64,000 nucleotides of DNA from a virus (taxonomy: Duplodnaviria; Caudoviricetes): positions 32,655-96,654 of the IMG/VR virus record IMGVR_UViG_3300027542_000004. One strand, 5' to 3'. Below, one piece after another: positions 1-64,000 of the stretch. The notes below the pieces were generated by a model that saw only the letters and a program-made list of their open reading frames with translations, ran no database searches and was not told the DNA's origin. The position numbers were made by a program, and so were the translations under genes. The number at the start of each line of letters is the position of its first letter. Positions within the stretch are counted from its first letter, which is position 1.

Positions 1-576
1 TATCTTCATTGGGCGATAACGAAATACCCGAATGTTGAGATACGTCAGATTCAGCACTATCAGCGTGATTTCTATGACCGATACGGATTCTTTCAGGAGG
101 GTGATGGCAATCCCGATATTAAGCCTCGCAAGGTAGGCGAAGTTGAGGAGATGGTGCGTCAGGAAACCGGCATAAAATGGGCTTTCAGTGGGATGAAAGG
201 CGTAGATGGCTATATGAAACGGATGCGTCTTCTGACATTCAAGAAACGGAATGGCACATATATCACTGATAAAGGCATGGTCTATCCGCTCGCGGTCTGG
301 ACTAACAAAGAAGTTTTGAAATACATAGAGATGCGGAATCTTATCAAGCCTTTCGTTTACAATCCGAAAGATGTAAGTCAGGGCTTCGGTGTCGATTTGC
401 GCTCGCTCCTTATCCTGCGTCAACGCTTCCCACGCGATTATCAGCGAACCATACGCGAGTTCCCATTCTGCGAGAAATTGATTTTTGATTATGAAAACGG
501 CATCCTGCCACATGGTCAGGAAAAGGAGGTCGCAGAAATAATCAAGCGCATTGAAAGAGAATCAGAAGCCGAATAG
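1..576 (+). CDS. PAPS-reductase-like (PP-loop) protein, 5'-truncated by window edge
   Basis: Frame open from base 1; SGMKGVDG..R and YPLAVWTNKEVLKY motifs; adjacent to ParB-like gene. Confidence 0.6.
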   Translation, partial: YLHWAITKYPNVEIRQIQHYQRDFYDRYGFFQEGDGNPDIKPRKVGEVEEMVRQETGIKWAFSGMKGVDGYMKRMRLLTFKKRNGTYITDKGMVYPLAVWTNKEVLKYIEMRNLIKPFVYNPKDVSQGFGVDLRSLLILRQRFPRDYQRTIREFPFCEKLIFDYENGILPHGQEKEVAEIIKRIERESEAE

Positions 577-580
577 AGAA

Positions 581-1465
581 ATGAAAGAAAATAAGATTAA
601 ACAGGCTGAGCAGCGCACGGTAAAAAGAAGCGAAATCAACTTCGCTTCCTACAATCCGCGTGTCATCAGTGATGATGCAAGAAAGAAGCTCAAGAAAAAC
701 TTGCAGACTGTCGGCTTGCTTGGCGGTGTGGTCTGGAACGAGCGCACCGGCAACCTTGTATCAGGTCATCAGAAAGTCGGCATCATGGATGCGGTCAACC
801 GCTATGATGCGGAAACGGGCAATAATGATTACGAATTTCGTGTTGAGGTCGTTGACTTTGACGATAAGACGGAAAAAGAGCAGAACCTCTTTATGAACAA
901 CCGAGCCGTGCAGGGTACATACGACGATGATATGCTGCGCGAGCTTCTTCAAGGAATAGACTATACCAATGCCGGCTTCGACGATACCGATATGCAGCTC
1001 CTCGGTCTTGGCGATTTCGGCGACTATGATATGGGCGACATGTTCGGCGACGATGGCGAAGATGCCACGGATGGCGGCGATGCTGACGCGCCGGGCGAAC
1101 CCACGGAAAGCAAAGACTGGTCAAAGGGCGATGTTGTCGGCGAGCGTGAAGACCTTGCAATCCACGATGAAATGACAAAGGAAAGCGGCGAGAATCACAA
1201 GCTCGACCGCAGCGCGGATTTTTATCAGGATAGCGAGGCCAACCAGATAGCCCGCCACAACGAAGTGCAGAAAATCAAAGACCGCATCGCAAGTCAGAAC
1301 GACGTGAACAAGGACGGCGGCATGTTGTCCTATGTAGTCATCAGCTTCAAGACACCGAGCGAGAAAGTCCGCTTCATGGAAGATTACGGCTTCGACCCTA
1401 TGGCCAAGTACATCAACGGCGAAGAATTTGTAAACAAATTGGAATTTGGCGATGATGAAGATTAA
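581..1465 (+). CDS. ParB/Srx-like N-terminal domain protein
   Basis: YNPR...LKKNL..VGLLGGVVWN..TGNLVSGHQ motif; ATG at 581. Confidence 0.8.
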   Translation: MKENKIKQAEQRTVKRSEINFASYNPRVISDDARKKLKKNLQTVGLLGGVVWNERTGNLVSGHQKVGIMDAVNRYDAETGNNDYEFRVEVVDFDDKTEKEQNLFMNNRAVQGTYDDDMLRELLQGIDYTNAGFDDTDMQLLGLGDFGDYDMGDMFGDDGEDATDGGDADAPGEPTESKDWSKGDVVGEREDLAIHDEMTKESGENHKLDRSADFYQDSEANQIARHNEVQKIKDRIASQNDVNKDGGMLSYVVISFKTPSEKVRFMEDYGFDPMAKYINGEEFVNKLEFGDDED

Positions 1466-1558
1466 CGCAAAAATTTAACTTTATTCTTTAATTTAGTATT
1501 GCGCAATTAAAGAATTTTGTTTAACTTTGCATATTATACAGACACTGACAACAGAGAT

Positions 1559-2014
1559 ATGAACTACCGATTTTTAAGCAGCATAACCGACGCGGAGGTT
1601 GCGGATTTTCGCAACAGGCTCGCGGCTGAACTGGCGACACGCATGACCGGCGACGGCAAGCGTGTTATCAGTGACGAGGCCATCGGGCAGGAGGTCAACC
1701 TTAACATCTCCACGGAAGATGCGAAGAAATATCTGCAAAGCAACGACGCGGAGAATTATGACTACGCGCAGCTTGCAGACGTTATCGCGGCCAAGTACCG
1801 CACATTCAGCGATGAAGACATCATGGCCACGCGCAAGGCGATGGTCGATAAATTCATGGCTCTTGCCGATGAGTATGGCTGGGATAAAGAACAGGCACGA
1901 CGCGATGCCAAAAAGGAGTTTTACGACAACCTTTCTGACGGAACTATCCTTGAACTTCTGCGCAATGGCGAGTCGATTGAGGATTATGTCGAATATGTAA
2001 GTATTTACGACTGA
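1559..2014 (+). CDS. Hypothetical protein
   Basis: ORF; ATG 1559 downstream of a TAACTTTG promoter element. Confidence 0.7.
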   Translation: MNYRFLSSITDAEVADFRNRLAAELATRMTGDGKRVISDEAIGQEVNLNISTEDAKKYLQSNDAENYDYAQLADVIAAKYRTFSDEDIMATRKAMVDKFMALADEYGWDKEQARRDAKKEFYDNLSDGTILELLRNGESIEDYVEYVSIYD

Positions 2015-2020
2015 TAGCGA

Positions 2021-2716
2021 GTTAAAAAGCCACGTAAGACAGATTATAACGCGAGAGTCACAAAGGCACTCAAGGGAAAGGGCGTACCTCACCTTGAAGA
2101 GCCGATGTACCGCGTATCCGCGTCGGCTTTTACAAAGGCTATAAGACGCGGCAAGGCATCGCAAGGCAGGAACGGCTGGATGGTTGACCTGCATAGCAAA
2201 AGCGAATACAAGCGGATGCGATGCTTTCTTACTCCGGACGGAAAGACAGGTGTAGCGATAAAACGCGATGGGGATGTAGTGTCTGTATTCTCCACCAGCG
2301 GAAAACGAGGCGCAATGGCAAAAATCATACCGTTTGCGGTCGCTAATGGTGGTCGCAAACTGGATTGTTATGCTTTCTCGGATGGCCGCAGTTCACTTCA
2401 CAACATGTACGGAAGATTCGGCGCAAAGGCTCACGGCAAAATGACCTTTGACCCGCAATATAATCCTGTTTTCCAACGCACGGCGCAGGCCAATCCCGGT
2501 ATGCGCAGACCCTCTCATGTCGTGGCGATGACGCTGCCGGGCAGTCTTGCCGGTGTCATGCGGGCTTACAACGCTGACAGGAAGATTGACCTTGGGCGCG
2601 TGAGGTCGTATAATGATTACGACAAGATGATGGATGACTTTCCGCGCATCTTGCACTACGCGGAAAGTCAAGCGGTGTCAGAGGCGCACTTGGCGGCGGT
2701 AAATAACCAACCCTAA
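2021..2716 (+). CDS. Hypothetical protein, GNAT-like fold resemblance; proposed GTT start (first ATG 2105)
   Basis: DGDVVSVF..AVANGGRKLDCY..L..MY..FG pattern; frame open back to TAG at 2015-2017. Confidence 0.55.
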   Translation, partial: VKKPRKTDYNARVTKALKGKGVPHLEEPMYRVSASAFTKAIRRGKASQGRNGWMVDLHSKSEYKRMRCFLTPDGKTGVAIKRDGDVVSVFSTSGKRGAMAKIIPFAVANGGRKLDCYAFSDGRSSLHNMYGRFGAKAHGKMTFDPQYNPVFQRTAQANPGMRRPSHVVAMTLPGSLAGVMRAYNADRKIDLGRVRSYNDYDKMMDDFPRILHYAESQAVSEAHLAAVNNQP

Positions 2717-2728
2717 CACTACAAGAAT

Positions 2729-3322
2729 ATGGCAAAGATTGAAGAAATCATCCCGTTCATCCTTTACTTTGAAGCCGGCGTAAACAAACGCTATCTTTCA
2801 CTTCCTCCCGAACAGATATTTGAGCAGGCGAAAAAGACGGGCTTCGCAAATGACCCCGACGATGCCGGCGGCGCGACCATGTGCGGTATCACGATAGCGA
2901 CCTACAAGGCGTACTGCAAGCGGAAAGGCTATCCCGTACCTACGGTGTTCAGCCTGCGTAACATCACATACAAGCGTTGGCGCGACGTACTCAAGACGCT
3001 TTTCTGGGACAGATGGAAAGCCGATGAAATCAAAAGCCAAGCCCTTGCGAACAACCTCGTCGATTGGGTGTGGGCAAGCGGCGTGAACGGCATCAAGATA
3101 CCGCAGAGGCTTCTCGGCGTGACACAGGACGGAATTGTCGGCCCAAAGACGATAGCCGCAGTCAACGCAGCCAACGAAGCGGAACTATTCACGAAGATTT
3201 ACGAAGCCCGCATCAATTTCGTGGATGGCATCGTGCGCAGAAAGCCGAGCCAGAAGAAATTCATCAAGGGCTGGAAACGACGTATCAACGCAATCACCCT
3301 ATCCGGGCTGAAATTCACATGA
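2729..3322 (+). CDS. Endolysin, glycoside hydrolase family 108 with peptidoglycan-binding domain
   Basis: FEAG...NDPDDAGGATMCGIT, DGIVGPKT, KFIKGWKRR. Confidence 0.9.
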   Translation: MAKIEEIIPFILYFEAGVNKRYLSLPPEQIFEQAKKTGFANDPDDAGGATMCGITIATYKAYCKRKGYPVPTVFSLRNITYKRWRDVLKTLFWDRWKADEIKSQALANNLVDWVWASGVNGIKIPQRLLGVTQDGIVGPKTIAAVNAANEAELFTKIYEARINFVDGIVRRKPSQKKFIKGWKRRINAITLSGLKFT

Positions 3323-3597
3323 TGACTTTACGCAAGAAATCCATAGATGACATTTACCGACAAGCTCAGTCAATCAAGGTTGAGCTTGCTGGTGGATGTC
3401 ATTCCAACTGGGTATCATTGATTGATAAAATCTTATATCGCTATATTGACAATATTAAAAAATCAGCGGCATACCTACATTGCAAAATAGCCAACCATAG
3501 CAGAGAATTAAACTTCAGCGCAGCCGACTTTATCAGGATTAGGAATATTGCTAATAGCCTACAAGTTTATTCCCCGGTTTACATGGGTCTGATATAA
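3319..3597 (+). CDS. Hypothetical protein
   Basis: ATGA overlap with endolysin stop. Confidence 0.6.
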   Translation: MMTLRKKSIDDIYRQAQSIKVELAGGCHSNWVSLIDKILYRYIDNIKKSAAYLHCKIANHSRELNFSAADFIRIRNIANSLQVYSPVYMGLI

Positions 3598-3609
3598 TCC
3601 AATACGACG

Positions 3610-4281
3610 ATGCCGAAGAAGCGAATTAGTAGCAAAACACCGCGCAAGCCCAAAGCCACACCCTCGTTTGATTACGAGAGTGAGGAATTTTTGTCGCAGG
3701 TCGATGCGCTTGCTTTTGAGGGCTTTTACAATACGGAAATTGCTGACGAACTGAACATTAGCCGATACGAGTTGGAAATGGCGATTTCACAATGCGAAAA
3801 ATTGCGCAACACGATAGCGTCTGCACGCGAGCGTGCGCGTGCGCGAGGCGCAGAAATGCCATCCCCGGCAATGTTTGCAAAAGTCTGGGCGAAGTGCAAG
3901 GGAAAGCGCACTCAGCTGATGAAAGAATTTGGAATCGGCTGGACGAAGCTGCAATCGTGGTTAGCGCAAGAGCCTATTTTCGTCGATATTATGGCGGAAC
4001 GCGACCTTGAATTTCTGGAACAGATAGACACCGCCAGTCGCATACTTGCGTTGGGCGGCGTAAAAGGAAAGGATGAATTTAAGGGCTGGAGTCGCTACCC
4101 TGACAGTTGGATGATACGCTACCATCTGAATACGCTTGGAAGACGCTACGGCTATGGCGAGAATCCCATACAGCCGGAAGTCGCCGATGACACTATTCCA
4201 AAGGATATTGAACAGGGTATCGACATTGATAGCTGGATTCGTCAAGAAGTGGAACAAAAGAAACGGGATAAAGAAGAATGA
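3610..4281 (+). CDS. Putative terminase small subunit (HTH)
   Basis: HTH-like EIADELNIS; directly upstream of and overlapping the large terminase. Confidence 0.65.
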   Translation: MPKKRISSKTPRKPKATPSFDYESEEFLSQVDALAFEGFYNTEIADELNISRYELEMAISQCEKLRNTIASARERARARGAEMPSPAMFAKVWAKCKGKRTQLMKEFGIGWTKLQSWLAQEPIFVDIMAERDLEFLEQIDTASRILALGGVKGKDEFKGWSRYPDSWMIRYHLNTLGRRYGYGENPIQPEVADDTIPKDIEQGIDIDSWIRQEVEQKKRDKEE

Positions 4282-5576
4282 TTATCAACCATGAGATATA
4301 TTACCCCCTTTATACTGACAAGGAACATTTCATCATCCTTGTCACGGGCGGTCGTGGCTCCGGTAAATCATTCGGAATCGGCGGTTTCTTGGAACGCCTA
4401 TCATTTGAACTGAAACGCAAAGGTCTATCAAAAGCGGAATCGGACAAGATTGTGCATAAAATCCTCTATACGCGCTACACTATGACCAGTGCGAACATTT
4501 CCATTATACCTGAATTTTTGGAAAAGATAGAGCTTGACGGCACGACCCGGTACTTCCATACGACCAAAACCGACATCATAAACAAGATGACCGGTAGCCG
4601 TATTATGTTCCGTGGCATCAAAACATCATCCGGCAATCAGACCGCAAAGCTGAAATCCATCCACGGCATCACAACCTTTGTGTGCGACGAGGCCGAGGAG
4701 TGGACTTCCGATAGGGAATTTGAAACAATCGCCTTTTCAATCCGTCAGGTTGGAATCCAGAACAGGATTATCATCATTATGAACCCTACGGATAGCAACC
4801 ACTTCATCTATCAGAAATACATCAAGGACACGCACAGGATAGAATACTTTGACGGAGTGCCGGTGCAGATTTCCACACATCCGCAAGTGCTTCATATCCA
4901 TACGACGTATCTTGACAACAAGGAAAATCTTTCGGAAGAATTTATCAGGTCAGCCCAAGAAATGAAAGAGCGCGACCCGGAACGCTACGGCCACATCTTC
5001 ATGGGTAGATGGGCAGACGTAGCCGAGGGTGCGGTCTTCAAGAAATGGGGTATCGTCAGCGAGTTTCCAAAGAACTGCAAGCATGTGGCTCGCGGTCTGG
5101 ACTTCGGATATTCCAACGATGTCAGCGCATGTGTAAAATGCGGCGTAGTAGGTAATGACCTATACATCGACGAGCAGATTTTTGAAACCGGACTACTTTC
5201 CAAAGACCTCATAAGGAAATTAAGCGAGGATGACTCGTTTGTCTTCGCCGACAGTGCCGACCCGCGACTGATTGATGAAATCGGGCTGGGTGGTGTAATC
5301 ATCTACCCTGTGGCGAAGCCAGCCGGAAGCATCATTGCCGGTATTGAAAAGATGAAATCCTTTGACAACATCTTTGTCACGAAGCGGTCATTGAACGTGC
5401 AGGAAGAATTGCGCAACTATGTGTGGGCAAAAGACAAGGATGGCAACTACATCAACATGCCGGAAGATGCCAACAACCACTCCATCGACGCGACCCGGTA
5501 TTACGTGCTTGGCTGCATCCTCGGCAAGATTCTCAAGCCGAAGAAAGTCAAGAAATCAGATTTAGGAATATTCTAA
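4278..5576 (+). CDS. terL: Terminase large subunit (PBSX family)
   Basis: Walker A GGRGSGKS, Walker B CDEAEE, nuclease GLDFG and NHSIDATRY. Confidence 0.95.
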   Translation: MIINHEIYYPLYTDKEHFIILVTGGRGSGKSFGIGGFLERLSFELKRKGLSKAESDKIVHKILYTRYTMTSANISIIPEFLEKIELDGTTRYFHTTKTDIINKMTGSRIMFRGIKTSSGNQTAKLKSIHGITTFVCDEAEEWTSDREFETIAFSIRQVGIQNRIIIIMNPTDSNHFIYQKYIKDTHRIEYFDGVPVQISTHPQVLHIHTTYLDNKENLSEEFIRSAQEMKERDPERYGHIFMGRWADVAEGAVFKKWGIVSEFPKNCKHVARGLDFGYSNDVSACVKCGVVGNDLYIDEQIFETGLLSKDLIRKLSEDDSFVFADSADPRLIDEIGLGGVIIYPVAKPAGSIIAGIEKMKSFDNIFVTKRSLNVQEELRNYVWAKDKDGNYINMPEDANNHSIDATRYYVLGCILGKILKPKKVKKSDLGIF

Positions 5577-5587
5577 CAACGCCAGAT

Positions 5588-7045
5588 ATGAATAACTACT
5601 TACAGCAAATCTTAACCTATTTCCGCAACCTCACGCTAAATGCGTCCGGGGTTAGCCGCGACCTGTATCAGCTTTTGCAGGATAAGGACATCAGCCGCGC
5701 ATTGGATATGCTCCAGAACCGCGATGATGAAGTTGACCAAGCAATCAAGGAGTATAATCCGCAGACGCATGACGTGATGAAACGCCCCAACAAATTCCGT
5801 AAAGGCGATGACCCCTATATCACGGAAAAGTTGCCACGCACACGCGCCCGCTACATCAACGACATCGAGCTATTCTTCTTGCTCGGCAATCCTATTGAAT
5901 GGAAGAAAGAAGAGGGCGACGATGAAGCCTTTTCGCTATTCACAGATTTTCTGGAAGAGCAGCACTTCAATTCACGCATCCGTCAGGCGAAACGACTTGC
6001 CGGCGCGGAAACCGAGTCAGCCCTTATCGCGCACATCTACCGCGATGATGATACAGGCGAGCGTCGCGTCAAGCTGAATGTATTGGCGCGTTCCAAAGGC
6101 TATCGCCTGCGCCCACTGTTCGACACCATCGGCAACATGACCGCCTTTGCATACGGATACGTGACGAAAGAACATGGCCGCAGTATTCAGCACTGGGATT
6201 TCCAAACACCCAAAATCCTTGCTTACTGCCGTAAGGCGCAAATCGGATGGGAAATCGAAATCTATCCCAATCCCACCGGCAAGATAAACGTCATCTACTT
6301 TCAGCAGCCAAAGGCATGGGATGGCGCGGAAGCCCGCATCAACCGCGAGGAGATGCTTGACAGTAAGACCGGCGACACCAACAATTACTTTTCCGACCCC
6401 ATCGCCGCCGCCACTGCCGACGTCATTCAGACCATGACCGACCCCAACAAGCCCGGAAAGCTCATTCAGCTTACAGGCGAAAAGTCAAGGTTTGAGTACG
6501 TCAACCCACCGCAGGCATCGCAGACACGCGACGCGGAAAAATCCGACCTTTCAAAGAGCATCCTTTTTGATACCTACACCCCGGATTTTGACACCGAGGC
6601 CATGCGTGGCTTCGGCACGCTTTCCGGTGTGGCAATCCGCAACGCTTTCATTCTTGGCTACATCAAGCGCGACAACCGCAAAGAAATCTACGATGAACTT
6701 GTGGGCCGTTTCCGCAATATCGTTATCGCCATACTTGCATACGAGCATCCCGATAAGAGAAAAGCTCTGGAGTCACTCAAAATCAAATTTGAATTTGCGG
6801 AACCATTCGCCGATGACAAGCAGGCGAAGTGGCAGTCCATCGCAAGCCTGTATCAAGCCGGTCTGATTTCGTTGGAAACCGCCGTGACCATGTTGTCGCT
6901 GACCGATGCACCAGAAGAAGAAATCGCTCGCCTCCTCGCGGCTTCCGCACAGAAGCAACAGCAGGGTCAGCAGCCTTCCGCAAACAAAGAAGACAATCCG
7001 GCACAACCCCCTGTAAATATTCCGCGAGAACCTATATCAGCATAA
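5588..7045 (+). CDS. Portal protein (SPP1-like)
   Basis: Follows terL; size and LSGVAIR motif; ATG at 5588. Confidence 0.88.
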   Translation: MNNYLQQILTYFRNLTLNASGVSRDLYQLLQDKDISRALDMLQNRDDEVDQAIKEYNPQTHDVMKRPNKFRKGDDPYITEKLPRTRARYINDIELFFLLGNPIEWKKEEGDDEAFSLFTDFLEEQHFNSRIRQAKRLAGAETESALIAHIYRDDDTGERRVKLNVLARSKGYRLRPLFDTIGNMTAFAYGYVTKEHGRSIQHWDFQTPKILAYCRKAQIGWEIEIYPNPTGKINVIYFQQPKAWDGAEARINREEMLDSKTGDTNNYFSDPIAAATADVIQTMTDPNKPGKLIQLTGEKSRFEYVNPPQASQTRDAEKSDLSKSILFDTYTPDFDTEAMRGFGTLSGVAIRNAFILGYIKRDNRKEIYDELVGRFRNIVIAILAYEHPDKRKALESLKIKFEFAEPFADDKQAKWQSIASLYQAGLISLETAVTMLSLTDAPEEEIARLLAASAQKQQQGQQPSANKEDNPAQPPVNIPREPISA

Positions 7046-7200
7046 TATCTGCCATTGTTGTCATATCTGGATGCGTCACGTCTGAGTTAAAGGCGTGGCG
7101 CATTGTTTTACGCTATCAGCGCAAAATCAGCGCGTTAAAGCAAACACTTTTATTAACAATAGTTAAAAGTAAGTATTTACTTTAATATTTTCGCTAAAAT

Positions 7201-7249
7201 ATTTGGTGGATAAAAGTAAAAGCATTAACTTTGCATCGTAATCAATAAC
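7201..7249 (+). promoter_or_regulatory. Bacteroidetes promoter plus leader; 49-bp perfect copy at 46157-46205
   Basis: ATTTG(-33)...TAACTTTG(-7)...CGTAATCAATAAC identical in both places. Confidence 0.85.
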
Positions 7250-7271
7250 AAACCCCAATAAGTAAGAAGTT

Positions 7272-7535
7272 ATGAAACTTAAAGACAATGGCCAAATCGC
7301 AATCGACTCGGCAGACATACTGAAACAGAATCGCTATCGTTTTGAAATCGATACAGAAGACATCGTGATGGGCTTCGCTAAAACGATGAAAACGACAACG
7401 CGCAACGTTCAAAAAGCAATCAACATGATTAAAAAGGTGTGCAACGACTGCGGCACTTTCATCTCGCCCAGTGTGCGCATTGTAAGCGTCAGAATGTATC
7501 AGAACAACGAACTCGTTAAATCCCTTAACGCTTAA
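7272..7535 (+). CDS. Hypothetical protein
   Basis: First ORF after promoter. Confidence 0.7.
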   Translation: MKLKDNGQIAIDSADILKQNRYRFEIDTEDIVMGFAKTMKTTTRNVQKAINMIKKVCNDCGTFISPSVRIVSVRMYQNNELVKSLNA

Positions 7536-7540
7536 TCAGT

Positions 7541-7765
7541 ATGGCAAGAAAACACGACTACATGCTATTAGGTCGCCTTTTGTGCGACTGCAAGTATTAT
7601 CTTGGCAACGGCAATCGTAAGGCCAAACATCTATGGGCTGGCGACGAGCAAGAGCAGATAGATAAGATGCGCGAGCTATGGGATGCAATGCCGGCAGACG
7701 GCAAACCAGAATGGCTCACAAGAGAACAGATTGACAACTACGCCAAACAGATGGGCGTTAAATGA
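7541..7765 (+). CDS. LPD11-like (large polyvalent protein domain 11) protein
   Basis: YMLLGRL..DC.YYLG.G......LWAG....QI..M..LW......KPEWLT.EQI. Confidence 0.75.
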   Translation: MARKHDYMLLGRLLCDCKYYLGNGNRKAKHLWAGDEQEQIDKMRELWDAMPADGKPEWLTREQIDNYAKQMGVK

Positions 7766-7766
7766 T

Positions 7767-8045
7767 ATGGCTATGGCAAAAGCAAAATACAACCTCGTTA
7801 CAACGACAAGAACAACCGCCGGCGCGGAGTCGCAGTACGTCAACCCGCTTGGCTCGGTTGAAACCGACGGAATGGAAGATGTTATCCTTGCATGGTGCAT
7901 CATCGACTATTCAAATGCCCTTATGAAGAAGCTCAGGAGTGAGGGCTACAAGGTCGCCAATGTTGAAGACTATCAAGATTTTCAATGGCGCAAAATTACC
8001 CTGTCTGACGGCACGACAATGACCATAACCACTCAAGCAGCGTAA
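7767..8045 (+). CDS. Hypothetical protein
   Basis: Tightly packed operon ORF. Confidence 0.65.
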   Translation: MAMAKAKYNLVTTTRTTAGAESQYVNPLGSVETDGMEDVILAWCIIDYSNALMKKLRSEGYKVANVEDYQDFQWRKITLSDGTTMTITTQAA

Positions 8046-8046
8046 T

Positions 8047-8280
8047 ATGTTAGCCACGGATAAGCAAATCAACTATCTGCAACAGTTAGCGGATAAGGTA
8101 GAGCGGATGCACAAGGCGCACCCCGGCGCGGTCAAGTGCAAAACCCCATACATCGACTGGCATACGGAACGACACAAGGGCGTGACAACACTGGATGCCT
8201 CAATCAGAATCAAGGCATACAAAACCATAATTCGGGAAACCAATTTTGCTTTCATGCTTCTTGGTTTCGCCCAGATGTAA
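8047..8280 (+). CDS. Hypothetical protein
   Basis: Operon ORF, ATDKQINY motif. Confidence 0.65.
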   Translation: MLATDKQINYLQQLADKVERMHKAHPGAVKCKTPYIDWHTERHKGVTTLDASIRIKAYKTIIRETNFAFMLLGFAQM

Positions 8281-8299
8281 CCCCAAAGAACAACGAACA

Positions 8300-8560
8300 A
8301 TGGCAACACTTATAAAGGCAGACGGAACGCAGACCGTCGTACACCCGCAAGCCGGCATCGGCAAAAAGTTTACCCTCAAAGAAATGCAGACCTTTGTTGA
8401 TGGCTACGTGCAATACATCTACCTTGAAAGCGGAAAGATAGCCGTGGTCAATGAAGAGGGGCGCATCATAGGGCTTAAACCTAACGCCCGCGCAAGCCTT
8501 GTAACCGGCTACAATCTTGTTGGCGATGTCTTAATTTGCGATAATGGCGAATTAGATTAG
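8300..8560 (+). CDS. DUF3846-like phage protein
   Basis: FTLKEMQ.FV.GY...VNEEG...L..N..A......LVGDVL. Confidence 0.7.
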   Translation: MATLIKADGTQTVVHPQAGIGKKFTLKEMQTFVDGYVQYIYLESGKIAVVNEEGRIIGLKPNARASLVTGYNLVGDVLICDNGELD

Positions 8561-8617
8561 GTCAAGAGCAAGAAAATCACTAATTTTGCAGTACAACTAA
8601 ACGAGAAAAGTACAATC

Positions 8618-8935
8618 ATGGTAACAATCAAGATAGAATTTGAATACGAGGGCAAGCAGCACAACCTCAAGGCGATGCTTAACAACGACCTGTCAAAGTT
8701 AAGTAAAAGTAAAAATAACAACGCCACGGAAATTGTTGATGACTTCGGCGATGATGGGCGGTGGTCTTTGTATTTTGCCGATTTCGATGATGAGCACGAT
8801 GTCGAAGTGATGATGTATCGTGATGCTGATGGCGATAAACAGCTTGAGGCTGATTATGCAATTATTTGGAACAAAGGCAATAATGGTGTCATAGAAGATG
8901 AGATTGATGTAAAATCCAGCGTTAAACACACCTAA
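8618..8935 (+). CDS. Hypothetical acidic protein
   Basis: ORF after TAATTTTG at 8581. Confidence 0.65.
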   Translation: MVTIKIEFEYEGKQHNLKAMLNNDLSKLSKSKNNNATEIVDDFGDDGRWSLYFADFDDEHDVEVMMYRDADGDKQLEADYAIIWNKGNNGVIEDEIDVKSSVKHT

Positions 8936-8943
8936 AGCATATC

Positions 8944-9222
8944 ATGGAATCCGATAATTATTACGAGGTGTTTACCAATGTCAATCATGCTGCAAGTAAG
9001 CTCTATGTGGTTGAAATGGCTTTTTCGCTTGAAGAAGCACACGAAACGCTTAAAGGCATGAAATCAAGGGTATGCGGAAAGCGACCTCGCAAATTCAAAG
9101 GTACATACGCCGATGATGAAGATGCGCCACTCGTTAACTTTGAAATTGTGCGCGTTATTGATGGCTGCGCCGAAGAAGATGCCACGTATCAGACAGATTG
9201 GTATCACGCATTACGAAAATAG
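8944..9222 (+). CDS. Hypothetical protein
   Basis: Operon ORF. Confidence 0.65.
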   Translation: MESDNYYEVFTNVNHAASKLYVVEMAFSLEEAHETLKGMKSRVCGKRPRKFKGTYADDEDAPLVNFEIVRVIDGCAEEDATYQTDWYHALRK

Positions 9223-9281
9223 AATTACTTGATGAAACAAAGATATTGATTACAAGCGTCTTCATACGCACTTATTGGGTA

Positions 9282-9311
9282 GCCTCGGCACTGCGCCGGG
9301 GCTTTTCTTTT
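9282..9311 (+). terminator. Intrinsic terminator
   Basis: GCCTCGGC-loop-GCCGGGGC followed by T-rich run. Confidence 0.75.
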
Positions 9312-9371
9312 GCACTGGCGTTCCGCGATTAAATTTGATGCTTATTTTTCTTGAAAAAAGTTGCTGAAAAA

Positions 9372-9403
9372 TTTGCACAATTAAAGTATTTACTTTAACT
9401 TTG
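9372..9403 (+). promoter_or_regulatory. Bacteroidetes promoter
   Basis: TTTG ... TAACTTTG, followed by GTAATCAATAAC leader. Confidence 0.75.
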
Positions 9404-9438
9404 CAGTGTAATCAATAACACCAATATAAGTGAACAGT

Positions 9439-9702
9439 ATGGATACGACTAAAGAACTGAACGCAAGACTTGAGATAGTAAACCTCAAGGGATACAGATT
9501 CAACACGCCCAAAGGCATCTGTACGATGCGCGGCTTCGCCTTTTTCATCAAGGGCAAGGGCTTTGTAAGATTCAAACATGACCTCCCCGGCGTACCTTAT
9601 GCGCCATGTGGCGGCAGAAAGGCGTTACTTTCAATCCTGAACAGTGGCGGCTTCGTGAACTATGACGGCTTAGAATTTACCAACCCTATCAGCGAAAACT
9701 AA
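9439..9702 (+). CDS. Hypothetical protein
   Basis: First ORF after promoter. Confidence 0.65.
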   Translation: MDTTKELNARLEIVNLKGYRFNTPKGICTMRGFAFFIKGKGFVRFKHDLPGVPYAPCGGRKALLSILNSGGFVNYDGLEFTNPISEN

Positions 9703-9708
9703 ACGACC

Positions 9709-9921
9709 ATGACAACAGAACAGCGCAAAGCGATAGCTGCGGAAGCAAAGATACCATTCTGCAACGTGGCAGCTTTCAGAAATCCCGACAATGCAAAGAG
9801 TTATCTTCGGCACACGGTCAAGATGAACATGATGATGCGCGTCAAGGGCGAATACTGGATAGTGTCGCCTGCGGAAGCTGAACGCCTCAATAAACTTGGT
9901 TACGAATACGCTAAATTTTAA
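9709..9921 (+). CDS. Hypothetical protein
   Basis: Operon ORF. Confidence 0.65.
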   Translation: MTTEQRKAIAAEAKIPFCNVAAFRNPDNAKSYLRHTVKMNMMMRVKGEYWIVSPAEAERLNKLGYEYAKF

Positions 9922-9926
9922 TCGCC

Positions 9927-10175
9927 ATGACAGCAAAGCAATCCCTTAAAAATTACATAGCCTATCTTATCGGCAAGGGTCAGAGCATCGGCTTACTTGA
10001 AGCAGTCAAGACAGACGTACCACGCGCCGACGGCATCGCCGGCACACGCGAATTTGAAATCACGGAACTTTACCGCGATGGTCGCGGTGTTTGCCACATC
10101 AGCGACGGCATCAATCGCCGCAGTGTTCACGAACTTACGGAAAGCCAGTGCAAGCATATTCTTGTTAACCTTTAA
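9927..10175 (+). CDS. Hypothetical protein
   Basis: Operon ORF. Confidence 0.6.
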   Translation: MTAKQSLKNYIAYLIGKGQSIGLLEAVKTDVPRADGIAGTREFEITELYRDGRGVCHISDGINRRSVHELTESQCKHILVNL

Positions 10176-10186
10176 TCAGCAGCATC

Positions 10187-10438
10187 ATGGGTATATTAAG
10201 ACTTAAACGAGTCCACGGAACGGATTACGAAAATTTCAATGCCGGCTATGCGCTCTACGAGGATGAAGCCGGTCGCCAGTATAGCGGATATGTAGGTCGC
10301 GGAAACACGCCAGACCCTCGTTTCTGGGCTACACTTAATCAATATTGGGAACGCGACCTCAGTATCTTCACACGCGAATATTGCGAATATCAGGGCATCG
10401 ACCGCCCACAGTACACGCAGATTGAAATCATCGGCTAA
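10187..10438 (+). CDS. Hypothetical protein
   Basis: Operon ORF. Confidence 0.6.
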   Translation: MGILRLKRVHGTDYENFNAGYALYEDEAGRQYSGYVGRGNTPDPRFWATLNQYWERDLSIFTREYCEYQGIDRPQYTQIEIIG

Positions 10439-10646
10439 CAATCTCGTCATCAGCGAAAAGCGGAAGCCGACAGCCATAATCGGCTTATAATGGGCATGTA
10501 GTCACGTCTGCCGGGATTTGAATAGCAAAAGTTAAAGCATTTACTTTGTTAAATAATCTTAAATAAAAGTATTTTTCTTATATTATTATTTGGTAGATTA
10601 AAGTATTTACTATAACTTTGTAACCGTAATCAAAACCCAATAAGAT

Positions 10647-10850
10647 ATGAAGACTACAAACAACCCCTACAAGATTGAACATGTCAGCGATTTTGGCATG
10701 GCCTATTATCAGGTAGTGCGCAAGCGCGATGAAGCCATTCTCTACGCCAATAGCAACATTGACAACATCGCCTCTTTCATTCTTGACGAGGGCATCGACG
10801 TGGCCGGCTTTGACGCAGTGCCTGAATTTGCAAACAATCACGTTTTCTAA
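10647..10850 (+). CDS. Hypothetical protein
   Basis: First ORF after TAACTTTG promoter at ~10613. Confidence 0.65.
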   Translation: MKTTNNPYKIEHVSDFGMAYYQVVRKRDEAILYANSNIDNIASFILDEGIDVAGFDAVPEFANNHVF

Positions 10851-10862
10851 ATCTGAACGACC

Positions 10863-11123
10863 ATGACCGCTACAATAGAACTTATACAGGAGGCAACCCC
10901 AAGGGGCGAATACAAGCCCACAACGCTTGACGAGCTAAAGGCTAAAGCAGACATTCTCGTTACGGCGATTGATAGCCACTATGAAATCGTGGTAAAGAAC
11001 CCAAGCATAAAGCTCAATGGGCGCGGCATCAAGCGCAGCACGTACATCGGCAACATCTTCTATGTGACCGAGCGCGTCTATAAGCAGCTATGCAAAGAAT
11101 ATAACGTAATGTGCGACTTCTAA
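10863..11123 (+). CDS. Hypothetical protein, paralog of 15350-15637
   Basis: C-terminal ~60 aa identical to the minus-strand copy. Confidence 0.8.
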   Translation: MTATIELIQEATPRGEYKPTTLDELKAKADILVTAIDSHYEIVVKNPSIKLNGRGIKRSTYIGNIFYVTERVYKQLCKEYNVMCDF

Positions 11124-11134
11124 TTTTCATCAAC

Positions 11135-11416
11135 ATGGCATCAACTCACTTCATAATATACCACAAGCAGCATGAAGACGAGGGCATCGTACTTGACGGC
11201 TTCAAATGCGCTTACAAGGGCGACAAAGATGATATGGCAAGAGTCTATCGTGAATTTTTCAACAAGGCTAAAAAGCTCGTTGAACTGGGACAGGCAACAG
11301 ACCTAAAAGAAAGTTATGACGATGATGGAACGCTTTCTTTCAAGTTTACCCGCAACGGTATCGTGATGAAGACTTTCTCATGTGAACGCAAGCGAGCCGC
11401 ATGGCTTCTCGCATAA
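11135..11416 (+). CDS. Hypothetical protein
   Basis: Operon ORF. Confidence 0.6.
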   Translation: MASTHFIIYHKQHEDEGIVLDGFKCAYKGDKDDMARVYREFFNKAKKLVELGQATDLKESYDDDGTLSFKFTRNGIVMKTFSCERKRAAWLLA

Positions 11417-11427
11417 TACACCCGGTT

Positions 11428-12111
11428 ATGACATCAAAAGAGAAAATATACGCGCAAATCCTTGAAACGCGGAACGCGATTGACAAGCTGAACGGCAACG
11501 CACCCCGTTACGACATCGACAAGTGCCTACGCACCAACTATGCGCAGACACACACAAGGGCAGAACTTAATACAGAACTGGGCATCGCCCAATCCTGCCT
11601 ACGGAACACCCGGAGCAAAAAGGCGATTGAAAAATGGTACGGCACACCCGCCGGCATCGCCTACCGCGAAGAGCGTGAGGCCAAAATCAAAAGCCTGCGG
11701 CGCGAAGTCTTGAACACCCACCGCGATACGACAAGCGACGTGCATCGCTTCATCTATCAGCACCTCGGCAAGCAGTGGCGTGTGCGCGTCATCGGCGAAA
11801 GAGCCATGACGATAGAACTACTTAACAAGGTCGGAAAGAGCCAATTCGGATACGACATTGAGTTTTACTACGGCCACGAAACATGCGACCCGGATAAGTT
11901 TGAAATCAGTTGCTCAAGTGTCGGCGGCTATGACCCAACGCAGGACTCGCGCAGGCTTGACTATTTCATCGGCCTGACCACGCTATCAAAGTACGACGTG
12001 GCTACTGAACTGAAAAGCCTCTTGAAGTCTTTCTCGGATTATTGTTACCGACAGGGCAATGAAATCTACCGACTTGAAAACGAACTTGAAAACCCACCTT
12101 ACAATGGCTAA
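11428..12111 (+). CDS. Hypothetical protein
   Basis: Long operon ORF (start 11401 or 11428). Confidence 0.7.
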   Translation: MTSKEKIYAQILETRNAIDKLNGNAPRYDIDKCLRTNYAQTHTRAELNTELGIAQSCLRNTRSKKAIEKWYGTPAGIAYREEREAKIKSLRREVLNTHRDTTSDVHRFIYQHLGKQWRVRVIGERAMTIELLNKVGKSQFGYDIEFYYGHETCDPDKFEISCSSVGGYDPTQDSRRLDYFIGLTTLSKYDVATELKSLLKSFSDYCYRQGNEIYRLENELENPPYNG

Positions 12112-12352
12112 AAAGAAAGAACCGGTATTATGCTACTTTCATTTCATGTATAACCAGTGGAATGAACAGACGGCACAAAAGGTATTTGCAGACGCTTCGT
12201 GCGGATGGCAGTACCTATGGGATAAATGGTGCCGCTTATGCGATGACTATGGGATGTATGGTGCAATAACAATGTTTTACACTGAGAGTCTTGACGGCAA
12301 TCTTCAAAAGATGCTTGCAGACGCTTCAAACGAATACTACAATGGAAAATAA
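12104..12352 (+). CDS. Hypothetical protein
   Basis: Overlapping operon ORF. Confidence 0.6.
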   Translation: MAKKKEPVLCYFHFMYNQWNEQTAQKVFADASCGWQYLWDKWCRLCDDYGMYGAITMFYTESLDGNLQKMLADASNEYYNGK

Positions 12353-12704
12353 CAAACTACCCCAGATTGATTACAATCAATTTTGTGGTGATACACATAT
12401 CACCACAAAGGATATGATGCCTGAACTTGTTGCCTATTCTATCCTATGGCACAATATGGGCTACGGAAATGACCCGGTGACACAGACTGAAACATCACGC
12501 GCTCATGTGCTTTGTCTGCCTTTCGCCCTAAAGATACGCGACAGACTGCGTGAAGATGGCAGATGGCCGGAAGATAAGAATGTAGAATACACAGGTATCA
12601 TCATATCGATACTGATGATTAAGGCTGCCGGTCTGACCCCAGAGAAACTCAAGATGCTACGCGATGTTATCACTGATGAAATCTTTAGAGCCGGTATCTT
12701 CTGA
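12342..12704 (+). CDS. Hypothetical protein
   Basis: Overlapping operon ORF. Confidence 0.6.
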   Translation: MENNKLPQIDYNQFCGDTHITTKDMMPELVAYSILWHNMGYGNDPVTQTETSRAHVLCLPFALKIRDRLREDGRWPEDKNVEYTGIIISILMIKAAGLTPEKLKMLRDVITDEIFRAGIF

Positions 12705-13036
12705 TGATGTTCAACGAAAGAAAACCTATCACAACGCTTGCAGGGGTGAAAGCCTTTGCAAGCTATCTCTTCTTTGACCTTGCGACTGCCTTTCATCCTG
12801 ATGATGACTTCACGGAATATGTCAAGCATGAAGATGGCGGAGCTGCCTTTGCATCGGTCAGGGCTGAAAGATTGAATCAAAGAATGTCGGAATGTCGCCA
12901 AGTGTGCGATGCCGCAGGTGTCGATATATGCGAGCAGATGGGTGTTGCATTAGATTATTTCAATGCGATAGCATCCGGGGCAACTCCTGACGAAGCAAGA
13001 AAGGCCACTTATTTTGATTTTGACGGCTCGCAATGA
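12704..13036 (+). CDS. Hypothetical protein
   Basis: FHPDDDF.EY motif; TGATG coupling. Confidence 0.65.
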   Translation: MMFNERKPITTLAGVKAFASYLFFDLATAFHPDDDFTEYVKHEDGGAAFASVRAERLNQRMSECRQVCDAAGVDICEQMGVALDYFNAIASGATPDEARKATYFDFDGSQ

Positions 13037-13298
13037 TGTTAGGTAGGCAGATGTACCACTTGCATAGAATAAAGCGAAATTTGGCACATCTGATGCAGAA
13101 ATAAGGGTGTTTAGGATTTACGCCACGATTGTCATTGTAAGTGTGAATGAAAAAGGATGACATTTTCGCCCGGTCATCAAGGTTGGGAATGCGCATCGCG
13201 GAAAATCGCAAATCGGTCTTTTTGTTTATTTTTTCATCATACTTTTCTTTCATTCTTCTTATTCTCTTTATTCTCTTTATTCTTATTATTATTGTTTG

Positions 13299-13354
13299 TG
13301 GCGGTTTGACCTCCTATTGGATGGCGGTTTGACCTCCTATTGGATGGCGGTTTG
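13299..13354. repeat. Iteron-like tandem repeat: 2 x 23 bp plus a partial unit
   Basis: TGGCGGTTTGACCTCCTATTGGA twice, then TGGCGGTTTG, beside a pyrimidine/AT-rich tract. Confidence 0.85.
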
Positions 13355-13444
13355 GGGTGCGGTTTGTTGGTTGTAAAATTGTAGAGTAGTGGTGTAAAAC
13401 ACACGGAAACAATAAATTGTGTTGGCGTTTTGCTGGTTGTAATA

Positions 13445-13485
13445 AAAAATCCACTGAATCCGGATATGGGCTCAGTGGATTTTCT
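13445..13485. terminator. Bidirectional terminator-like hairpin
   Basis: AAAATCCACTGA...TCAGTGGATTTT between convergent operons. Confidence 0.7.
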
Positions 13486-13505
13486 TATGCAGATTGTTGT
13501 GCCGG

Positions 13506-14123
13506 TCAGGGCATACGGTTTCCGAGGATGAAAGAATGACCATCTCCAAGCTTCCGTCTGATGATGTAACCGCCCATTTCAAGTCTGTCCCACGCTTCTT
13601 CAACGTCAATCTTGTCGATTCCGAGTGCTTTTGAAATCATGTTGTTGGTGACAACGAAAGGTACTTCTCGCGACGACCTGATGCCGTTCCGCAGATATGA
13701 ATATATCGCTACATCATAGGCGCTTAGTATGACATCTGTTGCCGGGATAATCTTTCCGCTGGCAAGGTCTTCACGCATCTCGTCTGCGAGCCTACGCGAT
13801 TCCGCGAATATGTCGGCCATCGTTTCCGGACGTTGGATGCTTTCAAGTTCTTTCCATCTTCGGATAAGGATTGCCCGCTGTCGGTCATCATACTTTGATG
13901 TGACGAATAGCGTTTGTTCAAATGTCAGTTCATAACATGGTCTTTGCTTCCCTTGCGAATCTGTGTATGAGGTGAGGGCAAAATTTCCCTCACCTACTTC
14001 AATCCAGACTTTCTCCATCTTACGGATGACCTTTAACAAATCGGCATGGCGAATATCAAGAAACTGAGCTATCTCAAGACTGGTTCTTGTTGGTTGCCTG
14101 TAAATCGTTGGTACTACTTCCAT
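13506..14123 (-). CDS. Rha-family phage regulatory protein with C-terminal HTH
   Basis: TSLEIA....RH.DLL..IR; SYTDSQGKQRPCYEL; RWKELE. Confidence 0.85.
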   Translation of the reverse strand: MEVVPTIYRQPTRTSLEIAQFLDIRHADLLKVIRKMEKVWIEVGEGNFALTSYTDSQGKQRPCYELTFEQTLFVTSKYDDRQRAILIRRWKELESIQRPETMADIFAESRRLADEMREDLASGKIIPATDVILSAYDVAIYSYLRNGIRSSREVPFVVTNNMISKALGIDKIDVEEAWDRLEMGGYIIRRKLGDGHSFILGNRMP

Positions 14124-14134
14124 AATCCTTGATA

Positions 14135-14308
14135 TTAGTCAAATTCAAATTCATCATCATAAAGGTCAATGGTGGTCCCGCTGCTGAACTGGATGACGAA
14201 CCGGTATCCGTTTCTACCGATGATGGTGCCGCGATGGTATCCGCGCCACGGCTCTTTCAATTCTACTTGCTTTCCGTATTCAGGGAAATTTGTATCTTCT
14301 TCGTACAT
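14135..14308 (-). CDS. Small hypothetical protein (57 aa, below ORF-track cutoff)
   Basis: MYEEDTNFPEYGKQVELKEPWRGY...DDEFEFD read by hand in the minus-strand operon. Confidence 0.6.
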   Translation of the reverse strand: MYEEDTNFPEYGKQVELKEPWRGYHRGTIIGRNGYRFVIQFSSGTTIDLYDDEFEFD

Positions 14309-14365
14309 TGCTGATGGGTGTTATGGGCGACCCGGATTGCAGAGCCGCCCGGTTAGACATTGTAA

Positions 14366-15007
14366 TTATGCGGTCACTGATGATTCAATCAGTTCCGTGT
14401 CGATATAGGCGTTATCAACGTTGATTTCATTACCCTCATCGTCAAGAGTCCAGACACGCGATGTCAGGATTTCAAGATGTGGCTTGTTGATGCCGCCCAC
14501 CGATGCGACCATATCATTTCCGATTTCCACGCTTACACAGAAATAGCCGGTCACTACCGGGGTGATTGCAGCCACCACTGCCGCCAGTGCGAGGGATGCT
14601 GCCTTTGAATTGAAACTTGTTACTTGCATTTTCATTCGCTTTATTGGTTGATTACATAAAAGTCTTTTCAGATAAACCATCCTCCCCCAACTGAGCATAT
14701 CTTCCGTTTCCTGAATATCCTTTGCCTCCTGCCATGCTTCGCGTATGCGGTATGATGCCTCCTTTTCAATGCGGTATTTATCCGGCTTGCCATAAGGGAT
14801 TTCTTCATCATCTGCATTATAGTGATAGACGTTACATTCATTGATAGAAACGTCACCATCCTCATCATCAATCCATCCACTGACTTCACATGACAGGGCG
14901 TTTCCGTCTTCATCATCATATTCAACAGAAGTAAAGAATCTGCCCGGCTCACATTCATAGACGGCATTGATAATAGCATCTTCAAGGTCTTTCAGGTTGG
15001 GTATCAT
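14366..15007 (-). CDS. Acidic hypothetical protein, possibly two fused genes (second start MKMQ near 14635)
   Basis: Open frame; internal leader-like TGTAATCAACCAATAAAG precedes the second ATG. Confidence 0.5.
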   Translation of the reverse strand: MIPNLKDLEDAIINAVYECEPGRFFTSVEYDDEDGNALSCEVSGWIDDEDGDVSINECNVYHYNADDEEIPYGKPDKYRIEKEASYRIREAWQEAKDIQETEDMLSWGRMVYLKRLLCNQPIKRMKMQVTSFNSKAASLALAAVVAAITPVVTGYFCVSVEIGNDMVASVGGINKPHLEILTSRVWTLDDEGNEINVDNAYIDTELIESSVTA

Positions 15008-15008
15008 G

Positions 15009-15338
15009 TCAAGCCATTTTATAGAGGTTGCATTTCTTGAAAGAACGATACTCCTGCTTCTCGGTATCATAGTACACTTGCACTGTGTCTGCCGGTCTGC
15101 GACCGCTCCCCTGCGTTTCAGGGAGGCGGTGTGGGTCAAGTGTGCCGAAAGCCTGTCTGAGCGTTCCGTCAACTTTCATAAAGAAGAATTGTACGATGCC
15201 GGTGCGCATAGCTTTTGTAACTTTGGCGTTGAGCCATGCCACCTTGAGGGCTTCTGCCATTGTGAAGCCGTTGCGTTTTACGAACATCCATGCCATTCTC
15301 ATAATGTTGGCGAGGGTTGATTTTCTTTCGTTGCTCAT
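15009..15338 (-). CDS. DUF2693/WYL_2-like SH3-fold protein, paralog of 42578-42910
   Basis: F.F.KVDGTLR.A.GTL ... YYDTEK.EYRSFK. Confidence 0.8.
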   Translation of the reverse strand: MSNERKSTLANIMRMAWMFVKRNGFTMAEALKVAWLNAKVTKAMRTGIVQFFFMKVDGTLRQAFGTLDPHRLPETQGSGRRPADTVQVYYDTEKQEYRSFKKCNLYKMA

Positions 15339-15349
15339 AGCCGTATCTT

Positions 15350-15637
15350 TTAGAAGTCACACATTACGTTGTATTCTTTGCAGAGCTGCTTGTAAACTCT
15401 TTCAGTCACATAGAAGATGTTGCCGATGTACGTGCTGCGCTTGATGCCGCGCCCATTGAGCTTTATGCTTGGGTTCTTTACCACGATTTCATAGTGGCTA
15501 TCAATAGCCGTTACAAGTATGTCTGCCTTTGCCTTTTCATCATCAAGTGTTGTGCGCTTGTATTCGCCACGCTTGATGAAATTGTCGTTAGGTACAAAGT
15601 AACCTGTTGCTGTGCCATATTCGTTTGTAGTAGTCAT
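15350..15637 (-). CDS. Hypothetical protein, paralog of 10863-11123
   Basis: Shared identical C-terminus. Confidence 0.8.
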   Translation of the reverse strand: MTTTNEYGTATGYFVPNDNFIKRGEYKRTTLDDEKAKADILVTAIDSHYEIVVKNPSIKLNGRGIKRSTYIGNIFYVTERVYKQLCKEYNVMCDF

Positions 15638-15648
15638 ATCTTATCGTT

Positions 15649-15915
15649 TTAGAAGAGTTTTACAATTACATTACCATTCTCAGCGTTGACAGAACCATCG
15701 TTGATTAAACCGCGATTCTTGGCGATTGCGATGTTAAGACCAGCCTCAGAGCAAACATCCATTGAATTTGTGAAAGGGGGCAGTTGAAAAGTAATGATTG
15801 CACCTGCCACGCCTCTCTGCCAGTTGTCGATGACGCTTGCGCGAAAAACATTCTCAAGGCGTTCAACCATGTTGGCTGATGCTTTCTTGAAGTCTATCTT
15901 ATTTGTCTTTCTCAT
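15649..15915 (-). CDS. Hypothetical protein
   Basis: First ORF after minus-strand TAACTTTG promoter (~15953-15960). Confidence 0.65.
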   Translation of the reverse strand: MRKTNKIDFKKASANMVERLENVFRASVIDNWQRGVAGAIITFQLPPFTNSMDVCSEAGLNIAIAKNRGLINDGSVNAENGNVIVKLF

Positions 15916-16135
15916 ATCGTTGGTCTTTTGTTGTCGTTTAACTTTGATGATGCAAAGTTATAGAATAAAATCTATATATGCAAATAAAATATAGTCTAAA
16001 CACTATTATTTAACAATTATTAACAATAGGCTAAAATCTATAAATAATAAAAATAATAGCGTTTAGTCTAATTTAATTTTGTAGATTAAATTTTTTTGTT
16101 TAATTTTGCACCATTAAAAATATAGATTAAAGGCT

Positions 16136-16639
16136 ATGGATATAAAGCAAAGAATAAAAGAGGCAGGGATGACCGTCAGTGAAGTGGCGGCTCGGATGCC
16201 ACGACCGGATGGAGGTGTGGGAATTGCACAGGCTTCATTATCTGCTATAATTAATGGCAATCCGACTATAAATAAATTGAAAGACATTGCCGATATTCTT
16301 GGTATATTGCTTTCGGAACTTGTTAAGGATGAATCTTCGTTAACTCAAAGGATTCACTGCCCTTATTGTGGAAAATCAATTCGTATAACATTGACAGCAG
16401 AAAAAGAAGAGCATCGGCATACACCGATAAGGAAAACTGTTGACTTACGTCTGAATACTGATGATGGTACAAAATATAGATATAAGCATCCCCATTCAAG
16501 AGAAGAAAGAATGGCTATTCTGGAACTTCAAACCTTACCGGGTGAGGATGGCATGGTTAGTGTCCTTAATACAAATCCCATTGATTCGGATGGAAACGAA
16601 GTATTTGATATAGAATATGACCGTTTGATGCCAATATAA
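16136..16639 (+). CDS. Xre-family HTH regulator with CPYCG motif
   Basis: SLSAIINGNPTINKLKDIADILG. Confidence 0.85.
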   Translation: MDIKQRIKEAGMTVSEVAARMPRPDGGVGIAQASLSAIINGNPTINKLKDIADILGILLSELVKDESSLTQRIHCPYCGKSIRITLTAEKEEHRHTPIRKTVDLRLNTDDGTKYRYKHPHSREERMAILELQTLPGEDGMVSVLNTNPIDSDGNEVFDIEYDRLMPI

Positions 16640-16662
16640 TTTTATCACAAAAATATAATAAT

Positions 16663-17271
16663 ATGAGAATATTTTCATTATTTATCGCATTTATGTTGAC
16701 TTTCAACATATTCGCGGAAGAAGTCTTAATAGGGGGTTATCACGATAACAATGGCGATGGCGAACATAATGTTATTGCTCGGCTTAAAGAAAATGGAAGT
16801 AAGATTGATTGTATCTATATTTTTGTTGCTTCAACAATGGGCAACGGATACTATCGTATAGACAGCAATAAAATTCCGGAATTTGTGACTGCATTGAGTG
16901 AAGTAAAAACAAAATTTGAGGAATGGTCAACACAAGCAATAGACAATGGCATAGAAAAATTTACGAAACAAATCAGTGTTAACTTTCCAAAGGTGGTAGT
17001 TTATCTATCTGGAAAATCCAATTTCAATTTTTCGCAAAAGCTCAATGCTCTTTTTCAAGTTGACAATGGGATTCCTTGTGTTTGGATATACGCTTCAACA
17101 TCAACTAATTTTTCCAAATATAATAACAAGAAGGAAGTTTTCTCAATGCTTTTTGAGAATCCATCTGACATAGATGGACTGATTTCTATTCTACGAGATG
17201 AAGAAACAATTTTGCAGTTAGCCCATAAAAATCTTCAAATCGAAAGGAAATTCGATGACCTCTTTCAATAG
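16663..17271 (+). CDS. Exported hypothetical protein (moron-like)
   Basis: N-terminal signal peptide; AT-rich. Confidence 0.7.
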   Translation: MRIFSLFIAFMLTFNIFAEEVLIGGYHDNNGDGEHNVIARLKENGSKIDCIYIFVASTMGNGYYRIDSNKIPEFVTALSEVKTKFEEWSTQAIDNGIEKFTKQISVNFPKVVVYLSGKSNFNFSQKLNALFQVDNGIPCVWIYASTSTNFSKYNNKKEVFSMLFENPSDIDGLISILRDEETILQLAHKNLQIERKFDDLFQ

Positions 17272-17297
17272 TTTTCAAGAATCCCTATAAACAATTT

Positions 17298-17333
17298 GCG
17301 CATCAGTCATCCGATTGGTGCGCTTTCTTTTTG
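17298..17333 (+). terminator. Intrinsic terminator
   Basis: GCGCATCAGTC...GATTGGTGCGC then T-run. Confidence 0.7.
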
Positions 17334-17410
17334 TGCATACATGAAAGGCGACACGCATCAACGCGCATCGCCATCCGGCAGTAAAAAAAAGAAAAATTGT
17401 GTAGAAAGAC

Positions 17411-18685
17411 TTATTGTTCAGAAGTTATTTCCTCATTATCAATGGTCAACGCGCAGAAGCCTTTACAAGCTCCACGGAAACCATTGTGGTATTCTTTGGC
17501 AGTCATACGCTTCTTGTTTGGCAACTGCAAAATATCAATCGAAAGCAACATATCCTGACAGGCGACCATCAGTTTGCCATTCTCCCAGAACCATTCTCCG
17601 GGTGCGCGGAAGCCGCGAGGAATGTCAGTAAGACTTGCCTTGTGAATCTTCACATCGGTTGCGGAATCTGCCTCAAGCAACCTTACCGAAGTCCATGCAG
17701 TCGGCACTGACCCTGCGATAGCCGGGGTCTTTGGATATTGTTCGCCACAAATAACTGATGAATGGGCGCGTATGAAGTTATGAACGACTTCTGCGGAATC
17801 AGTCCAACGGATAAAGGCATCATTGCGGTAGAGCTTGGGCGCATGGCTCGGTTGAAAGAAATCGCATATAAGTTCTGACTGCGGAACTCCATTGCACGAA
17901 TGACCAATACGCTGGATTGCATCATCCATCATATCCGCACCGAAATTGCGAAGTCTGATATGCACTTCTTCCGCGCTTTCTTCCGGGCCTATGTAGATTC
18001 CGAGGTTGTTGATGATTTTGCCTGTATCCACACCCTTATCGATTACGAAAGTGGTGATGCCGGTCATCGCGCTTCCGTCCTTGATTGCGGATGTGATAGT
18101 GGATGCGCCCCGGTACATTGGAAGAAGCGATGAATGGAGATTGATGACTCCCCATTTAGGTATGCGGAACAATTCAGATGGTAATATGCAGTATTCAACC
18201 ACAACTCCCAACGTGGGATTCAGATTGCGGATTTTTTGAAGAAAAGATTCTGATTTAAGTTGAAGATGCGATGGCTGATATACAAGAAGACCTGCCTCTT
18301 CCGCATAAACACTGACAGGTGATGGGCAACACTTGTTTCCGCGACCGCAAGGCTTATTCTCCATAGTCACGACAGCAGCCACATCATATCCCTTTTCAAC
18401 GAGCATCTTTAGAGTCGGCACAGCGAAATGTCCGTTTCCGAAAAATACAATCCTGATATTATTCCGATTCACCGGCTTTTCTTGGTCATATTCGGGATAA
18501 GCCGATATTGCGTCTTCCGGAACAATGCTATATCCATCGGCCTGATTGACCTTAACTAAGTAATTGCCATCTTCATCCGGGCAAAGGATTCTGCACGGCA
18601 CGAAAAACTGATTTTCAAATTGGTCGCCGGCGCAATGCCCAACCACATTTACCAAATGACCAACGCGGTATCTTGGAGCTTTCAT
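17411..18685 (-). CDS. fmt: Methionyl-tRNA formyltransferase-like protein with extra N-terminal domain
   Basis: IVFFG..F, VVT..NKP.GRG, SPV, INLHSSLLP.YRGA, TGIT, DTG, APKL, LQLPNKKRM; ATGA overlap with upstream HTH gene. Confidence 0.85.
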   Translation of the reverse strand: MKAPRYRVGHLVNVVGHCAGDQFENQFFVPCRILCPDEDGNYLVKVNQADGYSIVPEDAISAYPEYDQEKPVNRNNIRIVFFGNGHFAVPTLKMLVEKGYDVAAVVTMENKPCGRGNKCCPSPVSVYAEEAGLLVYQPSHLQLKSESFLQKIRNLNPTLGVVVEYCILPSELFRIPKWGVINLHSSLLPMYRGASTITSAIKDGSAMTGITTFVIDKGVDTGKIINNLGIYIGPEESAEEVHIRLRNFGADMMDDAIQRIGHSCNGVPQSELICDFFQPSHAPKLYRNDAFIRWTDSAEVVHNFIRAHSSVICGEQYPKTPAIAGSVPTAWTSVRLLEADSATDVKIHKASLTDIPRGFRAPGEWFWENGKLMVACQDMLLSIDILQLPNKKRMTAKEYHNGFRGACKGFCALTIDNEEITSEQ

Positions 18686-18951
18686 TTTGATGAACCGGTC
18701 TGGATGTCGATACGTGCGCCGCACTGCGGACAGATGATGATAGCGGAATTTGGCTCAAGGTAATCTGTGAATAAAGAAGATACCGGCACTTCCAGCACTT
18801 TTGCAATTCGCTCAAGCGTGGATATGTTAGGATTGCCCTTTTCATTAACGATGTTGCCGAGTGTCTGAGGGGTGATTCCCATCTTTTCCGCGAGGCTTTT
18901 AAGGGTCATGCCCTTAGCAGCGACAATGTTCTTGATTCTGAATTTTGCCAT
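18682..18951 (-). CDS. Xre-family HTH regulator with CPQCG motif
   Basis: LAEKMGITPQTL...GNPNISTLERIA. Confidence 0.9.
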   Translation of the reverse strand: MAKFRIKNIVAAKGMTLKSLAEKMGITPQTLGNIVNEKGNPNISTLERIAKVLEVPVSSLFTDYLEPNSAIIICPQCGARIDIQTGSSK

Positions 18952-19140
18952 AGTAAAAGTAAATACTGATTTGGGTAGTTTCTTAATTTTTTTTGCAAAA
19001 ATACTCTTCCATAGGTACTTATAACGAGTCTAAAGAGTGAAATATTGTTAAATACTGATTAAAACAATAGTAAATACTTGCTCAATAAATAATATTAGTG
19101 TATCTTTGCAGCGGTTTAGTTATAGACCTAATGAGAAAAG

Positions 19141-19464
19141 ATGAACCAGACAATTTGTGACATAGAAGAAGACTGGGATGATTACGCCTACGACCATAAT
19201 TATGACCTCTATGACAGTCTTGATTATGAAGATGACCCGCGTAACCTGACCGACAGACCATCGCGATTTGTCAAACGTCATATCCTGCCCGGTTTGCACC
19301 CTTTGATTGAGGAAATCCGTGCGAAGAATGGCAAGGCTAAGATGGGCGAACAATTACGATGCCCTATGTGCGGAAGAAAGTTTGTCAAGAAGTCTTATCA
19401 ACAGAAATTTTGCACAAACAACTGTAAGGTCAAATACCACAACAAACGACAGGTATGGTACTGA
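19141..19464 (+). CDS. Hypothetical zinc-binding protein
   Basis: CPMCG...QKFC...C. Confidence 0.7.
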   Translation: MNQTICDIEEDWDDYAYDHNYDLYDSLDYEDDPRNLTDRPSRFVKRHILPGLHPLIEEIRAKNGKAKMGEQLRCPMCGRKFVKKSYQQKFCTNNCKVKYHNKRQVWY

Positions 19465-19465
19465 T

Positions 19466-19963
19466 ATGGAAACAACAATAAACAAAGTTACGCCGACAAT
19501 AGAGCAGATGCGCCACTTGCAATCGCTTGGCGACAAGTGCGAGGGCGCAAGCATGGTCTATCATCCGGCATCTGCACATTCTGAAATCTTCAAGTTGGAG
19601 GTTGGAAATGTGGAACACAAGCGCGAGTTTTGGGCTGAATCCAAACGCATTGCATTAGTGGGCGAGGGTTTCTTCGACCGGATGCACGGGCGCGATGTGC
19701 CTGCATACACCGCCGATGACATTATGGCGAAATTGCCGGAATCAATTCTTATCAACGGTATCTGGCATCTCCTTTTCATAGGCAATAAGCATGTTGACGG
19801 CCTGCGTGTCTTCGCGGCATCATATTCTTTCAGGGATGATAGCGGAAGATTTGTGGCAGCGCGTCAGGATACCGAGTGGGAGTCCACAATCTTTATCCAG
19901 TTACTCTATGCCGTGTATCTGTGGTGCATTGAAAACAAACACATCAATCTTACGGAAAAATGA
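19466..19963 (+). CDS. Hypothetical protein
   Basis: Operon ORF. Confidence 0.65.
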   Translation: METTINKVTPTIEQMRHLQSLGDKCEGASMVYHPASAHSEIFKLEVGNVEHKREFWAESKRIALVGEGFFDRMHGRDVPAYTADDIMAKLPESILINGIWHLLFIGNKHVDGLRVFAASYSFRDDSGRFVAARQDTEWESTIFIQLLYAVYLWCIENKHINLTEK

Positions 19964-20175
19964 CCATTGAAGAAGTCCTTACACTGATAAGCCGCATCGC
20001 ATTTATTCGCTGTCAAGGTTGTCTGATTGCCTTTTGGATAATGCTATGGCGACAGAACAGAGCGCGGAAGAAGCGCGAAGAAGAATACAGACGTGACTTT
20101 GAAGCCTTGCAGAATCTTTCGGGCGAGGAATATTGGAAAGCCTACGCTAAATTTAAGCAAAAGTACATCAAATAA
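19960..20175 (+). CDS. Small membrane protein
   Basis: Hydrophobic N-terminus; ATGA coupling. Confidence 0.55.
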   Translation: MTIEEVLTLISRIAFIRCQGCLIAFWIMLWRQNRARKKREEEYRRDFEALQNLSGEEYWKAYAKFKQKYIK

Positions 20176-20183
20176 ATAATGAC

Positions 20184-20753
20184 ATGAAATTACTGTTTTT
20201 CGATTTAGAAACGACCGGTACGCTGGTCAACAAGCACGGAATACACCAAATGTCCGGCTTCATCGTAATCGACGGCGAAATCAAGGAGAAATTCAATCTT
20301 CATGTTCGCCCCAATCCAATGGCGCAGATTGACCCCGCCGCATTAGAGGTGGCAGGTGTGACGGAAGCGCAAATCAAGGCTTACCCTCCGATGGAGCAGG
20401 TGTACGCCGGCTTCGTTGATAAGCTATCCCAGTACGTTGACCGCTACAACAAGAAAGACAAATTCTTTCTCGTCGGCTATAACAACGCATCATTCGACAA
20501 TCAGTTTCTCCGTGCGTGGTTCATTCAGAACGGCGATAAATACTTCGGCTCATGGTTTTGGGCAAACAGCATAGACGTGATGATAATGGCGACTCCTTAC
20601 CTCGCTGAACGTCGCGCCGAGATGGAAAACTTCAAACAAGGCACGGTCGCCAAAACCCTCGGCATAGTCGTGGAAGATGACAAGCTACACGATGCACTCT
20701 ACGACATCGAAATCTGCAAAGCCATCTACGACAAGGTTTGTGGAAAGTATTAA
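20184..20753 (+). CDS. DEDDh 3'-5' exonuclease (DnaQ-like)
   Basis: FFDLETTG, GYN..FD..FL, HDALYDI. Confidence 0.92.
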   Translation: MKLLFFDLETTGTLVNKHGIHQMSGFIVIDGEIKEKFNLHVRPNPMAQIDPAALEVAGVTEAQIKAYPPMEQVYAGFVDKLSQYVDRYNKKDKFFLVGYNNASFDNQFLRAWFIQNGDKYFGSWFWANSIDVMIMATPYLAERRAEMENFKQGTVAKTLGIVVEDDKLHDALYDIEICKAIYDKVCGKY

Positions 20754-20772
20754 CCCCTAACCATCATACCAA

Positions 20773-21555
20773 ATGAGAATCAAGAAGCAAAAATCGTTCA
20801 AGAACGGTACGGTGTACTGCCTTGAGCTGGAAGACGGAATGTTGGTTGAAACAACCGACACCTTTCTGCCTTACTACACCAAAGACGCAATCGGTCGCAA
20901 GCAGAATTTTCTTGACAACAATCAGCTCGGTAGTCGTGCGGAACGCTGGATGATAGGCGTATCCACAATGAGCGGATGCCCGGTTCATTGCAAATTCTGC
21001 GCTACCGGCAACATGAAGCGTTGGCGCAATCTTACGGCTGACGAAATTGTCGGTCAGGTGGAATTTGCCATCGCACAGGCAGGATTCAACCCGGCAGATG
21101 CCCGCGAGTTCAAAATCAACTACACGCGCATGGGTGAGCCTTTCTTGAACATCGACGCAGTTAAAGAAGCCATTGCCCGCATCACGGAAAAATATCCGAA
21201 CACACATCACTACGTTTCAACCATCGGCATCGCCGGCAGCGATTTCTCTTTTGTCAAGGGGAACGTGACGCTCCAGATAAGTCTGCATAGCTTTGACGAT
21301 GACAAGCGTAACTGGCTTATCCCTTACCCCAAGAAGATGACCATCGAAGAGCTGGGGCGCATACGCACGGAAAGCAACCTTAAAACGACCATCAACCTTA
21401 CACTCGTTGACGAGTCGGATTTCGATGCTGAAAAGCTGGCGAAGTATTTTGACAAGGATTATTTCTTTGTCAAGCTATCGCCCATCAATCCCAACAGCAT
21501 ATCGGAAAAGAACAATCTCGGTAACGGTGTTATCGAGGGCGTGAACATTGTATAA
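20773..21555 (+). CDS. RlmN/Cfr-like radical SAM protein lacking its C-terminal tail
   Basis: DG..VET, VS...GCPVHCKFC.TG, RNLTADEI..Q, MGEP, VST.G, ISLH. Confidence 0.85.
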   Translation: MRIKKQKSFKNGTVYCLELEDGMLVETTDTFLPYYTKDAIGRKQNFLDNNQLGSRAERWMIGVSTMSGCPVHCKFCATGNMKRWRNLTADEIVGQVEFAIAQAGFNPADAREFKINYTRMGEPFLNIDAVKEAIARITEKYPNTHHYVSTIGIAGSDFSFVKGNVTLQISLHSFDDDKRNWLIPYPKKMTIEELGRIRTESNLKTTINLTLVDESDFDAEKLAKYFDKDYFFVKLSPINPNSISEKNNLGNGVIEGVNIV

Positions 21556-21575
21556 CCACTTAACACAACAACCAC

Positions 21576-21695
21576 ATGGAAGCAATCAAGAAACAGCTTG
21601 AATCTATGGGTTACGATTATGCGGTAGCAATCGCAACCAAGTCGGAAATCGAAAACGGTGCTGCCTGCGGACAGCTCGCAATCATCGCCGAGTAA
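21576..21695 (+). CDS. 39-aa peptide carrying the RlmN-type AACGQL motif
   Basis: MEAIKKQLESMGYDYAVAIATKSEIENGAACGQLAIIAE; own A/C-rich leader; different frame from the upstream gene. Confidence 0.85.
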   Translation: MEAIKKQLESMGYDYAVAIATKSEIENGAACGQLAIIAE

Positions 21696-21758
21696 CCCGG
21701 AAACCGGCGGCTTGAGGAGTGCTTCGGTATTCTTCAAGTCGCCATTATCCTTGAAACG

Positions 21759-22223
21759 ATGGAAAAATTTCTATTGATACTCCCGGTGGTTGGTATGATT
21801 GTCGTTGTGGGCATCCCACTATGGGCATACCTGTCTTTCAAATCATACAAGCGGAAACTGCGCCGCGTCTATGACGAAATCAAGATTGGCGACCGCTACA
21901 AGTTTGAAATGCCGCCTCTACATCCGTTTGACGAATCTCATGTTTACAAGGCGACTATTATAGGCAAGACGTTAGCCCGTGGAAAATCCCCGTGGGTGCA
22001 ATATCGCTACGATGATATGCTATATCCGCAATACGAGAATAGATTTGCCAAGACCATCACAAAAGGTCTGATGGAAAGCCTTATCGAAGAGGCGAAGAAG
22101 CACATCGCCGAACACGAAAGCAACCCCAAATCAATGGTACATCCGGAGGTTCTTGCGCATTGGAAGAAAATCGCGCAAGGCATCCCTCCTTTCGGATACA
22201 AGGTCGTAGATGAAAAATTCTGA
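21759..22223 (+). CDS. Hypothetical membrane protein, possibly chimeric
   Basis: N-terminal TM segment; abrupt change of character at YDD/MLY. Confidence 0.55.
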   Translation: MEKFLLILPVVGMIVVVGIPLWAYLSFKSYKRKLRRVYDEIKIGDRYKFEMPPLHPFDESHVYKATIIGKTLARGKSPWVQYRYDDMLYPQYENRFAKTITKGLMESLIEEAKKHIAEHESNPKSMVHPEVLAHWKKIAQGIPPFGYKVVDEKF

Positions 22224-22242
22224 CTTAATATCATAAAACAAA

Positions 22243-23373
22243 ATGAAATTTACCATCAACAGTAAGGCTCTTTTGAGCCGTCTGGTTGCCGCCGGCAAAG
22301 CCGTAAGCAACCGACCCACGATTTCCATTCTGGGCAATTTCATGTTCGCCCTTGATGGGAAGACCGTCACAATCACCGCATCCGATACCGACAACGTGGT
22401 AATATCGCGCATTGAAGCCAACGATGCCGAGGGTGCTGGTAGTGTCTGCATCGATGCAAAGCGCGTCACGGAACTGCTCAAGGCAATGCCGGATTGCCCC
22501 GTGGTGTTTGACATCAACGATTCAACCCACGCAACCATCATCCGCTACACCAACGGAAAATACAATCTGTCTGGTCTGCCCACCATAGACTATCCCATTG
22601 GCGAGGCTGACGAAACGGAAGTCAAGGGCGTATTCACAATGCCAGCTTCGCAGATTCTCAAGGCACTGGATGTTGTCGGCTTCGCTACATCCAACGATGA
22701 ACTCCGCCCCATGCTGAACGGAGTGTATTGGGATATTACGGAAGATGCCGTTACATTCGTGGCAACCGACACCCATGTACTTGCAAAGTATCGTAGTACG
22801 CAGACCGCCCCCGGCAAGGTCATGAGCTTCAATCTGCCCAGTAAGTCAATCGCGCTTATCCGTGCGTTCATCGGAAAGCAGAGCGACATAAAGCTGACGG
22901 TCAGCGAAAGATTCGTCATCTTTGAGGGTAGCGACTTCAAGGTGCGCTCTACGCTTTATAATGGAATGTACCCGAACTACAACCGCGTTATTCCCGTCAA
23001 TCAGCCCATCTCTATCACGGTTGACCGCATGGACTTCGCTAACGCTATCACACGTGTTGCCATCTGCGCTGACGCACAGACACCGGTGCTTCGCCTCAAG
23101 ATTGCAGACGGAAAGATTGACATCGTGGCGCAGGACATCAGCTTCAACATCGGCGGCGAGGAGAAAGTGACGTGCGACTACAACGGAACACCGCTTGAAA
23201 TCGGATTCAGTTCAATCTACCTCAAGGGCGTACTTAACGCGATGAACACGCAGAACGTCGTGATAAAGCTGGCGGAGGCAAGCCGACCCGGATTGTTCCT
23301 ACCCGCTGAAAACGACGAATACGGCGAACTTACGCTTTTGTGTATGCCCATAAATATCCAGCAAACGACTTAA
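22243..23373 (+). CDS. dnaN: DNA polymerase III beta sliding clamp
   Basis: 376 aa; R..LNGV, VATD.H.LA, YPNY.RVIP, IGF...YL. Confidence 0.93.
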   Translation: MKFTINSKALLSRLVAAGKAVSNRPTISILGNFMFALDGKTVTITASDTDNVVISRIEANDAEGAGSVCIDAKRVTELLKAMPDCPVVFDINDSTHATIIRYTNGKYNLSGLPTIDYPIGEADETEVKGVFTMPASQILKALDVVGFATSNDELRPMLNGVYWDITEDAVTFVATDTHVLAKYRSTQTAPGKVMSFNLPSKSIALIRAFIGKQSDIKLTVSERFVIFEGSDFKVRSTLYNGMYPNYNRVIPVNQPISITVDRMDFANAITRVAICADAQTPVLRLKIADGKIDIVAQDISFNIGGEEKVTCDYNGTPLEIGFSSIYLKGVLNAMNTQNVVIKLAEASRPGLFLPAENDEYGELTLLCMPINIQQTT

Positions 23374-23672
23374 TGGGAAAAGAAAGAGGCGATTTAGCCG
23401 TAGGCAGAAAGTTCAATTTCAGAAACCATCACATCTATGCTTGTCAACATGGGATTGATACCCAAGAGATGCTTAAACAGGTTATAAAGCAGGAAAAGGA
23501 ATGGTGCGAAAGGAGCATATTCCTTGCAATTCAGCTCCATAATCTGATTGAATATGACGTAGAGGTGGATGATAATTATGAAGTGACTATTCATGCACGG
23601 CTTCGGGGCGTTGTGCCGCCCGAAAAGATGGAAGATGTAAGACGCCAGTCTAATGAAGAAAGCAATAAATAA
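23373..23672 (+). CDS. Hypothetical protein
   Basis: TAATG coupling. Confidence 0.6.
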   Translation: MGKERGDLAVGRKFNFRNHHIYACQHGIDTQEMLKQVIKQEKEWCERSIFLAIQLHNLIEYDVEVDDNYEVTIHARLRGVVPPEKMEDVRRQSNEESNK

Positions 23673-23796
23673 AATCAAAGACATCCTATTTGGGATTTTC
23701 GCAATTATCGTCTGTCTTATTCTTGCCGTCGTGCTTTGGCTGACGGGAGATAAGATGGATGATGATTACGACCCGTGGGATTGCTATCAGTAAGCT

Positions 23797-24252
23797 ATGC
23801 AGAGAATCATTAAATTTCGCGGAAAATCCGTTGCTGACGGTACATGGGTCTATGGCGACTTAATCCACATGAAAGGACGCAAGGTTGCGATATGGCCCAC
23901 GGAAGAGAAATACGATGGTGGCGCGATTGAGGTTATACCCGCTTCGGTGGGTCAGTACACCAATTCACGCGACTGCCTCAAGAAAGAAATCTACGAGGGT
24001 GACATTGTGCGCCAGAAATGGGAAACCACAGTGATAGATGAACACGATGACGCATATTCAGCAAAAGGAACGCAGACCGGAATTGTGGTGCTACGCACGA
24101 GGGGAGTCTGCATGTCACCCTGCCTGAAAGAAAACGACCTTACGGAAGATGCGCTGCTGACAAAGAATGTACCTGTTACCGGGTGGCGTTCTGAAATCAT
24201 CGGCAATACAACCGACAATCCCTCACTATTTGAGGAAATCTGTAACCCTTAA
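23797..24252 (+). CDS. YopX-family protein
   Basis: IKFRGK....WVYGDL, VGQYT, IYEGDI, IIGN..DNP.L. Confidence 0.85.
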   Translation: MQRIIKFRGKSVADGTWVYGDLIHMKGRKVAIWPTEEKYDGGAIEVIPASVGQYTNSRDCLKKEIYEGDIVRQKWETTVIDEHDDAYSAKGTQTGIVVLRTRGVCMSPCLKENDLTEDALLTKNVPVTGWRSEIIGNTTDNPSLFEEICNP

Positions 24253-24271
24253 CCAATTAACCCCAACTGCA

Positions 24272-24973
24272 ATGAAAAAGTACATCGGTACGAAGACGCT
24301 TAACGCCGAGCCTATGACAAAGGGCGAGGCTTATGACCGTTCTTTACTGCGTGGTGGAATAACACCCGTAGAGCGTGAAATCCTCGGCTATCATGTCGTT
24401 TATCCTGACGGCTATGAAAGCTGGTCGCCCAAAGACGTATTTGATGCGGCCTACAATGTCGCCGACACATTACTTGACCGCCTTAACATCGAATACAAAG
24501 AGCTTGACAAGAAAGCCGGCAAAATCGTTGAGTTCAGACTGACGGAAGCCTATAAGAATCTGCGCGACACCGACCGCGCCATGCTTGATGTTCAGTTCGA
24601 CACCATGATTAGCTATCTGAGCATCCTCGGTTGTCGCTCTACATCAGTGGAAACAGGTCAGGGCGGCTTCTGCGGTCTTGACTTCGGCACGGCAATCCAT
24701 CTCCTTGAACGTGGATACGTCATCCGTCGCAGCGGATGGAACGGCAAGGATATTGTCGTGTTCAAGCAAGTGCCGTCAAGCATCAAGAGCGACATCATTC
24801 CCAACATGCAATCCCTGCCCCTCAAGGCTAAAGAACTTATCATGGCCGGAAACAAGCGTATAGACTACACCTCGCAGTGTCTTATCTATAACACGAAGAC
24901 TGGTCGCGCCGATAGTTGGGTTCCATCTATCAGCGACGTGTTCGCCCATGACTGGGAGCTTGTAGCCGACTAA
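24272..24973 (+). CDS. Multidomain protein with C-terminal DUF2829/Tad2-like domain
   Basis: DFGTAI..L..G...RRSGWNGK and WVPS.SD.FA.DW; N-terminal GY.V.YPDGYESWSPK. Confidence 0.75.
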   Translation: MKKYIGTKTLNAEPMTKGEAYDRSLLRGGITPVEREILGYHVVYPDGYESWSPKDVFDAAYNVADTLLDRLNIEYKELDKKAGKIVEFRLTEAYKNLRDTDRAMLDVQFDTMISYLSILGCRSTSVETGQGGFCGLDFGTAIHLLERGYVIRRSGWNGKDIVVFKQVPSSIKSDIIPNMQSLPLKAKELIMAGNKRIDYTSQCLIYNTKTGRADSWVPSISDVFAHDWELVAD

Positions 24974-25071
24974 TCAATCATCCTATCTACCACGTGTAGA
25001 AAAGGAAACGGCGGCGTAGGCCGCGACAAGTCTGCGCCGCCTGCTTTTACCAATCACTAACATCACAAGAA

Positions 25072-25212
25072 ATGAGCAAGCAAGAACTTATAGAAGCATT
25101 GGAAAGTATGCCCGACGATGCCGTACTCTTTGTGGATGGCGGCTTTTACAATCTGGTTGAGGTCAGCAATGTAAAATACGACCCGTCGCAGAATATTATC
25201 GTCATCGAATAA
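25072..25212 (+). CDS. Small hypothetical protein (46 aa)
   Basis: MSKQELIEALESMPDDA... read by hand. Confidence 0.55.
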   Translation: MSKQELIEALESMPDDAVLFVDGGFYNLVEVSNVKYDPSQNIIVIE

Positions 25213-25216
25213 AGTT

Positions 25217-25648
25217 ATGACCGAGGAAGAAAAACGCGAGGCTTACGTCCGCACGGTGTTTGCCGGAAATGATGGCGACGTGTTCACGCGAAGCGACCTC
25301 CGCGCCTACATTGAAGAAGCATGGTCTGCCGGCTATGATGAGGGTGCGCGTGATTTTGGCGACACGGTAACGAATTATCCATTTCCATTAAGCGTATGGC
25401 CAACGCCCCTTTCCCGTTTTCAAGCCGATAAGCTGGCTAAAGAATTTGAAGCCCTTGACGAGATATGCAAGGACAGCGGATGTCGGGATGCGCTTATAAA
25501 AACGCTTTTTGAAGAAGCGGAAAAACAAGCCGAAGCGTTTATGCCACGTGACCTTATCGGCTCGGTTGAATACTTCGGCGACAAGTTAAAACTATTAAGA
25601 CTGAAATCAAATGAACGAACAGACGGAAAACAGCAAAGCAACTCTTAA
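25217..25648 (+). CDS. Hypothetical protein
   Basis: Operon ORF. Confidence 0.6.
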   Translation: MTEEEKREAYVRTVFAGNDGDVFTRSDLRAYIEEAWSAGYDEGARDFGDTVTNYPFPLSVWPTPLSRFQADKLAKEFEALDEICKDSGCRDALIKTLFEEAEKQAEAFMPRDLIGSVEYFGDKLKLLRLKSNERTDGKQQSNS

Positions 25649-25946
25649 AGACTGGCTAACATTCATCATCTTCACAATAGTAATCCTTTCATTAGGTATC
25701 ATAGCCGGTTTTTCAGCGGGAAGAAAACACCCGGCAGCATCGGTTAAGGATGAATGGCTGTCAGATGTGCGCAAGGAGGTTAATCTCTTGGAGTCATCTT
25801 TCAAGGAAGCGGAAGAAGAATATCAGTTTGGCATCGAACTGCGCGACTCCATCATTACCGCCATGAAGCGCGAAATCAGAAAAGGCGACAACGCCGAAGT
25901 TCCTATCAAAGTAAATATCAACATTACCGATGATAATAGCAAATAA
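25611..25946 (+). CDS. Hypothetical membrane protein
   Basis: Single TM segment. Confidence 0.6.
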   Translation: MNEQTENSKATLKDWLTFIIFTIVILSLGIIAGFSAGRKHPAASVKDEWLSDVRKEVNLLESSFKEAEEEYQFGIELRDSIITAMKREIRKGDNAEVPIKVNINITDDNSK

Positions 25947-26379
25947 AGACCTTGTAAGTGGTGATTACGTCAATCTTGATGCTGCTATTGCCTTGAGTAA
26001 GGTTGGCTATGACGTGCCGACGCATACTCATTACACCGGATATAAGGGTTACGGAAGCGTCAGCCTTACATCCAACACTGAAAAGCTGACAGGTGTAGGC
26101 AGTATGGTTGATAGACCCATCTTGCAAAAGGCGGTGGAATGGCTGCGCGAGCGTCGCAACATCTGCCTACGCATCAACTACGTCATGCAGACGCGCAAGT
26201 GGTTTTTCGACTACCTGAATATGAAAGATGGGAGCTATGACGATAGCACATCCACCTACGATGACACAACGGGCTATTACGATAGTTACAACGATGCCGT
26301 CAACGCCGGAATAGTTGCCATCTGCGAACACATCAAGGACAATGAAGATACGACAGGCGAAGAAAATCCTATTGGGTAA
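25930..26379 (+). CDS. Hypothetical protein, related to N-terminal part of 36871-37674
   Basis: P.L..A..WLR....I.. and Y..YE/NDA motifs. Confidence 0.65.
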   Translation: MIIANKDLVSGDYVNLDAAIALSKVGYDVPTHTHYTGYKGYGSVSLTSNTEKLTGVGSMVDRPILQKAVEWLRERRNICLRINYVMQTRKWFFDYLNMKDGSYDDSTSTYDDTTGYYDSYNDAVNAGIVAICEHIKDNEDTTGEENPIG

Positions 26380-26548
26380 GAATACATCCCGCGACTGCTA
26401 CCGCCGTATGCGCCCCGCCTATGAACGCGAAGACGGCACTATGGTATTTCCATCATGGCATGACATTCCACGGATAGCAAGGGTGAACAAACGACTACTC
26501 AGATACATTAACCGATTAAGCAATGAAGACAAAGAAAAACTTCTTTAA
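26342..26548 (+). CDS. Hypothetical protein
   Basis: MKIRQAKK start. Confidence 0.55.
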   Translation: MKIRQAKKILLGKNTSRDCYRRMRPAYEREDGTMVFPSWHDIPRIARVNKRLLRYINRLSNEDKEKLL

Positions 26549-27356
26549 GGGTAAATCCTTATACCGACCCACCGGCAAGGCTGGCGAATATTCCGCTTGG
26601 GCTTGCAACTTCTATACCGGGTGTTCAAATAACTGTTCATACTGCTACTGCAAGCGTGGCGTTATGAGCCATGTATGGAGCGAAGAGCCGATGTTTAAAA
26701 AATGCTTCAAGGACAACGACCATGCCATAGCGGTGTTTGAAAAGGAAATGCTCGCAAACATCGACGAACTGCGTAAGACGGGCATCTTTTTCAGCTTCAC
26801 TACCGACCCCATGATACCCGGCAAGACGCTTGAGCTTACGATGGAAGCGGTCAGCCTTGGGCTGCGTAATGACGTGCCGGTGCAGATACTTACCAAACGT
26901 GCGGATTGGCTTGATGCCGAGACGTGGAAAGCCATGTGCGCTACCATCAATCCCGACTACAAGAAAATCGCCATTGGCTTCACACTGACAAGGCGTGATG
27001 ACCTTGAGCCGGGTGCAAGTCCGCATACGGAACGCATAGCCGCCATGAAGCGTTGTCACGAACTGGGATGTCACACTTTCGCAAGTATTGAGCCGATTGT
27101 CGATATAGCCAATTCGGAATGGGCGATGAGTGATGCCTATCCCTACTGCGAACTGTTCAAGGTTGGTCTGATGAGCGGCGGCGCGAAACCCGACAAGCAC
27201 GAACTGAAAACACTTGTTGACAGATGGAATAGCACACTTGACAAGTCAGGCAAGAAGATATATTGGAAGCAGAGCGTAGTTGACTATCTGGGCGATGATT
27301 TCACGTTCTGGATGGACTCCTGCGTAGATGCCGACTACAACATATTCGACTATTAG
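26523..27356 (+). CDS. Radical SAM protein, spore-photoproduct-lyase-like family
   Basis: YTGCSNNCSYCY, TTDP, ILTK, LEPGAS..ER, SIEP. Confidence 0.8.
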   Translation: MKTKKNFFKGKSLYRPTGKAGEYSAWACNFYTGCSNNCSYCYCKRGVMSHVWSEEPMFKKCFKDNDHAIAVFEKEMLANIDELRKTGIFFSFTTDPMIPGKTLELTMEAVSLGLRNDVPVQILTKRADWLDAETWKAMCATINPDYKKIAIGFTLTRRDDLEPGASPHTERIAAMKRCHELGCHTFASIEPIVDIANSEWAMSDAYPYCELFKVGLMSGGAKPDKHELKTLVDRWNSTLDKSGKKIYWKQSVVDYLGDDFTFWMDSCVDADYNIFDY

Positions 27357-27405
27357 TATTGTTTTAAGGTAAATAAGATTGTTATTATAAATTGTACTTT
27401 TGCGG

Positions 27406-27436
27406 AGCGTGTCGTTGTGAAACGGTGCGCTTTTTT
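27406..27436 (+). terminator. Intrinsic terminator
   Basis: AGCGTGTCGTT-GTGA-AACGGTGCGCT plus T-run. Confidence 0.7.
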
Positions 27437-27560
27437 CGTTCTATTCCGTAGAAAGTTACGACCAAATAAATAAAGTCGTGAGTGTGCGTTTCCTTAATAA
27501 TGTGGTTGCTTTATTTAGTCGTAGTTTTGCGTAGAATACTTAAACCCCAAACTACATCCA

Positions 27561-28307
27561 ATGAAAGCTAAAATCTTTGCAAAACTAAAACAGGAGTATT
27601 CCTCTCTTGGGTTAGGCGATGAATATCTGATGTCAAAAGCCGATTCCCTTGCAGCGACCGGTCTTGTGACTGACGATAACATCGATGCTGTCGTGGCTTG
27701 CCAGCGTAAGGAGCTTGAGGGTCTTCAGAAAGCCAACGATAAGCGCGTCACTGATGCGCTTGAAAAAGAGCGTAAGAAGCATGAAGAAGAAACTCGCAAA
27801 AAGGAGCAGGAAGCCGAAGAAGCCCGTCGCAAAGCCGAGGAAGAAGCCGCCGCCAAAAAGAAAGGCGAGCATACCGACCCGGTTACAAACCCCGACGTTG
27901 AAGCCCTCCGCAAGCAGGTGGAAGAGCTGACCGCCGCCGGCAAGAAGCGCGACGAAGAATATGCGGCCAACCTGAAAACGCTTACCGAATCACGTGACAG
28001 TCTTGGAAAGCAGGTCAAGGAACTTGTTGACAAGAACGCCGCATCGGAAGCAGCCGCAGCCAAGGCAGCACGCAATGCGATGATAATGGCGAAAGCCAAA
28101 GAGTTGGGCGTTCCCCAGTGGCGTATCGACGAGGGCTTCACAATCGCGGAAGACGCGAGCGAGGAGGTCATCACCGAAACGCTGACAAAGGTTGCGAACA
28201 ATATCAACACAAACATCCTGCCGGGTAGTCGTGGCGGATTCCCCCTCGCCGGCAACGAGCCGACTAAGGAAGACCTCGCTTCGATAGCTGCAAGCCTTGT
28301 TAAGTAA
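27561..28307 (+). CDS. Capsid scaffolding protein
   Basis: Coiled-coil, E/K/A-rich; upstream of capsid genes. Confidence 0.75.
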   Translation: MKAKIFAKLKQEYSSLGLGDEYLMSKADSLAATGLVTDDNIDAVVACQRKELEGLQKANDKRVTDALEKERKKHEEETRKKEQEAEEARRKAEEEAAAKKKGEHTDPVTNPDVEALRKQVEELTAAGKKRDEEYAANLKTLTESRDSLGKQVKELVDKNAASEAAAAKAARNAMIMAKAKELGVPQWRIDEGFTIAEDASEEVITETLTKVANNINTNILPGSRGGFPLAGNEPTKEDLASIAASLVK

Positions 28308-28329
28308 CAACTAAACCCCAACGAGAATT

Positions 28330-28776
28330 ATGAAAAATGACATCTCACCCAACAAGGAAACGGTTGTCTTCGGTAATGATTCCTCAGTAATCCGCAAGTA
28401 CATTGCCGGCATCGCCGGTGGTCGTACACTGGACTGCTCGGATTTTGTCGATGACACTGTTCTCGCCGGCCACGTCATCATCAAAAAGGCCGACGGAAAG
28501 TATGCCCCGATGCCCGTCATCGCGGCTGTTCCCGCGAAGCCCGCACAGGGCGAAAACCCTACTGTTGCGGCTCAGCCCGCCAAGTACGGCACACTCCCTA
28601 CCGGCGCATCCTACGCCGGCGTTCTCTATCGCTCAATCAGTAAGAAAAACCCCGCTGCTTCCATTATGACGATAGGTATTGTCAATCCCGACATGACCCC
28701 CTATCCCATGACAGACATCCTGACCGCGTTCACGGCTGCCTGCAAAATTTCCTTTGAAAAGGACGAAGAAGCATAA
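28330..28776 (+). CDS. Head decoration/fibre protein
   Basis: GGRTLD...AGHVII; between scaffold and capsid. Confidence 0.7.
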   Translation: MKNDISPNKETVVFGNDSSVIRKYIAGIAGGRTLDCSDFVDDTVLAGHVIIKKADGKYAPMPVIAAVPAKPAQGENPTVAAQPAKYGTLPTGASYAGVLYRSISKKNPAASIMTIGIVNPDMTPYPMTDILTAFTAACKISFEKDEEA

Positions 28777-28791
28777 AAACCGAGTATCTGA

Positions 28792-29880
28792 GTTAAACAG
28801 TCATTCTATTTCGATTACGCGCAGAAATACTTCCCCGGCCTCGTTCTGGCCGTGGTTGAACGTCTGAACGAAAAGCGCAACAACTCCGCGCAGACGTATC
28901 TCTACAAAGAGAAACTTCGCCCCCAGTTCTCGCTTGATGGTCGCTGGGCTTCCATTCTTGCCGAATACACCCGTGTAGCCGCCGACGTTGTGGCACTTGA
29001 CTCCGAGCTTCCGCTCAAGAGCCGTGACACGCTGGAGGTTGCTTCCGGCACTATCCCCAAGATAGGTATGAAGCTCTACCTGACCGAAAAGCAGATGAAG
29101 GACGTTGATTCGATGATTGCACAGGGTCTTCCCCTTGAAACCATCATCAACAACATCTTCGCCGACACCCCCCGTTGCATCGAGGGCATCTGGGAGCGCA
29201 TCGAAGACATCTTCCTTTCCGAGCTTTCGTCCGGCGTGGGCATTTCCGAACGTAACAACGGCACCGGCGTGCGCATCAACATGAACTTCTATGAGGCCAA
29301 TCAGTTCCTCGTATCGGCTCTGTGGAGCGCAACTACCGCCACACCGCTTGACGACATTCAGAAAGTCGTTGACAAGTCCATCGAAGACTCCAACACCATC
29401 ATCGACGCATACGCCGACGATACCGCCCTCCAGCTTCTTTACAAGAACGGTCAGGTGCGTGCGCAGTTTGCCTTTGACCAAGGCATCGCCATGACTGCAT
29501 CAACAGCCATCCCCGTGCTTGACCTTTCCAAGCTCCAGCAGCTTTTCCTCACCAAGTGGAACATCCGTCTGCACCGCGTTTCGCGCCGTGTGAAGACCGA
29601 GCTTAACGGAGTTAAGCAGAACCACAACCCGTGGAAGAAAGGCACTATTACCTTTGTCTGCGATGAAGAGCTTGGCTCGCTTGTATGGACTAACGTCGCC
29701 GAAGTCAACCGCCGTGTTGATGGTGTAGTCTATCAGGTAGCCGACGAATACATCCTTGCAAAGAAGTATTCCAAGACAGACCCCCTCCGCGAGTTCACCG
29801 CTTCCGAGGCTATGGTTGTCCCCGTGTTGAACAACGTTGACCGTATCTATACGCTCGACTCTCAGACTGTTCAGGAATGA
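28792..29880 (+). CDS. Major capsid protein (GpE-like); proposed GTT start (first canonical start GTG 28852)
   Basis: AADVVALDS.LPLKSR, IPKIG, DP.REFT...A.VVPV; frame opens right after TGA at 28789-28791. Confidence 0.85.
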   Translation, partial: VKQSFYFDYAQKYFPGLVLAVVERLNEKRNNSAQTYLYKEKLRPQFSLDGRWASILAEYTRVAADVVALDSELPLKSRDTLEVASGTIPKIGMKLYLTEKQMKDVDSMIAQGLPLETIINNIFADTPRCIEGIWERIEDIFLSELSSGVGISERNNGTGVRINMNFYEANQFLVSALWSATTATPLDDIQKVVDKSIEDSNTIIDAYADDTALQLLYKNGQVRAQFAFDQGIAMTASTAIPVLDLSKLQQLFLTKWNIRLHRVSRRVKTELNGVKQNHNPWKKGTITFVCDEELGSLVWTNVAEVNRRVDGVVYQVADEYILAKKYSKTDPLREFTASEAMVVPVLNNVDRIYTLDSQTVQE

Positions 29881-30215
29881 AAGCAACCGTCCTCGTACCT
29901 TTCCGCGACAAATACGACCATGCAGTCGTGTATGCGCCCGGAGATGTAAAGGAATTTGACAATGACCGCGCAGTGGCACTGGCCGCTCGCGGTCTTGTCG
30001 AACCCTTTGCAGAAGCTCCCAAAGAACCCGAAGAAAAGGCAGAAGCCGACGCGAAGCCCGCCAAGCCTAAAGGTAAGGGCAAAGGTAAATCCACCAAAAA
30101 GGAAAAGGAAGTCGCCGATGCAGCTCCCGAAGCCGATAAGGTAGAAGCCGATGCCGACACCGAAGCTGACGCGCCCGAAGAAGCAGAAGCCGAAGATTCC
30201 AACGATAACGAATAA
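29877..30215 (+). CDS. Small head-associated protein
   Basis: PFRDK...Y..G....R...L...GLV plus low-complexity tail. Confidence 0.65.
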   Translation: MKATVLVPFRDKYDHAVVYAPGDVKEFDNDRAVALAARGLVEPFAEAPKEPEEKAEADAKPAKPKGKGKGKSTKKEKEVADAAPEADKVEADADTEADAPEEAEAEDSNDNE

Positions 30216-30220
30216 TACCG

Positions 30221-30562
30221 ATGACAATACGCGCTTACATAACCGATAAGTTGAAAGCCTACGGAATCACGGAGGCGCAGCTTGTCGATTTGTATATTTC
30301 GTCCGGGTTGAAACTTGACTCCGATGTCATGGATAACGACCCCACCGCAGTAGGCATTGCACTGACGCAGACGCTTGAGGAGTGCATCCTTGCGCCGCGA
30401 CTGTCAAGTGTAAGCGAAAGCGGGTTTTCGATGTCGTGGAACTACGACTCCGTGGGCAAGTATTACCTTTGGCTTTGTCGTAAATGGGGCGTGACCCCTA
30501 ACGATGATGTCTTGGGTATGCTTGGCATTTCCACTATTATAGACCGCACCGATAATTGGTAA
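30221..30562 (+). CDS. Head-tail adaptor
   Basis: Position; SVSESGFSMSW. Confidence 0.7.
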   Translation: MTIRAYITDKLKAYGITEAQLVDLYISSGLKLDSDVMDNDPTAVGIALTQTLEECILAPRLSSVSESGFSMSWNYDSVGKYYLWLCRKWGVTPNDDVLGMLGISTIIDRTDNW

Positions 30563-30566
30563 AAGC

Positions 30567-30896
30567 ATGTACTACGCACCCCACATATTGCAGAAGCGCA
30601 TTATCGCCGAGGAGAAGTCGGATGAATTTGGAAGACCTATTCCAGAAGAAGCTGGCGACTCTTGGGTGGAAGTGTGCCGATGCAGATGTGACCACAATGG
30701 GGATAAAGAAGTCAAGATGCCCGATGGCACGGTCGTAACGCCGGAATATCATGTTGTCCTTGAGGACAACGAACCGGATATTGAAGTCGGCGATTACGTG
30801 CGTTGTCTGAAAGCAGACGGAACTATCCGTGGCGAGGGTCGTGTCATTAAGCCGAAAACATTAAACTATCTGCCTTATGCGGAGATCTATCTGTAA
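30567..30896 (+). CDS. Head closure/stopper protein
   Basis: Position; DEFGRPI, CRCRCD. Confidence 0.65.
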   Translation: MYYAPHILQKRIIAEEKSDEFGRPIPEEAGDSWVEVCRCRCDHNGDKEVKMPDGTVVTPEYHVVLEDNEPDIEVGDYVRCLKADGTIRGEGRVIKPKTLNYLPYAEIYL

Positions 30897-31185
30897 GTTT
30901 GACTTTAGCGACGTGCGCCCGGCTTTAGCTCGCTTTCATCGTGATATGCGTAAGCAAGTTGAGCGCGTCGGTCAGGAAGCAGTGGATTACGCGGTTGAGC
31001 ATGGCGATTACCATGATGTCACCGGCGAAACGCGCAGAAGCAATCGTTACAAGGTTGATGCCAACAACAATCTGACCATCTACAACGAGTGCGACCACGC
31101 CGCAGAACTTGAGGCAAATGGCAAAGATGTAATAGAAAATGCGGCCTTATTCGCAGAACAACGACTTAAAGAGATTTTTGAATGA
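30877..31185 (+). CDS. Neck/tail completion protein (HK97 gp10-like)
   Basis: Position; Y.DVTG..R.S. Confidence 0.6.
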   Translation: MRRSICKFDFSDVRPALARFHRDMRKQVERVGQEAVDYAVEHGDYHDVTGETRRSNRYKVDANNNLTIYNECDHAAELEANGKDVIENAALFAEQRLKEIFE

Positions 31186-31580
31186 TTACCACCACTGACG
31201 CAGCAAACATCCTTTACACCGCCTGCAAAAATATCTTTGGGATGCCGGTCTATCAGGCTGGCAACATTCCCGCCGGTAAAGTAGGCAAGGATGGCCGTGT
31301 AGTCATCCATGCAAAAGAGTATACCCCCGGCTCTACATGGAAGAAAGGATTCATCGAAGTCAATTTATTTGCCGCTGATACGCCACACGGCAACGCCGAT
31401 TTAACCCGGCTTAACGAGCTTGAACGCATGGCGACCAAATTCCTCAAGGATATGGGATGGCATGACGGAACGGCTTACCGCTTTGAAGTGGCTTCTACGA
31501 TACCGATGGAAAATGCCAATCTGAAAGCCCACTACATTAACACCAAAGTGCTTTTCAAAGTGCTTAATACAATGGAATAA
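31182..31580 (+). CDS. Tail terminator-like protein
   Basis: Position before tail tube. Confidence 0.6.
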   Translation: MITTTDAANILYTACKNIFGMPVYQAGNIPAGKVGKDGRVVIHAKEYTPGSTWKKGFIEVNLFAADTPHGNADLTRLNELERMATKFLKDMGWHDGTAYRFEVASTIPMENANLKAHYINTKVLFKVLNTME

Positions 31581-31605
31581 TTAACCCCTTAACACCCATA
31601 CACGA

Positions 31606-32151
31606 GTTGAAAATTCACCTAAGATTTGCGCAGTAGGCATCAAAAAGCTGTACTATGCTGACCCCAGCAAAGTGACCGCAGACCTTACCGGCGCACTCCT
31701 TGCCGCCCTGCTCAAAGACGCGGCCACAAAGGAGGTCAAAAACATCCATCAGGACACGTGGACTATCGAGGAAAGCGAGTCTTCGCAGGATGGATACCGC
31801 AACCAGCTTACCGGTTCTATCTACCGCATGGGAACAAAGACTATGGGCGACGTGACGTTCAACTGGACTATCGGCCAGTACGACTACGCCACTAAAGCCG
31901 AGTTCCTTGGTGGTGTCGTTACCGGAAAGTCGTGGAAACGTCCTCGCGGCATCGTCGAAATCCACAAGACCCTCATCGCGCTGACCGAAGACAATCAGTA
32001 TTGCGTACTTCCCTACGCCAACGTAGCCGGTCGCGAGGCCAACACTGACGGTGCTGTCGGCATCGGCATTGTCGGCACTGCAATGGAGCCGGAAAACGAT
32101 GCGGTTTCGTCCGAATACTGGTTCGACTCTTCCGAGGTCGTGACCGCGTAA
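31606..32151 (+). CDS. Major tail tube protein; proposed GTT start (first canonical start GTG 31672)
   Basis: NIHQDTW, Y.NQLTG..Y, GQYDY.TK; frame open back to TAA at 31582. Confidence 0.75.
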   Translation, partial: VENSPKICAVGIKKLYYADPSKVTADLTGALLAALLKDAATKEVKNIHQDTWTIEESESSQDGYRNQLTGSIYRMGTKTMGDVTFNWTIGQYDYATKAEFLGGVVTGKSWKRPRGIVEIHKTLIALTEDNQYCVLPYANVAGREANTDGAVGIGIVGTAMEPENDAVSSEYWFDSSEVVTA

Positions 32152-32186
32152 GCAAAACCGATTCATCTGAAATGTTTGTAAGTGAG

Positions 32187-32218
32187 ATGGGGTGCGCCGA
32201 CAACGTACCCCATTCTTT
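32187..32218 (+). terminator. Hairpin/terminator after tail tube
   Basis: ATGGGGTGCG...CGTACCCCAT then TCTTT. Confidence 0.6.
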
Positions 32219-32238
32219 ATAAATCTAAAGTAAATCAA

Positions 32239-32640
32239 ATGGAAGCACAAAATACCGAAAACAACGATGGCGCACGGCTGGTTGCAAGTGCTATCGTCGG
32301 TCTTGACTACCGTACAATATTTGTCAACGATAAGTCTTACATCATTGAGCCACCCACAATCGCAAAGATAGCCGGGGCGACATTCTGGCTGCGCGACATG
32401 GGCGACGGAAAGACGCTGCGCGAAATCATCATGTCGCTGTCAAAAAGCGAAAATCTTACAAGGGCGTTATCGTGGTTCATTCAGGGCAATGAAGACCTCA
32501 GTGAAGAATTGACAAAAGGCACTATGGACGAAATCGTAAATGGGATTGAAGTCGCCTTTTCCATGATTGAAGCCCAAAATTTTATGAAGCTATCAGCTTT
32601 ACAGAGGAGCGCAAGTCTGCTGGTAGCAAAACCGAAATGA
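32239..32640 (+). CDS. Tail assembly chaperone
   Basis: Position; Y.I.PPTI.KIAGA. Confidence 0.65.
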   Translation: MEAQNTENNDGARLVASAIVGLDYRTIFVNDKSYIIEPPTIAKIAGATFWLRDMGDGKTLREIIMSLSKSENLTRALSWFIQGNEDLSEELTKGTMDEIVNGIEVAFSMIEAQNFMKLSALQRSASLLVAKPK

Positions 32641-32846
32641 TTGGCAACGAGTGTATGCTCGGCCAAATCGCGTCTTTTATGGAAGCTCTCTGCCTCACCT
32701 ACGATGAGGTTGTCTATAAAATTCCTTACCGCAATCTGCTTGTCATGCAGAAAGACAAGATACATCCGTGTACCGGAACTATCATAAGCAAGACAACAGG
32801 TAAAGACATGGCTTCGCGCCGCCGCCAGAATAAGCGTGGCGGTTAA
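32637..32846 (+). CDS. Tail assembly chaperone, second part
   Basis: LGQIASF.E.L.L.YDEV...IPY.NL..MQ.DK. Confidence 0.65.
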   Translation: MIGNECMLGQIASFMEALCLTYDEVVYKIPYRNLLVMQKDKIHPCTGTIISKTTGKDMASRRRQNKRGG

Positions 32847-33415
32847 GCCATCGACCTTTCCAACGCAAGCATGTCATCCTGCGTCATAAACGTGGATAGA
32901 TAACGATAATCAACTTGGAAATTAGCCGGCAGTAAGTCGGCTAATTCTGTCTTATAGTATTCAATCCATTCATTAGGGTTCATGCAGAGCGAAAGGTTCG
33001 CCATCAGCTCCGATATTATCGCGTTATCCTTTCCGCTTGGGAAGCGAAGCATACGCTCAAGAGTGCGCTTCATCAATTCCGTGGCGTTGTTTGCACGATT
33101 GGATAAGGTATTGACCACATCCTGCAAATCATTCAGGCTGGATGCAGTAAAGATTCCGCGCCGGCACTTGACCATCGCCACAAATTCATTCTCAAAGGGC
33201 GTATTGGGTGTGAACGAAGAAACAAACAGGTCGCCGAACTGAACGCCGAGCGCATCCGCGACTTTCACAAGTGCGTTTACGGAAAGACTTCTACCGCTAA
33301 GAATGTTGGATATGTGTTGCGGAAGCACTCCCATCTTATCAGCAAGTGCCTTATTCGTCATCCCTTTCTGGGCCAAAATTTCACGTATGCGTAGTTTGAT
33401 ATTCTTTCTGCTCAT
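32843..33415 (-). CDS. Xre-family HTH regulator with C-terminal extension
   Basis: LRIREIL..KGMT...LADKMGV....IS.IL.G. Confidence 0.85.
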   Translation of the reverse strand: MSRKNIKLRIREILAQKGMTNKALADKMGVLPQHISNILSGRSLSVNALVKVADALGVQFGDLFVSSFTPNTPFENEFVAMVKCRRGIFTASSLNDLQDVVNTLSNRANNATELMKRTLERMLRFPSGKDNAIISELMANLSLCMNPNEWIEYYKTELADLLPANFQVDYRYLSTFMTQDDMLALERSMA

Positions 33416-33572
33416 TGCCTGTTTCGTAATTCCATTGCAAAGGTAACAATTCCAAATCAAAACTAAACAATATTAGTGTATTAAATAATGTTAAATACTT
33501 ATTTCAATCAGTATTTAATTTTGTAGATACATTATTATTGTTTACCTTTGCGGTGTAAATCCTTATCAAGAT

Positions 33573-33821
33573 ATGGCGAGATATGCACTGCGAAATCAAG
33601 ACAAGATAGCCGACAAACTCGGCAAGGCACGGCTTGATATGCTACTGGCGACAATCAAGAGCGACAACGCCCATCCGGTTGAAGTCGGTATGCAGGGTGG
33701 CTACAAAATCCTTGAGTTCACGGATGCCACATTCAGCAAGGCGAAGCATTTGTTTGCGGTTGTCGGTGGAATGTATGACGTAGTGCAGTTGGCGTACATA
33801 TCAAGTTCGGGATTAAAATGA
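33573..33821 (+). CDS. Hypothetical protein
   Basis: First ORF after TACCTTTG promoter at ~33543. Confidence 0.65.
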   Translation: MARYALRNQDKIADKLGKARLDMLLATIKSDNAHPVEVGMQGGYKILEFTDATFSKAKHLFAVVGGMYDVVQLAYISSSGLK

Positions 33822-33834
33822 AAAGAGTAAACCA

Positions 33835-34224
33835 ATGAAAAGAGAAATCTTAAATTGCCTGACCTACATGGCAAACCGGGCGGCAGAAACCGTGGCCTAC
33901 GGCGATTGCTGGGGCGCAAAATTCTGTCAAAAGGAAGTCAAGGAAGCCCACGACAAGATGGTTGAGGAGCTTCGCAAGCACATCGACTGGAGCAATCTTA
34001 CCGTTGACGACTGCAAGGAACTGCGCTTCAATCTGTGGTCTGACAAGCTACCGATATGGCTAATCCCGATATGGCTGCTTGATGTAATCCCCGCCGGCAC
34101 GGAACTGACGAGCATCAGTGGCGAAAAGGTTGTCTTCAACACCAAAGAAGACATCGACATAGACACGCGCTGCGGCTGTCTTACATACGGAATCTACCCT
34201 AAAGCCGCAAGCAATGAAGCCTAG
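33835..34224 (+). CDS. Hypothetical protein
   Basis: Operon ORF. Confidence 0.7.
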   Translation: MKREILNCLTYMANRAAETVAYGDCWGAKFCQKEVKEAHDKMVEELRKHIDWSNLTVDDCKELRFNLWSDKLPIWLIPIWLLDVIPAGTELTSISGEKVVFNTKEDIDIDTRCGCLTYGIYPKAASNEA

Positions 34225-34678
34225 TGACATCCTGTTTAGGGCAAAGCTGTTGAATAATGACTACCGTCACGGCGAGCCTGTCCCCAAAGGTACATGGTTT
34301 ACCGGATGGTATTATCAGCTTCAACTTGCTACGGAAGCACAGCATCGCCTCGTTCTACCACGCGAGAAAGGCTTTCAGGGTCAATCCGAGATGGATATAG
34401 ACCCCGATACCCTTTGCCAGTTCACGGGCCTGCACGACGCAAACGGAACGCCAATATTTGAGGGCGACATCTTCACAGTCAATGGTCATTATCCCAAGAA
34501 GATAGAATTTAGACCAGAACACGCCGCGTTCTGCATGGCGAATCTTGATGAGCTTGATAAGCCATACCTTGAGCCGTGGCAACGGATACGTCCTGATTGG
34601 TGGAACGACTATAAGCGCGAGATTCGTATCATCGGCAACGTCTTCGATAATCCCGAACTACTGAAACAACAATCTTAA
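34214..34678 (+). CDS. YopX-family protein
   Basis: ILFRAK, QFTGL.D.NG..IFEGDI, IGNVFDNPELL. Confidence 0.85.
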   Translation: MKPSDILFRAKLLNNDYRHGEPVPKGTWFTGWYYQLQLATEAQHRLVLPREKGFQGQSEMDIDPDTLCQFTGLHDANGTPIFEGDIFTVNGHYPKKIEFRPEHAAFCMANLDELDKPYLEPWQRIRPDWWNDYKREIRIIGNVFDNPELLKQQS

Positions 34679-34690
34679 TAAACCGACAAC

Positions 34691-35395
34691 ATGTTACCAA
34701 AACAAGAAATCCTATTGTCGCCCATTCAGCAGGTAAGGCTGGAACTCTACCGCGAGCTTGGCGACGAAGCAAAAGAAGCGTTTGACTTCATTATCGGCAA
34801 TGATGCCGCTTGTGGAGTCGCAGCCCCGGAAAGCGTTGCGCCCGCAAATCCCTATAAGGATGCGGATGGTGTTTACATCATCTACAAAGATGGCTCGTAT
34901 GAGCTGTTTACCGGGCATAATGGCAAGGAAAACGTCAAGTATGTAGGCTTAATCTACAATGGCCGTCATATCGCTGTCGCGCTTAACAATCTCGGTGGCG
35001 AAGATAAAGAATATCAGTTCTTGAAAGACGGAGCAAGCGCACCGGTAGAATCGGTTTACTACACACGTCAGATGGGCATCTGCGCCTTTGAAGACTTCGC
35101 CGGTAAAGCCAACACCGAACACATCAAGAATGAATACGACTCGGAAATCCCGTTCGACTTGCTTGAGAATGGCGAATATATCCCGGCTATGGGCGAATGG
35201 GGTTTACTGATGATGTTCGCTTCGCGCATCAATGAAGCACTTGTGTACGTCGGTGGAACGCCCTTAAAGGGTTGGCTTTGGTCATCCACCGAGAACAGTC
35301 AGTACTACGCTTGGTACGTCTACTTCAATGATGGCGACACCAGCTACCTCAACAAGTGCAACAGTAACTCGGTGAGGGCGGTCGCCGCATTTTAA
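34691..35395 (+). CDS. DUF1566/C-type-lectin-fold protein with DGR-VR-like C-terminus
   Basis: YIP..GE and WSSTE....AW.V.F..G.....K.....VRAVAAF. Confidence 0.8.
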   Translation: MLPKQEILLSPIQQVRLELYRELGDEAKEAFDFIIGNDAACGVAAPESVAPANPYKDADGVYIIYKDGSYELFTGHNGKENVKYVGLIYNGRHIAVALNNLGGEDKEYQFLKDGASAPVESVYYTRQMGICAFEDFAGKANTEHIKNEYDSEIPFDLLENGEYIPAMGEWGLLMMFASRINEALVYVGGTPLKGWLWSSTENSQYYAWYVYFNDGDTSYLNKCNSNSVRAVAAF

Positions 35396-35403
35396 TTGTG
35401 TAC

Positions 35404-35429
35404 GTGGGCAGTCGTTTTCGACTGCCCAC
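35404..35429. repeat. Perfect 11-bp-stem hairpin directly downstream of the VR-like region
   Basis: GTGGGCAGTCG-TTTT-CGACTGCCCAC. Confidence 0.9.
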
Positions 35430-35454
35430 CTAACGGAAACTAAATCTATAAGCG

Positions 35455-35679
35455 ATGACCGCCTTTGAACAAATAATATACAACATCGTAAAGGAACTGC
35501 AAGACAAGTGCGTGGCCGAACACCGCGCACCTGTCTGCGTATCTATGCACGAAATCAACAAGGCTTTAATGGAACATGCTAAAACCGCGTTGAATGGCTT
35601 TGTCACGGATGGAACAATGACGTGGCATCAGAATCTTAACAAAATCCCGATGTTTACAATCCAAAATCCAAAAGACTAA
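35455..35679 (+). CDS. Hypothetical protein
   Basis: Operon ORF. Confidence 0.6.
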   Translation: MTAFEQIIYNIVKELQDKCVAEHRAPVCVSMHEINKALMEHAKTALNGFVTDGTMTWHQNLNKIPMFTIQNPKD

Positions 35680-36137
35680 TGGCTTTCCTCGGCAAATGTG
35701 CTATTCACGCAAGCAATCCCCGGATATGGCGTAAGCTGATAAACTTCGGCTTACACCTCAATCCGTGCGGAACTACGATGATTGCAAGGAGCAAGAAAAA
35801 TCACATCTGCACCGTAGTGCAAAACGGCTCTTTCTTCAATGCTACGGAAGACGAAATTAGCGAGGGCGTACACGATTGCGAGGATAACGATGAATTATTC
35901 TTTGCGCTTGCAGCCCTGCGCGATGATAGCGACATCAATCAGTGGTTTATCTATGACAATCGGGCGTGGAATGATGATAATCCTGTCCGGTGTTGGTTCA
36001 TCTGCAAGCAAGAAAGCATTGAAGATGATATGTGCTACGATTGCATGTTTACGGATTGCGAAAAAGCCACGGAACGCGAGCTTATACTACACTTCAACGG
36101 CGATGATGATGACGAAATCGTACTAAATCAGCAATGA
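35679..36137 (+). CDS. Hypothetical protein
   Basis: ELF.ALAALRDDSD..QWF motif. Confidence 0.7.
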   Translation: MAFLGKCAIHASNPRIWRKLINFGLHLNPCGTTMIARSKKNHICTVVQNGSFFNATEDEISEGVHDCEDNDELFFALAALRDDSDINQWFIYDNRAWNDDNPVRCWFICKQESIEDDMCYDCMFTDCEKATERELILHFNGDDDDEIVLNQQ

Positions 36138-36138
36138 C

Positions 36139-36447
36139 ATGAAACCCATCGTAAAAAGATTAGCCACCGCCTACGCCGACGGAATGGCGCAGTTTGAACA
36201 CCATCGCCTTTACTGCATCGATGACTTCGCCGCCGGCATGGAGGCATGGGCAGAAATCAAGCGTGACAAGAACGGCTTCGCTACGGAAGATTGCCTTGAT
36301 GAAATGTTCGCCTACATGCCTTTCGTAATCTACGATAGCCGCGACAACGACATTGAAGCGGTTTGTCAGGATGACTGGCGCGGCGACATTGAGAAGCATA
36401 CATATTACACCCATTGGAAACCAATTATAACACCAATAACGAAATGA
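36139..36447 (+). CDS. Hypothetical protein
   Basis: Ends in THW.P. Confidence 0.6.
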   Translation: MKPIVKRLATAYADGMAQFEHHRLYCIDDFAAGMEAWAEIKRDKNGFATEDCLDEMFAYMPFVIYDSRDNDIEAVCQDDWRGDIEKHTYYTHWKPIITPITK

Positions 36448-36677
36448 AGACAAAGCTATTCATGGCCGCGATACTGACGCTTATTCTTGAGTCATGCACA
36501 TCATCGGCTACACACGAAGACTGGCAGAAGATGCAAGACAAGGAATGTGCGTCACGCATCACAAAGTTCAACTACGAGGGGCATAGCTATCTGCTTTACC
36601 GATATGGCAAAGAGGGTGTTGGAATAACCCACGACGCGAATTGCCAATGCTATCGCATCCCGGATTCAGACTATTAA
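36444..36677 (+). CDS. Small putative lipoprotein
   Basis: Signal peptide ending in SC; FNYEGHSY, H..NC.C. Confidence 0.6.
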   Translation: MKTKLFMAAILTLILESCTSSATHEDWQKMQDKECASRITKFNYEGHSYLLYRYGKEGVGITHDANCQCYRIPDSDY

Positions 36678-36700
36678 CAACCCACACAACGAATATCGGA

Positions 36701-36874
36701 ATGAAAACAAAGACAATCCTTAAAGTCGTGGCGGTCATCGCCCTGCTTTTTATCGGCAATCGCTTCTACAACCACGTTACCGCATGGGGTGGAATCGGCA
36801 TCATGGTGCTGGCTCTGCTTCTGGCGGTTTACTTCATATTCAAACCAATCAACAATAACAAGACAACGATATGA
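36701..36874 (+). CDS. Small two-TM membrane protein
   Basis: Two hydrophobic segments. Confidence 0.6.
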   Translation: MKTKTILKVVAVIALLFIGNRFYNHVTAWGGIGIMVLALLLAVYFIFKPINNNKTTI

Positions 36875-37674
36875 AAGAGAAACAATACATCACTTACGAA
36901 CAAGCAACCGCCATAGCTCAAACCGGCTTATGGGATTGCGAAGATGCCGATGCAGTATATTTTGACTGCGAGGAACGTAACAAACACGCCGTACCGTCAA
37001 CCATAGAAGAAATAGACAAGCTCTTTGAAGGCGATAAGGTGGAAATAATTGTCTGCCCTCGCTTCACGCTTGCAGAGGCTATCGACTGGCTGCGCGATTA
37101 CGCCGGCATCCACGTTCAGATAAACAACGTGAAACGCAAACAGTGGTCATACGACCTTGTTGACATCAACAGATTGGAGAATGAAGACGGTACACCATAC
37201 AACTTCGTACCGGAACGCGAAACCACACCCATCTTCAATACCTATGAAGAAGCCGTATCGGATGCCATCGACAAGGCGGTGGAAATCTACACGCCCACAG
37301 AAGAAGAGCTGAACATGGATGACGGTCAATTCCCTACGATGTCAGAAGAAGAATACAACAAGCTCCGCGATGAAATCGAAAATTCGGACATGTATGACGG
37401 TCGCGGAAAATACGACGTGTACGAATGTGAGGGCTGCGACCATCATCTTATCACGACCTATGCAGTCAAAGGCGTAACCCCGTTTGTCGTCACTTGCCCC
37501 AAATGCGGAAAGGGAATGTTGCACGTCCGAACCCTCAAAGCCGCATCCGCTGGCGAGAATGTCATCAAGTGGATACGCCCTACCTATGAGCAGTATTGCA
37601 AGCTGTCATACGGCTATCGTGACCATATCGGCAATGGCGGTCTAATCTTGGAAACAGTCATCAAAAACGACTAA
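36871..37674 (+). CDS. Two-domain hypothetical protein with C-terminal zinc ribbon
   Basis: Y.CEGC...GVTPF...CPKCG. Confidence 0.7.
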   Translation: MKEKQYITYEQATAIAQTGLWDCEDADAVYFDCEERNKHAVPSTIEEIDKLFEGDKVEIIVCPRFTLAEAIDWLRDYAGIHVQINNVKRKQWSYDLVDINRLENEDGTPYNFVPERETTPIFNTYEEAVSDAIDKAVEIYTPTEEELNMDDGQFPTMSEEEYNKLRDEIENSDMYDGRGKYDVYECEGCDHHLITTYAVKGVTPFVVTCPKCGKGMLHVRTLKAASAGENVIKWIRPTYEQYCKLSYGYRDHIGNGGLILETVIKND

Positions 37675-37677
37675 ATC

Positions 37678-37914
37678 ATGGATAAGAAAACAGCAGAAAA
37701 GGCAAGCAAGCTCCTTAAAACACTGGAGCGTCTTGAAGAAATCCGGCAAGCCACGGAAGAAAGTAAATCGCATTGGTGGTCATTTCTTACGCCAGACGTA
37801 AAACGGCTCACTGATAACGATGGGTTGATGATGCCAGAAATCCTGCGCAACGAGTTTAAGAAAGCCGTGGAAAGGGCTATCGAAAAGACTAAAGTCAAAC
37901 TTGACAAGCTCTGA
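37678..37914 (+). CDS. Hypothetical protein
   Basis: Operon ORF. Confidence 0.6.
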   Translation: MDKKTAEKASKLLKTLERLEEIRQATEESKSHWWSFLTPDVKRLTDNDGLMMPEILRNEFKKAVERAIEKTKVKLDKL

Positions 37915-38037
37915 ACCATGACGAATCTATCCATGCGATTGCAGGCTGCGATGGCGCAAGACGAGAAACTATGGAAGCAGATTAGGCTTCTGCAAGCCAC
38001 AGAAGAATTTGAGGCTGCGCTATGACGCTACGCTTCA

Positions 38038-38382
38038 TTGATGGATGAAATCAACGGCAGAGAGGATGGCGAAACCTTGAAGCTGATTGTGAAAGTCCTG
38101 AAAGAGGATGTGGGGCTTCCTATTCACAACATCCCGTCGGAATTTCATACAGAGGAGCTACAAAATGCGTTGGCGCAGTTGCAAGAAGCCATTCAGCAAA
38201 GGTTTGAAATCCACGAAGACGAGATTGTATTCCTTCAGAAGCAAGTCGAAACTTTCAAAAAGGCAATCAGAAAACAGAACAAGCAAAACTACCACATATT
38301 AAAAACCATAGGCAGACCAATCCCCGGCCATCAGCATCAGTCGGCATGGAATAGAACAAGGTCTAACCCCAAATTAAGATAA
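38038..38382 (+). CDS. Hypothetical protein (5' end uncertain)
   Basis: ORF preceded by a short fragment at 37918. Confidence 0.45.
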   Translation: MMDEINGREDGETLKLIVKVLKEDVGLPIHNIPSEFHTEELQNALAQLQEAIQQRFEIHEDEIVFLQKQVETFKKAIRKQNKQNYHILKTIGRPIPGHQHQSAWNRTRSNPKLR

Positions 38383-38386
38383 AGAT

Positions 38387-39631
38387 ATGTTGGAACTACG
38401 AGAATACCAAGACGAAATATCATCAAAGGCGGCGCAGTTGCTTGAGCAGTACAAGATGTGCTACCTCGCAATGGAATGTCGCACCGGCAAGACGCTGACC
38501 GCACTGGCTACGGCGTTGAAATATGGCGCAAAATCCGTACTTGTCTTATCAACTGTTAGAGCCCTACGAAGTATCTATGCAGATTATAACATGATGCGTC
38601 CTACTTTTACAATGGATGCCATCAACTATGAATCGGCTCAGAAGTGCCTCGGAAAACACTATGACCTTGTTATCCTTGATGAAGCGCATCGGCTCGGCTC
38701 ATTTCCCAAACCCAGCCAGCGCACAAAATTAGTCAAGATGCTATGCAAGGGATTGCCGATTATCTACCTTTCAGGTACGCCAACCCCAGAATCATTCTCG
38801 CAGTTGTATCATCAGTTTTGGGTAAGTTCATTCTCACCATTCAACCTATTCACTACTTTCTATAAATGGGCGAAAGTATATGTGGAGCCGGGATTGAAGA
38901 AAGTGGGGGGGCATGTTCTGAATGACTACTCCAATGCGCGAAAGGATAAGATTGATGCAGTGACTAAAAAACTGTTTATCGACTTTTCTCAGGAAGAGGC
39001 GGGATTTGATGCTAAGATAGAGGAATACACATTGACAGTACCAATGTCTAAATGGACTGAAAACGCATTGAGCCACCTCAAGAAGAAAAGAATCCTTTCG
39101 TGGGATGATGTCAATATCTTGGGGGATACCCCGGCAAAGCTGATGTCTAAGCTGCACCAGTTGTCATCCGGCAGCGTGATTGACGAGTGCGGAACGCATA
39201 TAATCACCGACTATTCAAAGGCAAAATACATCCGTGATTACTTTGCCGGTAAGAAAATCGCCATATTCTACGTCTATAAGACGGAGTTAGACCTGTTGAA
39301 AAAGGCATTTCCGCTATGGACTGACGTGCCGGAAGTGTTTCAGCGGCATGAGGGCAATGATATGGTTTATCTGGGTCAGGTGCGGAGCGCAAGGGAGGGT
39401 GTCCGTCTTGATACTGCTGACGCACTCATCTTCTATAACCTTGAGTACTCCTATCTTTCCTATGAACAAGGCAGGAATCGTCTGTCATCCAAAGAAAGGA
39501 TTACCCCGGCACAAGTGTATTTCATCTGTTCTGACTGCGGAATAGAGCAGGATATTCTTGAAGCAGTCCACGGTAAAAATGATTTTACATATTCGTATTA
39601 TAAAGCCAAAAGTAAAAATAGACTATTTTGA
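38387..39631 (+). CDS. SF2 (SNF2-like) helicase
   Basis: LREYQ, TGKT, DEAH, LSGTP, EG..L, Q.R.R. Confidence 0.9.
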   Translation: MLELREYQDEISSKAAQLLEQYKMCYLAMECRTGKTLTALATALKYGAKSVLVLSTVRALRSIYADYNMMRPTFTMDAINYESAQKCLGKHYDLVILDEAHRLGSFPKPSQRTKLVKMLCKGLPIIYLSGTPTPESFSQLYHQFWVSSFSPFNLFTTFYKWAKVYVEPGLKKVGGHVLNDYSNARKDKIDAVTKKLFIDFSQEEAGFDAKIEEYTLTVPMSKWTENALSHLKKKRILSWDDVNILGDTPAKLMSKLHQLSSGSVIDECGTHIITDYSKAKYIRDYFAGKKIAIFYVYKTELDLLKKAFPLWTDVPEVFQRHEGNDMVYLGQVRSAREGVRLDTADALIFYNLEYSYLSYEQGRNRLSSKERITPAQVYFICSDCGIEQDILEAVHGKNDFTYSYYKAKSKNRLF

Positions 39632-39635
39632 TTAT

Positions 39636-40235
39636 ATGGTTTGCTATAAGAATACATCCAGTTACAATCTGCCTAATGAAGAATGGCTTGATATTTGCGG
39701 ATATGAGGGCTTATATCAAGTTAGCAATTTAGGTAGGATAAAGTCTTTGGGTCATCTAATACCGACAAAAGGAGGTGTGTATAGAAAATCCAAAACAAGA
39801 ATATTAAGGCAGAAGTTAAAGAAGAATGGGTATTTGGAAGTAATGCTATCCAAGAATGGTCAAAAGAGAATATTCTTAATACATAGGCTCGTTGCTTTTG
39901 CCTTTTTAGGCAAACCTCAAGGAAATAGAAATGTAGTCAATCATAAAGATGAATGTCCTCGCAATAACACGATATGGAATTTAGAGTGGGTATCGACAAA
40001 AGAAAATGTCAATTATGGAACAGGACTACTACGAACAAGATTGCATTTGATGAATCATCCGAATACATCACGACCTGTTATAGCAACATCGCTTAGAAAT
40101 GGAGATATGTTTAGATTCCCCAGCGTGTCAGAAGCCGCAAGATTCTTAGGATGTAGCCCACTGCGGATTTCATATCTATGCAGAGGAAAAGGAAGATATA
40201 ATGATAATGAATATAGTTGGAAATATGAATCTTGA
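39636..40235 (+). CDS. NUMOD4-HNH homing endonuclease
   Basis: EEW.DI.GYEGLYQVSNLGRIKS, HRLVA.AF, VNHKDE...NN...NLEW. Confidence 0.92.
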   Translation: MVCYKNTSSYNLPNEEWLDICGYEGLYQVSNLGRIKSLGHLIPTKGGVYRKSKTRILRQKLKKNGYLEVMLSKNGQKRIFLIHRLVAFAFLGKPQGNRNVVNHKDECPRNNTIWNLEWVSTKENVNYGTGLLRTRLHLMNHPNTSRPVIATSLRNGDMFRFPSVSEAARFLGCSPLRISYLCRGKGRYNDNEYSWKYES

Positions 40236-40464
40236 AAGCAAAATACAGAATAAGATAATCAAAAGATACAAAGCAATGGGCTATTTGGTTGTAAAAATTA
40301 GCCTATGTAATCTTAATGGTTTCCCTGACCTTATGCTCCTCAAGGATGGCAAAGCATCATTCGTAGAAGTCAAACGACCCGGACAAAAGCCACGACCACT
40401 ACAAGAATACAGGCTCAAGGAGCTGCGCGATGCCGGCTTCGACGCTTTTGTACTGACGGAATAG
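40225..40464 (+). CDS. VRR-NUC domain nuclease
   Basis: ES.IQ, GFPDL, FVEVK.PG....PLQ. Confidence 0.9.
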   Translation: MNLESKIQNKIIKRYKAMGYLVVKISLCNLNGFPDLMLLKDGKASFVEVKRPGQKPRPLQEYRLKELRDAGFDAFVLTE

Positions 40465-40592
40465 ACATACTCTTTTCATAAATTGATGGATGGCTGTCAT
40501 CGTGAGATGGTGGCCTATCCGTTTACAAAAGAAATGCGCCACGGTGGAATAGACCACTATGGCGCAATCTTTATCGCTATTGGTAGCGATTA

Positions 40593-40846
40593 TTATCTAC
40601 AAGATATGAAATCGTCAGGCGCGATAAATCCTTTTGCTTCCATGATTCCAATAGCTACTTCGGCATCTATTTCCGAGCAATCATACGCTATACTGATACA
40701 ACCCTCGGATACATAGCCAATAGTCGGCAAGAACTCACCAAACCCCTAAAGACAATATGCGAGGCAAACACCTGCAACGCGCTGTCGGCCTTTACCCATT
40801 GTCGGATGGCTTTATCATAAGCCTTACGCATTTCCTTGTCTTTCAT
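40593..40846 (-). pseudogene. Frameshifted small gene
   Basis: MKDKEMRKAY...FRG then a second frame GEFLPT...DFISCR; ATG-to-stop span 254 bp, one base short of a whole number of codons. Confidence 0.55.
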
Positions 40847-40852
40847 AACCTA

Positions 40853-41605
40853 TTATTCAATTCTGATATAGACGCGATACCAGCTATATTCGCGGTCAAA
40901 GGCATCCGTGAACGTAATCGGGTCTTCTGAGTCGGCTTCACATACCGGCTCAATGGTGTACTGGGCAACATTGGCTTCAAGGGATTTATCGCCGCACACA
41001 AACGTTACTGTTTCCGTCTTCTTTGGTTTAAGTGCCTTCGTACCGAAAAGCGCAAGGTTATCATTGGTCAGATTAAAGAAAACCGAGTCAGCTTCGCCAT
41101 CCTGCAACTGATTGATGAAATCGCTGCATAAGGGGATTGTCATGTGTGTTCCGTCACGTGTGATAGGCGGCACGTCCACACATTCAGGCAGATTGTCTTC
41201 CGTAATGTCCGGCAAGTCAAAGATGCCCAGTTTGCCCTTGACATTAAGAATAGGCTCTTTGAATAGCTTCACATCGCGCATGACCCATTTATATTCCGCG
41301 CCGTGGCCCTCTTGCGCCCAGATTGAGAAATTCTCTTCTTCGCACCGGTCTATGGTCGCCACGCCTACGATGGCAGACGTTGGCATATCTGCGATTGCCG
41401 GGATTATTCCCATATTCTGCGCGTTTTCTATTGGGTTCGCCCATACCAGCGGCATGGTGTTTTCGTCGATGTTGTGCTTCCGTGCGCCAACATGAATAAG
41501 AACGCGCATAGGTGTTGACTTCAACGCCCATTTGCGGTTTTCCACATCCTTGATACCGGCACATATCAAAGACCCCCACGGCTGCTGAATTGAAAATGCT
41601 TTCAT
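40853..41605 (-). CDS. ASCH domain protein with C-terminal extension
   Basis: SIQQPW..LI..G.KDVENR.W, VLIH, KGKLG.F. Confidence 0.88.
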   Translation of the reverse strand: MKAFSIQQPWGSLICAGIKDVENRKWALKSTPMRVLIHVGARKHNIDENTMPLVWANPIENAQNMGIIPAIADMPTSAIVGVATIDRCEEENFSIWAQEGHGAEYKWVMRDVKLFKEPILNVKGKLGIFDLPDITEDNLPECVDVPPITRDGTHMTIPLCSDFINQLQDGEADSVFFNLTNDNLALFGTKALKPKKTETVTFVCGDKSLEANVAQYTIEPVCEADSEDPITFTDAFDREYSWYRVYIRIE

Positions 41606-42027
41606 TGTTTGTTGTTTATTTTATTGAAAATTTGGACTGCTTTTATCCTTCCATTTCCGTAAGGCTTACTTTGTTGACATAGATTTGTATTCAATGGCGG
41701 TTGAAATACTGCCAAAAAGTCATTTTCATCTGGCTCATCCTTAGAATTGATTTCTGAAAGTGAATATATAGAAAAATCATCATTCTTCTTAAAAGCTGAT
41801 GCCAACTTAGGGAGATAGTTATCTTTCACTTTCCCAAGTTTTGTTTTGCAATGAAATTGCATCCGTTGATAACCCACATTACTTTTACCTATATAGTAAG
41901 AGCCATCACCAAACACAATCATATAAACCAAGTAGAACCTATCACGCAAGCATCTGGGCGATTTATACATGACAGTGATGTTTCCGTCCTTACACTCTAT
42001 CAATTTCTTTAACGATGAACAATCCAT
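41602..42027 (-). CDS. GIY-YIG nuclease-like protein
   Basis: VY.I.....YYIGKS....R...H ... E......P.LN. Confidence 0.7.
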   Translation of the reverse strand: MDCSSLKKLIECKDGNITVMYKSPRCLRDRFYLVYMIVFGDGSYYIGKSNVGYQRMQFHCKTKLGKVKDNYLPKLASAFKKNDDFSIYSLSEINSKDEPDENDFLAVFQPPLNTNLCQQSKPYGNGRIKAVQIFNKINNKQ

Positions 42028-42035
42028 TGACCTAT

Positions 42036-42332
42036 CTATGATTTTGGTGAATCATCATTTGCCACCACGGTAGGATTTAACCTGTATGTAGTTCCGCAGT
42101 TTGGGCAGGTAAAAGTGTTGGTATATTCTTGGCAGACAAGAACACCTACCGGCACACCTATTATATCCGCAATCTCTTGAAGCGTAGCCAATGTTGGATT
42201 CCCATTTATGATTTGGGATGCTGCGCTTTGAGTAATGCCTTTCTGACCATTCCTTCCGGTCATTTGCGAGGCAAGACGTTCAACAGTCCATCCTCGCTCC
42301 TTCATTACGATTCTTATAAAATTATTTGCCAT
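42036..42332 (-). CDS. Xre-family HTH regulator with CPNCG motif
   Basis: SQIINGNPTLATLQEIADIIGV. Confidence 0.85.
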   Translation of the reverse strand: MANNFIRIVMKERGWTVERLASQMTGRNGQKGITQSAASQIINGNPTLATLQEIADIIGVPVGVLVCQEYTNTFTCPNCGTTYRLNPTVVANDDSPKS

Positions 42333-42577
42333 AAGTTTTAACTGTATGTTTAGATGGTGCAAAATTAGTAAAAAATATTCAAACTACAAAATAAAATATT
42401 AGACATAACGAATAATTTTGCTTAAATGTTAATTTATACCTTAAAATTACCCCTATTTGTTAATAGTTGTTAAATGATTAGATAAAACTAATAAAATATT
42501 TGATAGTATAAGATAAAACTTATAACTTTGCATCGTGATTAAGAAAGACAGTTATTCACCCTGTAATAATAAGGAGT

Positions 42578-42910
42578 ATGAAGACAACAAGAAATAACCT
42601 GAAAGAAATCATGTCGATGGCATGGGCGTTTGTGAAGCGCAACGGCTTCACTATGGGCGAGGCACTTAAAGTCGCATGGCGCAACTACAAGCTGAAAAAC
42701 GCTATGCACGGCAAAATCGTAAAGTTCTACTTTCAAAAGGTAGATGGCACTTTGCGCGAGGCTTACGGCACATTAAAGGAGAATCTCCTGCCGGCTACAC
42801 AAGGCACTGGCAGACGTGCCAACGACACAGTGCAAACGTACTTCGACACCGAAAAAGGAGAATGGAGATGCTTTAAGAAAGCAAACCTCGTGCGCATCGC
42901 TAACGCATAA
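42578..42910 (+). CDS. DUF2693/WYL_2-like SH3-fold protein, paralog of 15009-15338
   Basis: KFYFQKVDGTLREAYGTL...YFDTEKGEWRCFK. Confidence 0.82.
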   Translation: MKTTRNNLKEIMSMAWAFVKRNGFTMGEALKVAWRNYKLKNAMHGKIVKFYFQKVDGTLREAYGTLKENLLPATQGTGRRANDTVQTYFDTEKGEWRCFKKANLVRIANA

Positions 42911-42989
42911 GACATCAAACCGGGGATGCTGTCAGCCACGGCATCCCCAGCCCCAAACATCAAACGTAATCAATAACACCAATAAGACA

Positions 42990-43229
42990 ATGAAAATAAT
43001 CGCTAACATCTTCTATGTAGGCCAAATCGTATTCTCAGCCGCCCTCGCTTTATGGGCGTTATACATGGCACTACGCGGCCTCTTTACCGGCGGGCCACTG
43101 TTCGTAACTATCTGCTTCGCCGTAATGACATGCACAACCTATTGCCTCATGTACGTGCCAAGTGTGCGCGAATACAAGGAGCATAAGGCAAGCCACAACA
43201 AAAAGACACAGACAGAGCAAAATGACTGA
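42990..43229 (+). CDS. Small two-TM membrane protein
   Basis: Hydrophobic; preceded by the shared leader motif. Confidence 0.6.
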   Translation: MKIIANIFYVGQIVFSAALALWALYMALRGLFTGGPLFVTICFAVMTCTTYCLMYVPSVREYKEHKASHNKKTQTEQND

Positions 43230-43650
43230 ACCGCAGACCGACATACAGCAAGACGTTGACCGCGTGGAAATCAGCGACACCCTTATTGACTTGATTGTCG
43301 ATAAGATGGTCGATGAAATGAATAAGCGGATAGCCAATATTCAGCCAAGCGATGACCCCTCGGCTGAATACGGCGAATACTGGACAAGCGGAAGCTATGA
43401 TAGCGATGACTATTTAGAACTGGACGAGCCGAATGATGAATACGGCATATCATACAAGTTTGAGCTATCGTGGGAATACCGCGAGTGGACTGAATATTGG
43501 ACTGACCCGGTATGCTACCCATCGTTTGACGAAATGCGGAATGAAACCGGCTACGTCTATGACATAGAAATCGACACCCCGGATGGCGATGCAGTCAAGC
43601 AAAGCATCTGCGACGCTATCGCAAAGAAAGTAAACGAAATAATCAAGTAA
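43222..43650 (+). CDS. Highly acidic hypothetical protein
   Basis: D/E-rich ORF. Confidence 0.65.
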   Translation: MTEPQTDIQQDVDRVEISDTLIDLIVDKMVDEMNKRIANIQPSDDPSAEYGEYWTSGSYDSDDYLELDEPNDEYGISYKFELSWEYREWTEYWTDPVCYPSFDEMRNETGYVYDIEIDTPDGDAVKQSICDAIAKKVNEIIK

Positions 43651-43652
43651 AC

Positions 43653-44066
43653 ATGAGCTTATACAACCTTATAAATGGCGTTAATCCCGCCACGTTTTTC
43701 ATCTTGCCAATGCTCGGCAAGCACCCGGATGAATATCCCAGATTCAGGGATTGCTTCGTAGGGGAAGAAGATACCATCGTCGTACTTACCCGCGTAGGCG
43801 GCGCAAACCGCAACACAGGCTATGGCGAAGACAAGATAATGGGACACCCCAATTTCATCAAGACTTACGATGATGATTTTGATAACACCTACGGCTATTA
43901 CGTCTATTCAGTGCCTGACCGCTGGCGCGAAGACTACAACAAAATCATCAATGGCAAAACGCTATTCGTATCGGAAGAATACTTTAACGAGATGCTGCGC
44001 GTATGGCCTAACCTTGAAGACAAACTGCGGAACATGTTTCATCGCCCCAAAACCGAAGAGAAATGA
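43653..44066 (+). CDS. Hypothetical phage protein
   Basis: RFRD, TR.GG.NR, HP......DD.FD.TY. Confidence 0.7.
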   Translation: MSLYNLINGVNPATFFILPMLGKHPDEYPRFRDCFVGEEDTIVVLTRVGGANRNTGYGEDKIMGHPNFIKTYDDDFDNTYGYYVYSVPDRWREDYNKIINGKTLFVSEEYFNEMLRVWPNLEDKLRNMFHRPKTEEK

Positions 44067-44530
44067 CGAAGCGTAAATCATCTGCGGAAGCTGCTGCGGA
44101 TTATGCCGCAAAGGACTACTATATCGCACAGCGTACCGACCTACTGAAATCCGCGTTTAACGCCGGCGCATCGTGGCTATTCAATAATCAATGGCACGAC
44201 GTGTACGAAGAAGCACCGCCCAAATCCGGGCAATATCTCGTCATCTACCTTATGGATAAGGGCGAGAATGAACCGCCGGAAAAGCGATACGTTCAGGTGT
44301 TCGACATCCTTGTGTATTTCAAGGATAATGAAGACGAGGGCTTATTGCCGTGGGGATTAGAAGATGAATTTGAATACCTCGCAAACGCCATAACACATTG
44401 GGCGTTCATCCCCAAAACGCCACCTATAACAACGCTGGAGGATGGGCTTTATTTAGGCGAAGCAAAGCCTTACAATCCCGAAATGCACCGGCGTGATTAC
44501 AATAACCTACCAGAAGAATATCAGAAATGA
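44063..44530 (+). CDS. DUF551-like protein
   Basis: W......P...G.YLV ... ITHW...P. Confidence 0.6.
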   Translation: MTKRKSSAEAAADYAAKDYYIAQRTDLLKSAFNAGASWLFNNQWHDVYEEAPPKSGQYLVIYLMDKGENEPPEKRYVQVFDILVYFKDNEDEGLLPWGLEDEFEYLANAITHWAFIPKTPPITTLEDGLYLGEAKPYNPEMHRRDYNNLPEEYQK

Positions 44531-44874
44531 AACCTATAAAATTTACATGGACGCAGACCCGTGACCCGCATTTGGCATCATTGGTCAAGACAGACCCGGA
44601 ATTTGCGGAACGAGTCAGAAAGTCAATAACCAACCTTGAGAATTGGCTTGAAAAATGTGCCGACAAAGGCAACTGGGATGAAATTGAAATGTCAATCCCT
44701 TGCAATCAGTTTGTCAACAATGACATCTTGATAAATGATGTCGGGAATGAAGACCGCATGTTTCTTTTCGTGGTACTGAATAGCAAACCAATAGAAGAAA
44801 TTATGAACAGCGTAGTCACGGAACATTATACGCATCTTGTCTATCTTGACTTGATGGACTCAATCAAAGGATAG
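44527..44874 (+). CDS. Hypothetical protein
   Basis: Operon ORF. Confidence 0.6.
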   Translation: MKPIKFTWTQTRDPHLASLVKTDPEFAERVRKSITNLENWLEKCADKGNWDEIEMSIPCNQFVNNDILINDVGNEDRMFLFVVLNSKPIEEIMNSVVTEHYTHLVYLDLMDSIKG

Positions 44875-45126
44875 ATGGCACGACTGGATGAAGAAAGGCA
44901 AAAAGCGTTAGAGCCGGAACGCATACGCCACGCAATCAAGAAAATCACCGCCCTCGGCTATGAAATAACCGCGCAGGATAACACATCTATAAAGTTTATC
45001 CACAACGGCAAGACCGTGACATTTTACCCTTATAGCGGATGGGCGACCGGCGCAAGCATCAAAGATGGTAGAGGCTTGAAACATCTGCTATCATCACTGA
45101 AATCAAATCATCAACCAAATAAATAA
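44875..45126 (+). CDS. Hypothetical protein
   Basis: FYPYSGW..G....GRGL. Confidence 0.7.
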   Translation: MARLDEERQKALEPERIRHAIKKITALGYEITAQDNTSIKFIHNGKTVTFYPYSGWATGASIKDGRGLKHLLSSLKSNHQPNK

Positions 45127-45133
45127 TTGCACT

Positions 45134-45367
45134 ATGGCAGAAACAACCAACAAGAGTGCGGAAGTCGAAATCATCGGCGCAGCCGCAGAATCGTCAGAAA
45201 GCGAAATCGCACGTCTGACCGCAGAAAACAAAGAGCTGAAAGCTCGCGTAGAAACCCTTACACGCGACCGCGACCAGTATCTCAAGTGGTGGGGCGAAAG
45301 CAACTCGGAAAAGAACCGTCTGCTCAACGTCACAAAGTCACTTGTCGCATACAGCGGCCTCATCTAA
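45134..45367 (+). CDS. Small coiled-coil protein
   Basis: Heptad pattern. Confidence 0.6.
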   Translation: MAETTNKSAEVEIIGAAAESSESEIARLTAENKELKARVETLTRDRDQYLKWWGESNSEKNRLLNVTKSLVAYSGLI

Positions 45368-45453
45368 TCATCCCACTGTCGCCCGGTTGTATGTTGAAGC
45401 CGTGCAGCCGGGCGACCATTTAAATCCAAAATCAACTTAATCAAAGACCAGAT

Positions 45454-45720
45454 ATGAAAGCAAAAGAAATCATCGACAAGGAAGATAGAATGATGGCAAA
45501 CATCCGCGAGCTTATCCCTAAAATTGTGGGCATACGCCTTGAAGCCCAGAAAGCTGCATCGTGGATAAATAAGTATGACGCGGAACTTGCCACCGCATCA
45601 GAAGAAATGTCGGAAGCAATCGATGCCCTTTATCGTGCGGAAACCGCAATGGGCAATGCGCATCAGTATCTTCTTGTGTCGCAATCTACCATTAAGCACG
45701 GTCTTGATGCGGAAGCGTAG
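45454..45720 (+). CDS. Hypothetical protein
   Basis: ORF with A-rich leader. Confidence 0.6.
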   Translation: MKAKEIIDKEDRMMANIRELIPKIVGIRLEAQKAASWINKYDAELATASEEMSEAIDALYRAETAMGNAHQYLLVSQSTIKHGLDAEA

Positions 45721-45764
45721 CCGTTTATCATGGCCATGTGGAAAGAATTTACTATCTTTGCACC

Positions 45765-45888
45765 GCCATTCAAAGCTGGGAAGCTGACGGATGGCACTCA
45801 ATAGGTCTTCATACTTTTTGTTGACTTATTGGGTTATTGATTACACCGTGACCCCGGAAGCATCCACTACCGGGGTCACACTTTTTTG
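45765..45888 (+). ncRNA. Candidate trans-acting antisense sRNA
   Basis: TATCTTTG at 45753-45760; 5' hairpin; middle complementary to shared operon leaders; terminator GTGACCCCGG/CCGGGGTCAC plus T-run. Confidence 0.65.
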
Positions 45889-46156
45889 CTCAAGCGGATG
45901 CCGGCGACCTACTACACACAGGTCAATAAATCGCCATAGCCACGTCAAGACCATCAAGAGGCTAAATCCATCATCGCAACATCAGAAACGCGCCAGACGC
46001 GCCCAATAAGGCTTAAAGCGTTTACTATTATCGCTATCAAGACCACATAAAAGCAAACCCTTTTATTATTATAATAAGGTGTAATCAATGTAAAAGCATC
46101 TGCAATTACTAATAAATGTTAAATATAAGTGTTTGCTTTAATTTTTAGGTCAAAAA

Positions 46157-46205
46157 ATTTGGTGGATAAAAGTAAAAGCATTAACTTTGCATCGTAATCA
46201 ATAAC
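46157..46205 (+). promoter_or_regulatory. Promoter/leader, identical to 7201-7249
   Basis: 49-bp perfect direct repeat. Confidence 0.85.
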
Positions 46206-46239
46206 CACAATAAGTTAAACCCCTTAAACCCCAAACGTT

Positions 46240-47115
46240 ATGAAGACTCTTAACGACGAAATCAACGAAATCAAGGCTGCTAACACCAGCAAGAACTCAA
46301 AGAAAGCCGCCCTTGCCAAACTGGGCATCACACCCTACGAAATCGACATCATACTTGAGGGCGTTGAGTGCGCCACCCGTGGCCGTTTTACATTTGGCGT
46401 TGAGATAGAGTGCTTCGTCAATAGTGGCGCAATCAGAACAGCCGCAGAACACACCGGCATGGCCTACGAATACGAGGGCTACAACCACCGCGACGGTCAC
46501 GACTACTTCAAGTTTACCACTGACGCATCAGTGCGCGGCATGGCTGACCCCATCGAGTGCGTGTCACCGGTGCTTGCAGGCGTGAACGGCAAGAACACCC
46601 TTAAAAACGCCGTCAAGACGCTTAACACCGCCGGCGCAAACGTCAATCAAACATGCGGTCTGCATGTGCATATCGGTGCATCTAAACTGACCGCAAAGCA
46701 ATACTGCAACGTGTTTGTAAACTACGCCTACCTTGAGGCCGTCATAGATACCTTTATGGCCCGCTCGCGTCGCGCTGACAACGCCGGATACGCTCACACG
46801 CTGCAAGACCACATCTTCTATCTTGAAAGTGCCGTGACGGTTGAAGACATACGACGTGCCCTCTGCAACGACCGCTACCACAAAGTCAATGCCGAAAGCT
46901 ACCGCCGTCACAAGACCATCGAGTTTAGACAGCACGCCGGCACGACCAACTACGAAAAAATCATCAACTGGGTTAGCTTCTGCGGAAAGCTCGTCATCTG
47001 GTCAAAGAAAAACCGACTGACCGCCCCGGTAGCAAGCATCGACGAGATACCATTTCTCAACGCAGAGGAGAAGTCATTCTTTAAGGCACGTGCAAGCCAC
47101 TTTGCAAGCCTTTAA
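46240..47115 (+). CDS. Amidoligase family protein (COOH-NH2 ligase type 2)
   Basis: FGVEIE, DAS, E.VSPVL, CGLHVH.G, TIEFRQH.GT. Confidence 0.88.
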   Translation: MKTLNDEINEIKAANTSKNSKKAALAKLGITPYEIDIILEGVECATRGRFTFGVEIECFVNSGAIRTAAEHTGMAYEYEGYNHRDGHDYFKFTTDASVRGMADPIECVSPVLAGVNGKNTLKNAVKTLNTAGANVNQTCGLHVHIGASKLTAKQYCNVFVNYAYLEAVIDTFMARSRRADNAGYAHTLQDHIFYLESAVTVEDIRRALCNDRYHKVNAESYRRHKTIEFRQHAGTTNYEKIINWVSFCGKLVIWSKKNRLTAPVASIDEIPFLNAEEKSFFKARASHFASL

Positions 47116-47207
47116 GACATCAATCAGGGTCAGGGGTTGAAACATACCCCTGACACCGATTAAAACCCCTACAAGCATTTCTAAACATCAAAATAAAGAA
47201 TATCATT

Positions 47208-47768
47208 ATGTGCGTCATCATAGTAAAGCCGGCAGGCGTTAAAATGCCAGAAAACGACATCATCAAGGCAGCCTACAAAGCAAATCCCCACGGTTGCGGT
47301 TTCATATCCCCATCAACCTTTTATAAGGGGATGAGCTTCGATAGTTTCAAAAGACAACTGAAAAAGGTATCAGATGAAGAGCCTTGCATCATACATTTTC
47401 GCCTTGCGACACATGGCTCAATCAAGCGAGCCAACTGTCACCCCTTTAATCGTGGCGATGTATGGTTCGCACACAACGGAATACTAAGCATCATACCGCA
47501 GGGGGATATGACCGATAGCGAAACCGCTTTTCAGAATATCATCTACCCGGCTATTGAGAAATTTGGCTATGGGTCTATGCAGATGGATAGAGCCGTTTCA
47601 AAGGTCATTGGCTATTCAAAATTTGCCTTTTTGCAAGGCGATAAACTGAAAATGTATGGCGAGTTCATCAAGCAAGATGATGGATGCTATTATTCAAACT
47701 TGCGCTTTATGCCTTATGTGGGCTGGGTACGGAATAGCCGTCACCGGTCTTACGCAATGGGTTATTGA
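47208..47768 (+). CDS. Class II (Ntn) glutamine amidotransferase
   Basis: N-terminal MC, NPHG.G, HFR.ATHG, HPF, HNG, TDSE. Confidence 0.88.
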   Translation: MCVIIVKPAGVKMPENDIIKAAYKANPHGCGFISPSTFYKGMSFDSFKRQLKKVSDEEPCIIHFRLATHGSIKRANCHPFNRGDVWFAHNGILSIIPQGDMTDSETAFQNIIYPAIEKFGYGSMQMDRAVSKVIGYSKFAFLQGDKLKMYGEFIKQDDGCYYSNLRFMPYVGWVRNSRHRSYAMGY

Positions 47769-47900
47769 TTACATAAAAGTCATGGGGTTTAACCTATGCT
47801 TCGCCCTGACATTGGGCGAAATTACGACTACTTTTCAAAGGTAGCGATTAAGCGAGGTAACATTTGGGTTACTTCGCTTTTCTTTTGCGTCTTTTGCAGT

Positions 47901-50723
47901 ATGCTAACGATATACGATACCGCAAACGAGATACGTTTTCAGACACCCATCAATAAAGGCTCTAAAAGGGTCGTAGAGTTGATGGGGTCTGATTATGTTT
48001 TGCTTAAATTCAGCGTTAGCAAGCCTATTTACTTTCAGTTGGGCGATTGGTGCGATGTGCCGGGTTTTGGCCGCTTTGAATTGGTTGAGTTGTATAATCC
48101 CACTTACAACAAATCAACCGGGGGCTATGATTATGAATTAGAACTTGAAGCCTATTATTGTAAATGGCGAAATAAGATTTTCAAGTACACCCCTGAAACC
48201 GGTGGTCGCGAGGCTTCGTGGAGTCTTACTGCAACCCTTGATGTGCATTTAGGCGTATTTGTGCGCAATCTTAAAGCATTAGGATATAAGTACAACGAGC
48301 AGGAGTTTATCTTTTCAATAGATAGCACGGTCACGCAGTCAGCAAAACTTCTGACCTACAACAATACGGATATGATAACCGCCCTTAATATGATGGCGGA
48401 AGCGTGGGAGTGTGAATGGTGGATTGAAGACCATGTGATTTATTTTGGCAGATGTGAAATTGGCACACCGATTGACTTTGAGCAAGGCGTGAATGTGGCT
48501 GACATATCAAGTTCAGGCAATAAGAATGTTTACGCCACCAGAATCTATGCTTTTGGCTCAACGCGGAATATTCCCGTAAACTATCGCCCCGTTGATGAAA
48601 CCGTGGTTGTCAATGGCATCGTGCAGAAACGACTTATGCTCCCTGTCGGAACTCCCTATGTGGATGCTTATCCCAATATGCCGACTGAGGCAGCAGTGGA
48701 GCAGGTGGTGGTCTTTGATGACATATATCCACGGACTGACGGAACGATTGACTCTGTAAGCACATATACCGATACTGTCACAAACGATGATGGTACGACA
48801 AACACGGAAACATTCTATCGATTCAAGGATAACCATATTCAGTTTTCGCAGGATTACATTCTTGAGAATGAGGAACTTCACATCATTTTTCAGTCTGGTA
48901 AATTGAACGGATTGGATTTTGGCGTGATGTTTAATCCCCTCGGAGTGTCTGAAAAATTATCAGATGGTTCTTGGAATCCTGATGCGCAACTTTGGGAGAT
49001 TGTGGCAAATGAAGATTACGGAAGAAAGCTCCCCGATACGGTTCTATTGCCACAAGTTGGTGATAAATACGTCCTTTATGGATGGGATGCCACTAAAATA
49101 GCGTCATTGGGACTTATTGAAGATGCCGAGCAGGAACTACTTAAACGTACTGAGGAATATATAGCGAAAACGAAAGTTGACCCCAATAGCTATCCTTGTA
49201 CGATGATGTCGGATTGGATGAAAGAGCAAGGAGAAACACCTACCGGCTATTATTTCCCATTTGGTCTTGGCGACTGTGTGAATCTGATTAGTGATGCTTA
49301 CTTCGTTAATGGAAGCAGACAATCTCGCATTGTGGGGTATGAATGTCAGCTTGATTATCCTTATGACTCGCCCATAATCACAGTAGGTGAAACCCCTTCT
49401 ATATCACGATTAGGCGCGTTGGAAGATACCATTGAATCATTGACCTTGAAAGGACAGACTTTTGTAGGTGGAGGTAATGGTGGAGGTGGAAGCACGGTGT
49501 ATCTGATTACAACAAACGACACAACGACTCCAACCAATCGCAATGCCTTTTCTTCGCTTCGTTCATTGAAGGAATTTCTTAGTAAGACGAAAGCTGACCG
49601 TACACCATATCCCTTGAATGTCGGTGGAAAGCTGACAGGAGAGAAAGGTGTGCAGTTCGGTGATAGTTTTGCGGATGGTCTTACGGGCTTTGGTGGAATG
49701 GTAGATGAAGATGGCAATGGCTGGCTTGAAAGTCTTTCTCTTCGCAGATTCCTTGAGGTTCCTGAACTACGCTATAACCGTGTTGAGATTCAGATTGGCA
49801 ACAAGTGGAACGCTCCCGGTGGTGGTATCGTAGAACAGTGCATACCTGACCTTGATTCAGATGGCAATCCATTGATGACCGGTACTGTCATTCTTCATCT
49901 TGAGGATGGAGAAATCGGTACTGTTGCGATTGATGACATCTGCATGGGTATTTTCCACGACGGATATACACAATCAAACAACTCAACGGCAGACTATGAT
50001 GATTCCATTGGAAATTTTCATTTTGCCGGCTTCTATACTGCATATTTCAGAATCACCGACATTTTAGAAACTGGTCGCAATAGCAAATTTCGCTATATGC
50101 TCCGTGCGGTGTCGGATAGATGGAAGATGAAGTTTCATCCTTGTGAGGCTATGCACTTTGTAGGTTATGGAAACTTCACCGATACCAACCGTCAGACATC
50201 CCGATATTCTACCCGGACTTATGAACGCTATCTTAAAGGCGTGAATGATTGGGAATTTACCGCCAACAATATCGGTGCGCAGTTTGGTGACTTGAGTAAT
50301 CTCTCCGTATTCGGATTGTTTATGACCGGTTATTCTGCATATCTGAATAACATCTATATGACTGGTGTCATAGAACAAACTCAAGTGCTTCCCATCCGAA
50401 TGGAAATTACGACAAATGGTGACGGCTTCCTTGCTTATGGCGAATCAATGGAAGTAACGTGTCGGGTCTATCAAGGGTGGAAAGAAATAACCGACCAGAT
50501 AACCGATTGGACTATTACACGCGATAGCGGTGAGGCTGTGAATGATGCTGCTTGGCAGCTTAAACAAAAGGTAAAGGATTTTGACGGAACAATAACCCTT
50601 ACATACACAGATACAGATAACGACCTCGGTACAAATCCGAACTCAATCAGCACCTTATTCACGATGGTTGCAAAAATTGACGGGGATGATGTGGCGCAGG
50701 CTCAACTAATAGCAGCACCATAA
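47901..50723 (+). CDS. Tail tip/baseplate-hub protein (Bacteroidales type)
   Basis: ATRIYAFGSTRN.P, VVFDDIYPR, D.DGNG.LESL..R.FLEVPEL; ATG 47901. Confidence 0.8.
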   Translation: MLTIYDTANEIRFQTPINKGSKRVVELMGSDYVLLKFSVSKPIYFQLGDWCDVPGFGRFELVELYNPTYNKSTGGYDYELELEAYYCKWRNKIFKYTPETGGREASWSLTATLDVHLGVFVRNLKALGYKYNEQEFIFSIDSTVTQSAKLLTYNNTDMITALNMMAEAWECEWWIEDHVIYFGRCEIGTPIDFEQGVNVADISSSGNKNVYATRIYAFGSTRNIPVNYRPVDETVVVNGIVQKRLMLPVGTPYVDAYPNMPTEAAVEQVVVFDDIYPRTDGTIDSVSTYTDTVTNDDGTTNTETFYRFKDNHIQFSQDYILENEELHIIFQSGKLNGLDFGVMFNPLGVSEKLSDGSWNPDAQLWEIVANEDYGRKLPDTVLLPQVGDKYVLYGWDATKIASLGLIEDAEQELLKRTEEYIAKTKVDPNSYPCTMMSDWMKEQGETPTGYYFPFGLGDCVNLISDAYFVNGSRQSRIVGYECQLDYPYDSPIITVGETPSISRLGALEDTIESLTLKGQTFVGGGNGGGGSTVYLITTNDTTTPTNRNAFSSLRSLKEFLSKTKADRTPYPLNVGGKLTGEKGVQFGDSFADGLTGFGGMVDEDGNGWLESLSLRRFLEVPELRYNRVEIQIGNKWNAPGGGIVEQCIPDLDSDGNPLMTGTVILHLEDGEIGTVAIDDICMGIFHDGYTQSNNSTADYDDSIGNFHFAGFYTAYFRITDILETGRNSKFRYMLRAVSDRWKMKFHPCEAMHFVGYGNFTDTNRQTSRYSTRTYERYLKGVNDWEFTANNIGAQFGDLSNLSVFGLFMTGYSAYLNNIYMTGVIEQTQVLPIRMEITTNGDGFLAYGESMEVTCRVYQGWKEITDQITDWTITRDSGEAVNDAAWQLKQKVKDFDGTITLTYTDTDNDLGTNPNSISTLFTMVAKIDGDDVAQAQLIAAP

Positions 50724-51928
50724 TGGAAATATCAAAAAAAAGAATAAGAATAGACTATGCACCTCTTAACGTGGCTGTTTCGGTGGTCAACATCACCCCT
50801 AACAGTCCGGTGGTGCAAGTATATAATGGCTTTACAAATCAGTATGAGCCTAATCGCGCACTTTCACCAACAGTGATTCTTCCTCAAGTAGTGGCAAGTG
50901 CCGCAGATAATAGTTGGGGCGACCCACATTCAAATCACGCTCTTGCTGATATGAAGTGGTTTGCCAATGGTGAAGACATTTCCACGCTTCCTGAATGGGA
51001 AAATCTTTATTCTATCAATCAGACCGGCTCACTACGTGGTGCGCTTTCAGTAATGCGCAACTTCTCACCGGGTGAACAGGTATCATTGCATTTTGAGGGA
51101 GTCCTTGCAGACAATCGATTAGGCGTTAACATTCCTATCAAGACCGAGCCTATTGTGTTATCATGCTCTGACAAGTCGCATAATATGTATTCACTTGGCA
51201 TAGGTGACGATATGATTATCCAATACAATCCTTTCAAGGATAAGCTTTTCCTCTATGAATATAAGACATCCCACGGATTGCAGACAGCATCATCATCAGC
51301 GCAGACAGCCGCAACGGATGAAAACGCCTATAACCGCGTTATCCCGGTATCCTTATACAGTGGTGATAAAGTCATAACAACAGGATATAACATAAAATTA
51401 TTCCGAGTGAATACCGCTACATCATTCACTGAATTGACCGCAGGAGAAGATGAAGTAATCGCTATTGCACCCACTCAGATAACATTAGACTTACGTCTGA
51501 TTCATAAATCTGATTATGTGATTCGGGCCTATGCGGAAAATAGAGAAGTGGCAATGGTTCAGTTCTCGGTCAATCGTCTGAATCCACGATACACAATCCG
51601 AATGACAAACGGAACAGACATTAGCCCATTTGACACGATGCGCTATGACGAGGTTATGGTGGATTATGACGGAAACGTTGTGGATTGTCCGGGTAGCCTT
51701 ATCAGGATTCTTTGGTATGCTGATACCTACGCTAAAACCAATGTGCTTCTGAATGAGGGTGATGTAACACAGTTTCTTCTTTCATTGACCGGAATAGGCT
51801 CGTCTTACAACGATTCGTGGATTGAACTGCATACTATGTCAGAACTCAAGGAAGCACACTGCATTGCAACCGATGAAAACAATGACATCTTTACGGATGA
51901 GAATGGTAACGATTTAATTTTCAACTGA
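50723..51928 (+). CDS. Minor tail protein
   Basis: Position; QVY......YEP.R...P. Confidence 0.7.
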   Translation: MEISKKRIRIDYAPLNVAVSVVNITPNSPVVQVYNGFTNQYEPNRALSPTVILPQVVASAADNSWGDPHSNHALADMKWFANGEDISTLPEWENLYSINQTGSLRGALSVMRNFSPGEQVSLHFEGVLADNRLGVNIPIKTEPIVLSCSDKSHNMYSLGIGDDMIIQYNPFKDKLFLYEYKTSHGLQTASSSAQTAATDENAYNRVIPVSLYSGDKVITTGYNIKLFRVNTATSFTELTAGEDEVIAIAPTQITLDLRLIHKSDYVIRAYAENREVAMVQFSVNRLNPRYTIRMTNGTDISPFDTMRYDEVMVDYDGNVVDCPGSLIRILWYADTYAKTNVLLNEGDVTQFLLSLTGIGSSYNDSWIELHTMSELKEAHCIATDENNDIFTDENGNDLIFN

Positions 51929-52137
51929 TGAATTACATAATTGCAGACAAAACAAAGGCCGTTAACTACGGATTCCAAGTTGAAACCCATGTATGTAATG
52001 GGGATATGATGTGTATCAATGAAAAGGAATTGATGAACTCGGTTTGTATTTCCGGTACACTTAAAGAACGTGCTGATAAATTGAATGGCGTAGTGTGCGA
52101 CCAGTATGATGCACTTGCTTTTATCAACAATAAATAA
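51928..52137 (+). CDS. Hypothetical protein
   Basis: TGATG coupling within tail operon. Confidence 0.6.
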   Translation: MNYIIADKTKAVNYGFQVETHVCNGDMMCINEKELMNSVCISGTLKERADKLNGVVCDQYDALAFINNK

Positions 52138-52149
52138 ATCTGAAATAAT

Positions 52150-53181
52150 ATGTCTTACAGCGCACAAGGTAGTATTACAATTAAGCGATTAAGGAATGGT
52201 GATACATTCTTTATTTCGCTTGAAATCGCCAATGGCATCCCCCTCTATCAAGGTGTGGATGACAAGTCAGGCACAGTATCTCCTGATTGGACGGTTGCAG
52301 CCAACCAACCTATCATCGTTCCCAATGTGACATCTGCAAGAGGCGCATCTGTGGCTTTGTCATTCCACCAATGGCAATACAACGGAGTCACCCTTAATTT
52401 TAATAGTACAACTGATGCGGATGGGTATCGGCTTGACAGTACGGGAGTGTTCAAGATGAACACAATCACCGGGGCATTACGAATCGTTAAGAACCTTGCA
52501 AGTTCAACTAATATCGCCAACGATACGCTTTCTTATTCTTGCGTGGCAACCGTAGGCGGTACGGAATACAACCTGCAAAAATCCATCGATGTGCTTATTC
52601 AGACTGTCGGTGCTACTTCTTATGCCGGTTATGTAAACGCAACCACCGAGCAGCTTACATCCGACATCACTTCAACCGTGCTTTCCACTAAGTTATGGCT
52701 TGGTGCATCGGAACTGACCAACTATTATGTGAAATGGTATAGGGATAACACCCTTTGGAGTGCTAAGAACGGTATGAAGTCCATCACTGTCACAAATGCG
52801 GATGTTGACGGCACTCAGTTGTTTATCGCTGAATTTTATAAGGATTCTTCCAGCACAACCCCAGTATTCAGAGCCGGAATACGCATTATCGACACATCGG
52901 ATGACTATCAAGTTATCTGCTTCATTTCTTCTACACAAAAGGATGTTGATACCGGTAGCCCTGTAACAGTCAAGGCGAAGATAGTTCGCTTCCTGCCCGA
53001 TGGCTCAAATCAAGAAATCACGCCAACTGGTGTAAAATGGCGAATGGATGTGATGGATAGGAAAACATGGTCAGTCGTCAAGACTGCAAATGCCAACACA
53101 ATTCAAGTCACCACAACCGAAACCGACCGTAATGGTGAAATGGGTGATGTTGAAGTCGTGGCAGAAGCAGAGTGGAATTAA
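52150..53181 (+). CDS. Minor tail protein with Ig-like repeats
   Basis: T/S/V-rich beta repeats; AQGSITI.R N-terminus. Confidence 0.7.
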   Translation: MSYSAQGSITIKRLRNGDTFFISLEIANGIPLYQGVDDKSGTVSPDWTVAANQPIIVPNVTSARGASVALSFHQWQYNGVTLNFNSTTDADGYRLDSTGVFKMNTITGALRIVKNLASSTNIANDTLSYSCVATVGGTEYNLQKSIDVLIQTVGATSYAGYVNATTEQLTSDITSTVLSTKLWLGASELTNYYVKWYRDNTLWSAKNGMKSITVTNADVDGTQLFIAEFYKDSSSTTPVFRAGIRIIDTSDDYQVICFISSTQKDVDTGSPVTVKAKIVRFLPDGSNQEITPTGVKWRMDVMDRKTWSVVKTANANTIQVTTTETDRNGEMGDVEVVAEAEWN

Positions 53182-53210
53182 CACTAACAACTTAATACAA
53201 ACGCAATAAT

Positions 53211-54545
53211 ATGGCTAAAAAGAATCTTGGAAACGCCACACTTGTGCCTTCTATTCAGAAGAATAACGGTGTGATGGTTGAGGTAAATGGTTCTGTCCGC
53301 AGAATCACCCTTGACAACTTTATGAACTCAATGAACACCGATGACGAGCAGTTGCTTCGTCAGATAGCATGGGGTGTTCCTATTAAGCAAGGCACCAGCA
53401 GTCCAGAATGGGGCGTTATCGGTAATACCGGTATGTGGAACGAATACAAGTCTATGGTCGGTCGCTATCTCGTTACCAACGATGGTAAAGCTGCCAAACT
53501 TTCGCCCGTCAACTCAGGTGTCTTTGCTGACGGAACTACCCTTGATGAAACAAAGGGTCATGTGATGGTCATTGCTCCCCGGCTTTACTACACAGTTAAG
53601 CGTGATGCCGCGTCTGGGGTTGATTACCTTTGGATGTCGATGCTTCCAATCGGAGGGCATTTCATCGGTGATGCGGACGGAGGTGATTACATCTGCGTAG
53701 GCGCATATAAGGCTTCGCTTGCAGGAGCAGCATTGACTTCTCGTTCAGGAGTAAGACCCGCTGGTTCGCGTACAATCTCGCAGTTCTGGACTGATGCACA
53801 GGTAAACGGAAAGAACTGGGGTCTTGTCAACTATGACCATCGCCGCTTTATGATGATGCTTTGTCTTTCGCAGTATGGTAGCCCCAACGCGCAGGATAAA
53901 ATCGGTCAGGGCGTTAGTGGCTCGGGCGGTTGGAAAGACCTTTGGGTAGGTACTACAAGCCTCCTTACCGGTGCGACAAAATCACTCGGTGATAACAACG
54001 GAAAGATAAACATTACAGTCACGAATGGCACGGTTGTAGGCGTGGATTGCTCACGTGTCAATCTGAACGGATTTGAAGACGCATGGGGCTGGCAGTGGGA
54101 GATGATTCAGGGTGCATACTTCGGAAATTCTGAAAACACTGCTCAAACGGGAAACGAGTTCTATATCTATGAGGGCAACCGTATGCCGTCATACGCTGAA
54201 TTGGCTACACACCCATCGGGTAAGTATCGCCAGACTGTCAGACGCACCCTTTCAGCAAACAGTGAGGGATATGTCACAAAGATGATGCTTGGCGAATACT
54301 TCGACCTTATCGCAACTACTTTGGGCGGAGGAAGTAATTCATACTGGTGCGACTATGAATATGCCAATAACACTGGTCAACTGCTGCTCTGGGGTGGTGC
54401 TGCGGATCGCGGTTCGTCTTGCGGTCTCGGTTACGTGCACTCGCGGCACGCTTTCTCGCGCTCGTATGCGTATTGCGGCTCTCGCCTTGCTTATTATGGC
54501 CCCCTTACCTTTATGGACGGAAAGCAACTGATGGCTACTGTCTGA
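53211..54545 (+). CDS. DGR target protein (putative receptor-binding tail protein)
   Basis: G.E..WG..WE and GG......CG......GSRL C-lectin-like end; contains the VR. Confidence 0.88.
   Translation: MAKKNLGNATLVPSIQKNNGVMVEVNGSVRRITLDNFMNSMNTDDEQLLRQIAWGVPIKQGTSSPEWGVIGNTGMWNEYKSMVGRYLVTNDGKAAKLSPVNSGVFADGTTLDETKGHVMVIAPRLYYTVKRDAASGVDYLWMSMLPIGGHFIGDADGGDYICVGAYKASLAGAALTSRSGVRPAGSRTISQFWTDAQVNGKNWGLVNYDHRRFMMMLCLSQYGSPNAQDKIGQGVSGSGGWKDLWVGTTSLLTGATKSLGDNNGKINITVTNGTVVGVDCSRVNLNGFEDAWGWQWEMIQGAYFGNSENTAQTGNEFYIYEGNRMPSYAELATHPSGKYRQTVRRTLSANSEGYVTKMMLGEYFDLIATTLGGGSNSYWCDYEYANNTGQLLLWGGAADRGSSCGLGYVHSRHAFSRSYAYCGSRLAYYGPLTFMDGKQLMATV
54381..54486 (+). repeat. DGR variable region (VR)
   Basis: 106-bp ungapped match to TR; 14 mismatches, all at TR adenines. 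Confidence 0.96.
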
Positions 54546-54713
54546 TGGAACGTAAGTAAAGTTTCAGATAAGCAAAGTCTTACCAATAATTAAAAAGAAC
54601 ATTGACATTCTGAAAAACCATTACAAAAACCGAATCGTGCCAATAAATGCGTCAGCGTATTTCGGTGCGTGCAGCGTGTACGGCACGATTTCGGTAGGTA
54701 GATGGGGAAGAGC

Positions 54714-54819
54714 CTGCTGCTCTGGGGTGGTAATGCGAATAACGGTTCGTATTGCGGTCTCGGTTACGTGAACTCGAGGAACGCTTTCTCGAACTCGAAT
54801 GCGAATTACGGCTCTCGCC
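54714..54819 (+). repeat. DGR template region (TR)
   Basis: Non-coding AAC/AAT-rich copy of VR between target gene and RT. Confidence 0.96.
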
Positions 54820-55132
54820 AAACTTGAATGAAAGGGGTAAAACCCAATCAGATAAATTTCCCCAGAGCCTTGACCCTGCGCTTATAATGAACTACGCAGC
54901 GTAACGGATTGAAAGATTATCCGTGAAGTCAGAACACATATTGCGGAAAGGTCTGCACCTTGCAGCAGACAAGCGGTGCAAGTAGGATGCGAAAGCATTT
55001 CGGAAGCTCCGGGCAGAGAATCCAAGCAAGCCATCTTGCATTTCTCGTTGGATTCTATTATTGAACTTGAAGAAAGTTAGTTTGGCACAAATAAAAATTA
55101 TATATCCGGTTTTTCAGAACACTTAACAACTG

Positions 55133-56334
55133 ATGATGACTATCAAGCCATTTGAAGATATACAATGGGAATCAATGACCTATGAAGAAATTGATTCGCT
55201 TCTTATAGAGCGTATCCGCATCTATGAGGAAGCCATTGCTATGCGTGGCGGTAAGCGTCCAAAACGTGAGGGCTTCATAATGGAACGTATTGCCAACATC
55301 GACAATCTACGTCTTGCTGACCGAAAGGCACAAGAGGGCAAGGCAAAACGTCTCATCATCGTCAATGGAAAAGAGGTAAGGATACCAAATAAGTACATTC
55401 AGGCACACAATGAAAACGCAGAAGCCGAATTGCGTGAGTTGCAAAAGATGATTCTGACCTTGAAATTTCCACCGCCTAATTACAGAAGTGAATATCTCAG
55501 GACTGATGCAGGAAAGGTAAGGGAGCTTATAAAGCAGAATTATTATCCGTGGCGAATATTGCAACACGCCATCATGCTGGTTGTATCCCCTCGGATTTTC
55601 GCAAGTCTGATAATGGATACTTTTGCCTGTATCAAGGGTAAAGGTTTGCATTTCGGTGTTAAACGTGTTCAGCGGACTTTGCGCAGACATCCTGAACTTA
55701 AATGGTTTTGGAAAACTGATTTTAAGAAATACTATCAGAGTCTGCCTCATGACCTTGTAAGGTCATCTTTGGAACGCCTTTATAAAGACAAGATGTTTCT
55801 TCGACTAATCGACATGGTAATACTTGCCTATGATAGTGGAGAAGAAATCATAAAAGAATTGGAAAATCAATAAAGCAAACTTTCGCACGAAAAGCAAAAC
55901 GAATAACAGATGAAAAGCGTAGGCGTGAAGTCCTTGCCTCCTATTGGGGATGGTGTAAATGGGGTCACTGCCGAAACTTATGGAACAAATTAACGAATAA
56001 CGACATGAGCTTTGCAGATATAGGAGTATCCGGTCGTGTTACGACAAAAGACGGTCAACAGTTCTTCGATGTTAAGAAGATAAAGATTGATAGCATTCTT
56101 AATCTTCCCATCAAGGTGGAAAAGTTTCAAACCGATGTCAAAACCCAACATGGTAATGGAAGATATGTTGTTCTGATTGAATACAATGGTGAGAAGTGTA
56201 AATTTATCACCAATTCTTTCACCTTGAAGAATATGCTTGACCAAGCAGCCAAGATAGAAAACGCCTTTCCGATTTCAACCGTTATCAAGAAACGTGACAT
56301 CGGAGGCAAGTTTCCCGATTACTATTTTGAATAA
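55133..56334 (+). pseudogene. DGR reverse transcriptase with internal deletion; N-part 55133-55873, C-part ~55864-56334 in another frame
   Basis: RILQHAI, ACIKGKG.H and KTDFKKYY.S present; GxPIG and YxDD absent; KSIKQ...ASYWGWCKW thumb continues in frame into the 56005 ORF. Confidence 0.82.
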
Positions 56335-56354
56335 TCCCTAAAACAATCAGCACA

Positions 56355-56759
56355 ATGAAATGTAACTATCAATTTCCAACAGTTCCCGATTCGGGAATTA
56401 TCGCGTATCCCGAGGGCAGTATCCTCCGCGTCTTCTACGACATCACCCCGGCACCTCTCGCTCCACGTGAATCAGAGGAAGAAGAAAACGAGGATGCGGA
56501 CATCCCCCAGACTTATGACTGCAATCAGGTTGATGTGCAGGGTCGCACCTATAACGACATTGTGAGTGCTATCGTCAGCGATAAGTATTCCAACGATGAT
56601 GTTCAGGCGATTATCGCCAACTATACAGAGGTTATGGATGAAGATTCTGACATCGACGAGGAAAAGCGCGAGGAGTATATCTCCGAGTATTCTGACTATC
56701 AGCAGTGGCGAAAGCACGCTAAGGCTATTGCCAACGAAGTTCTTGAACATTTAGACTGA
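56355..56759 (+). CDS. Hypothetical tail-associated protein
   Basis: Y..IVSAIV..KYS.D...AI..N ... EY...Q.WR..AK. Confidence 0.7.
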   Translation: MKCNYQFPTVPDSGIIAYPEGSILRVFYDITPAPLAPRESEEEENEDADIPQTYDCNQVDVQGRTYNDIVSAIVSDKYSNDDVQAIIANYTEVMDEDSDIDEEKREEYISEYSDYQQWRKHAKAIANEVLEHLD

Positions 56760-56774
56760 ACCTAAACCAAGCCT

Positions 56775-59399
56775 ATGCTACACGCACAGGGAAGCATCAC
56801 TATCAGGCGCAGGCCAAAGGACGGCAATCCGGGAGCGGATGCCGTCCGCTACTGGCTTGTGCCGAGTGTATCCCAAGTTAAGAAAACAGATGATGGAAAA
56901 TATCATCCAACCTCCGTTACTTGTGAAAAACGCAAGCAGACAGGTAATTCAAGCCCCATTGTCACATCTGAGGGTACATTGAAGTATCAGATTGGATATA
57001 CTGATAATTCTACCAGCAACCTCACAAATTATTCCTCAGCTATAACCATCCCTGCAAATTGTCAATGGATTAAGTTTGTGCTTTATGTGAATAATATTGA
57101 TGTTGCTACTGAAACTGTGCCGGTTGTGGCAGATGGCGAAAGTGTCTTTATCTTAGACCTTGACAATGAAATGCAGGGTATCCCTTGCAATTCATCTGGT
57201 ACGCCTACAATTACAGGTACACTTGCTTCCACAAATTCAACTGTATATAAAGGAGCAAGTGTTGATACCGGCTGGACTTTCAGCAAGCAAGATTCCGGAT
57301 GCACATCATCCATCAACTCATCTAACGGAAAGGTTGACGTGTCTGCCATATCAGCGGACAAAGCCTCCGTTACTATTACTGCCAAGAAAGGCACTCAAAC
57401 CCTTAGTGCGGTCATGTCCTTGTATAAGGTTAAGGCTGGAAATGATGGGAACAGCCCCGTCATATACTCAATCGAAGCATCGGTAAGTGCAATCAGTAGA
57501 AATGCTTCAGATACCTTATCTCCGACTTCCATCACAGCATATAAAAATAAGACTGTTGGGACTGCCACAACACGAACCACAGAAAAGACCCTTAAATATA
57601 AGCGAGAGGGTCAGGATTCTACTGAAATCACGTTAAGCGATACAGGTGGCACAATAACCAATATCAGTGCTTCCTGCACAGCCATTCTTTTGAAGTTGTA
57701 TGACACTGATGGGGCAACTTTATTAGACAGTGAAAGAATACCCATTGTCAAGGATGGTAAGAATGGTGAAGACGGTGACGATGCCGTCCGCTACTGGCTT
57801 GTGCCGAGTGTATCCCAAGTTACGAAAACTGCGGCAGGCGTTATATCCCCTACGACTGTTTCATGCAATGTGATGAAACAAGTGGGAGATGCACAGGCTG
57901 AATCGGTAACAGACCTTTTCGCCATATATAGAACCATCGGCACATCAAATATTATATCGCTATGGAAAAAATACACTCCTAATACTGATATAACCATTTC
58001 CGCTTCAACCAAACAAGTGATATTCCAGCTTTATAAAACAGGAAGTGTTACGGCCGGTGTAGTATCAGGAACGGGTGCGATGTTGGACACAGTAACAATT
58101 CCGGTTGTTTTTGATGGAAAAGAGGGAAATCCCGGGCCGCAAGGTCTTCAAGGCTGTATATTCAGACGTTCCAAATTTGCCACCGGATTTGAGTATCATA
58201 ATGATTCAGCACTGACGGATACGGGATTAAGGTATATAGATTTAGTGTATCTTATGACAGATAACACCATATATGCTTCTCATGCTAAGTGGTTTAGATG
58301 TAAAAAGACCCATTCATCTACTGAAAGCAATGCTCCACAACTCACAAACAATGGAACTGAGTCTTGGCTTGAATTTTGGGAGCCATTAAATACTATGGTT
58401 CCTATATATACACCCTTATTGCTTGCTGATGATGCAATAATTACTTTAATGCAATCCAATCAAATTCTGATAGAGAATGACGAGGGTGTGATTACCGCCG
58501 GTATGTCAGGTTCTTTGGCTGGTAAGAAGATTCGTATATGGGCAGGTTCAACAACACCGGATAACGCACCCTTTAGGGTTGATGTCGATGGTAATCTGGT
58601 AGCAACCAAGGCTGACATATCAGGAACTATCAATGCCACATCTGGAAAGATTGCAGGATTCAATATTTCAGGCAGTGCTTTGACAAATGGCCCAGATTTC
58701 TCAAATGATGCCTGTATTATATTCCGTAATGATACCCACAAAACATTTGCTGGAATTGGTGGCAATGTGCTTCCCGCAACAACAGGGAATAGAGCCGTAG
58801 CGCGATTTGAGAATGAGGATTCTAATAATTTTTGGGGTCTTGGTAGAAATATCGCTATGCTTCTTTCTGCTAAAAATGCAGATATAAATCATGCGTTTCT
58901 TGGCACTGGCAATGGCAATCTTGACGGTTGGATTAGTGGTTATCATTATAGTAAATATACTATAAATAGTAGCAATACAATTTATGATGGTTTTTTGAAA
59001 ATATCAAAAAATAACAAGTGGATTGTCTATGCAACTGGTTCATCTTCCGGTATAACACTTCCAACCCTATCACAAGTTCGTAAAGCTCTTGGAATAGGTA
59101 CATCTACGCCATTCTGCATAGAGTTTATTGTTGTTGCTGACTTGAATAGTCAGAATGGCTTCAATATTTATGGTAGATGTAAAAAAGAGGTTACTGTCAA
59201 TGGAGCAAAACAAACACCTTATTTTACCGGTGAATATCCTACTATGACACATTGGAATAATGGTAGGTATGACAACCTTGAGATGGGTGCTGGTGATGCT
59301 GTAACGTTCCTACTTGTTTATGACCCCAATAAAACAGGCGTGCTTGATAAATCCTATACACTGATGTATACAGCAAGGATTATTAACAGACAAAACTGA
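56775..59399 (+). CDS. Tail fibre protein
   Basis: Repeated DG..G.DAV.Y modules, collagen-like GxxG, RIWAG...APFRV. Confidence 0.82.
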   Translation: MLHAQGSITIRRRPKDGNPGADAVRYWLVPSVSQVKKTDDGKYHPTSVTCEKRKQTGNSSPIVTSEGTLKYQIGYTDNSTSNLTNYSSAITIPANCQWIKFVLYVNNIDVATETVPVVADGESVFILDLDNEMQGIPCNSSGTPTITGTLASTNSTVYKGASVDTGWTFSKQDSGCTSSINSSNGKVDVSAISADKASVTITAKKGTQTLSAVMSLYKVKAGNDGNSPVIYSIEASVSAISRNASDTLSPTSITAYKNKTVGTATTRTTEKTLKYKREGQDSTEITLSDTGGTITNISASCTAILLKLYDTDGATLLDSERIPIVKDGKNGEDGDDAVRYWLVPSVSQVTKTAAGVISPTTVSCNVMKQVGDAQAESVTDLFAIYRTIGTSNIISLWKKYTPNTDITISASTKQVIFQLYKTGSVTAGVVSGTGAMLDTVTIPVVFDGKEGNPGPQGLQGCIFRRSKFATGFEYHNDSALTDTGLRYIDLVYLMTDNTIYASHAKWFRCKKTHSSTESNAPQLTNNGTESWLEFWEPLNTMVPIYTPLLLADDAIITLMQSNQILIENDEGVITAGMSGSLAGKKIRIWAGSTTPDNAPFRVDVDGNLVATKADISGTINATSGKIAGFNISGSALTNGPDFSNDACIIFRNDTHKTFAGIGGNVLPATTGNRAVARFENEDSNNFWGLGRNIAMLLSAKNADINHAFLGTGNGNLDGWISGYHYSKYTINSSNTIYDGFLKISKNNKWIVYATGSSSGITLPTLSQVRKALGIGTSTPFCIEFIVVADLNSQNGFNIYGRCKKEVTVNGAKQTPYFTGEYPTMTHWNNGRYDNLEMGAGDAVTFLLVYDPNKTGVLDKSYTLMYTARIINRQN
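56838..57822 (+). repeat. 43-bp perfect direct repeat (56838-56880, 57780-57822)
   Basis: GATGCCGTCCGCTACTGGCTTGTGCCGAGTGTATCCCAAGTTA twice. Confidence 0.9.
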
Positions 59400-59409
59400 T
59401 AGAACGAAT

Positions 59410-59691
59410 ATGAAAATAGACTTCTCAAGAATTGAAATCTTCACGGATGTGGCGCATAAGAATTGTTCCATTTGTGACTTGCGTACACAATTTGCAGATG
59501 TGATATACAATATGGGGCAAGGTGTCGCCGCTCACGCTTTGGCTTTGAAGATATATAATTCAGACGGCCCAACAAACTATACCGACAAGGAAATTCAACA
59601 GATTGAAACCTATATGACCTTATGTAGTCCAGCTTTCATTGATGCAATGAACCGACTTCTGGGACATGAAGCGGAAGTAGTAACAGACTAA
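59410..59691 (+). CDS. Hypothetical protein (possible fibre chaperone)
   Basis: FAD.IY....G.AAHALA.KIY.S.G. Confidence 0.7.
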   Translation: MKIDFSRIEIFTDVAHKNCSICDLRTQFADVIYNMGQGVAAHALALKIYNSDGPTNYTDKEIQQIETYMTLCSPAFIDAMNRLLGHEAEVVTD

Positions 59692-59694
59692 ATG

Positions 59695-59728
59695 AAATCC
59701 CATCTAACATTGATTAGGTGGGATTTTT
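59695..59728 (+). terminator. Intrinsic terminator
   Basis: AAATCCCATCTAA...TTAGGTGGGATTT plus Ts. Confidence 0.7.
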
Positions 59729-59859
59729 ACGACTATTAGATAAAGTCGTAGATTGACGGTGGTTATAATTCTTTAGTTAGAGGAATATAAATACCTTTGG
59801 TTGTCATCTTATTGTAGAATGGCAACCGATTGTAATAACATTTATAAAGACGACAAGTA

Positions 59860-60351
59860 ATGAACGACAATAATCTATTTAGTTCGATTTTTGCTGTATT
59901 GGGTGCTTCCATAACATCCTTTTACGCGCATCTCGCCCCTTGGCTTCTACTGGGCATGATTCTTGTTATCGCAGATTTAAGATTCGGCATCATGGCTGCT
60001 AAAAAACGTGGTGAGAAGATACGTTTTTCACGCGCCATCCGGCGTACCATAAATAAGATGGTCGATTACTTGTGCTGGGTTACACTCGCAGAAGTATGTA
60101 GTATGACCTTTGAGATAACGATTGGTGTACCTGTCATAAGTATGGGTATGCTATTTATCATTTATGGTATTGAGATAAATTCTTGTGTCAATAATTATCT
60201 TGAATATAAAGGCATTAAGAAGAAATTCAATTTTTACAAATTGGTTGGCAAAGAGGAACTTCTTGATGATGTCACCGAAGAAAAGAGGAAAGTGACAATC
60301 ATTGAAGAAAGAGAAGTAACAAAGACATCCCCTAAAGATGATAATCAATAA
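59860..60351 (+). CDS. Holin (phage holin family 4-like)
   Basis: Three hydrophobic segments; DL.FG..AA..RGE....S.A.RRT..K..DY. Confidence 0.8.
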   Translation: MNDNNLFSSIFAVLGASITSFYAHLAPWLLLGMILVIADLRFGIMAAKKRGEKIRFSRAIRRTINKMVDYLCWVTLAEVCSMTFEITIGVPVISMGMLFIIYGIEINSCVNNYLEYKGIKKKFNFYKLVGKEELLDDVTEEKRKVTIIEEREVTKTSPKDDNQ

Positions 60352-60364
60352 TAAAGGGTAGTAT

Positions 60365-60637
60365 ATGGAAAAACAGCTCACATTTAATAAAGACCCTAAA
60401 GGGCATTATATAACGGAGTTCTTGGCAACTGGCAATGATGCTGTACATATTTGTAGAACATCTGGCGCCACTTTAAGAGTTATGGCAGCCATTGGCAATT
60501 TACCGCCCATTCCTATCGTAAAATTTGGTGATGATAGTCCGAAAGACTTGATATTTGAAATTGGCATCTGTGCTGGTGTCAAAGTTTCTATTGTATCACA
60601 ATCGGAAGTAACAGAAGCGCGAATGATTGAATCATAA
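60365..60637 (+). CDS. Hypothetical protein
   Basis: Operon ORF. Confidence 0.6.
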   Translation: MEKQLTFNKDPKGHYITEFLATGNDAVHICRTSGATLRVMAAIGNLPPIPIVKFGDDSPKDLIFEIGICAGVKVSIVSQSEVTEARMIES

Positions 60638-61647
60638 TGGAGAGGAGTTCAGTAAAAATATCCTTGCTCAAAATAGGGTTGTCTAATGTTAGGCTACCCC
60701 AGACACATCTTGCCTTTCATAATCCTTGTACTGTTGAAGTCAAGAAGCCCGTTTTGAAGCAAGAGAATGGTTTCAATTTCTGTCTTGAGAATGGGAAGTC
60801 TTTATTGCTTGAGAAAGATGGAACAAAGTCTTTTGAAGTCATCCCAACAAGGACTCCGGATAATATTATCCTTGAAAATAACAAGAATACACTCCTTGAA
60901 ACAGGTTCAACAATCAAACAAGAAAATAACAACATCAATATGGAAGATAAAGACTTAAAAATAAGTGAACTTATTCCCACTCTTCAACTTGACGGAAACG
61001 AAATCATCCCTTTTGCCAAAGATAATGCTAATGGCAGTTTTCTTGTATCTCTGCTAAAAGCATTTGTAACCGAAGATGTTGCCCCAAAATCAGCATTGAA
61101 TGGGAAACAGAACAAACTGACACCCGGTTACGGCATCGAGATTACAGCAGAAAACGAAATACGGACGAAACTTGATGTATCTCCGTTTGAAATCGTTGAT
61201 GAACTTCCAACATCTGACATCAAGAATAAAATCTATTGCGTACCAGACCCCGATGGAGAAGTCGGCAAGAATGAATATATTGAGTATCTTTGGCTTGGCG
61301 ACCATTGGGAAATCGTTGGCAAATTTATGCCAAAGGTTGACCTCACGCCTTATCTAAAAGCTGCGGATGCTGAAAGGATATATGCAAAAATCTCGGATAT
61401 TCCTGATGTTAGTGGTTTCATTACAACCCAGACATTCAATCTTCTGATTGCGCGTGTGGCCCAGTTGGAAACAAAAATGACTTCGGTTAATACGAAGCTC
61501 TCCTCAATTCCTGAAATCCCGGCTAATGACCAGTGCGCCTATGCAATGCAGAATGGTCAGTGGTCAGAGATTGCCGGAGCTAATGAGGCCGTGGTAACAA
61601 TGACTACGGAGGAAGATACTTCATCTGTTCAGACTTCCAGCGATTAA
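60637..61647 (+). CDS. Hypothetical virion-associated protein
   Basis: KQ.KLT.G.GI.I, V.ELPT.DI...IY, Y.EY.W....WE..G. Confidence 0.65.
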   Translation: MERSSVKISLLKIGLSNVRLPQTHLAFHNPCTVEVKKPVLKQENGFNFCLENGKSLLLEKDGTKSFEVIPTRTPDNIILENNKNTLLETGSTIKQENNNINMEDKDLKISELIPTLQLDGNEIIPFAKDNANGSFLVSLLKAFVTEDVAPKSALNGKQNKLTPGYGIEITAENEIRTKLDVSPFEIVDELPTSDIKNKIYCVPDPDGEVGKNEYIEYLWLGDHWEIVGKFMPKVDLTPYLKAADAERIYAKISDIPDVSGFITTQTFNLLIARVAQLETKMTSVNTKLSSIPEIPANDQCAYAMQNGQWSEIAGANEAVVTMTTEEDTSSVQTSSD

Positions 61648-61663
61648 ACAATTACCCTCTAAT

Positions 61664-62218
61664 ATGAAATCCAAGTTTGTTATCTTCCTTATGGCAATTT
61701 TGTTCATAGGGATGTCGGGATGTCGAAGTCAACGTTATATCCCGGTGGAATCATCCAAGACTGATAGTATTTCACAAAATTCAGAGATTTTGATGCAGCG
61801 TGTTCAGAATCTTCTGAATGAAATCCGAGTGTTGGAACAAAGACGTGATAGCATCTCTGCCCGTGATAGTGTCGCAGTCAGGGATAGCATTGTGCTTCAT
61901 ATTAACGAAGCTGGGGATATAATTTCTAAGGAGCGATACCGCGACCGGATACAGAAAAGCGACCGAACGACTACAACGGAAAATAATAAAACAACAGAAA
62001 TTACTCGTCAATATATCGATAGCCTACTGACAGCACAAAAAACGGAACTGATGGCCCTGATAGAAGAATCCAATCAAATGCCTATGCCGGTTGAAAGACA
62101 GTTGTCAAAATGGGAACAGGTCAAGCAAGAAGTCGGAGGTATTTCTATTGGCATCCTTGTTGTGGTCATAGTGATTGCTGTGATATGGCTAATCAAGAAA
62201 ATAAAGAATCAAAGATAA
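61664..62218 (+). CDS. Lipoprotein with C-terminal TM segment (unimolecular-spanin-like)
   Basis: Lipobox MSGC; C-terminal hydrophobic helix followed by KK. Confidence 0.65.
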   Translation: MKSKFVIFLMAILFIGMSGCRSQRYIPVESSKTDSISQNSEILMQRVQNLLNEIRVLEQRRDSISARDSVAVRDSIVLHINEAGDIISKERYRDRIQKSDRTTTTENNKTTEITRQYIDSLLTAQKTELMALIEESNQMPMPVERQLSKWEQVKQEVGGISIGILVVVIVIAVIWLIKKIKNQR

Positions 62219-62316
62219 TGGCAAACTTTTCTCATTTTGGTTTATTTTGATTCAGGCTCGTTGGGAAACGCACCTGAAAGAAACAAGAAAACGCCCCAAA
62301 AAGGACGTTTTCTTTG

Positions 62317-62340
62317 TTTCTGCCCCACTTTCTGCCCCAC
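62317..62340. repeat. Tandem 12-bp repeat, probable integrase arm-type sites
   Basis: TTTCTGCCCCAC twice, about 35 bp inside the tRNA 3' end. Confidence 0.6.
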
Positions 62341-62374
62341 TATTTTGCAAGTGGTTGATTTTCAGTAAGGGTTG

Positions 62375-62461
62375 CGGAAAGACAGGGATTCGAACCCTGG
62401 GTACACAGAAGTGTACAACGGTTTTCGAGACCGTCCCGTTCGACCGCTCCGGCATCTTTCC
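62375..62461 (-). tRNA. tRNA-Ser (anticodon CGA), prophage integration site
   Basis: GGAAAGA/TCTTTCC acceptor stem, ACGGT-CTCGAAA-ACCGT anticodon arm, long variable arm, GGTTCGAATCC. Confidence 0.95.
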
Positions 62462-62701
62462 TCGGTCGTTTTTGATAGCGGTGCAAAATTACTACTTTTT
62501 TTTGATATCGACGCTATTTTTTTAAATTTTTTTCAATCTTTTATTAGCGGATCGTCTTGTTTGTTCAAGTTTTATTCTGTCTGATAATGCTTTAGAAACG
62601 CCTGCGTTTTGACAAAAAAATTGCAATCCTTTCATGGCAGAAGTGTGCGTCTGATGGATGAGACGAAGAATATATTTCCATGAATAACATCCGTTTCTTT
62701 A

Positions 62702-63877
62702 TTATTCATTGTCAAGATGAATAAGTCTTTTGAAACATTTGATCAATTCTGCATCGCCTGTGTGTTTGCCTTTATCCTCACTGATTTTGCACGTCTGACA
62801 ATAGAATGGCCAAGACTCCGTGATTTTGACATCTGTGAGTTTTATGACGATGTTCATTGGCTTTATTCCATCGAAGTCATTGGTGAAGTGCGTGCCAATT
62901 CCGAAGGATGGAATACATTTCCCTTTGGCATACTCCTGTATCTCCAATGCCTTGTCCACGTTTAGGCCGTTGCTGAAGACCACCTGCTTTGTGGTCGGGT
63001 CGATTTTAAGGGATTCATACTTGCTGATTATCAAATCAAGCTGCTCGAAATTGTCGCCGCTGTCAACCCTAAGCCCTTTGAACATGTTGGCATAATCCTC
63101 GGAGAAATTCAAATTGAATATCTGCCAGCCATACGTGTCGTAAAGAAAAATACCCAAAGCTCCACGATAGGTCTGCGCCCATCTCTCCATTGCTATATGG
63201 TTTGCCATTTGCGGGCCATACATCCCGGCAATAGCACTGATGAATTCATGGGCCATAGTCCCGATGGGAGTGAGGTCGTATTTCATTGCGAAGTAGACGT
63301 TGCTTGTGCCCATGAAACATCCCGGCATACTTCTTGAACGTTGGCATTCCGCCATGGCACCAATCGTCAGATCCTGGGCTTTGAGTGAAGCCCTCCGTCG
63401 TGTCCCCATGTCGCTGAATGTGCAGCCGGCTTCAAGCAGTCTCTTGGCCTTTTCATGGGATTTGTCGTAATATCCGGCAAAATCAAATTCCGCAGCCTGC
63501 CCCGTCATTTCGTAGTATAGCTCGGAGATTATGGCCAGAACCTTTACTTCAAGCAGAATTGTATTGCTCCAGCATCCTTCAAATTCCACAAGCAGATGTC
63601 CTTCCTCATTCTGTGAAGCCTTTACCCAATGACGACTGTATCGGAATCCACGCAAGAAGTTGTAGAACCATGCCGGGATATACCGGCATCTGTAGCGCAT
63701 AAATGCAATTTCTTCCTCTGTGATGGTCAAGGTTTCCAAGAGTGCGACCTGCCGCATCAACTCTTCTGCAAAGCCGGAAGGGTATACCGTATTGTTGCGG
63801 TCGTTGAATCTGTATTTCACCTGAGCACGTGGAAAGTTTTCAATCACGGCGCAGCACATTGTGAATTTATATAACAA
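62702..63877 (-). CDS. pncB: Nicotinate phosphoribosyltransferase (host), N-terminus apparently disrupted
   Basis: LYKFTM, D.GTRRR, GTSN, GTMAHE, R.DSGD, SFGIGT. Confidence 0.88.
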   Translation of the reverse strand: MLYKFTMCCAVIENFPRAQVKYRFNDRNNTVYPSGFAEELMRQVALLETLTITEEEIAFMRYRCRYIPAWFYNFLRGFRYSRHWVKASQNEEGHLLVEFEGCWSNTILLEVKVLAIISELYYEMTGQAAEFDFAGYYDKSHEKAKRLLEAGCTFSDMGTRRRASLKAQDLTIGAMAECQRSRSMPGCFMGTSNVYFAMKYDLTPIGTMAHEFISAIAGMYGPQMANHIAMERWAQTYRGALGIFLYDTYGWQIFNLNFSEDYANMFKGLRVDSGDNFEQLDLIISKYESLKIDPTTKQVVFSNGLNVDKALEIQEYAKGKCIPSFGIGTHFTNDFDGIKPMNIVIKLTDVKITESWPFYCQTCKISEDKGKHTGDAELIKCFKRLIHLDNE

Positions 63878-64000
63878 TAGTTCGTTAAAAATCTGAATTA
63901 GAAATTTATGCTGTAAAACATATCCATATTATTGATTTCCAACAAAATAAGTGTCAATAAAATTTGGTCAAGTGCCAAATTTTTCGTAACTTTATAGTTG

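Follow-up and report, generated by a model that had tools for sequence, protein, structure and literature searches.

GTT start sites in capsid and tail tube genes and an initiator-like tRNA(AAC) suggest valine-based translation initiation in a gut phage lineage

We identified three genes in a phage genome, including those for the major capsid and tail tube proteins, that begin at GTT and have no canonical start codon at that position. The same viral record encodes an initiator-like tRNA with anticodon AAC. Anticodon and start codon covary across related phages, and the tRNA co-occurs with GTT-start capsid genes. Judged from comparative sequence analysis, these features probably reflect a natural orthogonal initiation system that uses Val or fVal, a reading to which we assign a probability of roughly 0.8. 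The window analyzed here is a 64,000-nt stretch (positions 32,655 to 96,654) of the 96,654-nt IMG/VR record IMGVR_UViG_3300027542_000004, hereafter G000.

GTT start sites in the window

The original prediction described three reading frames that begin at YGA-GTT-RAA, have no ATG at the GTT and place this GTT 7–26 nt past an upstream stop. All coordinates proved accurate, and the gap from the last base of the preceding gene's stop codon to GTT measures 7, 16 and 26 nt. In gene 1, TAG (2015-2017) precedes CGA GTT AAA (2018-2026), and the earliest canonical start is ATG 2105, 28 codons past GTT. The capsid gene has TGA GTT AAA (28789-28797), with its earliest canonical start, GTG 28852, 20 codons past GTT. 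The tail tube gene has CGA GTT GAA (31603-31611) after an in-frame TAA at 31582, and its earliest canonical start is GTG 31672. The genes and their start contexts are as follows.

2021..2716, plus strand: gene 1, encoding a phage protein of 231 aa (PHROG 2563 region), with its start placed at GTT 2021 from homolog N-termini
28792..29880, plus strand: major capsid protein, assigned by family matches (Phage_cap_E / PHROG 29), with its start at GTT 28792
31606..32151, plus strand: tail tube protein (PHROG 14600), read from GTT 31606, assigned by profile match
2019..2025, plus strand: GA-GTT-AA around the gene 1 start, complementary to UUAACUU, the anticodon loop of the tRNA
28790..28796, plus strand: GA-GTT-AA start context of the capsid gene, its GA invariant in GTT-type capsid loci
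31581..31610, plus strand: tube leader TTAACCCCTTAACAC... then GA-GTT-GA, supported by leader motif counts in the window

The YGAGTTRAA motif is not more frequent in the window than expected by chance (4 matches versus 2.6 expected), and its fourth match, at 7083, is the loop of a terminator-like hairpin rather than a gene start. It is the comparison with relatives, and not the motif count, that places the GTT starts beyond chance. A check of all plus-strand genes of the window revealed none without a canonical start besides these three. The leader-like motif of the tube GTT occurs seven times in the window (1.14 expected); every copy is on the plus strand, and most lie at gene junctions. A near-copy of the tube leader precedes a fourth GTT-start gene, which encodes a small basic protein at G000:32256.

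A phage tRNA with initiator features

The original prediction also raised the possibility of a special initiator-like tRNA with a GAC or AAC anticodon, encoded outside the window. ARAGORN analysis of the whole 96,654-nt record identified such a gene: a tRNA with anticodon AAC at G000:C1:31756-31829, located 826-899 nt upstream of window position 1 (Rfam tRNA score, 48.6 bits). Initiator tRNAs are distinguished by the lack of a Watson-Crick pair at 1:72 and by an A11:U24 pair in the D stem. In an alignment of 12 distinct sequences of this tRNA family, C1 faces U, C or A, so that position 1:72 is unpaired in 12/12, and 12/12 have A11:U24 (alignment columns 11/25). Across the alignment 94.8% of cells pair, and 11 of the 21 pairs show a compensatory change.

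The best full-length matches of the phage tRNA in host genomes G011 and G012 are initiator-type tRNA-Met(CAT) genes, which contain a C1 mismatch (C opposite U or C) and three G:C pairs. Host tRNA-Val genes were not found among the matches in these genomes. The phage tRNA and a Muribaculaceae host initiator are identical at 50 of 57 positions outside the anticodon arm (88%) versus 4 of 17 inside it, and G2:C71 and C3:G70 are common to the phage tRNA and the canonical initiator. The three consecutive anticodon-stem G:C pairs are absent from the AAC type, which has A-U, G-C and U-G instead. The GAC type of this family has G-C or A-U followed by C-G and U-G, where host initiators have three G-C pairs. 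On these alignments, the phage tRNA is a host initiator tRNA body with a new anticodon arm. The loop of this arm carries U37, which is highly unusual. Both this base and the missing G:C pairs count against an initiator role.

Covariation and co-occurrence of tRNA and start codon

The fourth GTT-start gene lies 3' of tRNA(AAC). We searched IMG/VR with a tRNA pattern in which the anticodon was left free and recovered 85 stretches, 80 of which were listed. The listed loci have anticodon GAC (70) or AAC (10), and CAU is absent. The homologous small gene could be scored in 51 of the 80 listed tRNA loci, and the other 29 contain no match for it. None of the 51 small-gene loci has a canonical start upstream, and anticodon and start codon agree in 51/51 (GAC with GTC in 43/43, AAC with GTT in 8/8). 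This covariation spans only two lineages and thus represents essentially one evolutionary switch. The GAC lineage contains two more candidate GTC starts, kept in 7/7 and 5/5 loci, and all non-canonical starts of the AAC record (4/4) are GTT. In the GAC lineage, the three genes with GTC starts appear to be paralogous.

The tRNA(AAC) gene is present in 4/5 GTT-capsid viral records, the fifth being a contig that stops ~11 kb short of the expected site, and in 3/3 GTT-capsid host genomes. Among ATG-capsid relatives, it was identified in 0/5 records and is absent from genome G014.

An Fmt-like formyltransferase

The window also encodes a homolog of the formyltransferase Fmt, which the original prediction considered a candidate factor for GUU initiation.

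17411..18685, minus strand: Fmt-like formyltransferase, 424 aa from ATG 18685 (Pfam Formyl_trans_N, Formyl_trans_C)

This protein is 35-41% identical to host Fmt and matches PDB 1fmt/2fmt with an E value of 2e-37. The top 11 matches in a fold search are all Met-tRNA formyltransferases, including the tRNA complex 2fmt (TM 0.80-0.84 on target). Residues N182, H184, SLLPxYRGA and D220 are invariant with host Fmts, and the GRG loop and C-terminal tRNA-binding domain are kept. The phage protein further contains an extra ~75-aa N-terminal domain and a C-terminal tail. We identified the gene in 5/5 GTT-capsid viral records and 3 GTT-capsid host genomes but in 0/5 ATG-capsid records searched, and 7/7 IMG/VR matches come from the GTT-capsid lineage.

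It is conceivable, but somewhat unlikely, that the phage tRNA initiates at GUU while the Fmt-like enzyme is unconnected to it and provides a general boost to or replacement of formylation, or acts on another substrate. G008, the only GAC-type record in which the Fmt-like gene was sought, lacks it but has the tRNA and GTC starts, which indicates that the enzyme is not a general requirement of the initiation system and may have another function. The protein also scores below the equivalog cut-off of TIGR00460 fmt (189.1 versus 201.5 bits), though it covers the whole profile (2-305 of 315), and its N-terminal extension likewise sets it apart. A role in GUU initiation is favored by the retained catalytic N/H/D residues, SLLP motif and overall Fmt architecture, by the confinement of the gene to the lineage with GTT on its most abundant proteins, and by the fact that Val-tRNAi formylation is a known bottleneck in an engineered system. 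The predicted Fmt homolog is thus real and lineage-specific (5/5 versus 0/5), but it is not required everywhere.

Near-cognate initiation by the host tRNA

Host fMet-tRNA could instead initiate at GUU by near-cognate pairing, with tRNA(AAC) serving as a mere elongator supplement for GTT codons. A natural start of this type is known from Streptomyces sigR, which was reported to begin at GTC, with GTT inferred in 2/34 species (PMC5472188). GTT accounts for 27% of Val codons in long phage ORFs versus 15.5% in a small host-gene sample, so that a role as a codon supplement remains compatible with codon usage alone. Also missing from the phage tRNA are the three G:C pairs that an initiator should have, and an E. 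coli initiator without these pairs was reported to fail to initiate (PMC6393288).

Several observations nevertheless make this explanation improbable. First, near-cognate starts are weak by design, whereas the sites described here head the capsid and tube genes, and no Shine-Dalgarno-like run adjoins the GTT sites of gene 1 and tube to assist initiation. Second, the phage tRNA resembles the host initiator and no tRNA-Val; its 1:72 mismatch is maintained although base 72 itself varies, and A11:U24 is kept. Finally, the third base of the start codon tracks the phage anticodon in every scorable locus, for which decoding by host fMet-tRNA gives no reason.

Homolog N-termini

Alignment of homologs bears out the predicted starts. 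In all three genes, conserved N-termini reach the GTT with GA before it, and more distant homologs have ATG at or beside that column. Conservation of GAGTY in related phages, which the original prediction had proposed as a check, was likewise found: GA occupies -2/-1 at every GTY start, compared with 4/69 ATG ORFs of the record.

An ordinary gene caller picks ATG 2105, GTG 28852 and GTG 31672, and if these were the true starts, the upstream stretches would be untranslated leaders. This alternative is very hard to reconcile with the conservation of the upstream stretches as protein. The capsid start column is GTT in 10/16 and ATG in 6/16 IMG/VR loci, while the six genome loci have GTT (3/6), ATG (2/6) or ATG one codon upstream (1/6). 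Protein-level conservation covers the 20 codons preceding GTG 28852, and 9/16 IMG/VR loci have ATC, ATT, GTT or GTC in the column of this GTG; across genes, the downstream GTG columns read ATC, ATT or GTA in close relatives. The GA before GTT is invariant in 13/13 GTT-type capsid loci, and bases further upstream vary.

The tube GTT is kept in 9/9 close relatives (77-99% aa identity), including across a 3-nt indel that directly follows it and preserves the frame. The tube alternatives ATT 31624 and GTG 31672 are not conserved, the former being GTT in 5 of the 9 close loci. The PHROG 14600 profile begins ~3 residues past the tube V, upstream of GTG 31672. The tube protein is 43% identical to the tail protein of Bacteroides phage BS-TP2, whose gene has its ATG 5 codons downstream of the tube GTT column.

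Of 14 homologs found for gene 1, 11 were aligned. In 8 of the 11, the N-terminus reaches an M that is level with the V of the window or lies upstream of it, and in these homologs the 28 codons preceding ATG 2105 are conserved. The database proteins P0007 and P0008, from close relatives of gene 1, are called from the M30 column, which would fit the downstream start, but this column contains I in 7 and V in 1 of the 8 extended homologs. The start context is identical in 9/9 close loci, and the corresponding site in G003, whose allele is 44% identical, reads AGA GTT AAG.

Contigs from several metagenomes show the same GTT sites, as do two isolate genomes, and the sites are thus not an assembly error. 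The least credible explanation is artefact or decay, whether by sequencing error, RNA editing to AUG, stop recoding (readthrough of ATC TGA GTT) or death of the genes in a defective prophage. In the window and relatives the capsid GTT does have an ATC 6 nt ahead of it, but in the window TGA follows this ATC, and neither tube nor gene 1 has a comparable one. As to sequencing error and gene death, the GTT is identical across those contigs and isolate genomes and kept at 72-77% aa identity while adjacent third positions change, and the GTT-start genes are intact over their full length.

Proposed mechanism

Homolog N-termini, tRNA(AAC) and the 51/51 covariation together support the earlier proposal that GUU is probably a genuine initiation codon in this phage. 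We propose that a host-derived initiator tRNA acquired the AAC anticodon through replacement of its anticodon arm and that host ValRS would load it with valine, as predicted from the identity elements A35, C36 and A73. The 1:72 mismatch and A11:U24 would bar the tRNA from elongation and mark it for formylation. It would enter the P site on GUU codons with GA just upstream, and four genes of the record would use this channel: those for the small basic protein (G000:32256), gene 1 (2021), capsid (28792) and tube (31606). The flanking bases, GA before GUU and R after it, may lengthen the pairing so that it takes in U37/U38 and U33 of the UUAACUU loop. Valine is a poor substrate for ordinary Fmt, and the divergent phage paralog, which most likely formylates Val-tRNA(AAC), would therefore increase flux for capsid and tube, the two virion proteins of highest abundance. 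If synthesis of the GUU-start proteins depends on the phage tRNA, virion production would be gated or timed, and the system may act as a translational lock on lytic genes.

More tentatively, a Bacteroidales gut phage family may have reassigned the start codon of chosen genes by means of a valine-charged, initiator-derived tRNA. According to this fuller scheme, which we regard as possible rather than established, pairing of a UU-NAC-UU loop with GA-GUY-R replaces the three-G:C checkpoint, and the GUU capsid/tube lineage adds a Val-adapted Fmt paralog with an RNA-binding-like domain. If true, a private initiation channel would lock virion synthesis to phage-controlled tRNA expression and could sustain late translation under attack on, or shortage of, the host initiator tRNA. 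We found no published natural precedent in the literature for a phage valine initiator tRNA with GUU starts.

Comparison with known systems

Compared with canonical tRNA(fMet), the phage tRNA shares the 1:72 mismatch, A11:U24, G2:C71 and C3:G70, and apart from the anticodon arm it is 88% identical to the host initiator. It differs in its AAC or GAC (rather than CAU) anticodon, in the absence of the three G:C pairs and in its expected Val identity. The phage enzyme similarly has the fold and motifs of canonical Fmt, but a sub-cut-off score and an extra N-terminal domain.

Erwinia and Salmonella Ounavirinae phages carry tRNA-Met genes (36 GenBank records) that are 82-83% identical to the phage tRNA. 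These genes are likewise phage-borne, resemble the phage tRNA in body and match it in the CCAGT 5' anticodon-stem strand, but are annotated as AUG-reading. The one that we aligned, from phiEa21-4, has anticodon CAT and an A1 able to pair with U72. That GenBank phage collection contains no Val-anticodon relative of the phage tRNA.

Gut phages with suppressor tRNAs recode stop codons. As in the system described here, a phage-encoded tRNA alters codon reading and the altered codon lies in late or structural genes, which points to control of timing. Stop codons are reassigned in elongation in those phages, whereas here it is the start codon that would be reassigned, via an initiator-type tRNA.

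Streptomyces sigR also has a natural GTY start conserved across species (GTT by inference in 2/34). Its GTC start was reported to be repressed by IF3, to rely on a strong Shine-Dalgarno sequence and an ordinary initiator, and to be deliberately weak (PMC5472188). Unlike sigR, the prophage encodes a dedicated cognate tRNA alongside its GTT-start genes, which include those for the most abundant virion proteins.

The nearest counterpart is engineered: an E. coli i-tRNA(AAC) was reported to initiate only at GUU, with Val and fVal, and to be limited by charging and formylation, a limit relieved by overexpression of ValRS and Fmt (bioRxiv 10.1101/2021.05.25.445580; 10.64898/2025.12.21.695813). The engineered and prophage systems share an initiator body, the AAC anticodon and a GUU start (Hutvagner et al., 2021; Scopelliti et al., 2025). 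They are also alike in N-terminal Val/fVal, measured in the former and predicted in the latter, and in an extra formyltransferase, which provides a gain in the engineered system. The engineered tRNA is man-made and, as described, keeps the E. coli anticodon stem, whereas the prophage system, predicted from sequence, is natural and phage-borne. Specific to the prophage are the remodelled anticodon arm (no three G:C pairs, U37/U38), the conserved GA and the diverged Fmt paralog.

Identification of GTT start sites

Three genes in the window lack a canonical start codon at the expected position, and their GTT sites were confirmed at the exact coordinates at which the original prediction had described them:

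2015-2017, plus strand: TAG stop, then CGA GTT AAA, start of gene 1 (a PHROG 2563-region protein at 2021); first canonical start ATG 2105, 28 codons past GTT
28789-28797, plus strand: TGA GTT AAA, start of the major capsid gene (28792); first canonical start GTG 28852
31603-31611, plus strand: CGA GTT GAA, start of the tail tube gene (31606), after an in-frame TAA at 31582; first canonical start GTG 31672

The screen of the window found no further plus-strand genes without a canonical start. The viral record (G000) is 96,654 nt long, and the window spans its bases 32655-96654. An ORF screen of this whole record for GA-GTY (GTT or GTC) ahead of the first canonical start returned four sites only, and additional GTT or GTC starts in this record were therefore dropped from consideration. 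The fourth site, outside the window at G000:32256, is the TGA GTT beginning of a 66-codon ORF encoding a small basic protein.

The motif YGAGTTRAA occurs four times in the window against 2.6 expected, a count not above chance, and was dropped as an enriched motif. Because the bare motif is not enriched, the case rests on comparison with relatives and not on motif counts. The fourth copy (7083) lies past the portal gene in an imperfect 10-bp hairpin (7059-7105) with TGAGTTAAA in the loop and a T-rich run after it. This hairpin looks like a terminator, and the heptamer that its loop has in common with the GTT starts may be due to chance.

Homologous N-termini extend to the GTT codons

The capsid belongs to the Phage_cap_E and PHROG 29 families, and a search of IMG/VR with it recovered 16 loci. 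In 10 of these (72-100% amino acid identity) the alignment begins at a GTT with GA before it, and in the remaining six (40-64% identity) at an ATG in that same column. The 20 residues ahead of GTG 28852 are conserved as protein, and the GTG column itself reads ATC, ATT, GTT or GTC in 9/16 loci. Of six capsid loci in bacterial genomes, those of Lepagella muris, Muribaculaceae Isolate-036 and one MAG have GTT, and the other three have ATG at the column or one codon before. Maturation may trim the capsid N-terminus.

The match of the tail tube protein to PHROG 14600 begins some three residues past the valine, well upstream of GTG 31672. GA-GTT is kept in all nine close loci, across a 3-nt indel, and four of these loci (L007-L010) have GTA, ATT or ATC in place of GTG 31672. 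More distant tube homologs have ATG two codons downstream (L011, 56% identity) or five codons downstream (Bacteroides phage BS-TP2, 43% identity).

Database homologs of gene 1 number 14, of which we aligned 11 after setting aside three that are short or partial. Eight of the 11 have an N-terminal extension to a methionine at or upstream of the window's valine; M30 of the window protein aligns with isoleucine in seven of these eight and with valine in the other. An allele in another viral record (44% identity) begins AGA GTT AAG. A protein scan with gene 1 returned its close relatives only, and its matches in the ESM Atlas were exclusively viral hypothetical clusters. On the question, raised with the original prediction, of whether Met1 of homologs falls on GTT, the N-termini of all three proteins reach GTT and some capsid homologs carry ATG at its column.

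Other start sites and decoding events fit less well. Readthrough or hopping that fuses gene 1 or the capsid to the gene upstream would have to cross two intervening stops, though both are in the upstream ORF's frame; relatives (L007) show a different frame relation, and the overlap in distant homologs is TAATG. A capsid start at CTG 28846 is ruled out by protein conservation upstream of it, and a tube start at ATT 31624 by the presence of GTT in that column in five of the nine close relatives. A capsid start at ATC 28786, which the TGA follows in the window, would demand readthrough and has no equivalent at the other GTT genes; it too is ruled out. Parts of the capsid-tube region appear in four metatranscriptome runs, none of whose contigs spans either start site by 31 nt.

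An initiator-type tRNA with an AAC anticodon

The original prediction had raised the possibility of an initiator-like tRNA with a GAC or AAC anticodon elsewhere in the record, and ARAGORN located one with anticodon AAC at G000:31756-31829, 0.9 kb upstream of the window (48.6 bits against the Rfam tRNA model). It is syntenic with the GTT genes in all relatives. Its best full-length matches in Muribaculaceae host genomes are tRNA-Met(CAT) genes, with no tRNA-Val among the matches in these genomes. A C1 mismatch, A11:U24 and three G:C pairs mark these tRNA-Met(CAT) genes as the host initiators. Identity between the phage tRNA and the host initiator is 50/57 positions outside the anticodon arm and 4/17 inside.

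Across 12 distinct sequences of the phage tRNA family, 94.8% of cells in the cloverleaf are paired, and compensatory changes are seen at 11 of 21 pairs. All 12 have A11:U24 and an unpaired position 1:72, though base 72 varies. The anticodon loop of the AAC tRNA is UUAACUU, with U at position 37, which is very unusual. The tRNA is also without the initiator-type run of three G:C pairs; an E. coli initiator lacking these pairs does not initiate (PMC6393288). GTT makes up 27% of valine codons in phage genes versus 15.5% in a host gene sample.

A one-mismatch promoter-like copy, TAATTTAGCATCGTAA, lies at G000:31725-31745, about 10 nt before the tRNA 5' end. Promoter-like -7 elements of the form TAnnTTTG, which we take to be the Bacteroides-type -7 promoter motif, often with TTTGCATCGT, occur in the window at 7217-7240, 8585-8600 and approximately 42520-42535.

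Start codons covary with the tRNA anticodon

The small basic gene at G000:32256 lies about 430 nt downstream of the tRNA, and its leader is a near-copy of the tube leader. A tRNA-family pattern with the anticodon left free matched 85 IMG/VR stretches. Among the matches listed (80 of 85), 70 have GAC and 10 have AAC; 51 of these 80 loci include a homolog of the small basic gene, with no match in the other 29. The first codon after the conserved GA is GTC at 43/43 loci with a GAC anticodon and GTT at 8/8 loci with an AAC anticodon among the matches listed, and none of the 51 scored loci has a canonical start upstream of GTY. This covariation is predicted by a cognate initiator and not by host fMet-tRNA reading of these codons. 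It spans two lineages, and so represents essentially one evolutionary switch.

G008, a record with the GAC-type tRNA, has CCGA GTC AGA at the beginning of two further small basic genes; this start is kept in 7/7 and 5/5 loci, and the genes look like paralogs. The capsid of G008 starts at ATG, and its portal was ruled out as a GTC start, as a downstream ATG fits better. The three small arginine-rich GTC-start proteins of G008 (L063; 24756, 25609 and 26617) end in GLSGG or GLSNG, which suggests a common C-terminal processing or packaging signal.

Start context and leader

Every GTY start seen in this and related phages has GA at -2/-1, which bears on the question of GAGTY conservation raised with the original prediction; bases further upstream vary. 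The same GA precedes 4/69 ATG ORFs of the record. The tRNA loop offers complements to GA-GUU-R in U38-U37, C36-A35-A34 and U33, which makes an extended pairing between the two reasonable to propose. Such pairing may make up for the lack of a purine at position 37 and of the G:C pairs.

A TTAACCCCTTAACAC-like leader occurs seven times against 1.14 expected, always on the plus strand. As had been noted for the tube leader, it also precedes ATG genes and thus marks initiation regions in general.

A formyltransferase paralog in GTT-capsid phages

The window encodes a second candidate component of this system:

17411-18685, minus strand: formyltransferase-like (Fmt-like) ORF with Formyl_trans_N and Formyl_trans_C domains

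This protein matches the whole profile of the fmt equivalog at 189.1 bits, just under the 201.5 cut-off, and E. coli Fmt (1fmt/2fmt) with an E-value of 2e-37. The top 11 fold matches of its structural model (mean pLDDT 72.9) are Met-tRNA formyltransferases. Its catalytic residues and GRG loop are conserved. Identity to the Fmt of the host is 35-41%, and the phage protein has an additional domain of about 75 amino acids (a predicted small beta-strand domain) and a C-terminal tail, neither of which occurs in host enzymes.

The Fmt-like gene is present in 5/5 viral records with a GTT capsid versus 0/5 ATG-capsid relatives (two of the latter rated complete), and in all three GTT-capsid host genomes. 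The AAC tRNA is found in four of the five GTT-capsid viral records (the fifth contig ends before the expected site) and the same three host genomes, and is absent from all ATG-capsid records and from the ATG-capsid genome. An alignment-based scan of IMG/VR identified the Fmt-like gene on seven contigs, all of this lineage, and a protein scan returned only its close relatives. G008, the one GAC-type record searched, carries the GAC variant of the tRNA and no Fmt-like gene. The 50 larger phage ORFs, which were scanned against Pfam or PHROGs, include no initiation factor, PDF or ValRS.

Cro/C1-type HTH genes (16136-16639 and 18682-18951, minus strand) flank a low-GC (38%) segment that contains the Fmt-like gene and may be a regulatory or moron region. 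For phages that share 88-100% identity in the capsid, identity between the Fmt-like alleles is only 56-73%.

Neighbouring genes and record layout

Other window genes encode an RNase T-like exonuclease, two radical SAM proteins and a DNA polymerase III beta clamp homolog (20184-23373 and 26523-27356), a protein with a Tad2-like (Thoeris anti-defence 2) and a crAss001_48 domain (24167-24973), and an Amidoligase_2 protein followed by a class-II glutamine amidotransferase-like protein (46240-47768). At 38387-40235, a helicase-like ORF with split ResIII/DEAD/SNF2 matches adjoins a NUMOD4/HNH homing-endonuclease-like ORF and may reflect an endonuclease insertion. A tRNA-Ser(CGA) (62374-62461, minus strand) adjoins a 408-codon stop-to-stop frame (62702-63928, minus strand) at the record's right end; this region is probably an attachment site.

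Outside the window, G000:C1:236-1633 and 22880-29302 encode a second integrase and a 2140-aa minus-strand tape measure protein upstream of the AAC tRNA, and the same stretch includes NAMPT/NAPRTase-like, primase-helicase and three DNA methylase ORFs. The record may comprise two adjacent elements.

Interpretation and comparison with known systems

The sequence evidence supports the interpretation first offered for these genes: we assign a probability of roughly 80% to the initiation of selected genes at GUU by an initiator tRNA that the phage encodes. That the Fmt paralog serves this tRNA seems slightly better than an even bet, and we hold the extended loop pairing and a gating role of GUU initiation less firmly than either.

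To our knowledge, protein synthesis in all cellular and phage systems described so far begins with a methionine initiator tRNA. If correct, our reading would make this phage the first natural exception, with a Val-anticodon initiator tRNA, matched start codons and its own formyltransferase, and would add a layer of phage gene control parallel to stop-codon recoding. For engineered orthogonal initiation, in which charging and formylation are bottlenecks, it would represent a solution found by evolution. Gene callers truncate or miss the capsid, tube and other genes in these phages, and an internal methionine is the called start in database entries for close relatives of gene 1. The prophage is present in two cultured isolates, Lepagella muris NM04_E33 and Muribaculaceae Isolate-036, making the claim directly testable.

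GenBank phages contain no Val-anticodon relative of the AAC tRNA; its nearest relatives there are tRNA-Met genes of Erwinia and Salmonella phages (82-83% identity). One of these, from Erwinia phage phiEa21-4 (L163, 22490-22564; 83% identity), has the CCAGT 5' anticodon-stem strand in common with the AAC tRNA. With A1 opposite U72 and A11:U24, it may itself be an unusual initiator-like tRNA.

In the openly accessible full-text literature, no initiator tRNA with an altered anticodon is described from nature, and the only other natural GTY start found in print is that of Streptomyces sigR. This gene starts at GTC (GTT inferred in 2/34 species), a codon that the ordinary initiator reads weakly under IF3 repression (PMC5472188). 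In E. coli, an engineered i-tRNA(AAC) supports GUU-only initiation with Val and fVal, limited by charging and formylation and relieved by overexpression of ValRS and Fmt (10.1101/2021.05.25.445580, 10.64898/2025.12.21.695813). The phage appears to carry the natural counterpart of this engineered system, with an extra formyltransferase in the lineage that has GUU on its two most abundant proteins.

Follow-up and report, generated by a model that had tools for sequence, protein, structure and literature searches.

The window, by which we mean the whole 64,000-nucleotide stretch of phage DNA that was analysed, carries on its minus strand a gene for a long-form homologue of bacterial Met-tRNA formyltransferase (Fmt), situated directly behind a small gene for an Xre-family helix-turn-helix (HTH) protein. 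The reading frame is open throughout positions 17411-18724; translation most likely begins at the ATG at 18685, for a protein of 424 residues. The features of this locus are as follows:

17411..18685, minus strand: long-form Fmt homologue P0001, 424 aa (range includes the stop codon)
18461..18685, minus strand: N-terminal Tudor/SH3-like beta-barrel, residues 1-75, conserved in the long clade
17918..18454, minus strand: catalytic formyltransferase domain, residues 78-256 (Pfam PF00551 Formyl_trans_N, E 3.2e-30)
17474..17833, minus strand: Fmt C-terminal domain of the tRNA-binding type, residues 285-404 (Pfam PF02911 Formyl_trans_C, E 6.2e-14)
18682..18951, minus strand: Xre-family HTH gene, 89 aa (HTH_3, E 2.3e-14)

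Both genes run in the opposite direction to the late genes. The preliminary description had called this DNA a prophage and the Xre-Fmt junction translationally coupled; the TGA of the Xre gene does overlap the ATG of the Fmt gene as ATGA, an overlap kept in 11 of 11 related loci, and the prophage status is borne out by a tRNA-Ser and a host NAPRTase gene at the end of the window and by near-identical elements integrated in Muribaculaceae genomes. The host setting is that of a prophage of mouse-gut bacteria. In one distant lineage (L009) the Fmt gene has no Xre gene upstream and sits among head genes. RNA-library contigs matching at 99% or above cover the Fmt gene and not the structural genes, and such contigs, which give no strand, level or absence, are a weak hint that the gene is expressed in lysogens.

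The same description had read the gene as a complete Fmt, C-terminal domain included, with the catalytic N-x-H and D retained, two drifted motifs and about 70 extra N-terminal residues, and each of these points holds on closer analysis. Both Pfam domains are matched, and the catalytic domain contains a GNGHF loop, a GRG loop with R115, N182/H184, SLLPMYRGASTI and D220. N182, H184 and D220 line up with the N-x-H and D residues in the E. coli enzyme and are invariant across 32 long-form relatives (alignment A1); together with S186-P189, R192 and G193 they are at least 93% conserved both among 61 long and among 180 canonical Fmts, and the SLLPxxRG motif is kept. The phage sequence kpcGRGnk aligns to rpaGRGkk of E. 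coli Fmt, so that R115, also invariant in alignment A1, corresponds to the arginine in the PAGRGKK loop of the E. coli enzyme. It is through Arg42, in this inserted loop, that E. coli Fmt makes contact with the acceptor end of the tRNA. The C-terminal domain bears a 16-residue insert at about residues 310-326 in the closest relatives only (alignment A1).

Membership of the Fmt family, rather than of the sugar-nucleotide formyltransferases, is confirmed by both profiles and structure. The TIGR00460 fmt HMM scores the protein at 189.1 bits, below the curated equivalog cut-off of 201.5, with relatives on either side of that value (L009 copy, 178.1; P0044, 187.4; P0020, 205.0; G002 prophage copy, 205.8), and the models for ArnA (95.2 bits against a cut-off of 777), PurN (53) and dTDP-sugar formyltransferase (18.1) score far lower. 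In a Foldseek search of the PDB with the AF2 model (pLDDT 90.0), the top 11 rows are Met-tRNA formyltransferase chains, with target-normalised TM-scores (TMt) of 0.85-0.90, and ArnA and the sugar formyltransferases are placed below every Fmt chain.

The extra N-terminal segment, which amounts to about 75 residues, is absent from cellular Fmt and conserved across 48 protein clusters. It is predicted to form a five-stranded barrel (strands include residues 11-15, 28-37, 41-46 and 51-56) with a pLDDT of 86-95 in the full-length model and 73.7 when folded alone. Pfam holds no family that matches this domain; by structure, VIA-align relates it to PWWP, Tudor, chromo and KOW domains (Z 7-8.7), and Foldseek ranks Tudor domains best (E 1e-3, TMt 0.83-0.86). 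The search for stand-alone relatives returned a single protein, of 106 aa and encoded on a 1.2-kb contig, which is probably a truncated Fmt, and an ESM Atlas search with the domain gave no usable match.

The two drifted motifs, GNGHF and YRGASTI, prove to be changes shared by the entire long clade, in which GTPxF has become GNGxF and AAPI has become ASTI: N84 is found in 59/61 long forms against T in 159/180 canonical Fmts, G85 in 60/61 against P in 157/180, and S195 in 57/61 against A in 154/180. In the phylogeny that had been proposed as a check against host fmt, 42 long forms fall on one side of a branch with an SH-aLRT of 99 and 65 canonical Fmts on the other, the latter including the host Fmts of two lysogens, both of which retain their own fmt (270.5 and 274.1 bits). 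The long clade is old and separate from the cellular Fmts. The phage gene changes far more quickly than the genes around it (in L013 it is 57% identical, the neighbours 99-100%), a pattern that also fits conflict genes. Three genome loci with a tblastn match starting at residue 37 (L017, L021 and L033) were candidates for extended cellular Fmts; of these, L021 and L033 were rejected as ordinary Fmts of 326-329 aa with chance read-through into the upstream gene. A scan of metagenome contigs, in which the 80 loci listed were all canonical-length Fmts, was uninformative on long forms.

The element carries a further gene that may belong to the initiation machinery and lies just outside the window:

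G000:C1:31756-31829, upstream of the window by about 0.9 kb: tRNA of the initiator type, anticodon AAC (ARAGORN tRNA-Val(AAC))

This tRNA is 73% identical to a host tRNA-Met(CAT) that has an initiator acceptor stem, and its D and T arms are close to those of the host initiator tRNAfMet. With canonical bacterial initiators it shares the acceptor stem CGCGGG, the absence of a Watson-Crick 1:72 pair, followed by G2-C71/C3-G70/G4-C69, and A11:U24. Among the phage copies the 1:72 position is CxU, CxC, UxU or UxC in 15 of 16 and U-A in one, position 72 is never G, and A11:U24 is invariant. The 1:72 mismatch and A11:U24 are Fmt determinants according to a review (PMC4611024). All 200 of 200 stem cells are paired and 10 pairs are changed on both sides, a result reached by none of 500 shuffles. 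The phage tRNA departs from canonical tRNAfMet in its anticodon arm: the anticodon is AAC where tRNAfMet has CAU (other phages have UAC or GAC), the stem CCAGU/GCUGG lacks the three consecutive G:C pairs (only G30:C40 is invariant across the phage copies), and the loop is UU-AAC-UU, with all-pyrimidine flanks and U at position 37.

Long Fmt and valine-anticodon tRNA tend to travel together. Of the 13 independent records in which a long Fmt occurs, 11 also contain an initiator-like tRNA with a valine anticodon, and the pattern appears in one of 301 host-family genomes, namely the lysogen itself. The converse does not hold: all 12 further records with an AAC-type tRNA, one of them 94% complete, are without a phage Fmt, and Formyl_trans_N is found in none of 50 GAC-type records, eight of which are at least 90% complete. 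Since these 62 other phage records carry the tRNA without any Fmt, the tRNA does not require a phage Fmt, which we count against an explanation of the enzyme as its partner.

The prophage also has genes on which such a tRNA could act. Four of them, the major capsid gene included, begin at a conserved GA-GTT and lack any canonical start that could serve instead, and their GTT starts are conserved across 5 to 8 related phages. Three of these genes are:

2021..2716, plus strand: basic protein gene with a GTT opener, 231 codons, upstream of the endolysin gene
28792..29880, plus strand: major capsid gene, 362 codons, with GTT right after an in-frame TGA
31606..32151, plus strand: putative tail-tube-position gene with a GTT opener, 181 codons (phrog_14600)

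The capsid product matches the phrog_29 major head protein and Phage_cap_E, its GA-GTT is at the same place in 8/8 related phages, and the 20 codons that precede any canonical start differ by synonymous changes while the protein sequence they encode is conserved. The tail-tube-position gene, whose product aligns from residue 6 onward to position 3 of the 178-position phrog_14600 profile, has its first ATG/GTG/TTG only at codon 23 and keeps GA-GTT in 8/8 relatives. For the basic protein gene the first canonical start comes at codon 29, and GA-GTT is found in 5/5 orthologues, one of them merely 41% identical.

From one lineage to another the start codon varies together with the anticodon, GTT occurring with AAC and GTA with UAC. 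Two distant phages (G010 and G023) encode a long Fmt only 32% identical to P0001 and an initiator-like tRNA with anticodon UAC; in G010 the capsid orthologue, 67% identical from residue 1, starts at TGA-GTA, with the UAC tRNA nearby. When GTN codons that follow GA and stand at the opening of long frames were crudely counted, in sets that include related phages and partial loci, the tally was GTT 12, GTC 5 and GTA 1 in the AAC set (8 sequences), GTA 3, GTT 0 and GTC 0 in the UAC set (5 sequences), and GTC 5, GTA 4 and GTT 5 in the GAC set (77 loci), where GTC is not in excess. This count is neither proof nor refutation. An example from a GAC-type phage is the TGA-GTC that opens 377 codons in L254 and L259.

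We consider it probable that the gene encodes an active enzyme of the Fmt family that serves as partner of the phage's initiator-type tRNA with the valine anticodon. The phage tRNA retains the marks by which Fmt recognises an initiator tRNA; given its AAC anticodon, it would be expected to be charged with valine by the host valyl-tRNA synthetase (ValRS); the phage Fmt, rather than the host Fmt, would formylate the resulting Val-tRNA(AAC); and the formylated tRNA would initiate at the GUU of at least four phage genes, among them the major capsid gene and the gene for the probable tail tube protein. On valine the host Fmt is expected to act slowly, which would be why the phage brings an enzyme of its own, whose active-site rim is remodelled (GNGxF, ASTI) and which has the additional Tudor-like domain. 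An altered specificity linked to GTT-start genes had been suggested for this enzyme at the outset; this suggestion is supported by the GTT starts conserved in related phages, by the covariation of start and anticodon and by the co-occurrence of long Fmt and tRNA, while the actual shift of specificity towards Val-tRNA is inferred. The other suggestion, that it formylates a different substrate, gained no support.

A more ambitious reading, which we put forward only tentatively, is that the valine initiator tRNA, the dedicated formyltransferase and the reassigned start codons jointly make up a private, orthogonal translation start. Under such an arrangement the Tudor-like domain may tie the enzyme to the tRNA, ValRS, IF2 or the ribosome, and the start signal may extend over the five bases GA-GUU, since U37 and U38 of the anticodon loop could form pairs with the A at -1 and the G at -2, both conserved. 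Capsid and tail synthesis would be gated by the phage tRNA and enzyme, so that late proteins would not be made without the phage's own pair.

Other explanations must be weighed against the partnership of enzyme and tRNA. The protein could be an ordinary auxiliary Fmt of unchanged specificity that adds to the formylation of host Met-tRNAfMet during infection or lysogeny, as might be argued from its retention of every Fmt hallmark, from an fmt HMM score near a cut-off that P0020 and the G002 copy exceed, and from the fact that most phages with such tRNAs manage without a phage Fmt. We regard this as unlikely given the age of the clade and its separation from cellular Fmts, its clade-wide changes beside the active site and its added domain, and the presence of valine-anticodon initiator-like tRNAs in two distant long-Fmt lineages; a second fmt is also rare in bacteria, being found in 10 of 5,042 reference genomes (PMC12690207). 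Less probable again is a role as a toxin or exclusion factor controlled by Xre, in which the enzyme, as a promiscuous formyltransferase, would block elongator aminoacyl-tRNAs in the manner of acetyltransferase toxins and thereby abort superinfection or form an addiction module. The layout resembles that of an antitoxin-toxin pair, with the stop of a small HTH gene overlapping the next start, and the fast divergence of the gene relative to its flanks and the hint of expression in lysogens would suit such a role; yet PADLOC has no family matching the phage Fmt, the L009 gene does without an upstream Xre among the head genes, and a toxin would leave the co-occurrence with the tRNA unexplained. 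We give very little credence to a formyltransferase acting on a sugar nucleotide or other amine, or to a catalytically dead tRNA-binding protein: the score under the curated fmt cut-off and an N-terminal domain without known function could be cited in their favour, but the low scores of the ArnA, PurN and sugar formyltransferase models speak against a change of substrate class, as do the conserved tRNA-contacting loop arginine and C-terminal domain and the invariant catalytic triad.

The proposed partnership can be set beside several known systems. With the bacterial enzyme (E. coli Fmt, PDB 1FMT/2FMT) the phage protein shares the two-domain fold, the Asn/His/Asp triad, SLLPxxRG and the GRG-loop arginine, and it differs in adding the Tudor-like domain, in having GNGxF for GTPxF and ASTI for AAPI, in belonging to a separate clade below the TIGR00460 cut-off, in being prophage-encoded behind an Xre gene and in being paired with a valine-anticodon tRNA. 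An added N-terminal module is also found in the Exiguobacterium def-fmt fusion, where it is a peptide deformylase instead of a Tudor-like barrel. That fusion complements an E. coli def-fmt deletion (PMC12690207).

A further parallel is an engineered one. In E. coli, i-tRNA-AAC supports initiation at GUU alone, with Val or fVal, according to a recent preprint (bioRxiv 10.64898/2025.12.21.695813), which also cites a Vmax that is lower by roughly 60-fold when FMT acts on initiator tRNA charged with Val, describes formylation of Val-tRNA as a bottleneck, reports a gain of about 3-fold upon FMT overexpression and overexpresses ValRS as well. The phage and engineered systems have in common the AAC anticodon, the GUU start and the class of helper enzyme (Fmt), whereas the phage system is a natural one whose tRNA no longer has the three G:C pairs and bears the loop UU-AAC-UU, whose enzyme is a diverged Fmt in place of an overexpressed host FMT, and whose targets are capsid and tail genes. 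Another preprint on engineered orthogonal initiation in E. coli reportedly also employs an i-tRNA-AAC with a GUU start codon. In gut phages, stop codons are recoded by phage suppressor tRNAs, and in both cases a phage tRNA alters the meaning of a codon mainly in late genes; here, however, a start codon and not a stop would be reassigned, and a tRNA-modifying enzyme accompanies the tRNA.

To our knowledge, all natural initiator tRNAs so far described read AUG-type codons and carry methionine. A review is consistent with this (PMC4611024), and our literature searches yielded engineered exceptions only. If the proposal is true, a natural valine initiator tRNA with reassigned capsid and tail starts would be a new kind of deviation from the genetic code, and the phage Fmt would be the first dedicated protein factor of such a deviation. 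Because such tRNAs occur on more than 125 IMG/VR contigs, the phenomenon would not be limited to one phage. Gene callers would then be wrong about where major structural genes of these gut phages start, an evolved orthogonal initiation pair would be available ready-made to synthetic biology, and a comparison of two natural enzymes would allow a direct test of how Fmt senses the amino acid, a long-standing question.

P0001, the 424-residue product of the window's Fmt gene (17411-18685, minus strand), is an Fmt-family enzyme and not a sugar-nucleotide formyltransferase, because family scores, structural ranking and aligned catalytic residues all place it there. Pfam matches Formyl_trans_N (residues 78-256) and Formyl_trans_C (residues 285-404), the full architecture including the C-terminal domain that the preliminary description had read from the sequence. 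The score against the NCBIfam fmt equivalog (189.1 bits) is slightly below the cut-off of 201.5, and those against ArnA (95.2 bits) and PurN (53 bits) lie far below the fmt score. For an AlphaFold model built from 32 relatives (pLDDT 90.0, pTM 0.87), the best 11 PDB matches are bacterial Met-tRNA formyltransferases (target-normalised TM-score, TMt, 0.85-0.90), with ArnA and the sugar formyltransferases placed below them. The catalytic N-x-H and D, also described as retained, are N182, H184 and D220, which align to E. coli Fmt together with SLLP-x-x-RG and the GRG-loop arginine and remain conserved across canonical enzymes as well as the long clade; nothing suggests that the enzyme is catalytically dead.

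A homologue search with P0001 returned 146 proteins, among which 48 clusters (391-434 residues, 38-87% identical) span the whole protein including its first 75 residues, in agreement with the roughly 70 extra N-terminal residues noticed earlier; below them, the matches fall to conventional Fmts, about 300-326 residues long and ≤40% identical. In a quick IQ-TREE phylogeny of 107 rows, comprising 42 long forms (40 chosen from 61 long sequences, P0001 and the copy at locus L009), 45 randomly drawn canonical representatives, 18 hand-picked named Bacteroidota Fmts and 2 host Fmts, the long forms lie on one side of a branch, split from the canonical enzymes and both host Fmts, with an SH-aLRT of 99 that may be inflated by the N-terminal columns kept in the alignment. 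Alongside the prophage copy, two lysogens retain a host fmt of their own (270.5 and 274.1 bits); among 5,042 reference genomes, 98.6% are reported to have a single fmt and just ten to have two (PMC12690207). Four columns set the 61 long sequences apart from 180 canonical ones (T to N84, P to G85, A to S195 and T to A256). N84 and G85, at E. coli positions 11-12 by alignment, convert GTPxF to GNGxF, and the AAPI proline is mostly threonine in long forms, so that the motifs first described as drifted (GNGHF, YRGASTI) mark the long clade. The N-terminal domain is predicted to form a five-stranded barrel that comes closest in structure to Tudor, PWWP, chromo and KOW domains, with scores that are suggestive only (VIA-align Z 7-8.7; Foldseek E 1e-3, TMt 0.83-0.86); Pfam holds no family for it, and our search for stand-alone relatives found none save one fragment.

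The source record (96.6 kb; CheckV completeness estimate 86%), of which bases 32655-96654 form the window, carries a tRNA upstream of the window and four plus-strand genes that open with GTT:
Record 31756-31829: tRNA of 74 nt, called tRNA-Val(AAC) by ARAGORN run over the full record; about 0.9 kb before the window
Record position 32256 (+): GTT-opening gene of 66 codons, beside the tRNA
Window 2021-2716 (+): GTT-opening gene
Window 28792-29880 (+): GTT-opening major capsid gene (phrog_29; Phage_cap_E)
Window 31606-32151 (+): GTT-opening gene with a PHROG profile match

Each GTT lies 0-7 codons from an in-frame stop and follows directly on GA; no ATG, GTG or TTG occurs until 14-28 codons further downstream. 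The PHROG profile of the 31606-32151 gene aligns from residue 6, at profile position 3 of 178, and its first canonical start comes only at codon 23. GA-GTT occupies the same position in related phages and prophages (8/8 orthologues each for the capsid and 31606 genes, 7/7 for the 66-codon gene and 5/5 for the 2021 gene, one of them just 41% identical), and the codons between GTT and the first canonical start vary mostly synonymously or conservatively. In G012, a record from a different lineage, GTT openers lie 4 nt past GGAGG-type motifs and one aligns to its PHROG from residue 6. A motif, TTAACCC(C/T)TTAACAC, stands 10-12 nt upstream of two GA-GTT starts (window 31581-31595; record ~32229-32243, upstream of the window), is kept in relatives and could be a promoter, leader or ribosome-loading element.

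The tRNA(AAC) has the acceptor stem CGCGGG with C1xU72 unpaired, a D arm with A11:U24 and a T arm near that of the tRNA-Met(CAT) on a lysogen's chromosome; the two share an initiator-type acceptor stem and are 73% identical overall. It differs from the host initiator in its anticodon arm (CCAGU-UUAACUU-GCUGG, with U at position 37) and has lost the run of three G:C pairs typical of initiators. According to a review (PMC4611024), the determinants read by Fmt are the 1:72 mismatch and A11:U24, and the run of three G:C pairs is a feature for the P site. Across 16 phage copies and the host tRNA, all 200 stem cells pair and ten stem pairs have changed on both sides, matched by 0/500 shuffles; the tRNA is maintained and functional. 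At position 72 every phage copy has U or C, save one with A (a U1-A72 pair), and none has G; U37 and U38 are invariant.

That these tRNAs start translation is best supported by covariation of anticodon and start codon. The most distant long Fmt (L009/L010, 32% identical to P0001) occurs in records G010 and G023, where the tRNA covariance model R1 finds, at 84.9 bits and about 9 kb from the Fmt gene, the same initiator-type body with the loop UU-UAC-UU, and hence the anticodon UAC. The G010 capsid orthologue (67% identical, aligned from residue 1) opens with TGA-GTA, so the start codon tracks the anticodon. Since AAC and UAC are both valine anticodons, valine suggests itself as the enzyme's common denominator. 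We speculate that the GA kept before every GTT or GTA start and the invariant U37/U38 reflect pairing beyond three bases.

Besides the record that holds the window, long Fmts were found in 9 IMG/VR contigs and, with the whole GTDB set scanned, in 4 species genomes (Lepagella muris, two Muribaculaceae or 'Porphyromonadaceae' assemblies and one Bacteroides MAG); G006 and G009 have the same coordinates and probably represent a single sequence, leaving 13 independent records. A valine-anticodon initiator-like tRNA is present in 11 of the 13, and the contigs of the other two (G005, G024) stop short of the tRNA position expected from gene order. Among 301 host-family genomes the tRNA pattern occurs in one, the lysogen itself. 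The same pattern with anticodon CAC, GAC or UAC was found, with the loop UU-BAC-UU, in at least 109 viral contigs of IMG/VR; among the 80 matches listed, 77 carry GAC, the GAC ones mostly with a C1xA72 acceptor end. Fmt was found in 0/12 further AAC-type records (mostly fragments, one 94% complete) and Formyl_trans_N in 0/50 GAC-type records searched, eight of them ≥90% complete. The tRNA system is therefore much wider than the long Fmt, which is a lineage-specific accessory and not a requirement. In GAC-type loci L254 and L259, one 377-codon frame opens with TGA-GTC. In three related fragments (L142:4627-4697, L145:3942-4012, L146:8358-8428), ARAGORN reports a tRNA-like gene of 71 nt whose 'anticodon' has just two bases (ca); it lies about 3.5-4.7 kb from tRNA(AAC) and is not called in the window's own record.

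An accessory phage Fmt makes sense in the light of an engineered system. A 2025 preprint reports that an E. coli initiator tRNA with anticodon AAC starts translation at GUU alone, using valine or formyl-valine, and names two bottlenecks, ValRS charging, hindered by the rigid G:C-rich anticodon stem, and FMT formylation; FMT overexpression gave a roughly 3-fold gain, and FMT Vmax on valine-charged initiator tRNA is cited there as roughly 60-fold lower (10.64898/2025.12.21.695813). Both bottlenecks find a counterpart in the phage: its tRNA has a loosened anticodon stem, and it encodes an Fmt of its own. Our literature search found no natural system of this kind; a further search yielded nothing but work on accessory deformylases, PMC12690207 included.

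The surroundings of the Fmt gene include further cargo:
18682-18951 (-): Xre/HTH_3 gene (89 aa), co-oriented with and directly ahead of the Fmt gene
17411-18685 (-): Fmt gene, frame open from 18724, ATG at 18685 (the start Met shared by all 32 aligned relatives) overlapping the Xre stop as ATGA
16126-17285 (+): convergent unit of two genes, for an HTH_3 protein (167 aa) and for a protein of 202 aa whose N-terminus resembles a signal peptide
20773-21555 (+): 260-aa radical-SAM protein, like a shortened RlmN/Cfr-type rRNA/tRNA adenine methyltransferase
13506-15338 (-), 20184-20753 (+), 22243-23373 (+): Rha-family regulator, WYL_2 Sm-like protein, RNase T-type exonuclease and DNA polymerase III beta clamp
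62374-62461 (-): tRNA-Ser(CGA)
62702-63877 (-): nicotinate phosphoribosyltransferase gene, next after the tRNA

The radical-SAM gene (81.7 bits against TIGR00048, cut-off 290) is a second translation-related cargo gene, at a distance of 2 kb from the Fmt operon, and related phages conserve it at 91-99%. The HTH proteins of 18682-18951 (-) and 16136-16639 (+) share a CP-x-CG motif after the helix-turn-helix that may be half of a zinc ribbon. The prophage probably meets the host chromosome at window 62374-63877, with the tRNA as attachment site.

Several features of the operon would also fit an Fmt that acts as a conflict or toxin-like gene. The translational coupling to Xre proposed earlier is borne out by the ATGA overlap, kept in 11/11 close-lineage loci; the late genes run on the other strand; and at the related locus L013 Fmt and Xre have diverged fast (57% and 75% identity) whereas flanking genes are 99-100% identical. 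A weak indication is that near-identical RNA-library contigs cover Fmt/Xre and 16126-17285 and not the structural genes, the latter unit exactly, by one 1160-nt metatranscriptome-library contig (word depth 22.9, the highest in the 20 kb examined). Alternatively, these features may mean that a potentially harmful enzyme is kept under tight autoregulation.

The original observation is thus confirmed and its interpretation supported at the genomic level: of the proposed altered specificity linked to GTT starts, the GTT link stands, strengthened by anticodon covariation and the 11/13 co-occurrence, and the valine specificity of P0001 is what we infer from them. GUU/GUA initiation by these tRNAs is very probably real, and the valine-charged phage tRNA is a reasonably likely main substrate of P0001. 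Overall, gut phages appear to possess a natural valine-initiator system, and in one lineage the P0001-type Fmt would be its dedicated helper.

Follow-up and report, generated by a model that had tools for sequence, protein, structure and literature searches.

A conserved split RlmN-like radical SAM pair in phages, possibly a C-methylase of NAD-related nucleotides with a replaceable cysteine subunit

A stretch of Caudoviricetes DNA of 64,000 nucleotides, hereafter called the window and itself part of a 96.7-kb virus record, carries two genes that divide between them the parts of an RlmN-type radical SAM enzyme (Table 1). The larger gene encodes the enzyme core, and the methyl-carrier cysteine is supplied by a separate peptide. 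This split arrangement is kept across distant phages, and the cores lack the resolving cysteine (C118) of RlmN. We tentatively propose that the pair forms a putative two-subunit radical C-methylase of an NAD-related nucleotide whose cysteine subunit is replaceable, a reading to which we assign somewhat less than even confidence.

Table 1. Features of the core and peptide genes, by position in the window.
Feature	Position	Strand	Basis or conservation
Large subunit, 260-aa RlmN-derived radical SAM core	20773..21555	+	Domain searches, AlphaFold model
Gly62 codon, position of the RlmN resolving Cys118	20956..20958	+	Alignment; G in 63/63
CxxxCxxC cluster-binding motif (C69, C73, C76)	20977..21000	+	
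Arg119 of TRMGEP, where RlmN has Gly177	21127..21129	+	R in 63/63
Spacer and leader of the peptide gene, 20 nt, A/C-rich	21556..21575	+	
Small subunit, 39-aa acidic peptide (helix, beta-strand, AACGQL loop), homologous to the RlmN C-terminal piece	21576..21695	+	
Glu24 of the peptide, seven residues ahead of the carrier Cys; candidate replacement base	21645..21647	+	
Cys31 of the peptide, equivalent of the RlmN methyl-carrier Cys355	21666..21668	+	Kept in 239/240 peptides
17-pair hairpin just 3' of the peptide stop; possible transcript end	21706..21743	+	Consensus match only

The original prediction held that the larger open reading frame bears the hallmarks of RlmN and stops ahead of the C-terminal motif, and both points are borne out by the reading frame and its motifs (VET, CPVHCKFC, MGEP and SLH). 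The methyl-carrier loop and the RlmN N-terminal domain are both absent. Domain searches return a Pfam radical SAM match (E 4e-10), a sub-threshold match to TIGR00048 (E 5e-23; 82 bits against a cut-off of 290) and a match to the Cfr profile that is also below its cut-off, and the core matches the RlmN profile of 355 positions from 75 to 299 only. When the AlphaFold model of the core (pLDDT 89, with the final six residues disordered) was used in a fold search, the top 11 matches were RlmN or Cfr. Near the top of a viral fold search stood only unnamed radical SAM proteins, and an Atlas search yielded only unnamed radical SAM clusters. A core gene 99% identical to that of the window is present in a Muribaculaceae genome. 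Some cores in the family reach ~600 amino acids (P0124, L130, L203), and P0124 has, at its cluster motif, an intein that contains a LAGLIDADG domain.

Alignment with E. coli RlmN equates G62 with C118, T118-R119 with M176-G177, Q168 with A231, K204 with R274 and N208 with E278, and the phage residues at the five positions compared are invariant among 63 aligned enzymes. Residues for cysteine methylation and SAM binding, namely E26 (RlmN E105), E122, S149, S170, H172 and N239, are kept in 62 or 63 of these enzymes; N307 and N312 of RlmN also served as reference positions in this comparison. The basic residues R58, R119, K204 and K234 line the barrel of the core.

The peptide gene lies where the original prediction placed it, as evident by the open reading frames: it is separate, 20 nucleotides on, in another frame and behind its own A/C-rich leader. 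Its product ends EIENGAACGQLAIIAE (AACGQLAIIAE). In one genome the RlmN profile spans core and peptide across two stops, and a profile built from the peptides finds the C-termini of two fused relatives. The same profile yields nothing significant against the PDB, and a weak match (probability 19%) to one RlmN-like protein profile. Six residues of the peptide are invariant, among them E24, C31 and G32, and of 60 free peptides 59 have the Glu24 equivalent. One peptide lacks the cysteine and two read AACSQ. Across 60 peptide cores the mean pN is 0.20 and pS is 0.77; by this measure the peptide is under purifying selection. A Shine-Dalgarno-like motif precedes the ATG in 39 of 60 peptide genes. 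The core has a median net charge of +1 and the peptide one of -4. Scans for promoters and terminators gave results no better than chance overall.

The division into two genes is a trait of the family. In a first viral set, for which 80 of 203 loci found were kept, every core ends at the same place; an AACGQ peptide follows 17-20 nucleotides on in 71 loci and an AACSQ peptide in 2, and in 7 the peptide lies ~1.2 kb on, behind inserted genes. A wider census of viral, genome, metagenome and cultured-phage collections comprises 288 loci, many of them near-identical, of which 246 score at least 300 bits. Among these 246 none is fused, and the peptide is separate in 240: adjacent in 185, further downstream in 53 and upstream in 2. 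The other 6 have no peptide within the DNA fetched (2-1947 nucleotides available). A check on the conservation of the two-gene layout, proposed at the outset, thus comes out in its favor. The peptide gene can stand up to 2.7 kb from the core, downstream or upstream, and 56 of the 57 genomes with a match hold one copy of it. Among the cultured carriers are Kehishuvirus tikkala, Moorella MTATph1, Vibrio D479, Pectobacterium Arno18 and Yersinia P778, and the split is kept from Bacteroides phages to those of Moorella, Vibrio, Pectobacterium and Yersinia.

It could be argued that the pair is one ordinary gene that looks broken because of an assembly error, pseudogene formation or a programmed frameshift. 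The arrangement does resemble a broken gene, and the peptide without cysteine and the two with AACSQ fit such a view. However, the split persists in distant phages with genes inserted between the parts, and the peptide has Shine-Dalgarno sites and bears the mark of purifying selection. Adjacent peptides occupy frames 0, 1 and 2 in 13, 38 and 134 cases, respectively, and because all three frames are used a fixed frameshift is excluded. Sequencing error, frameshifting and readthrough were considered and are ruled out by the conserved stop together with the 246-locus census, as is a recent break. In the contigs of four sequencing runs (mostly probably DNA) the spacer has no joint or indel. We regard an artefact of this kind as extremely improbable.

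Several observations concern the parts of the pair at other loci. A module of a radical SAM gene with a widened cluster motif (C-x11-C-x2-C) and a small class I methyltransferase gene is inserted between core and peptide at L074-L080, L098, L106-L118 and L175. In L319 (G065, 304 kb) and L318 a peptide gene was found without a core, the record being rated complete; the L319 peptide gene lies downstream of what we take, from reading its sequence, to be a CoaBC-type flavoprotein-like gene. A clade of 11 members with Gly at C118 and K[QE]MGDP (P0185, P0187, P0193, P0194, P0199, P0203, P0206, P0226, P0232, P0241, P0269) keeps the last helix and strand, and its chain ends ahead of the Cys loop. This clade may represent a second split point or a loss of the carrier cysteine, and no loci for it were found in viral contigs.

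Co-folding, which had been named as a check on the original prediction, places the peptide in the active site. With the cluster and SAM included, core and peptide gave a score of 0.79, as compared to 0.01 for the best control, with at least 62% contact agreement across runs and a partner pLDDT of at least 75. The mark applied was passed by 58 of 80 solved pairs and by 2 of 110 mismatched pairs, counts that are only roughly applicable here. In the model, residues 13-17 of the peptide pair with the core strand formed by 231-236, and about 150 contacts form an interface with core residues 24-26, 76-81 and 118-120 and the otherwise disordered tail. The peptide is predicted to dock as the missing C-terminal piece of RlmN, although a pass is possible from likeness to solved RlmN and shows fit rather than binding in the cell.

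The loss of the resolving cysteine (C118/C105 in RlmN/Cfr), which the original prediction had read as a glycine at the C118 position, holds for every aligned enzyme (Table 1). The only invariant cysteines of the core are the three that bind the cluster, and position 65 varies among T, C and V; a substitute cysteine in the core, which had been raised as a counter-explanation, was therefore rejected. According to the available text of two reports, C118 of RlmN acts as the base in resolving the crosslink, and variants at this position stay crosslinked (PMC9692996; 10.64898/2026.02.27.707579). Relatives that carry the cysteine in the same chain (the spurious row L102 left out) served as the comparison set. 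RMGEP is present in all 53 of those without C118, and 50 have a Glu seven residues ahead of the cysteine, as compared to neither this Arg nor this Glu in any of the 29 with C118. The conserved Glu on the carrier loop may be a replacement for C118, and the Arg of RMGEP and this Glu together may do its job.

A quick tree of 154 cores, from which three intein-bearing rows and near-duplicates were left out, bears on the order of these changes. The 36 rows that hold every C118-bearing sequence group together with a support of 97, and two fused clades without C118, each with a support of 100, fall outside the split group, which is itself weakly supported (48). With the RlmN-like rows as root, the tree suggests that C118 was lost first and once, with Arg and Glu gained. 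As C118 loss and the Arg/Glu gain would then be one event, the covariation does not amount to many independent events. By the same tree the cysteine loss is older than the split. The original idea of a single cause behind both the split and the missing cysteine is not supported, since single-chain relatives without C118 lie outside the split group. Short phage RlmN-like proteins that keep C118 and have no N-terminal domain were also seen (L087-L092, P0211, P0216); one adjoins a PRPS/PRTase pair and others are fused to NUDIX or HD domains.

Clues to the substrate come from parts of RlmN that are missing and from the genes nearby. The RlmN segment R344-K345-T346-R347 reads AIAT in the peptide. 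K345-T346-R347 lie near the target base, and so does R344 as judged by its Cfr equivalent R327, according to the available text of 10.1101/2025.09.18.677109. An ordinary full RlmN is also present in 11 of 16 cellular carriers. For counts of neighbors, redundancy was reduced by placing 172 loci in 54 groups (lineages) at 80% identity. Of the 54 lineages, 19 have an NAD-type gene within 4-6 kb of the pair, and in 11 it is no more than 300 nucleotides away. Since NUDIX alone is not NAD-specific, the count without it is 14 of 54; a phosphoribosyltransferase (PRTase) is nearby in 13 groups. The remaining 35 lineages, that of the window included, have no NAD-type gene nearby. Pfam families among the 141 nearest genes of 45 groups are led by radical SAM (13), after which NAPRTase, NUDIX and nucleotidyltransferase (7 each) are the commonest; NAMPT_N (5), isochorismatase (3) and RNA ligase (2) are also represented. 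The gene order at L134 is NAPRT, NadE, core, peptide, NMN adenylyltransferase, NAD kinase and NrtR, and at L106 and L133 the pair is among genes for NadE, NadD, NAD kinase or nicotinamidase. On the incomplete contigs L303 and L316 a peptide gene without a detected core lies between NMNAT-NUDIX and NAMPT.

At the level of whole records, a PRTase is present in 16 of 44 carrier virus records and in 4 of 7 records with fused relatives, a sample in which large phages are over-represented; none was seen in 28 of the 44, some of which are fragments. Published rates, in the available text of PMC13464706, are about 4.3% for NARP1 and 1.1% for NARP2. Among PRTase-bearing IMG/VR records the PRTase is within 5 kb in 9 of 13, as compared to 1.3 expected from length alone, a figure that overstates the link because phage accessory genes cluster anyway and the loci are related. 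A PRTase turned up in 24 of the 53 loci of a peptide-motif scan, which partly overlaps the earlier loci, and for 18 of the 44 distinct peptides. No PRTase was seen near the fused clades without C118 in 30 loci. Instead, these carry an isochorismatase-family hydrolase (19 of 30) and a thioredoxin-reductase-like flavoprotein without CxxC (19 of 30), which suggests a small-molecule pathway for the fused sister clade as well. From gene context and sequence comparison, it seems that the pair probably acts on an NAD-type nucleotide rather than on RNA.

Some neighboring genes deserve a separate record. The window's own phage has, ~46 kb off and outside the window (G000:C1:5125-7718), a NAMPT-like gene followed by a PRPS-like gene (the latter below cut-off), an order that matches the NARP1 layout. 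At the end of the record a tRNA-Ser gene (window 62374-62461) is followed by an NAPRTase (pncB-like) gene (62705-63928, minus strand), and this end is possibly the host side of a prophage border. TerC/TerD genes lie 3' of the pair in Yersinia phage P778, and a thymidylate synthase gene flanks the pair in Moorella MTATph1, with a homolog in L170 (the loci concerned are L085, L082 and L170). In CPR and DPANN genomes (L142-L169; P0195, P0214, P0227), the isochorismatase-family hydrolase, the CxxC-less thioredoxin-reductase-like protein and a single-chain RlmN-like enzyme without C118 form a conserved operon, with fusions, and thymidylate synthase adjoins it in 3 loci. Within the window, ~3.1 kb is missing at 21996-22016 relative to L001, L002, L003, L093 and L094, between two copies of a ~21-nucleotide stretch; the absent segment held another radical SAM gene, and the open reading frame at 21759-22223 is chimera-like. 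A second radical SAM gene at 26523-27356 (plus strand) is weakly PA0069/spore-photoproduct-lyase-like, and no tie to the pair was seen. The gene at 17411-18724 (minus strand) encodes an Fmt-like formyltransferase with an N-terminal extension.

The mechanism that we tentatively favor would begin as in RlmN. The peptide strand joins the core sheet in the model, which places Cys31 at the iron-sulfur site. By analogy with RlmN, SAM would methylate Cys31, and the 5'-deoxyadenosyl radical from a second SAM would convert the methylated residue to a Cys-S-CH2 radical. Gene context and the lost RNA-binding parts suggest that this radical would attack a small NAD-related nucleotide at an aromatic carbon, the acceptor ring perhaps being the adenine or pyridine of NAD, NaAD, NMN or ADP-ribose. 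A pyridinium ring is a good acceptor for a radical of the Cys-S-CH2 type and gives an acidic adduct; because the adduct is acidic, a carboxylate could stand in for the thiolate. From the covariation, Glu24 of the peptide, probably aided by Arg119, would replace Cys118 as the base and free the C-methylated nucleotide. Keeping the cysteine piece separate may allow it to be swapped once damaged or trapped as a dead-end adduct.

This proposal has weaknesses. The Arg/Glu/C118 pattern may reflect one ancestral event, the Glu-Arg pair could be a mere salt bridge, fused clades without C118 lack a PRTase, and 35 of 54 lineages lack a nearby NAD-type gene. Moreover, the available accounts of RlmN and Cfr indicate that losing the resolving cysteine traps the crosslink. 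The same fact favors a serious rival, which we consider possible but doubtful, wherein the Cys-S-CH2-nucleotide thioether is itself the product, a permanent peptide-nucleotide adduct. The peptide would then be spent in sequestering an NAD-derived molecule or signal, or would deliver the adduct, for tailoring or release, to another radical SAM enzyme or to a methyltransferase. Separability does look selected: besides the absence of fusions in the census, the best 120 of 2059 protein hits include no own-enzyme fusion. Among 76 longer peptide-bearing proteins, drawn from 7999 candidates scored, the peptide is fused to a methyltransferase in 19 and to another radical SAM enzyme in 3, and there is one clean fusion to its core (P0339, one member), two more core-containing rows looking broken. 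Methionine is kept at the junction in 49 of 60 fusions with an N-terminal partner. A second radical SAM gene is near the pair in 15 of 54 lineages, often between enzyme and peptide, Vibrio phage D479 has two tandem units in one peptide, and the L303/L316 peptide stands amid NAD salvage genes with no enzyme found on the fragment. However, a permanent adduct would make single-use enzymes of the fused clades without C118, of P0339 and of the in-cis N-terminal forms P0126 (2 members; pLDDT 45 in AlphaFold without an alignment) and P0152 (46 members). Amplification of the peptide gene, a sign of consumption, was not seen, as evident by its single copy in 56 of 57 genomes; the modeled contacts resemble those of a fixed subunit, and the gain of Glu and Arg suggests that a catalytic step has been replaced. 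We read the peptide as a replaceable subunit. Of the original proposal of a consumable peptide ligated to a nucleic acid or nucleotide, exchangeability fits the rarity of own-enzyme fusions alongside frequent fusion to other neighbors. A small nucleotide is a likelier target than RNA or DNA, because the RNA-binding parts are lost and the context is NAD salvage.

An enzyme that is merely split and still methylates RNA (m2A/m8A or another tRNA or rRNA base) by means of a different base also has points in its favor, in that RlmN and Cfr are the nearest families and folds, R58, R119, K204 and K234 line the barrel, and a fused phage relative with C118 lies amid tRNA genes. We consider it unlikely nonetheless: the N-terminal domain and the RNA-facing basic residues are gone, the peptide is acidic, most cellular carriers already own RlmN, and genes for RNA or RNA enzymes are not leading neighbors (RNA ligase, 2 of 141). 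The pair might instead be RiPP-like, with the enzyme cross-linking or methylating a peptide that is released as the product, as a short gene beside one or two radical SAM genes and a methyltransferase, variable peptide tails and the tandem unit of D479 would fit. This alternative, offered in the original prediction, has become quite improbable, since defining features of RiPP systems are missing. The peptide is homologous to the RlmN C-terminus and conserved along its length, Cys loop included, and it has no leader with a separate variable core unrelated to the enzyme; Pfam and NCBIfam searches found no RRE or SPASM/Twitch domain on the core, which is modeled as a bare core. Of 98 neighbor families, the 25 listed include neither a protease nor a peptide exporter. 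The probability beyond these named readings falls to other substrates.

Class A radical SAM methylases are defined, in the available text of PMC9692996, by a pair of cysteines on a single chain and have RNA as their known substrate, and the split C118-less family has neither the two-cysteine nor the one-chain arrangement. It is kept across phages of at least three bacterial phyla and in small-genome bacteria and archaea, and offers a natural test of the need for a resolving cysteine and of the fate of the crosslink without it. The pair suggests that an as yet undescribed step accompanies NAD salvage, over which phages and hosts are known to be in conflict. Acting with NAD-rebuilding genes, it could render NAD unusable by host NAD-cleaving defenses through C-methylation, or weld NAD-derived immune signals to a disposable peptide; we hold this counter-defense role to be rather doubtful. 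If true, either form would amount to cofactor editing by a radical enzyme whose catalytic subunit can be replaced. The proposal is easily testable, as the chemistry done on a 4-kDa peptide shows in its mass.

No description of a split or C118-less RlmN family was found in the accessible full-text literature (PMC5130265 included). With RlmN and Cfr (TIGR00048; PDB 3RFA, 5HR6, 9P0P) the pair has in common the fold, CxxxCxxC, the E105 equivalent, MGEP, ST, SLH and the AACGQL carrier loop. Unlike those enzymes, which carry the methyl-carrier cysteine in their own chain, the phage pair has a separate gene product for it. The core has Gly for C118, Thr/Arg for M176/G177, Gln for A231 and Asn for E278, no N-terminal domain, and an insertion of ~25 amino acids ahead of the C118 strand. 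By analogy, the pair would resemble RlmN/Cfr in its first steps and yet fail three defining features of that family. Single-chain relatives (P0180, Bacteroides phage Versailles WAK79139 and many CPR/DPANN genomes) are like the pair in the absence of C118 and of the N-terminal domain and in RMGEP ... E-x6-CGQ, but they are one chain and their usual neighbors are not PRTases. The pair is linked to the phage NAD reconstitution pathways NARP1, NARP2 and NARP3 and to NrtR-type NAD salvage operons in that it is often in or beside NAMPT and NMNAT-NUDIX genes, whereas these pathways, in the available descriptions, have no radical SAM step such as that proposed here; 'radical SAM' and 'RlmN' occur 0 times in the accessible text of the NARP3 paper. 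A precedent for a detachable radical part is YfiD/GrcA, the spare part of pyruvate formate-lyase, which is a separate radical-bearing C-terminal piece. As in the phage pair, a small protein supplies the C-terminal radical piece of an enzyme. However, YfiD/GrcA uses a glycyl radical and mends an enzyme that is normally whole, whereas for the phage pair the split is the standing state.
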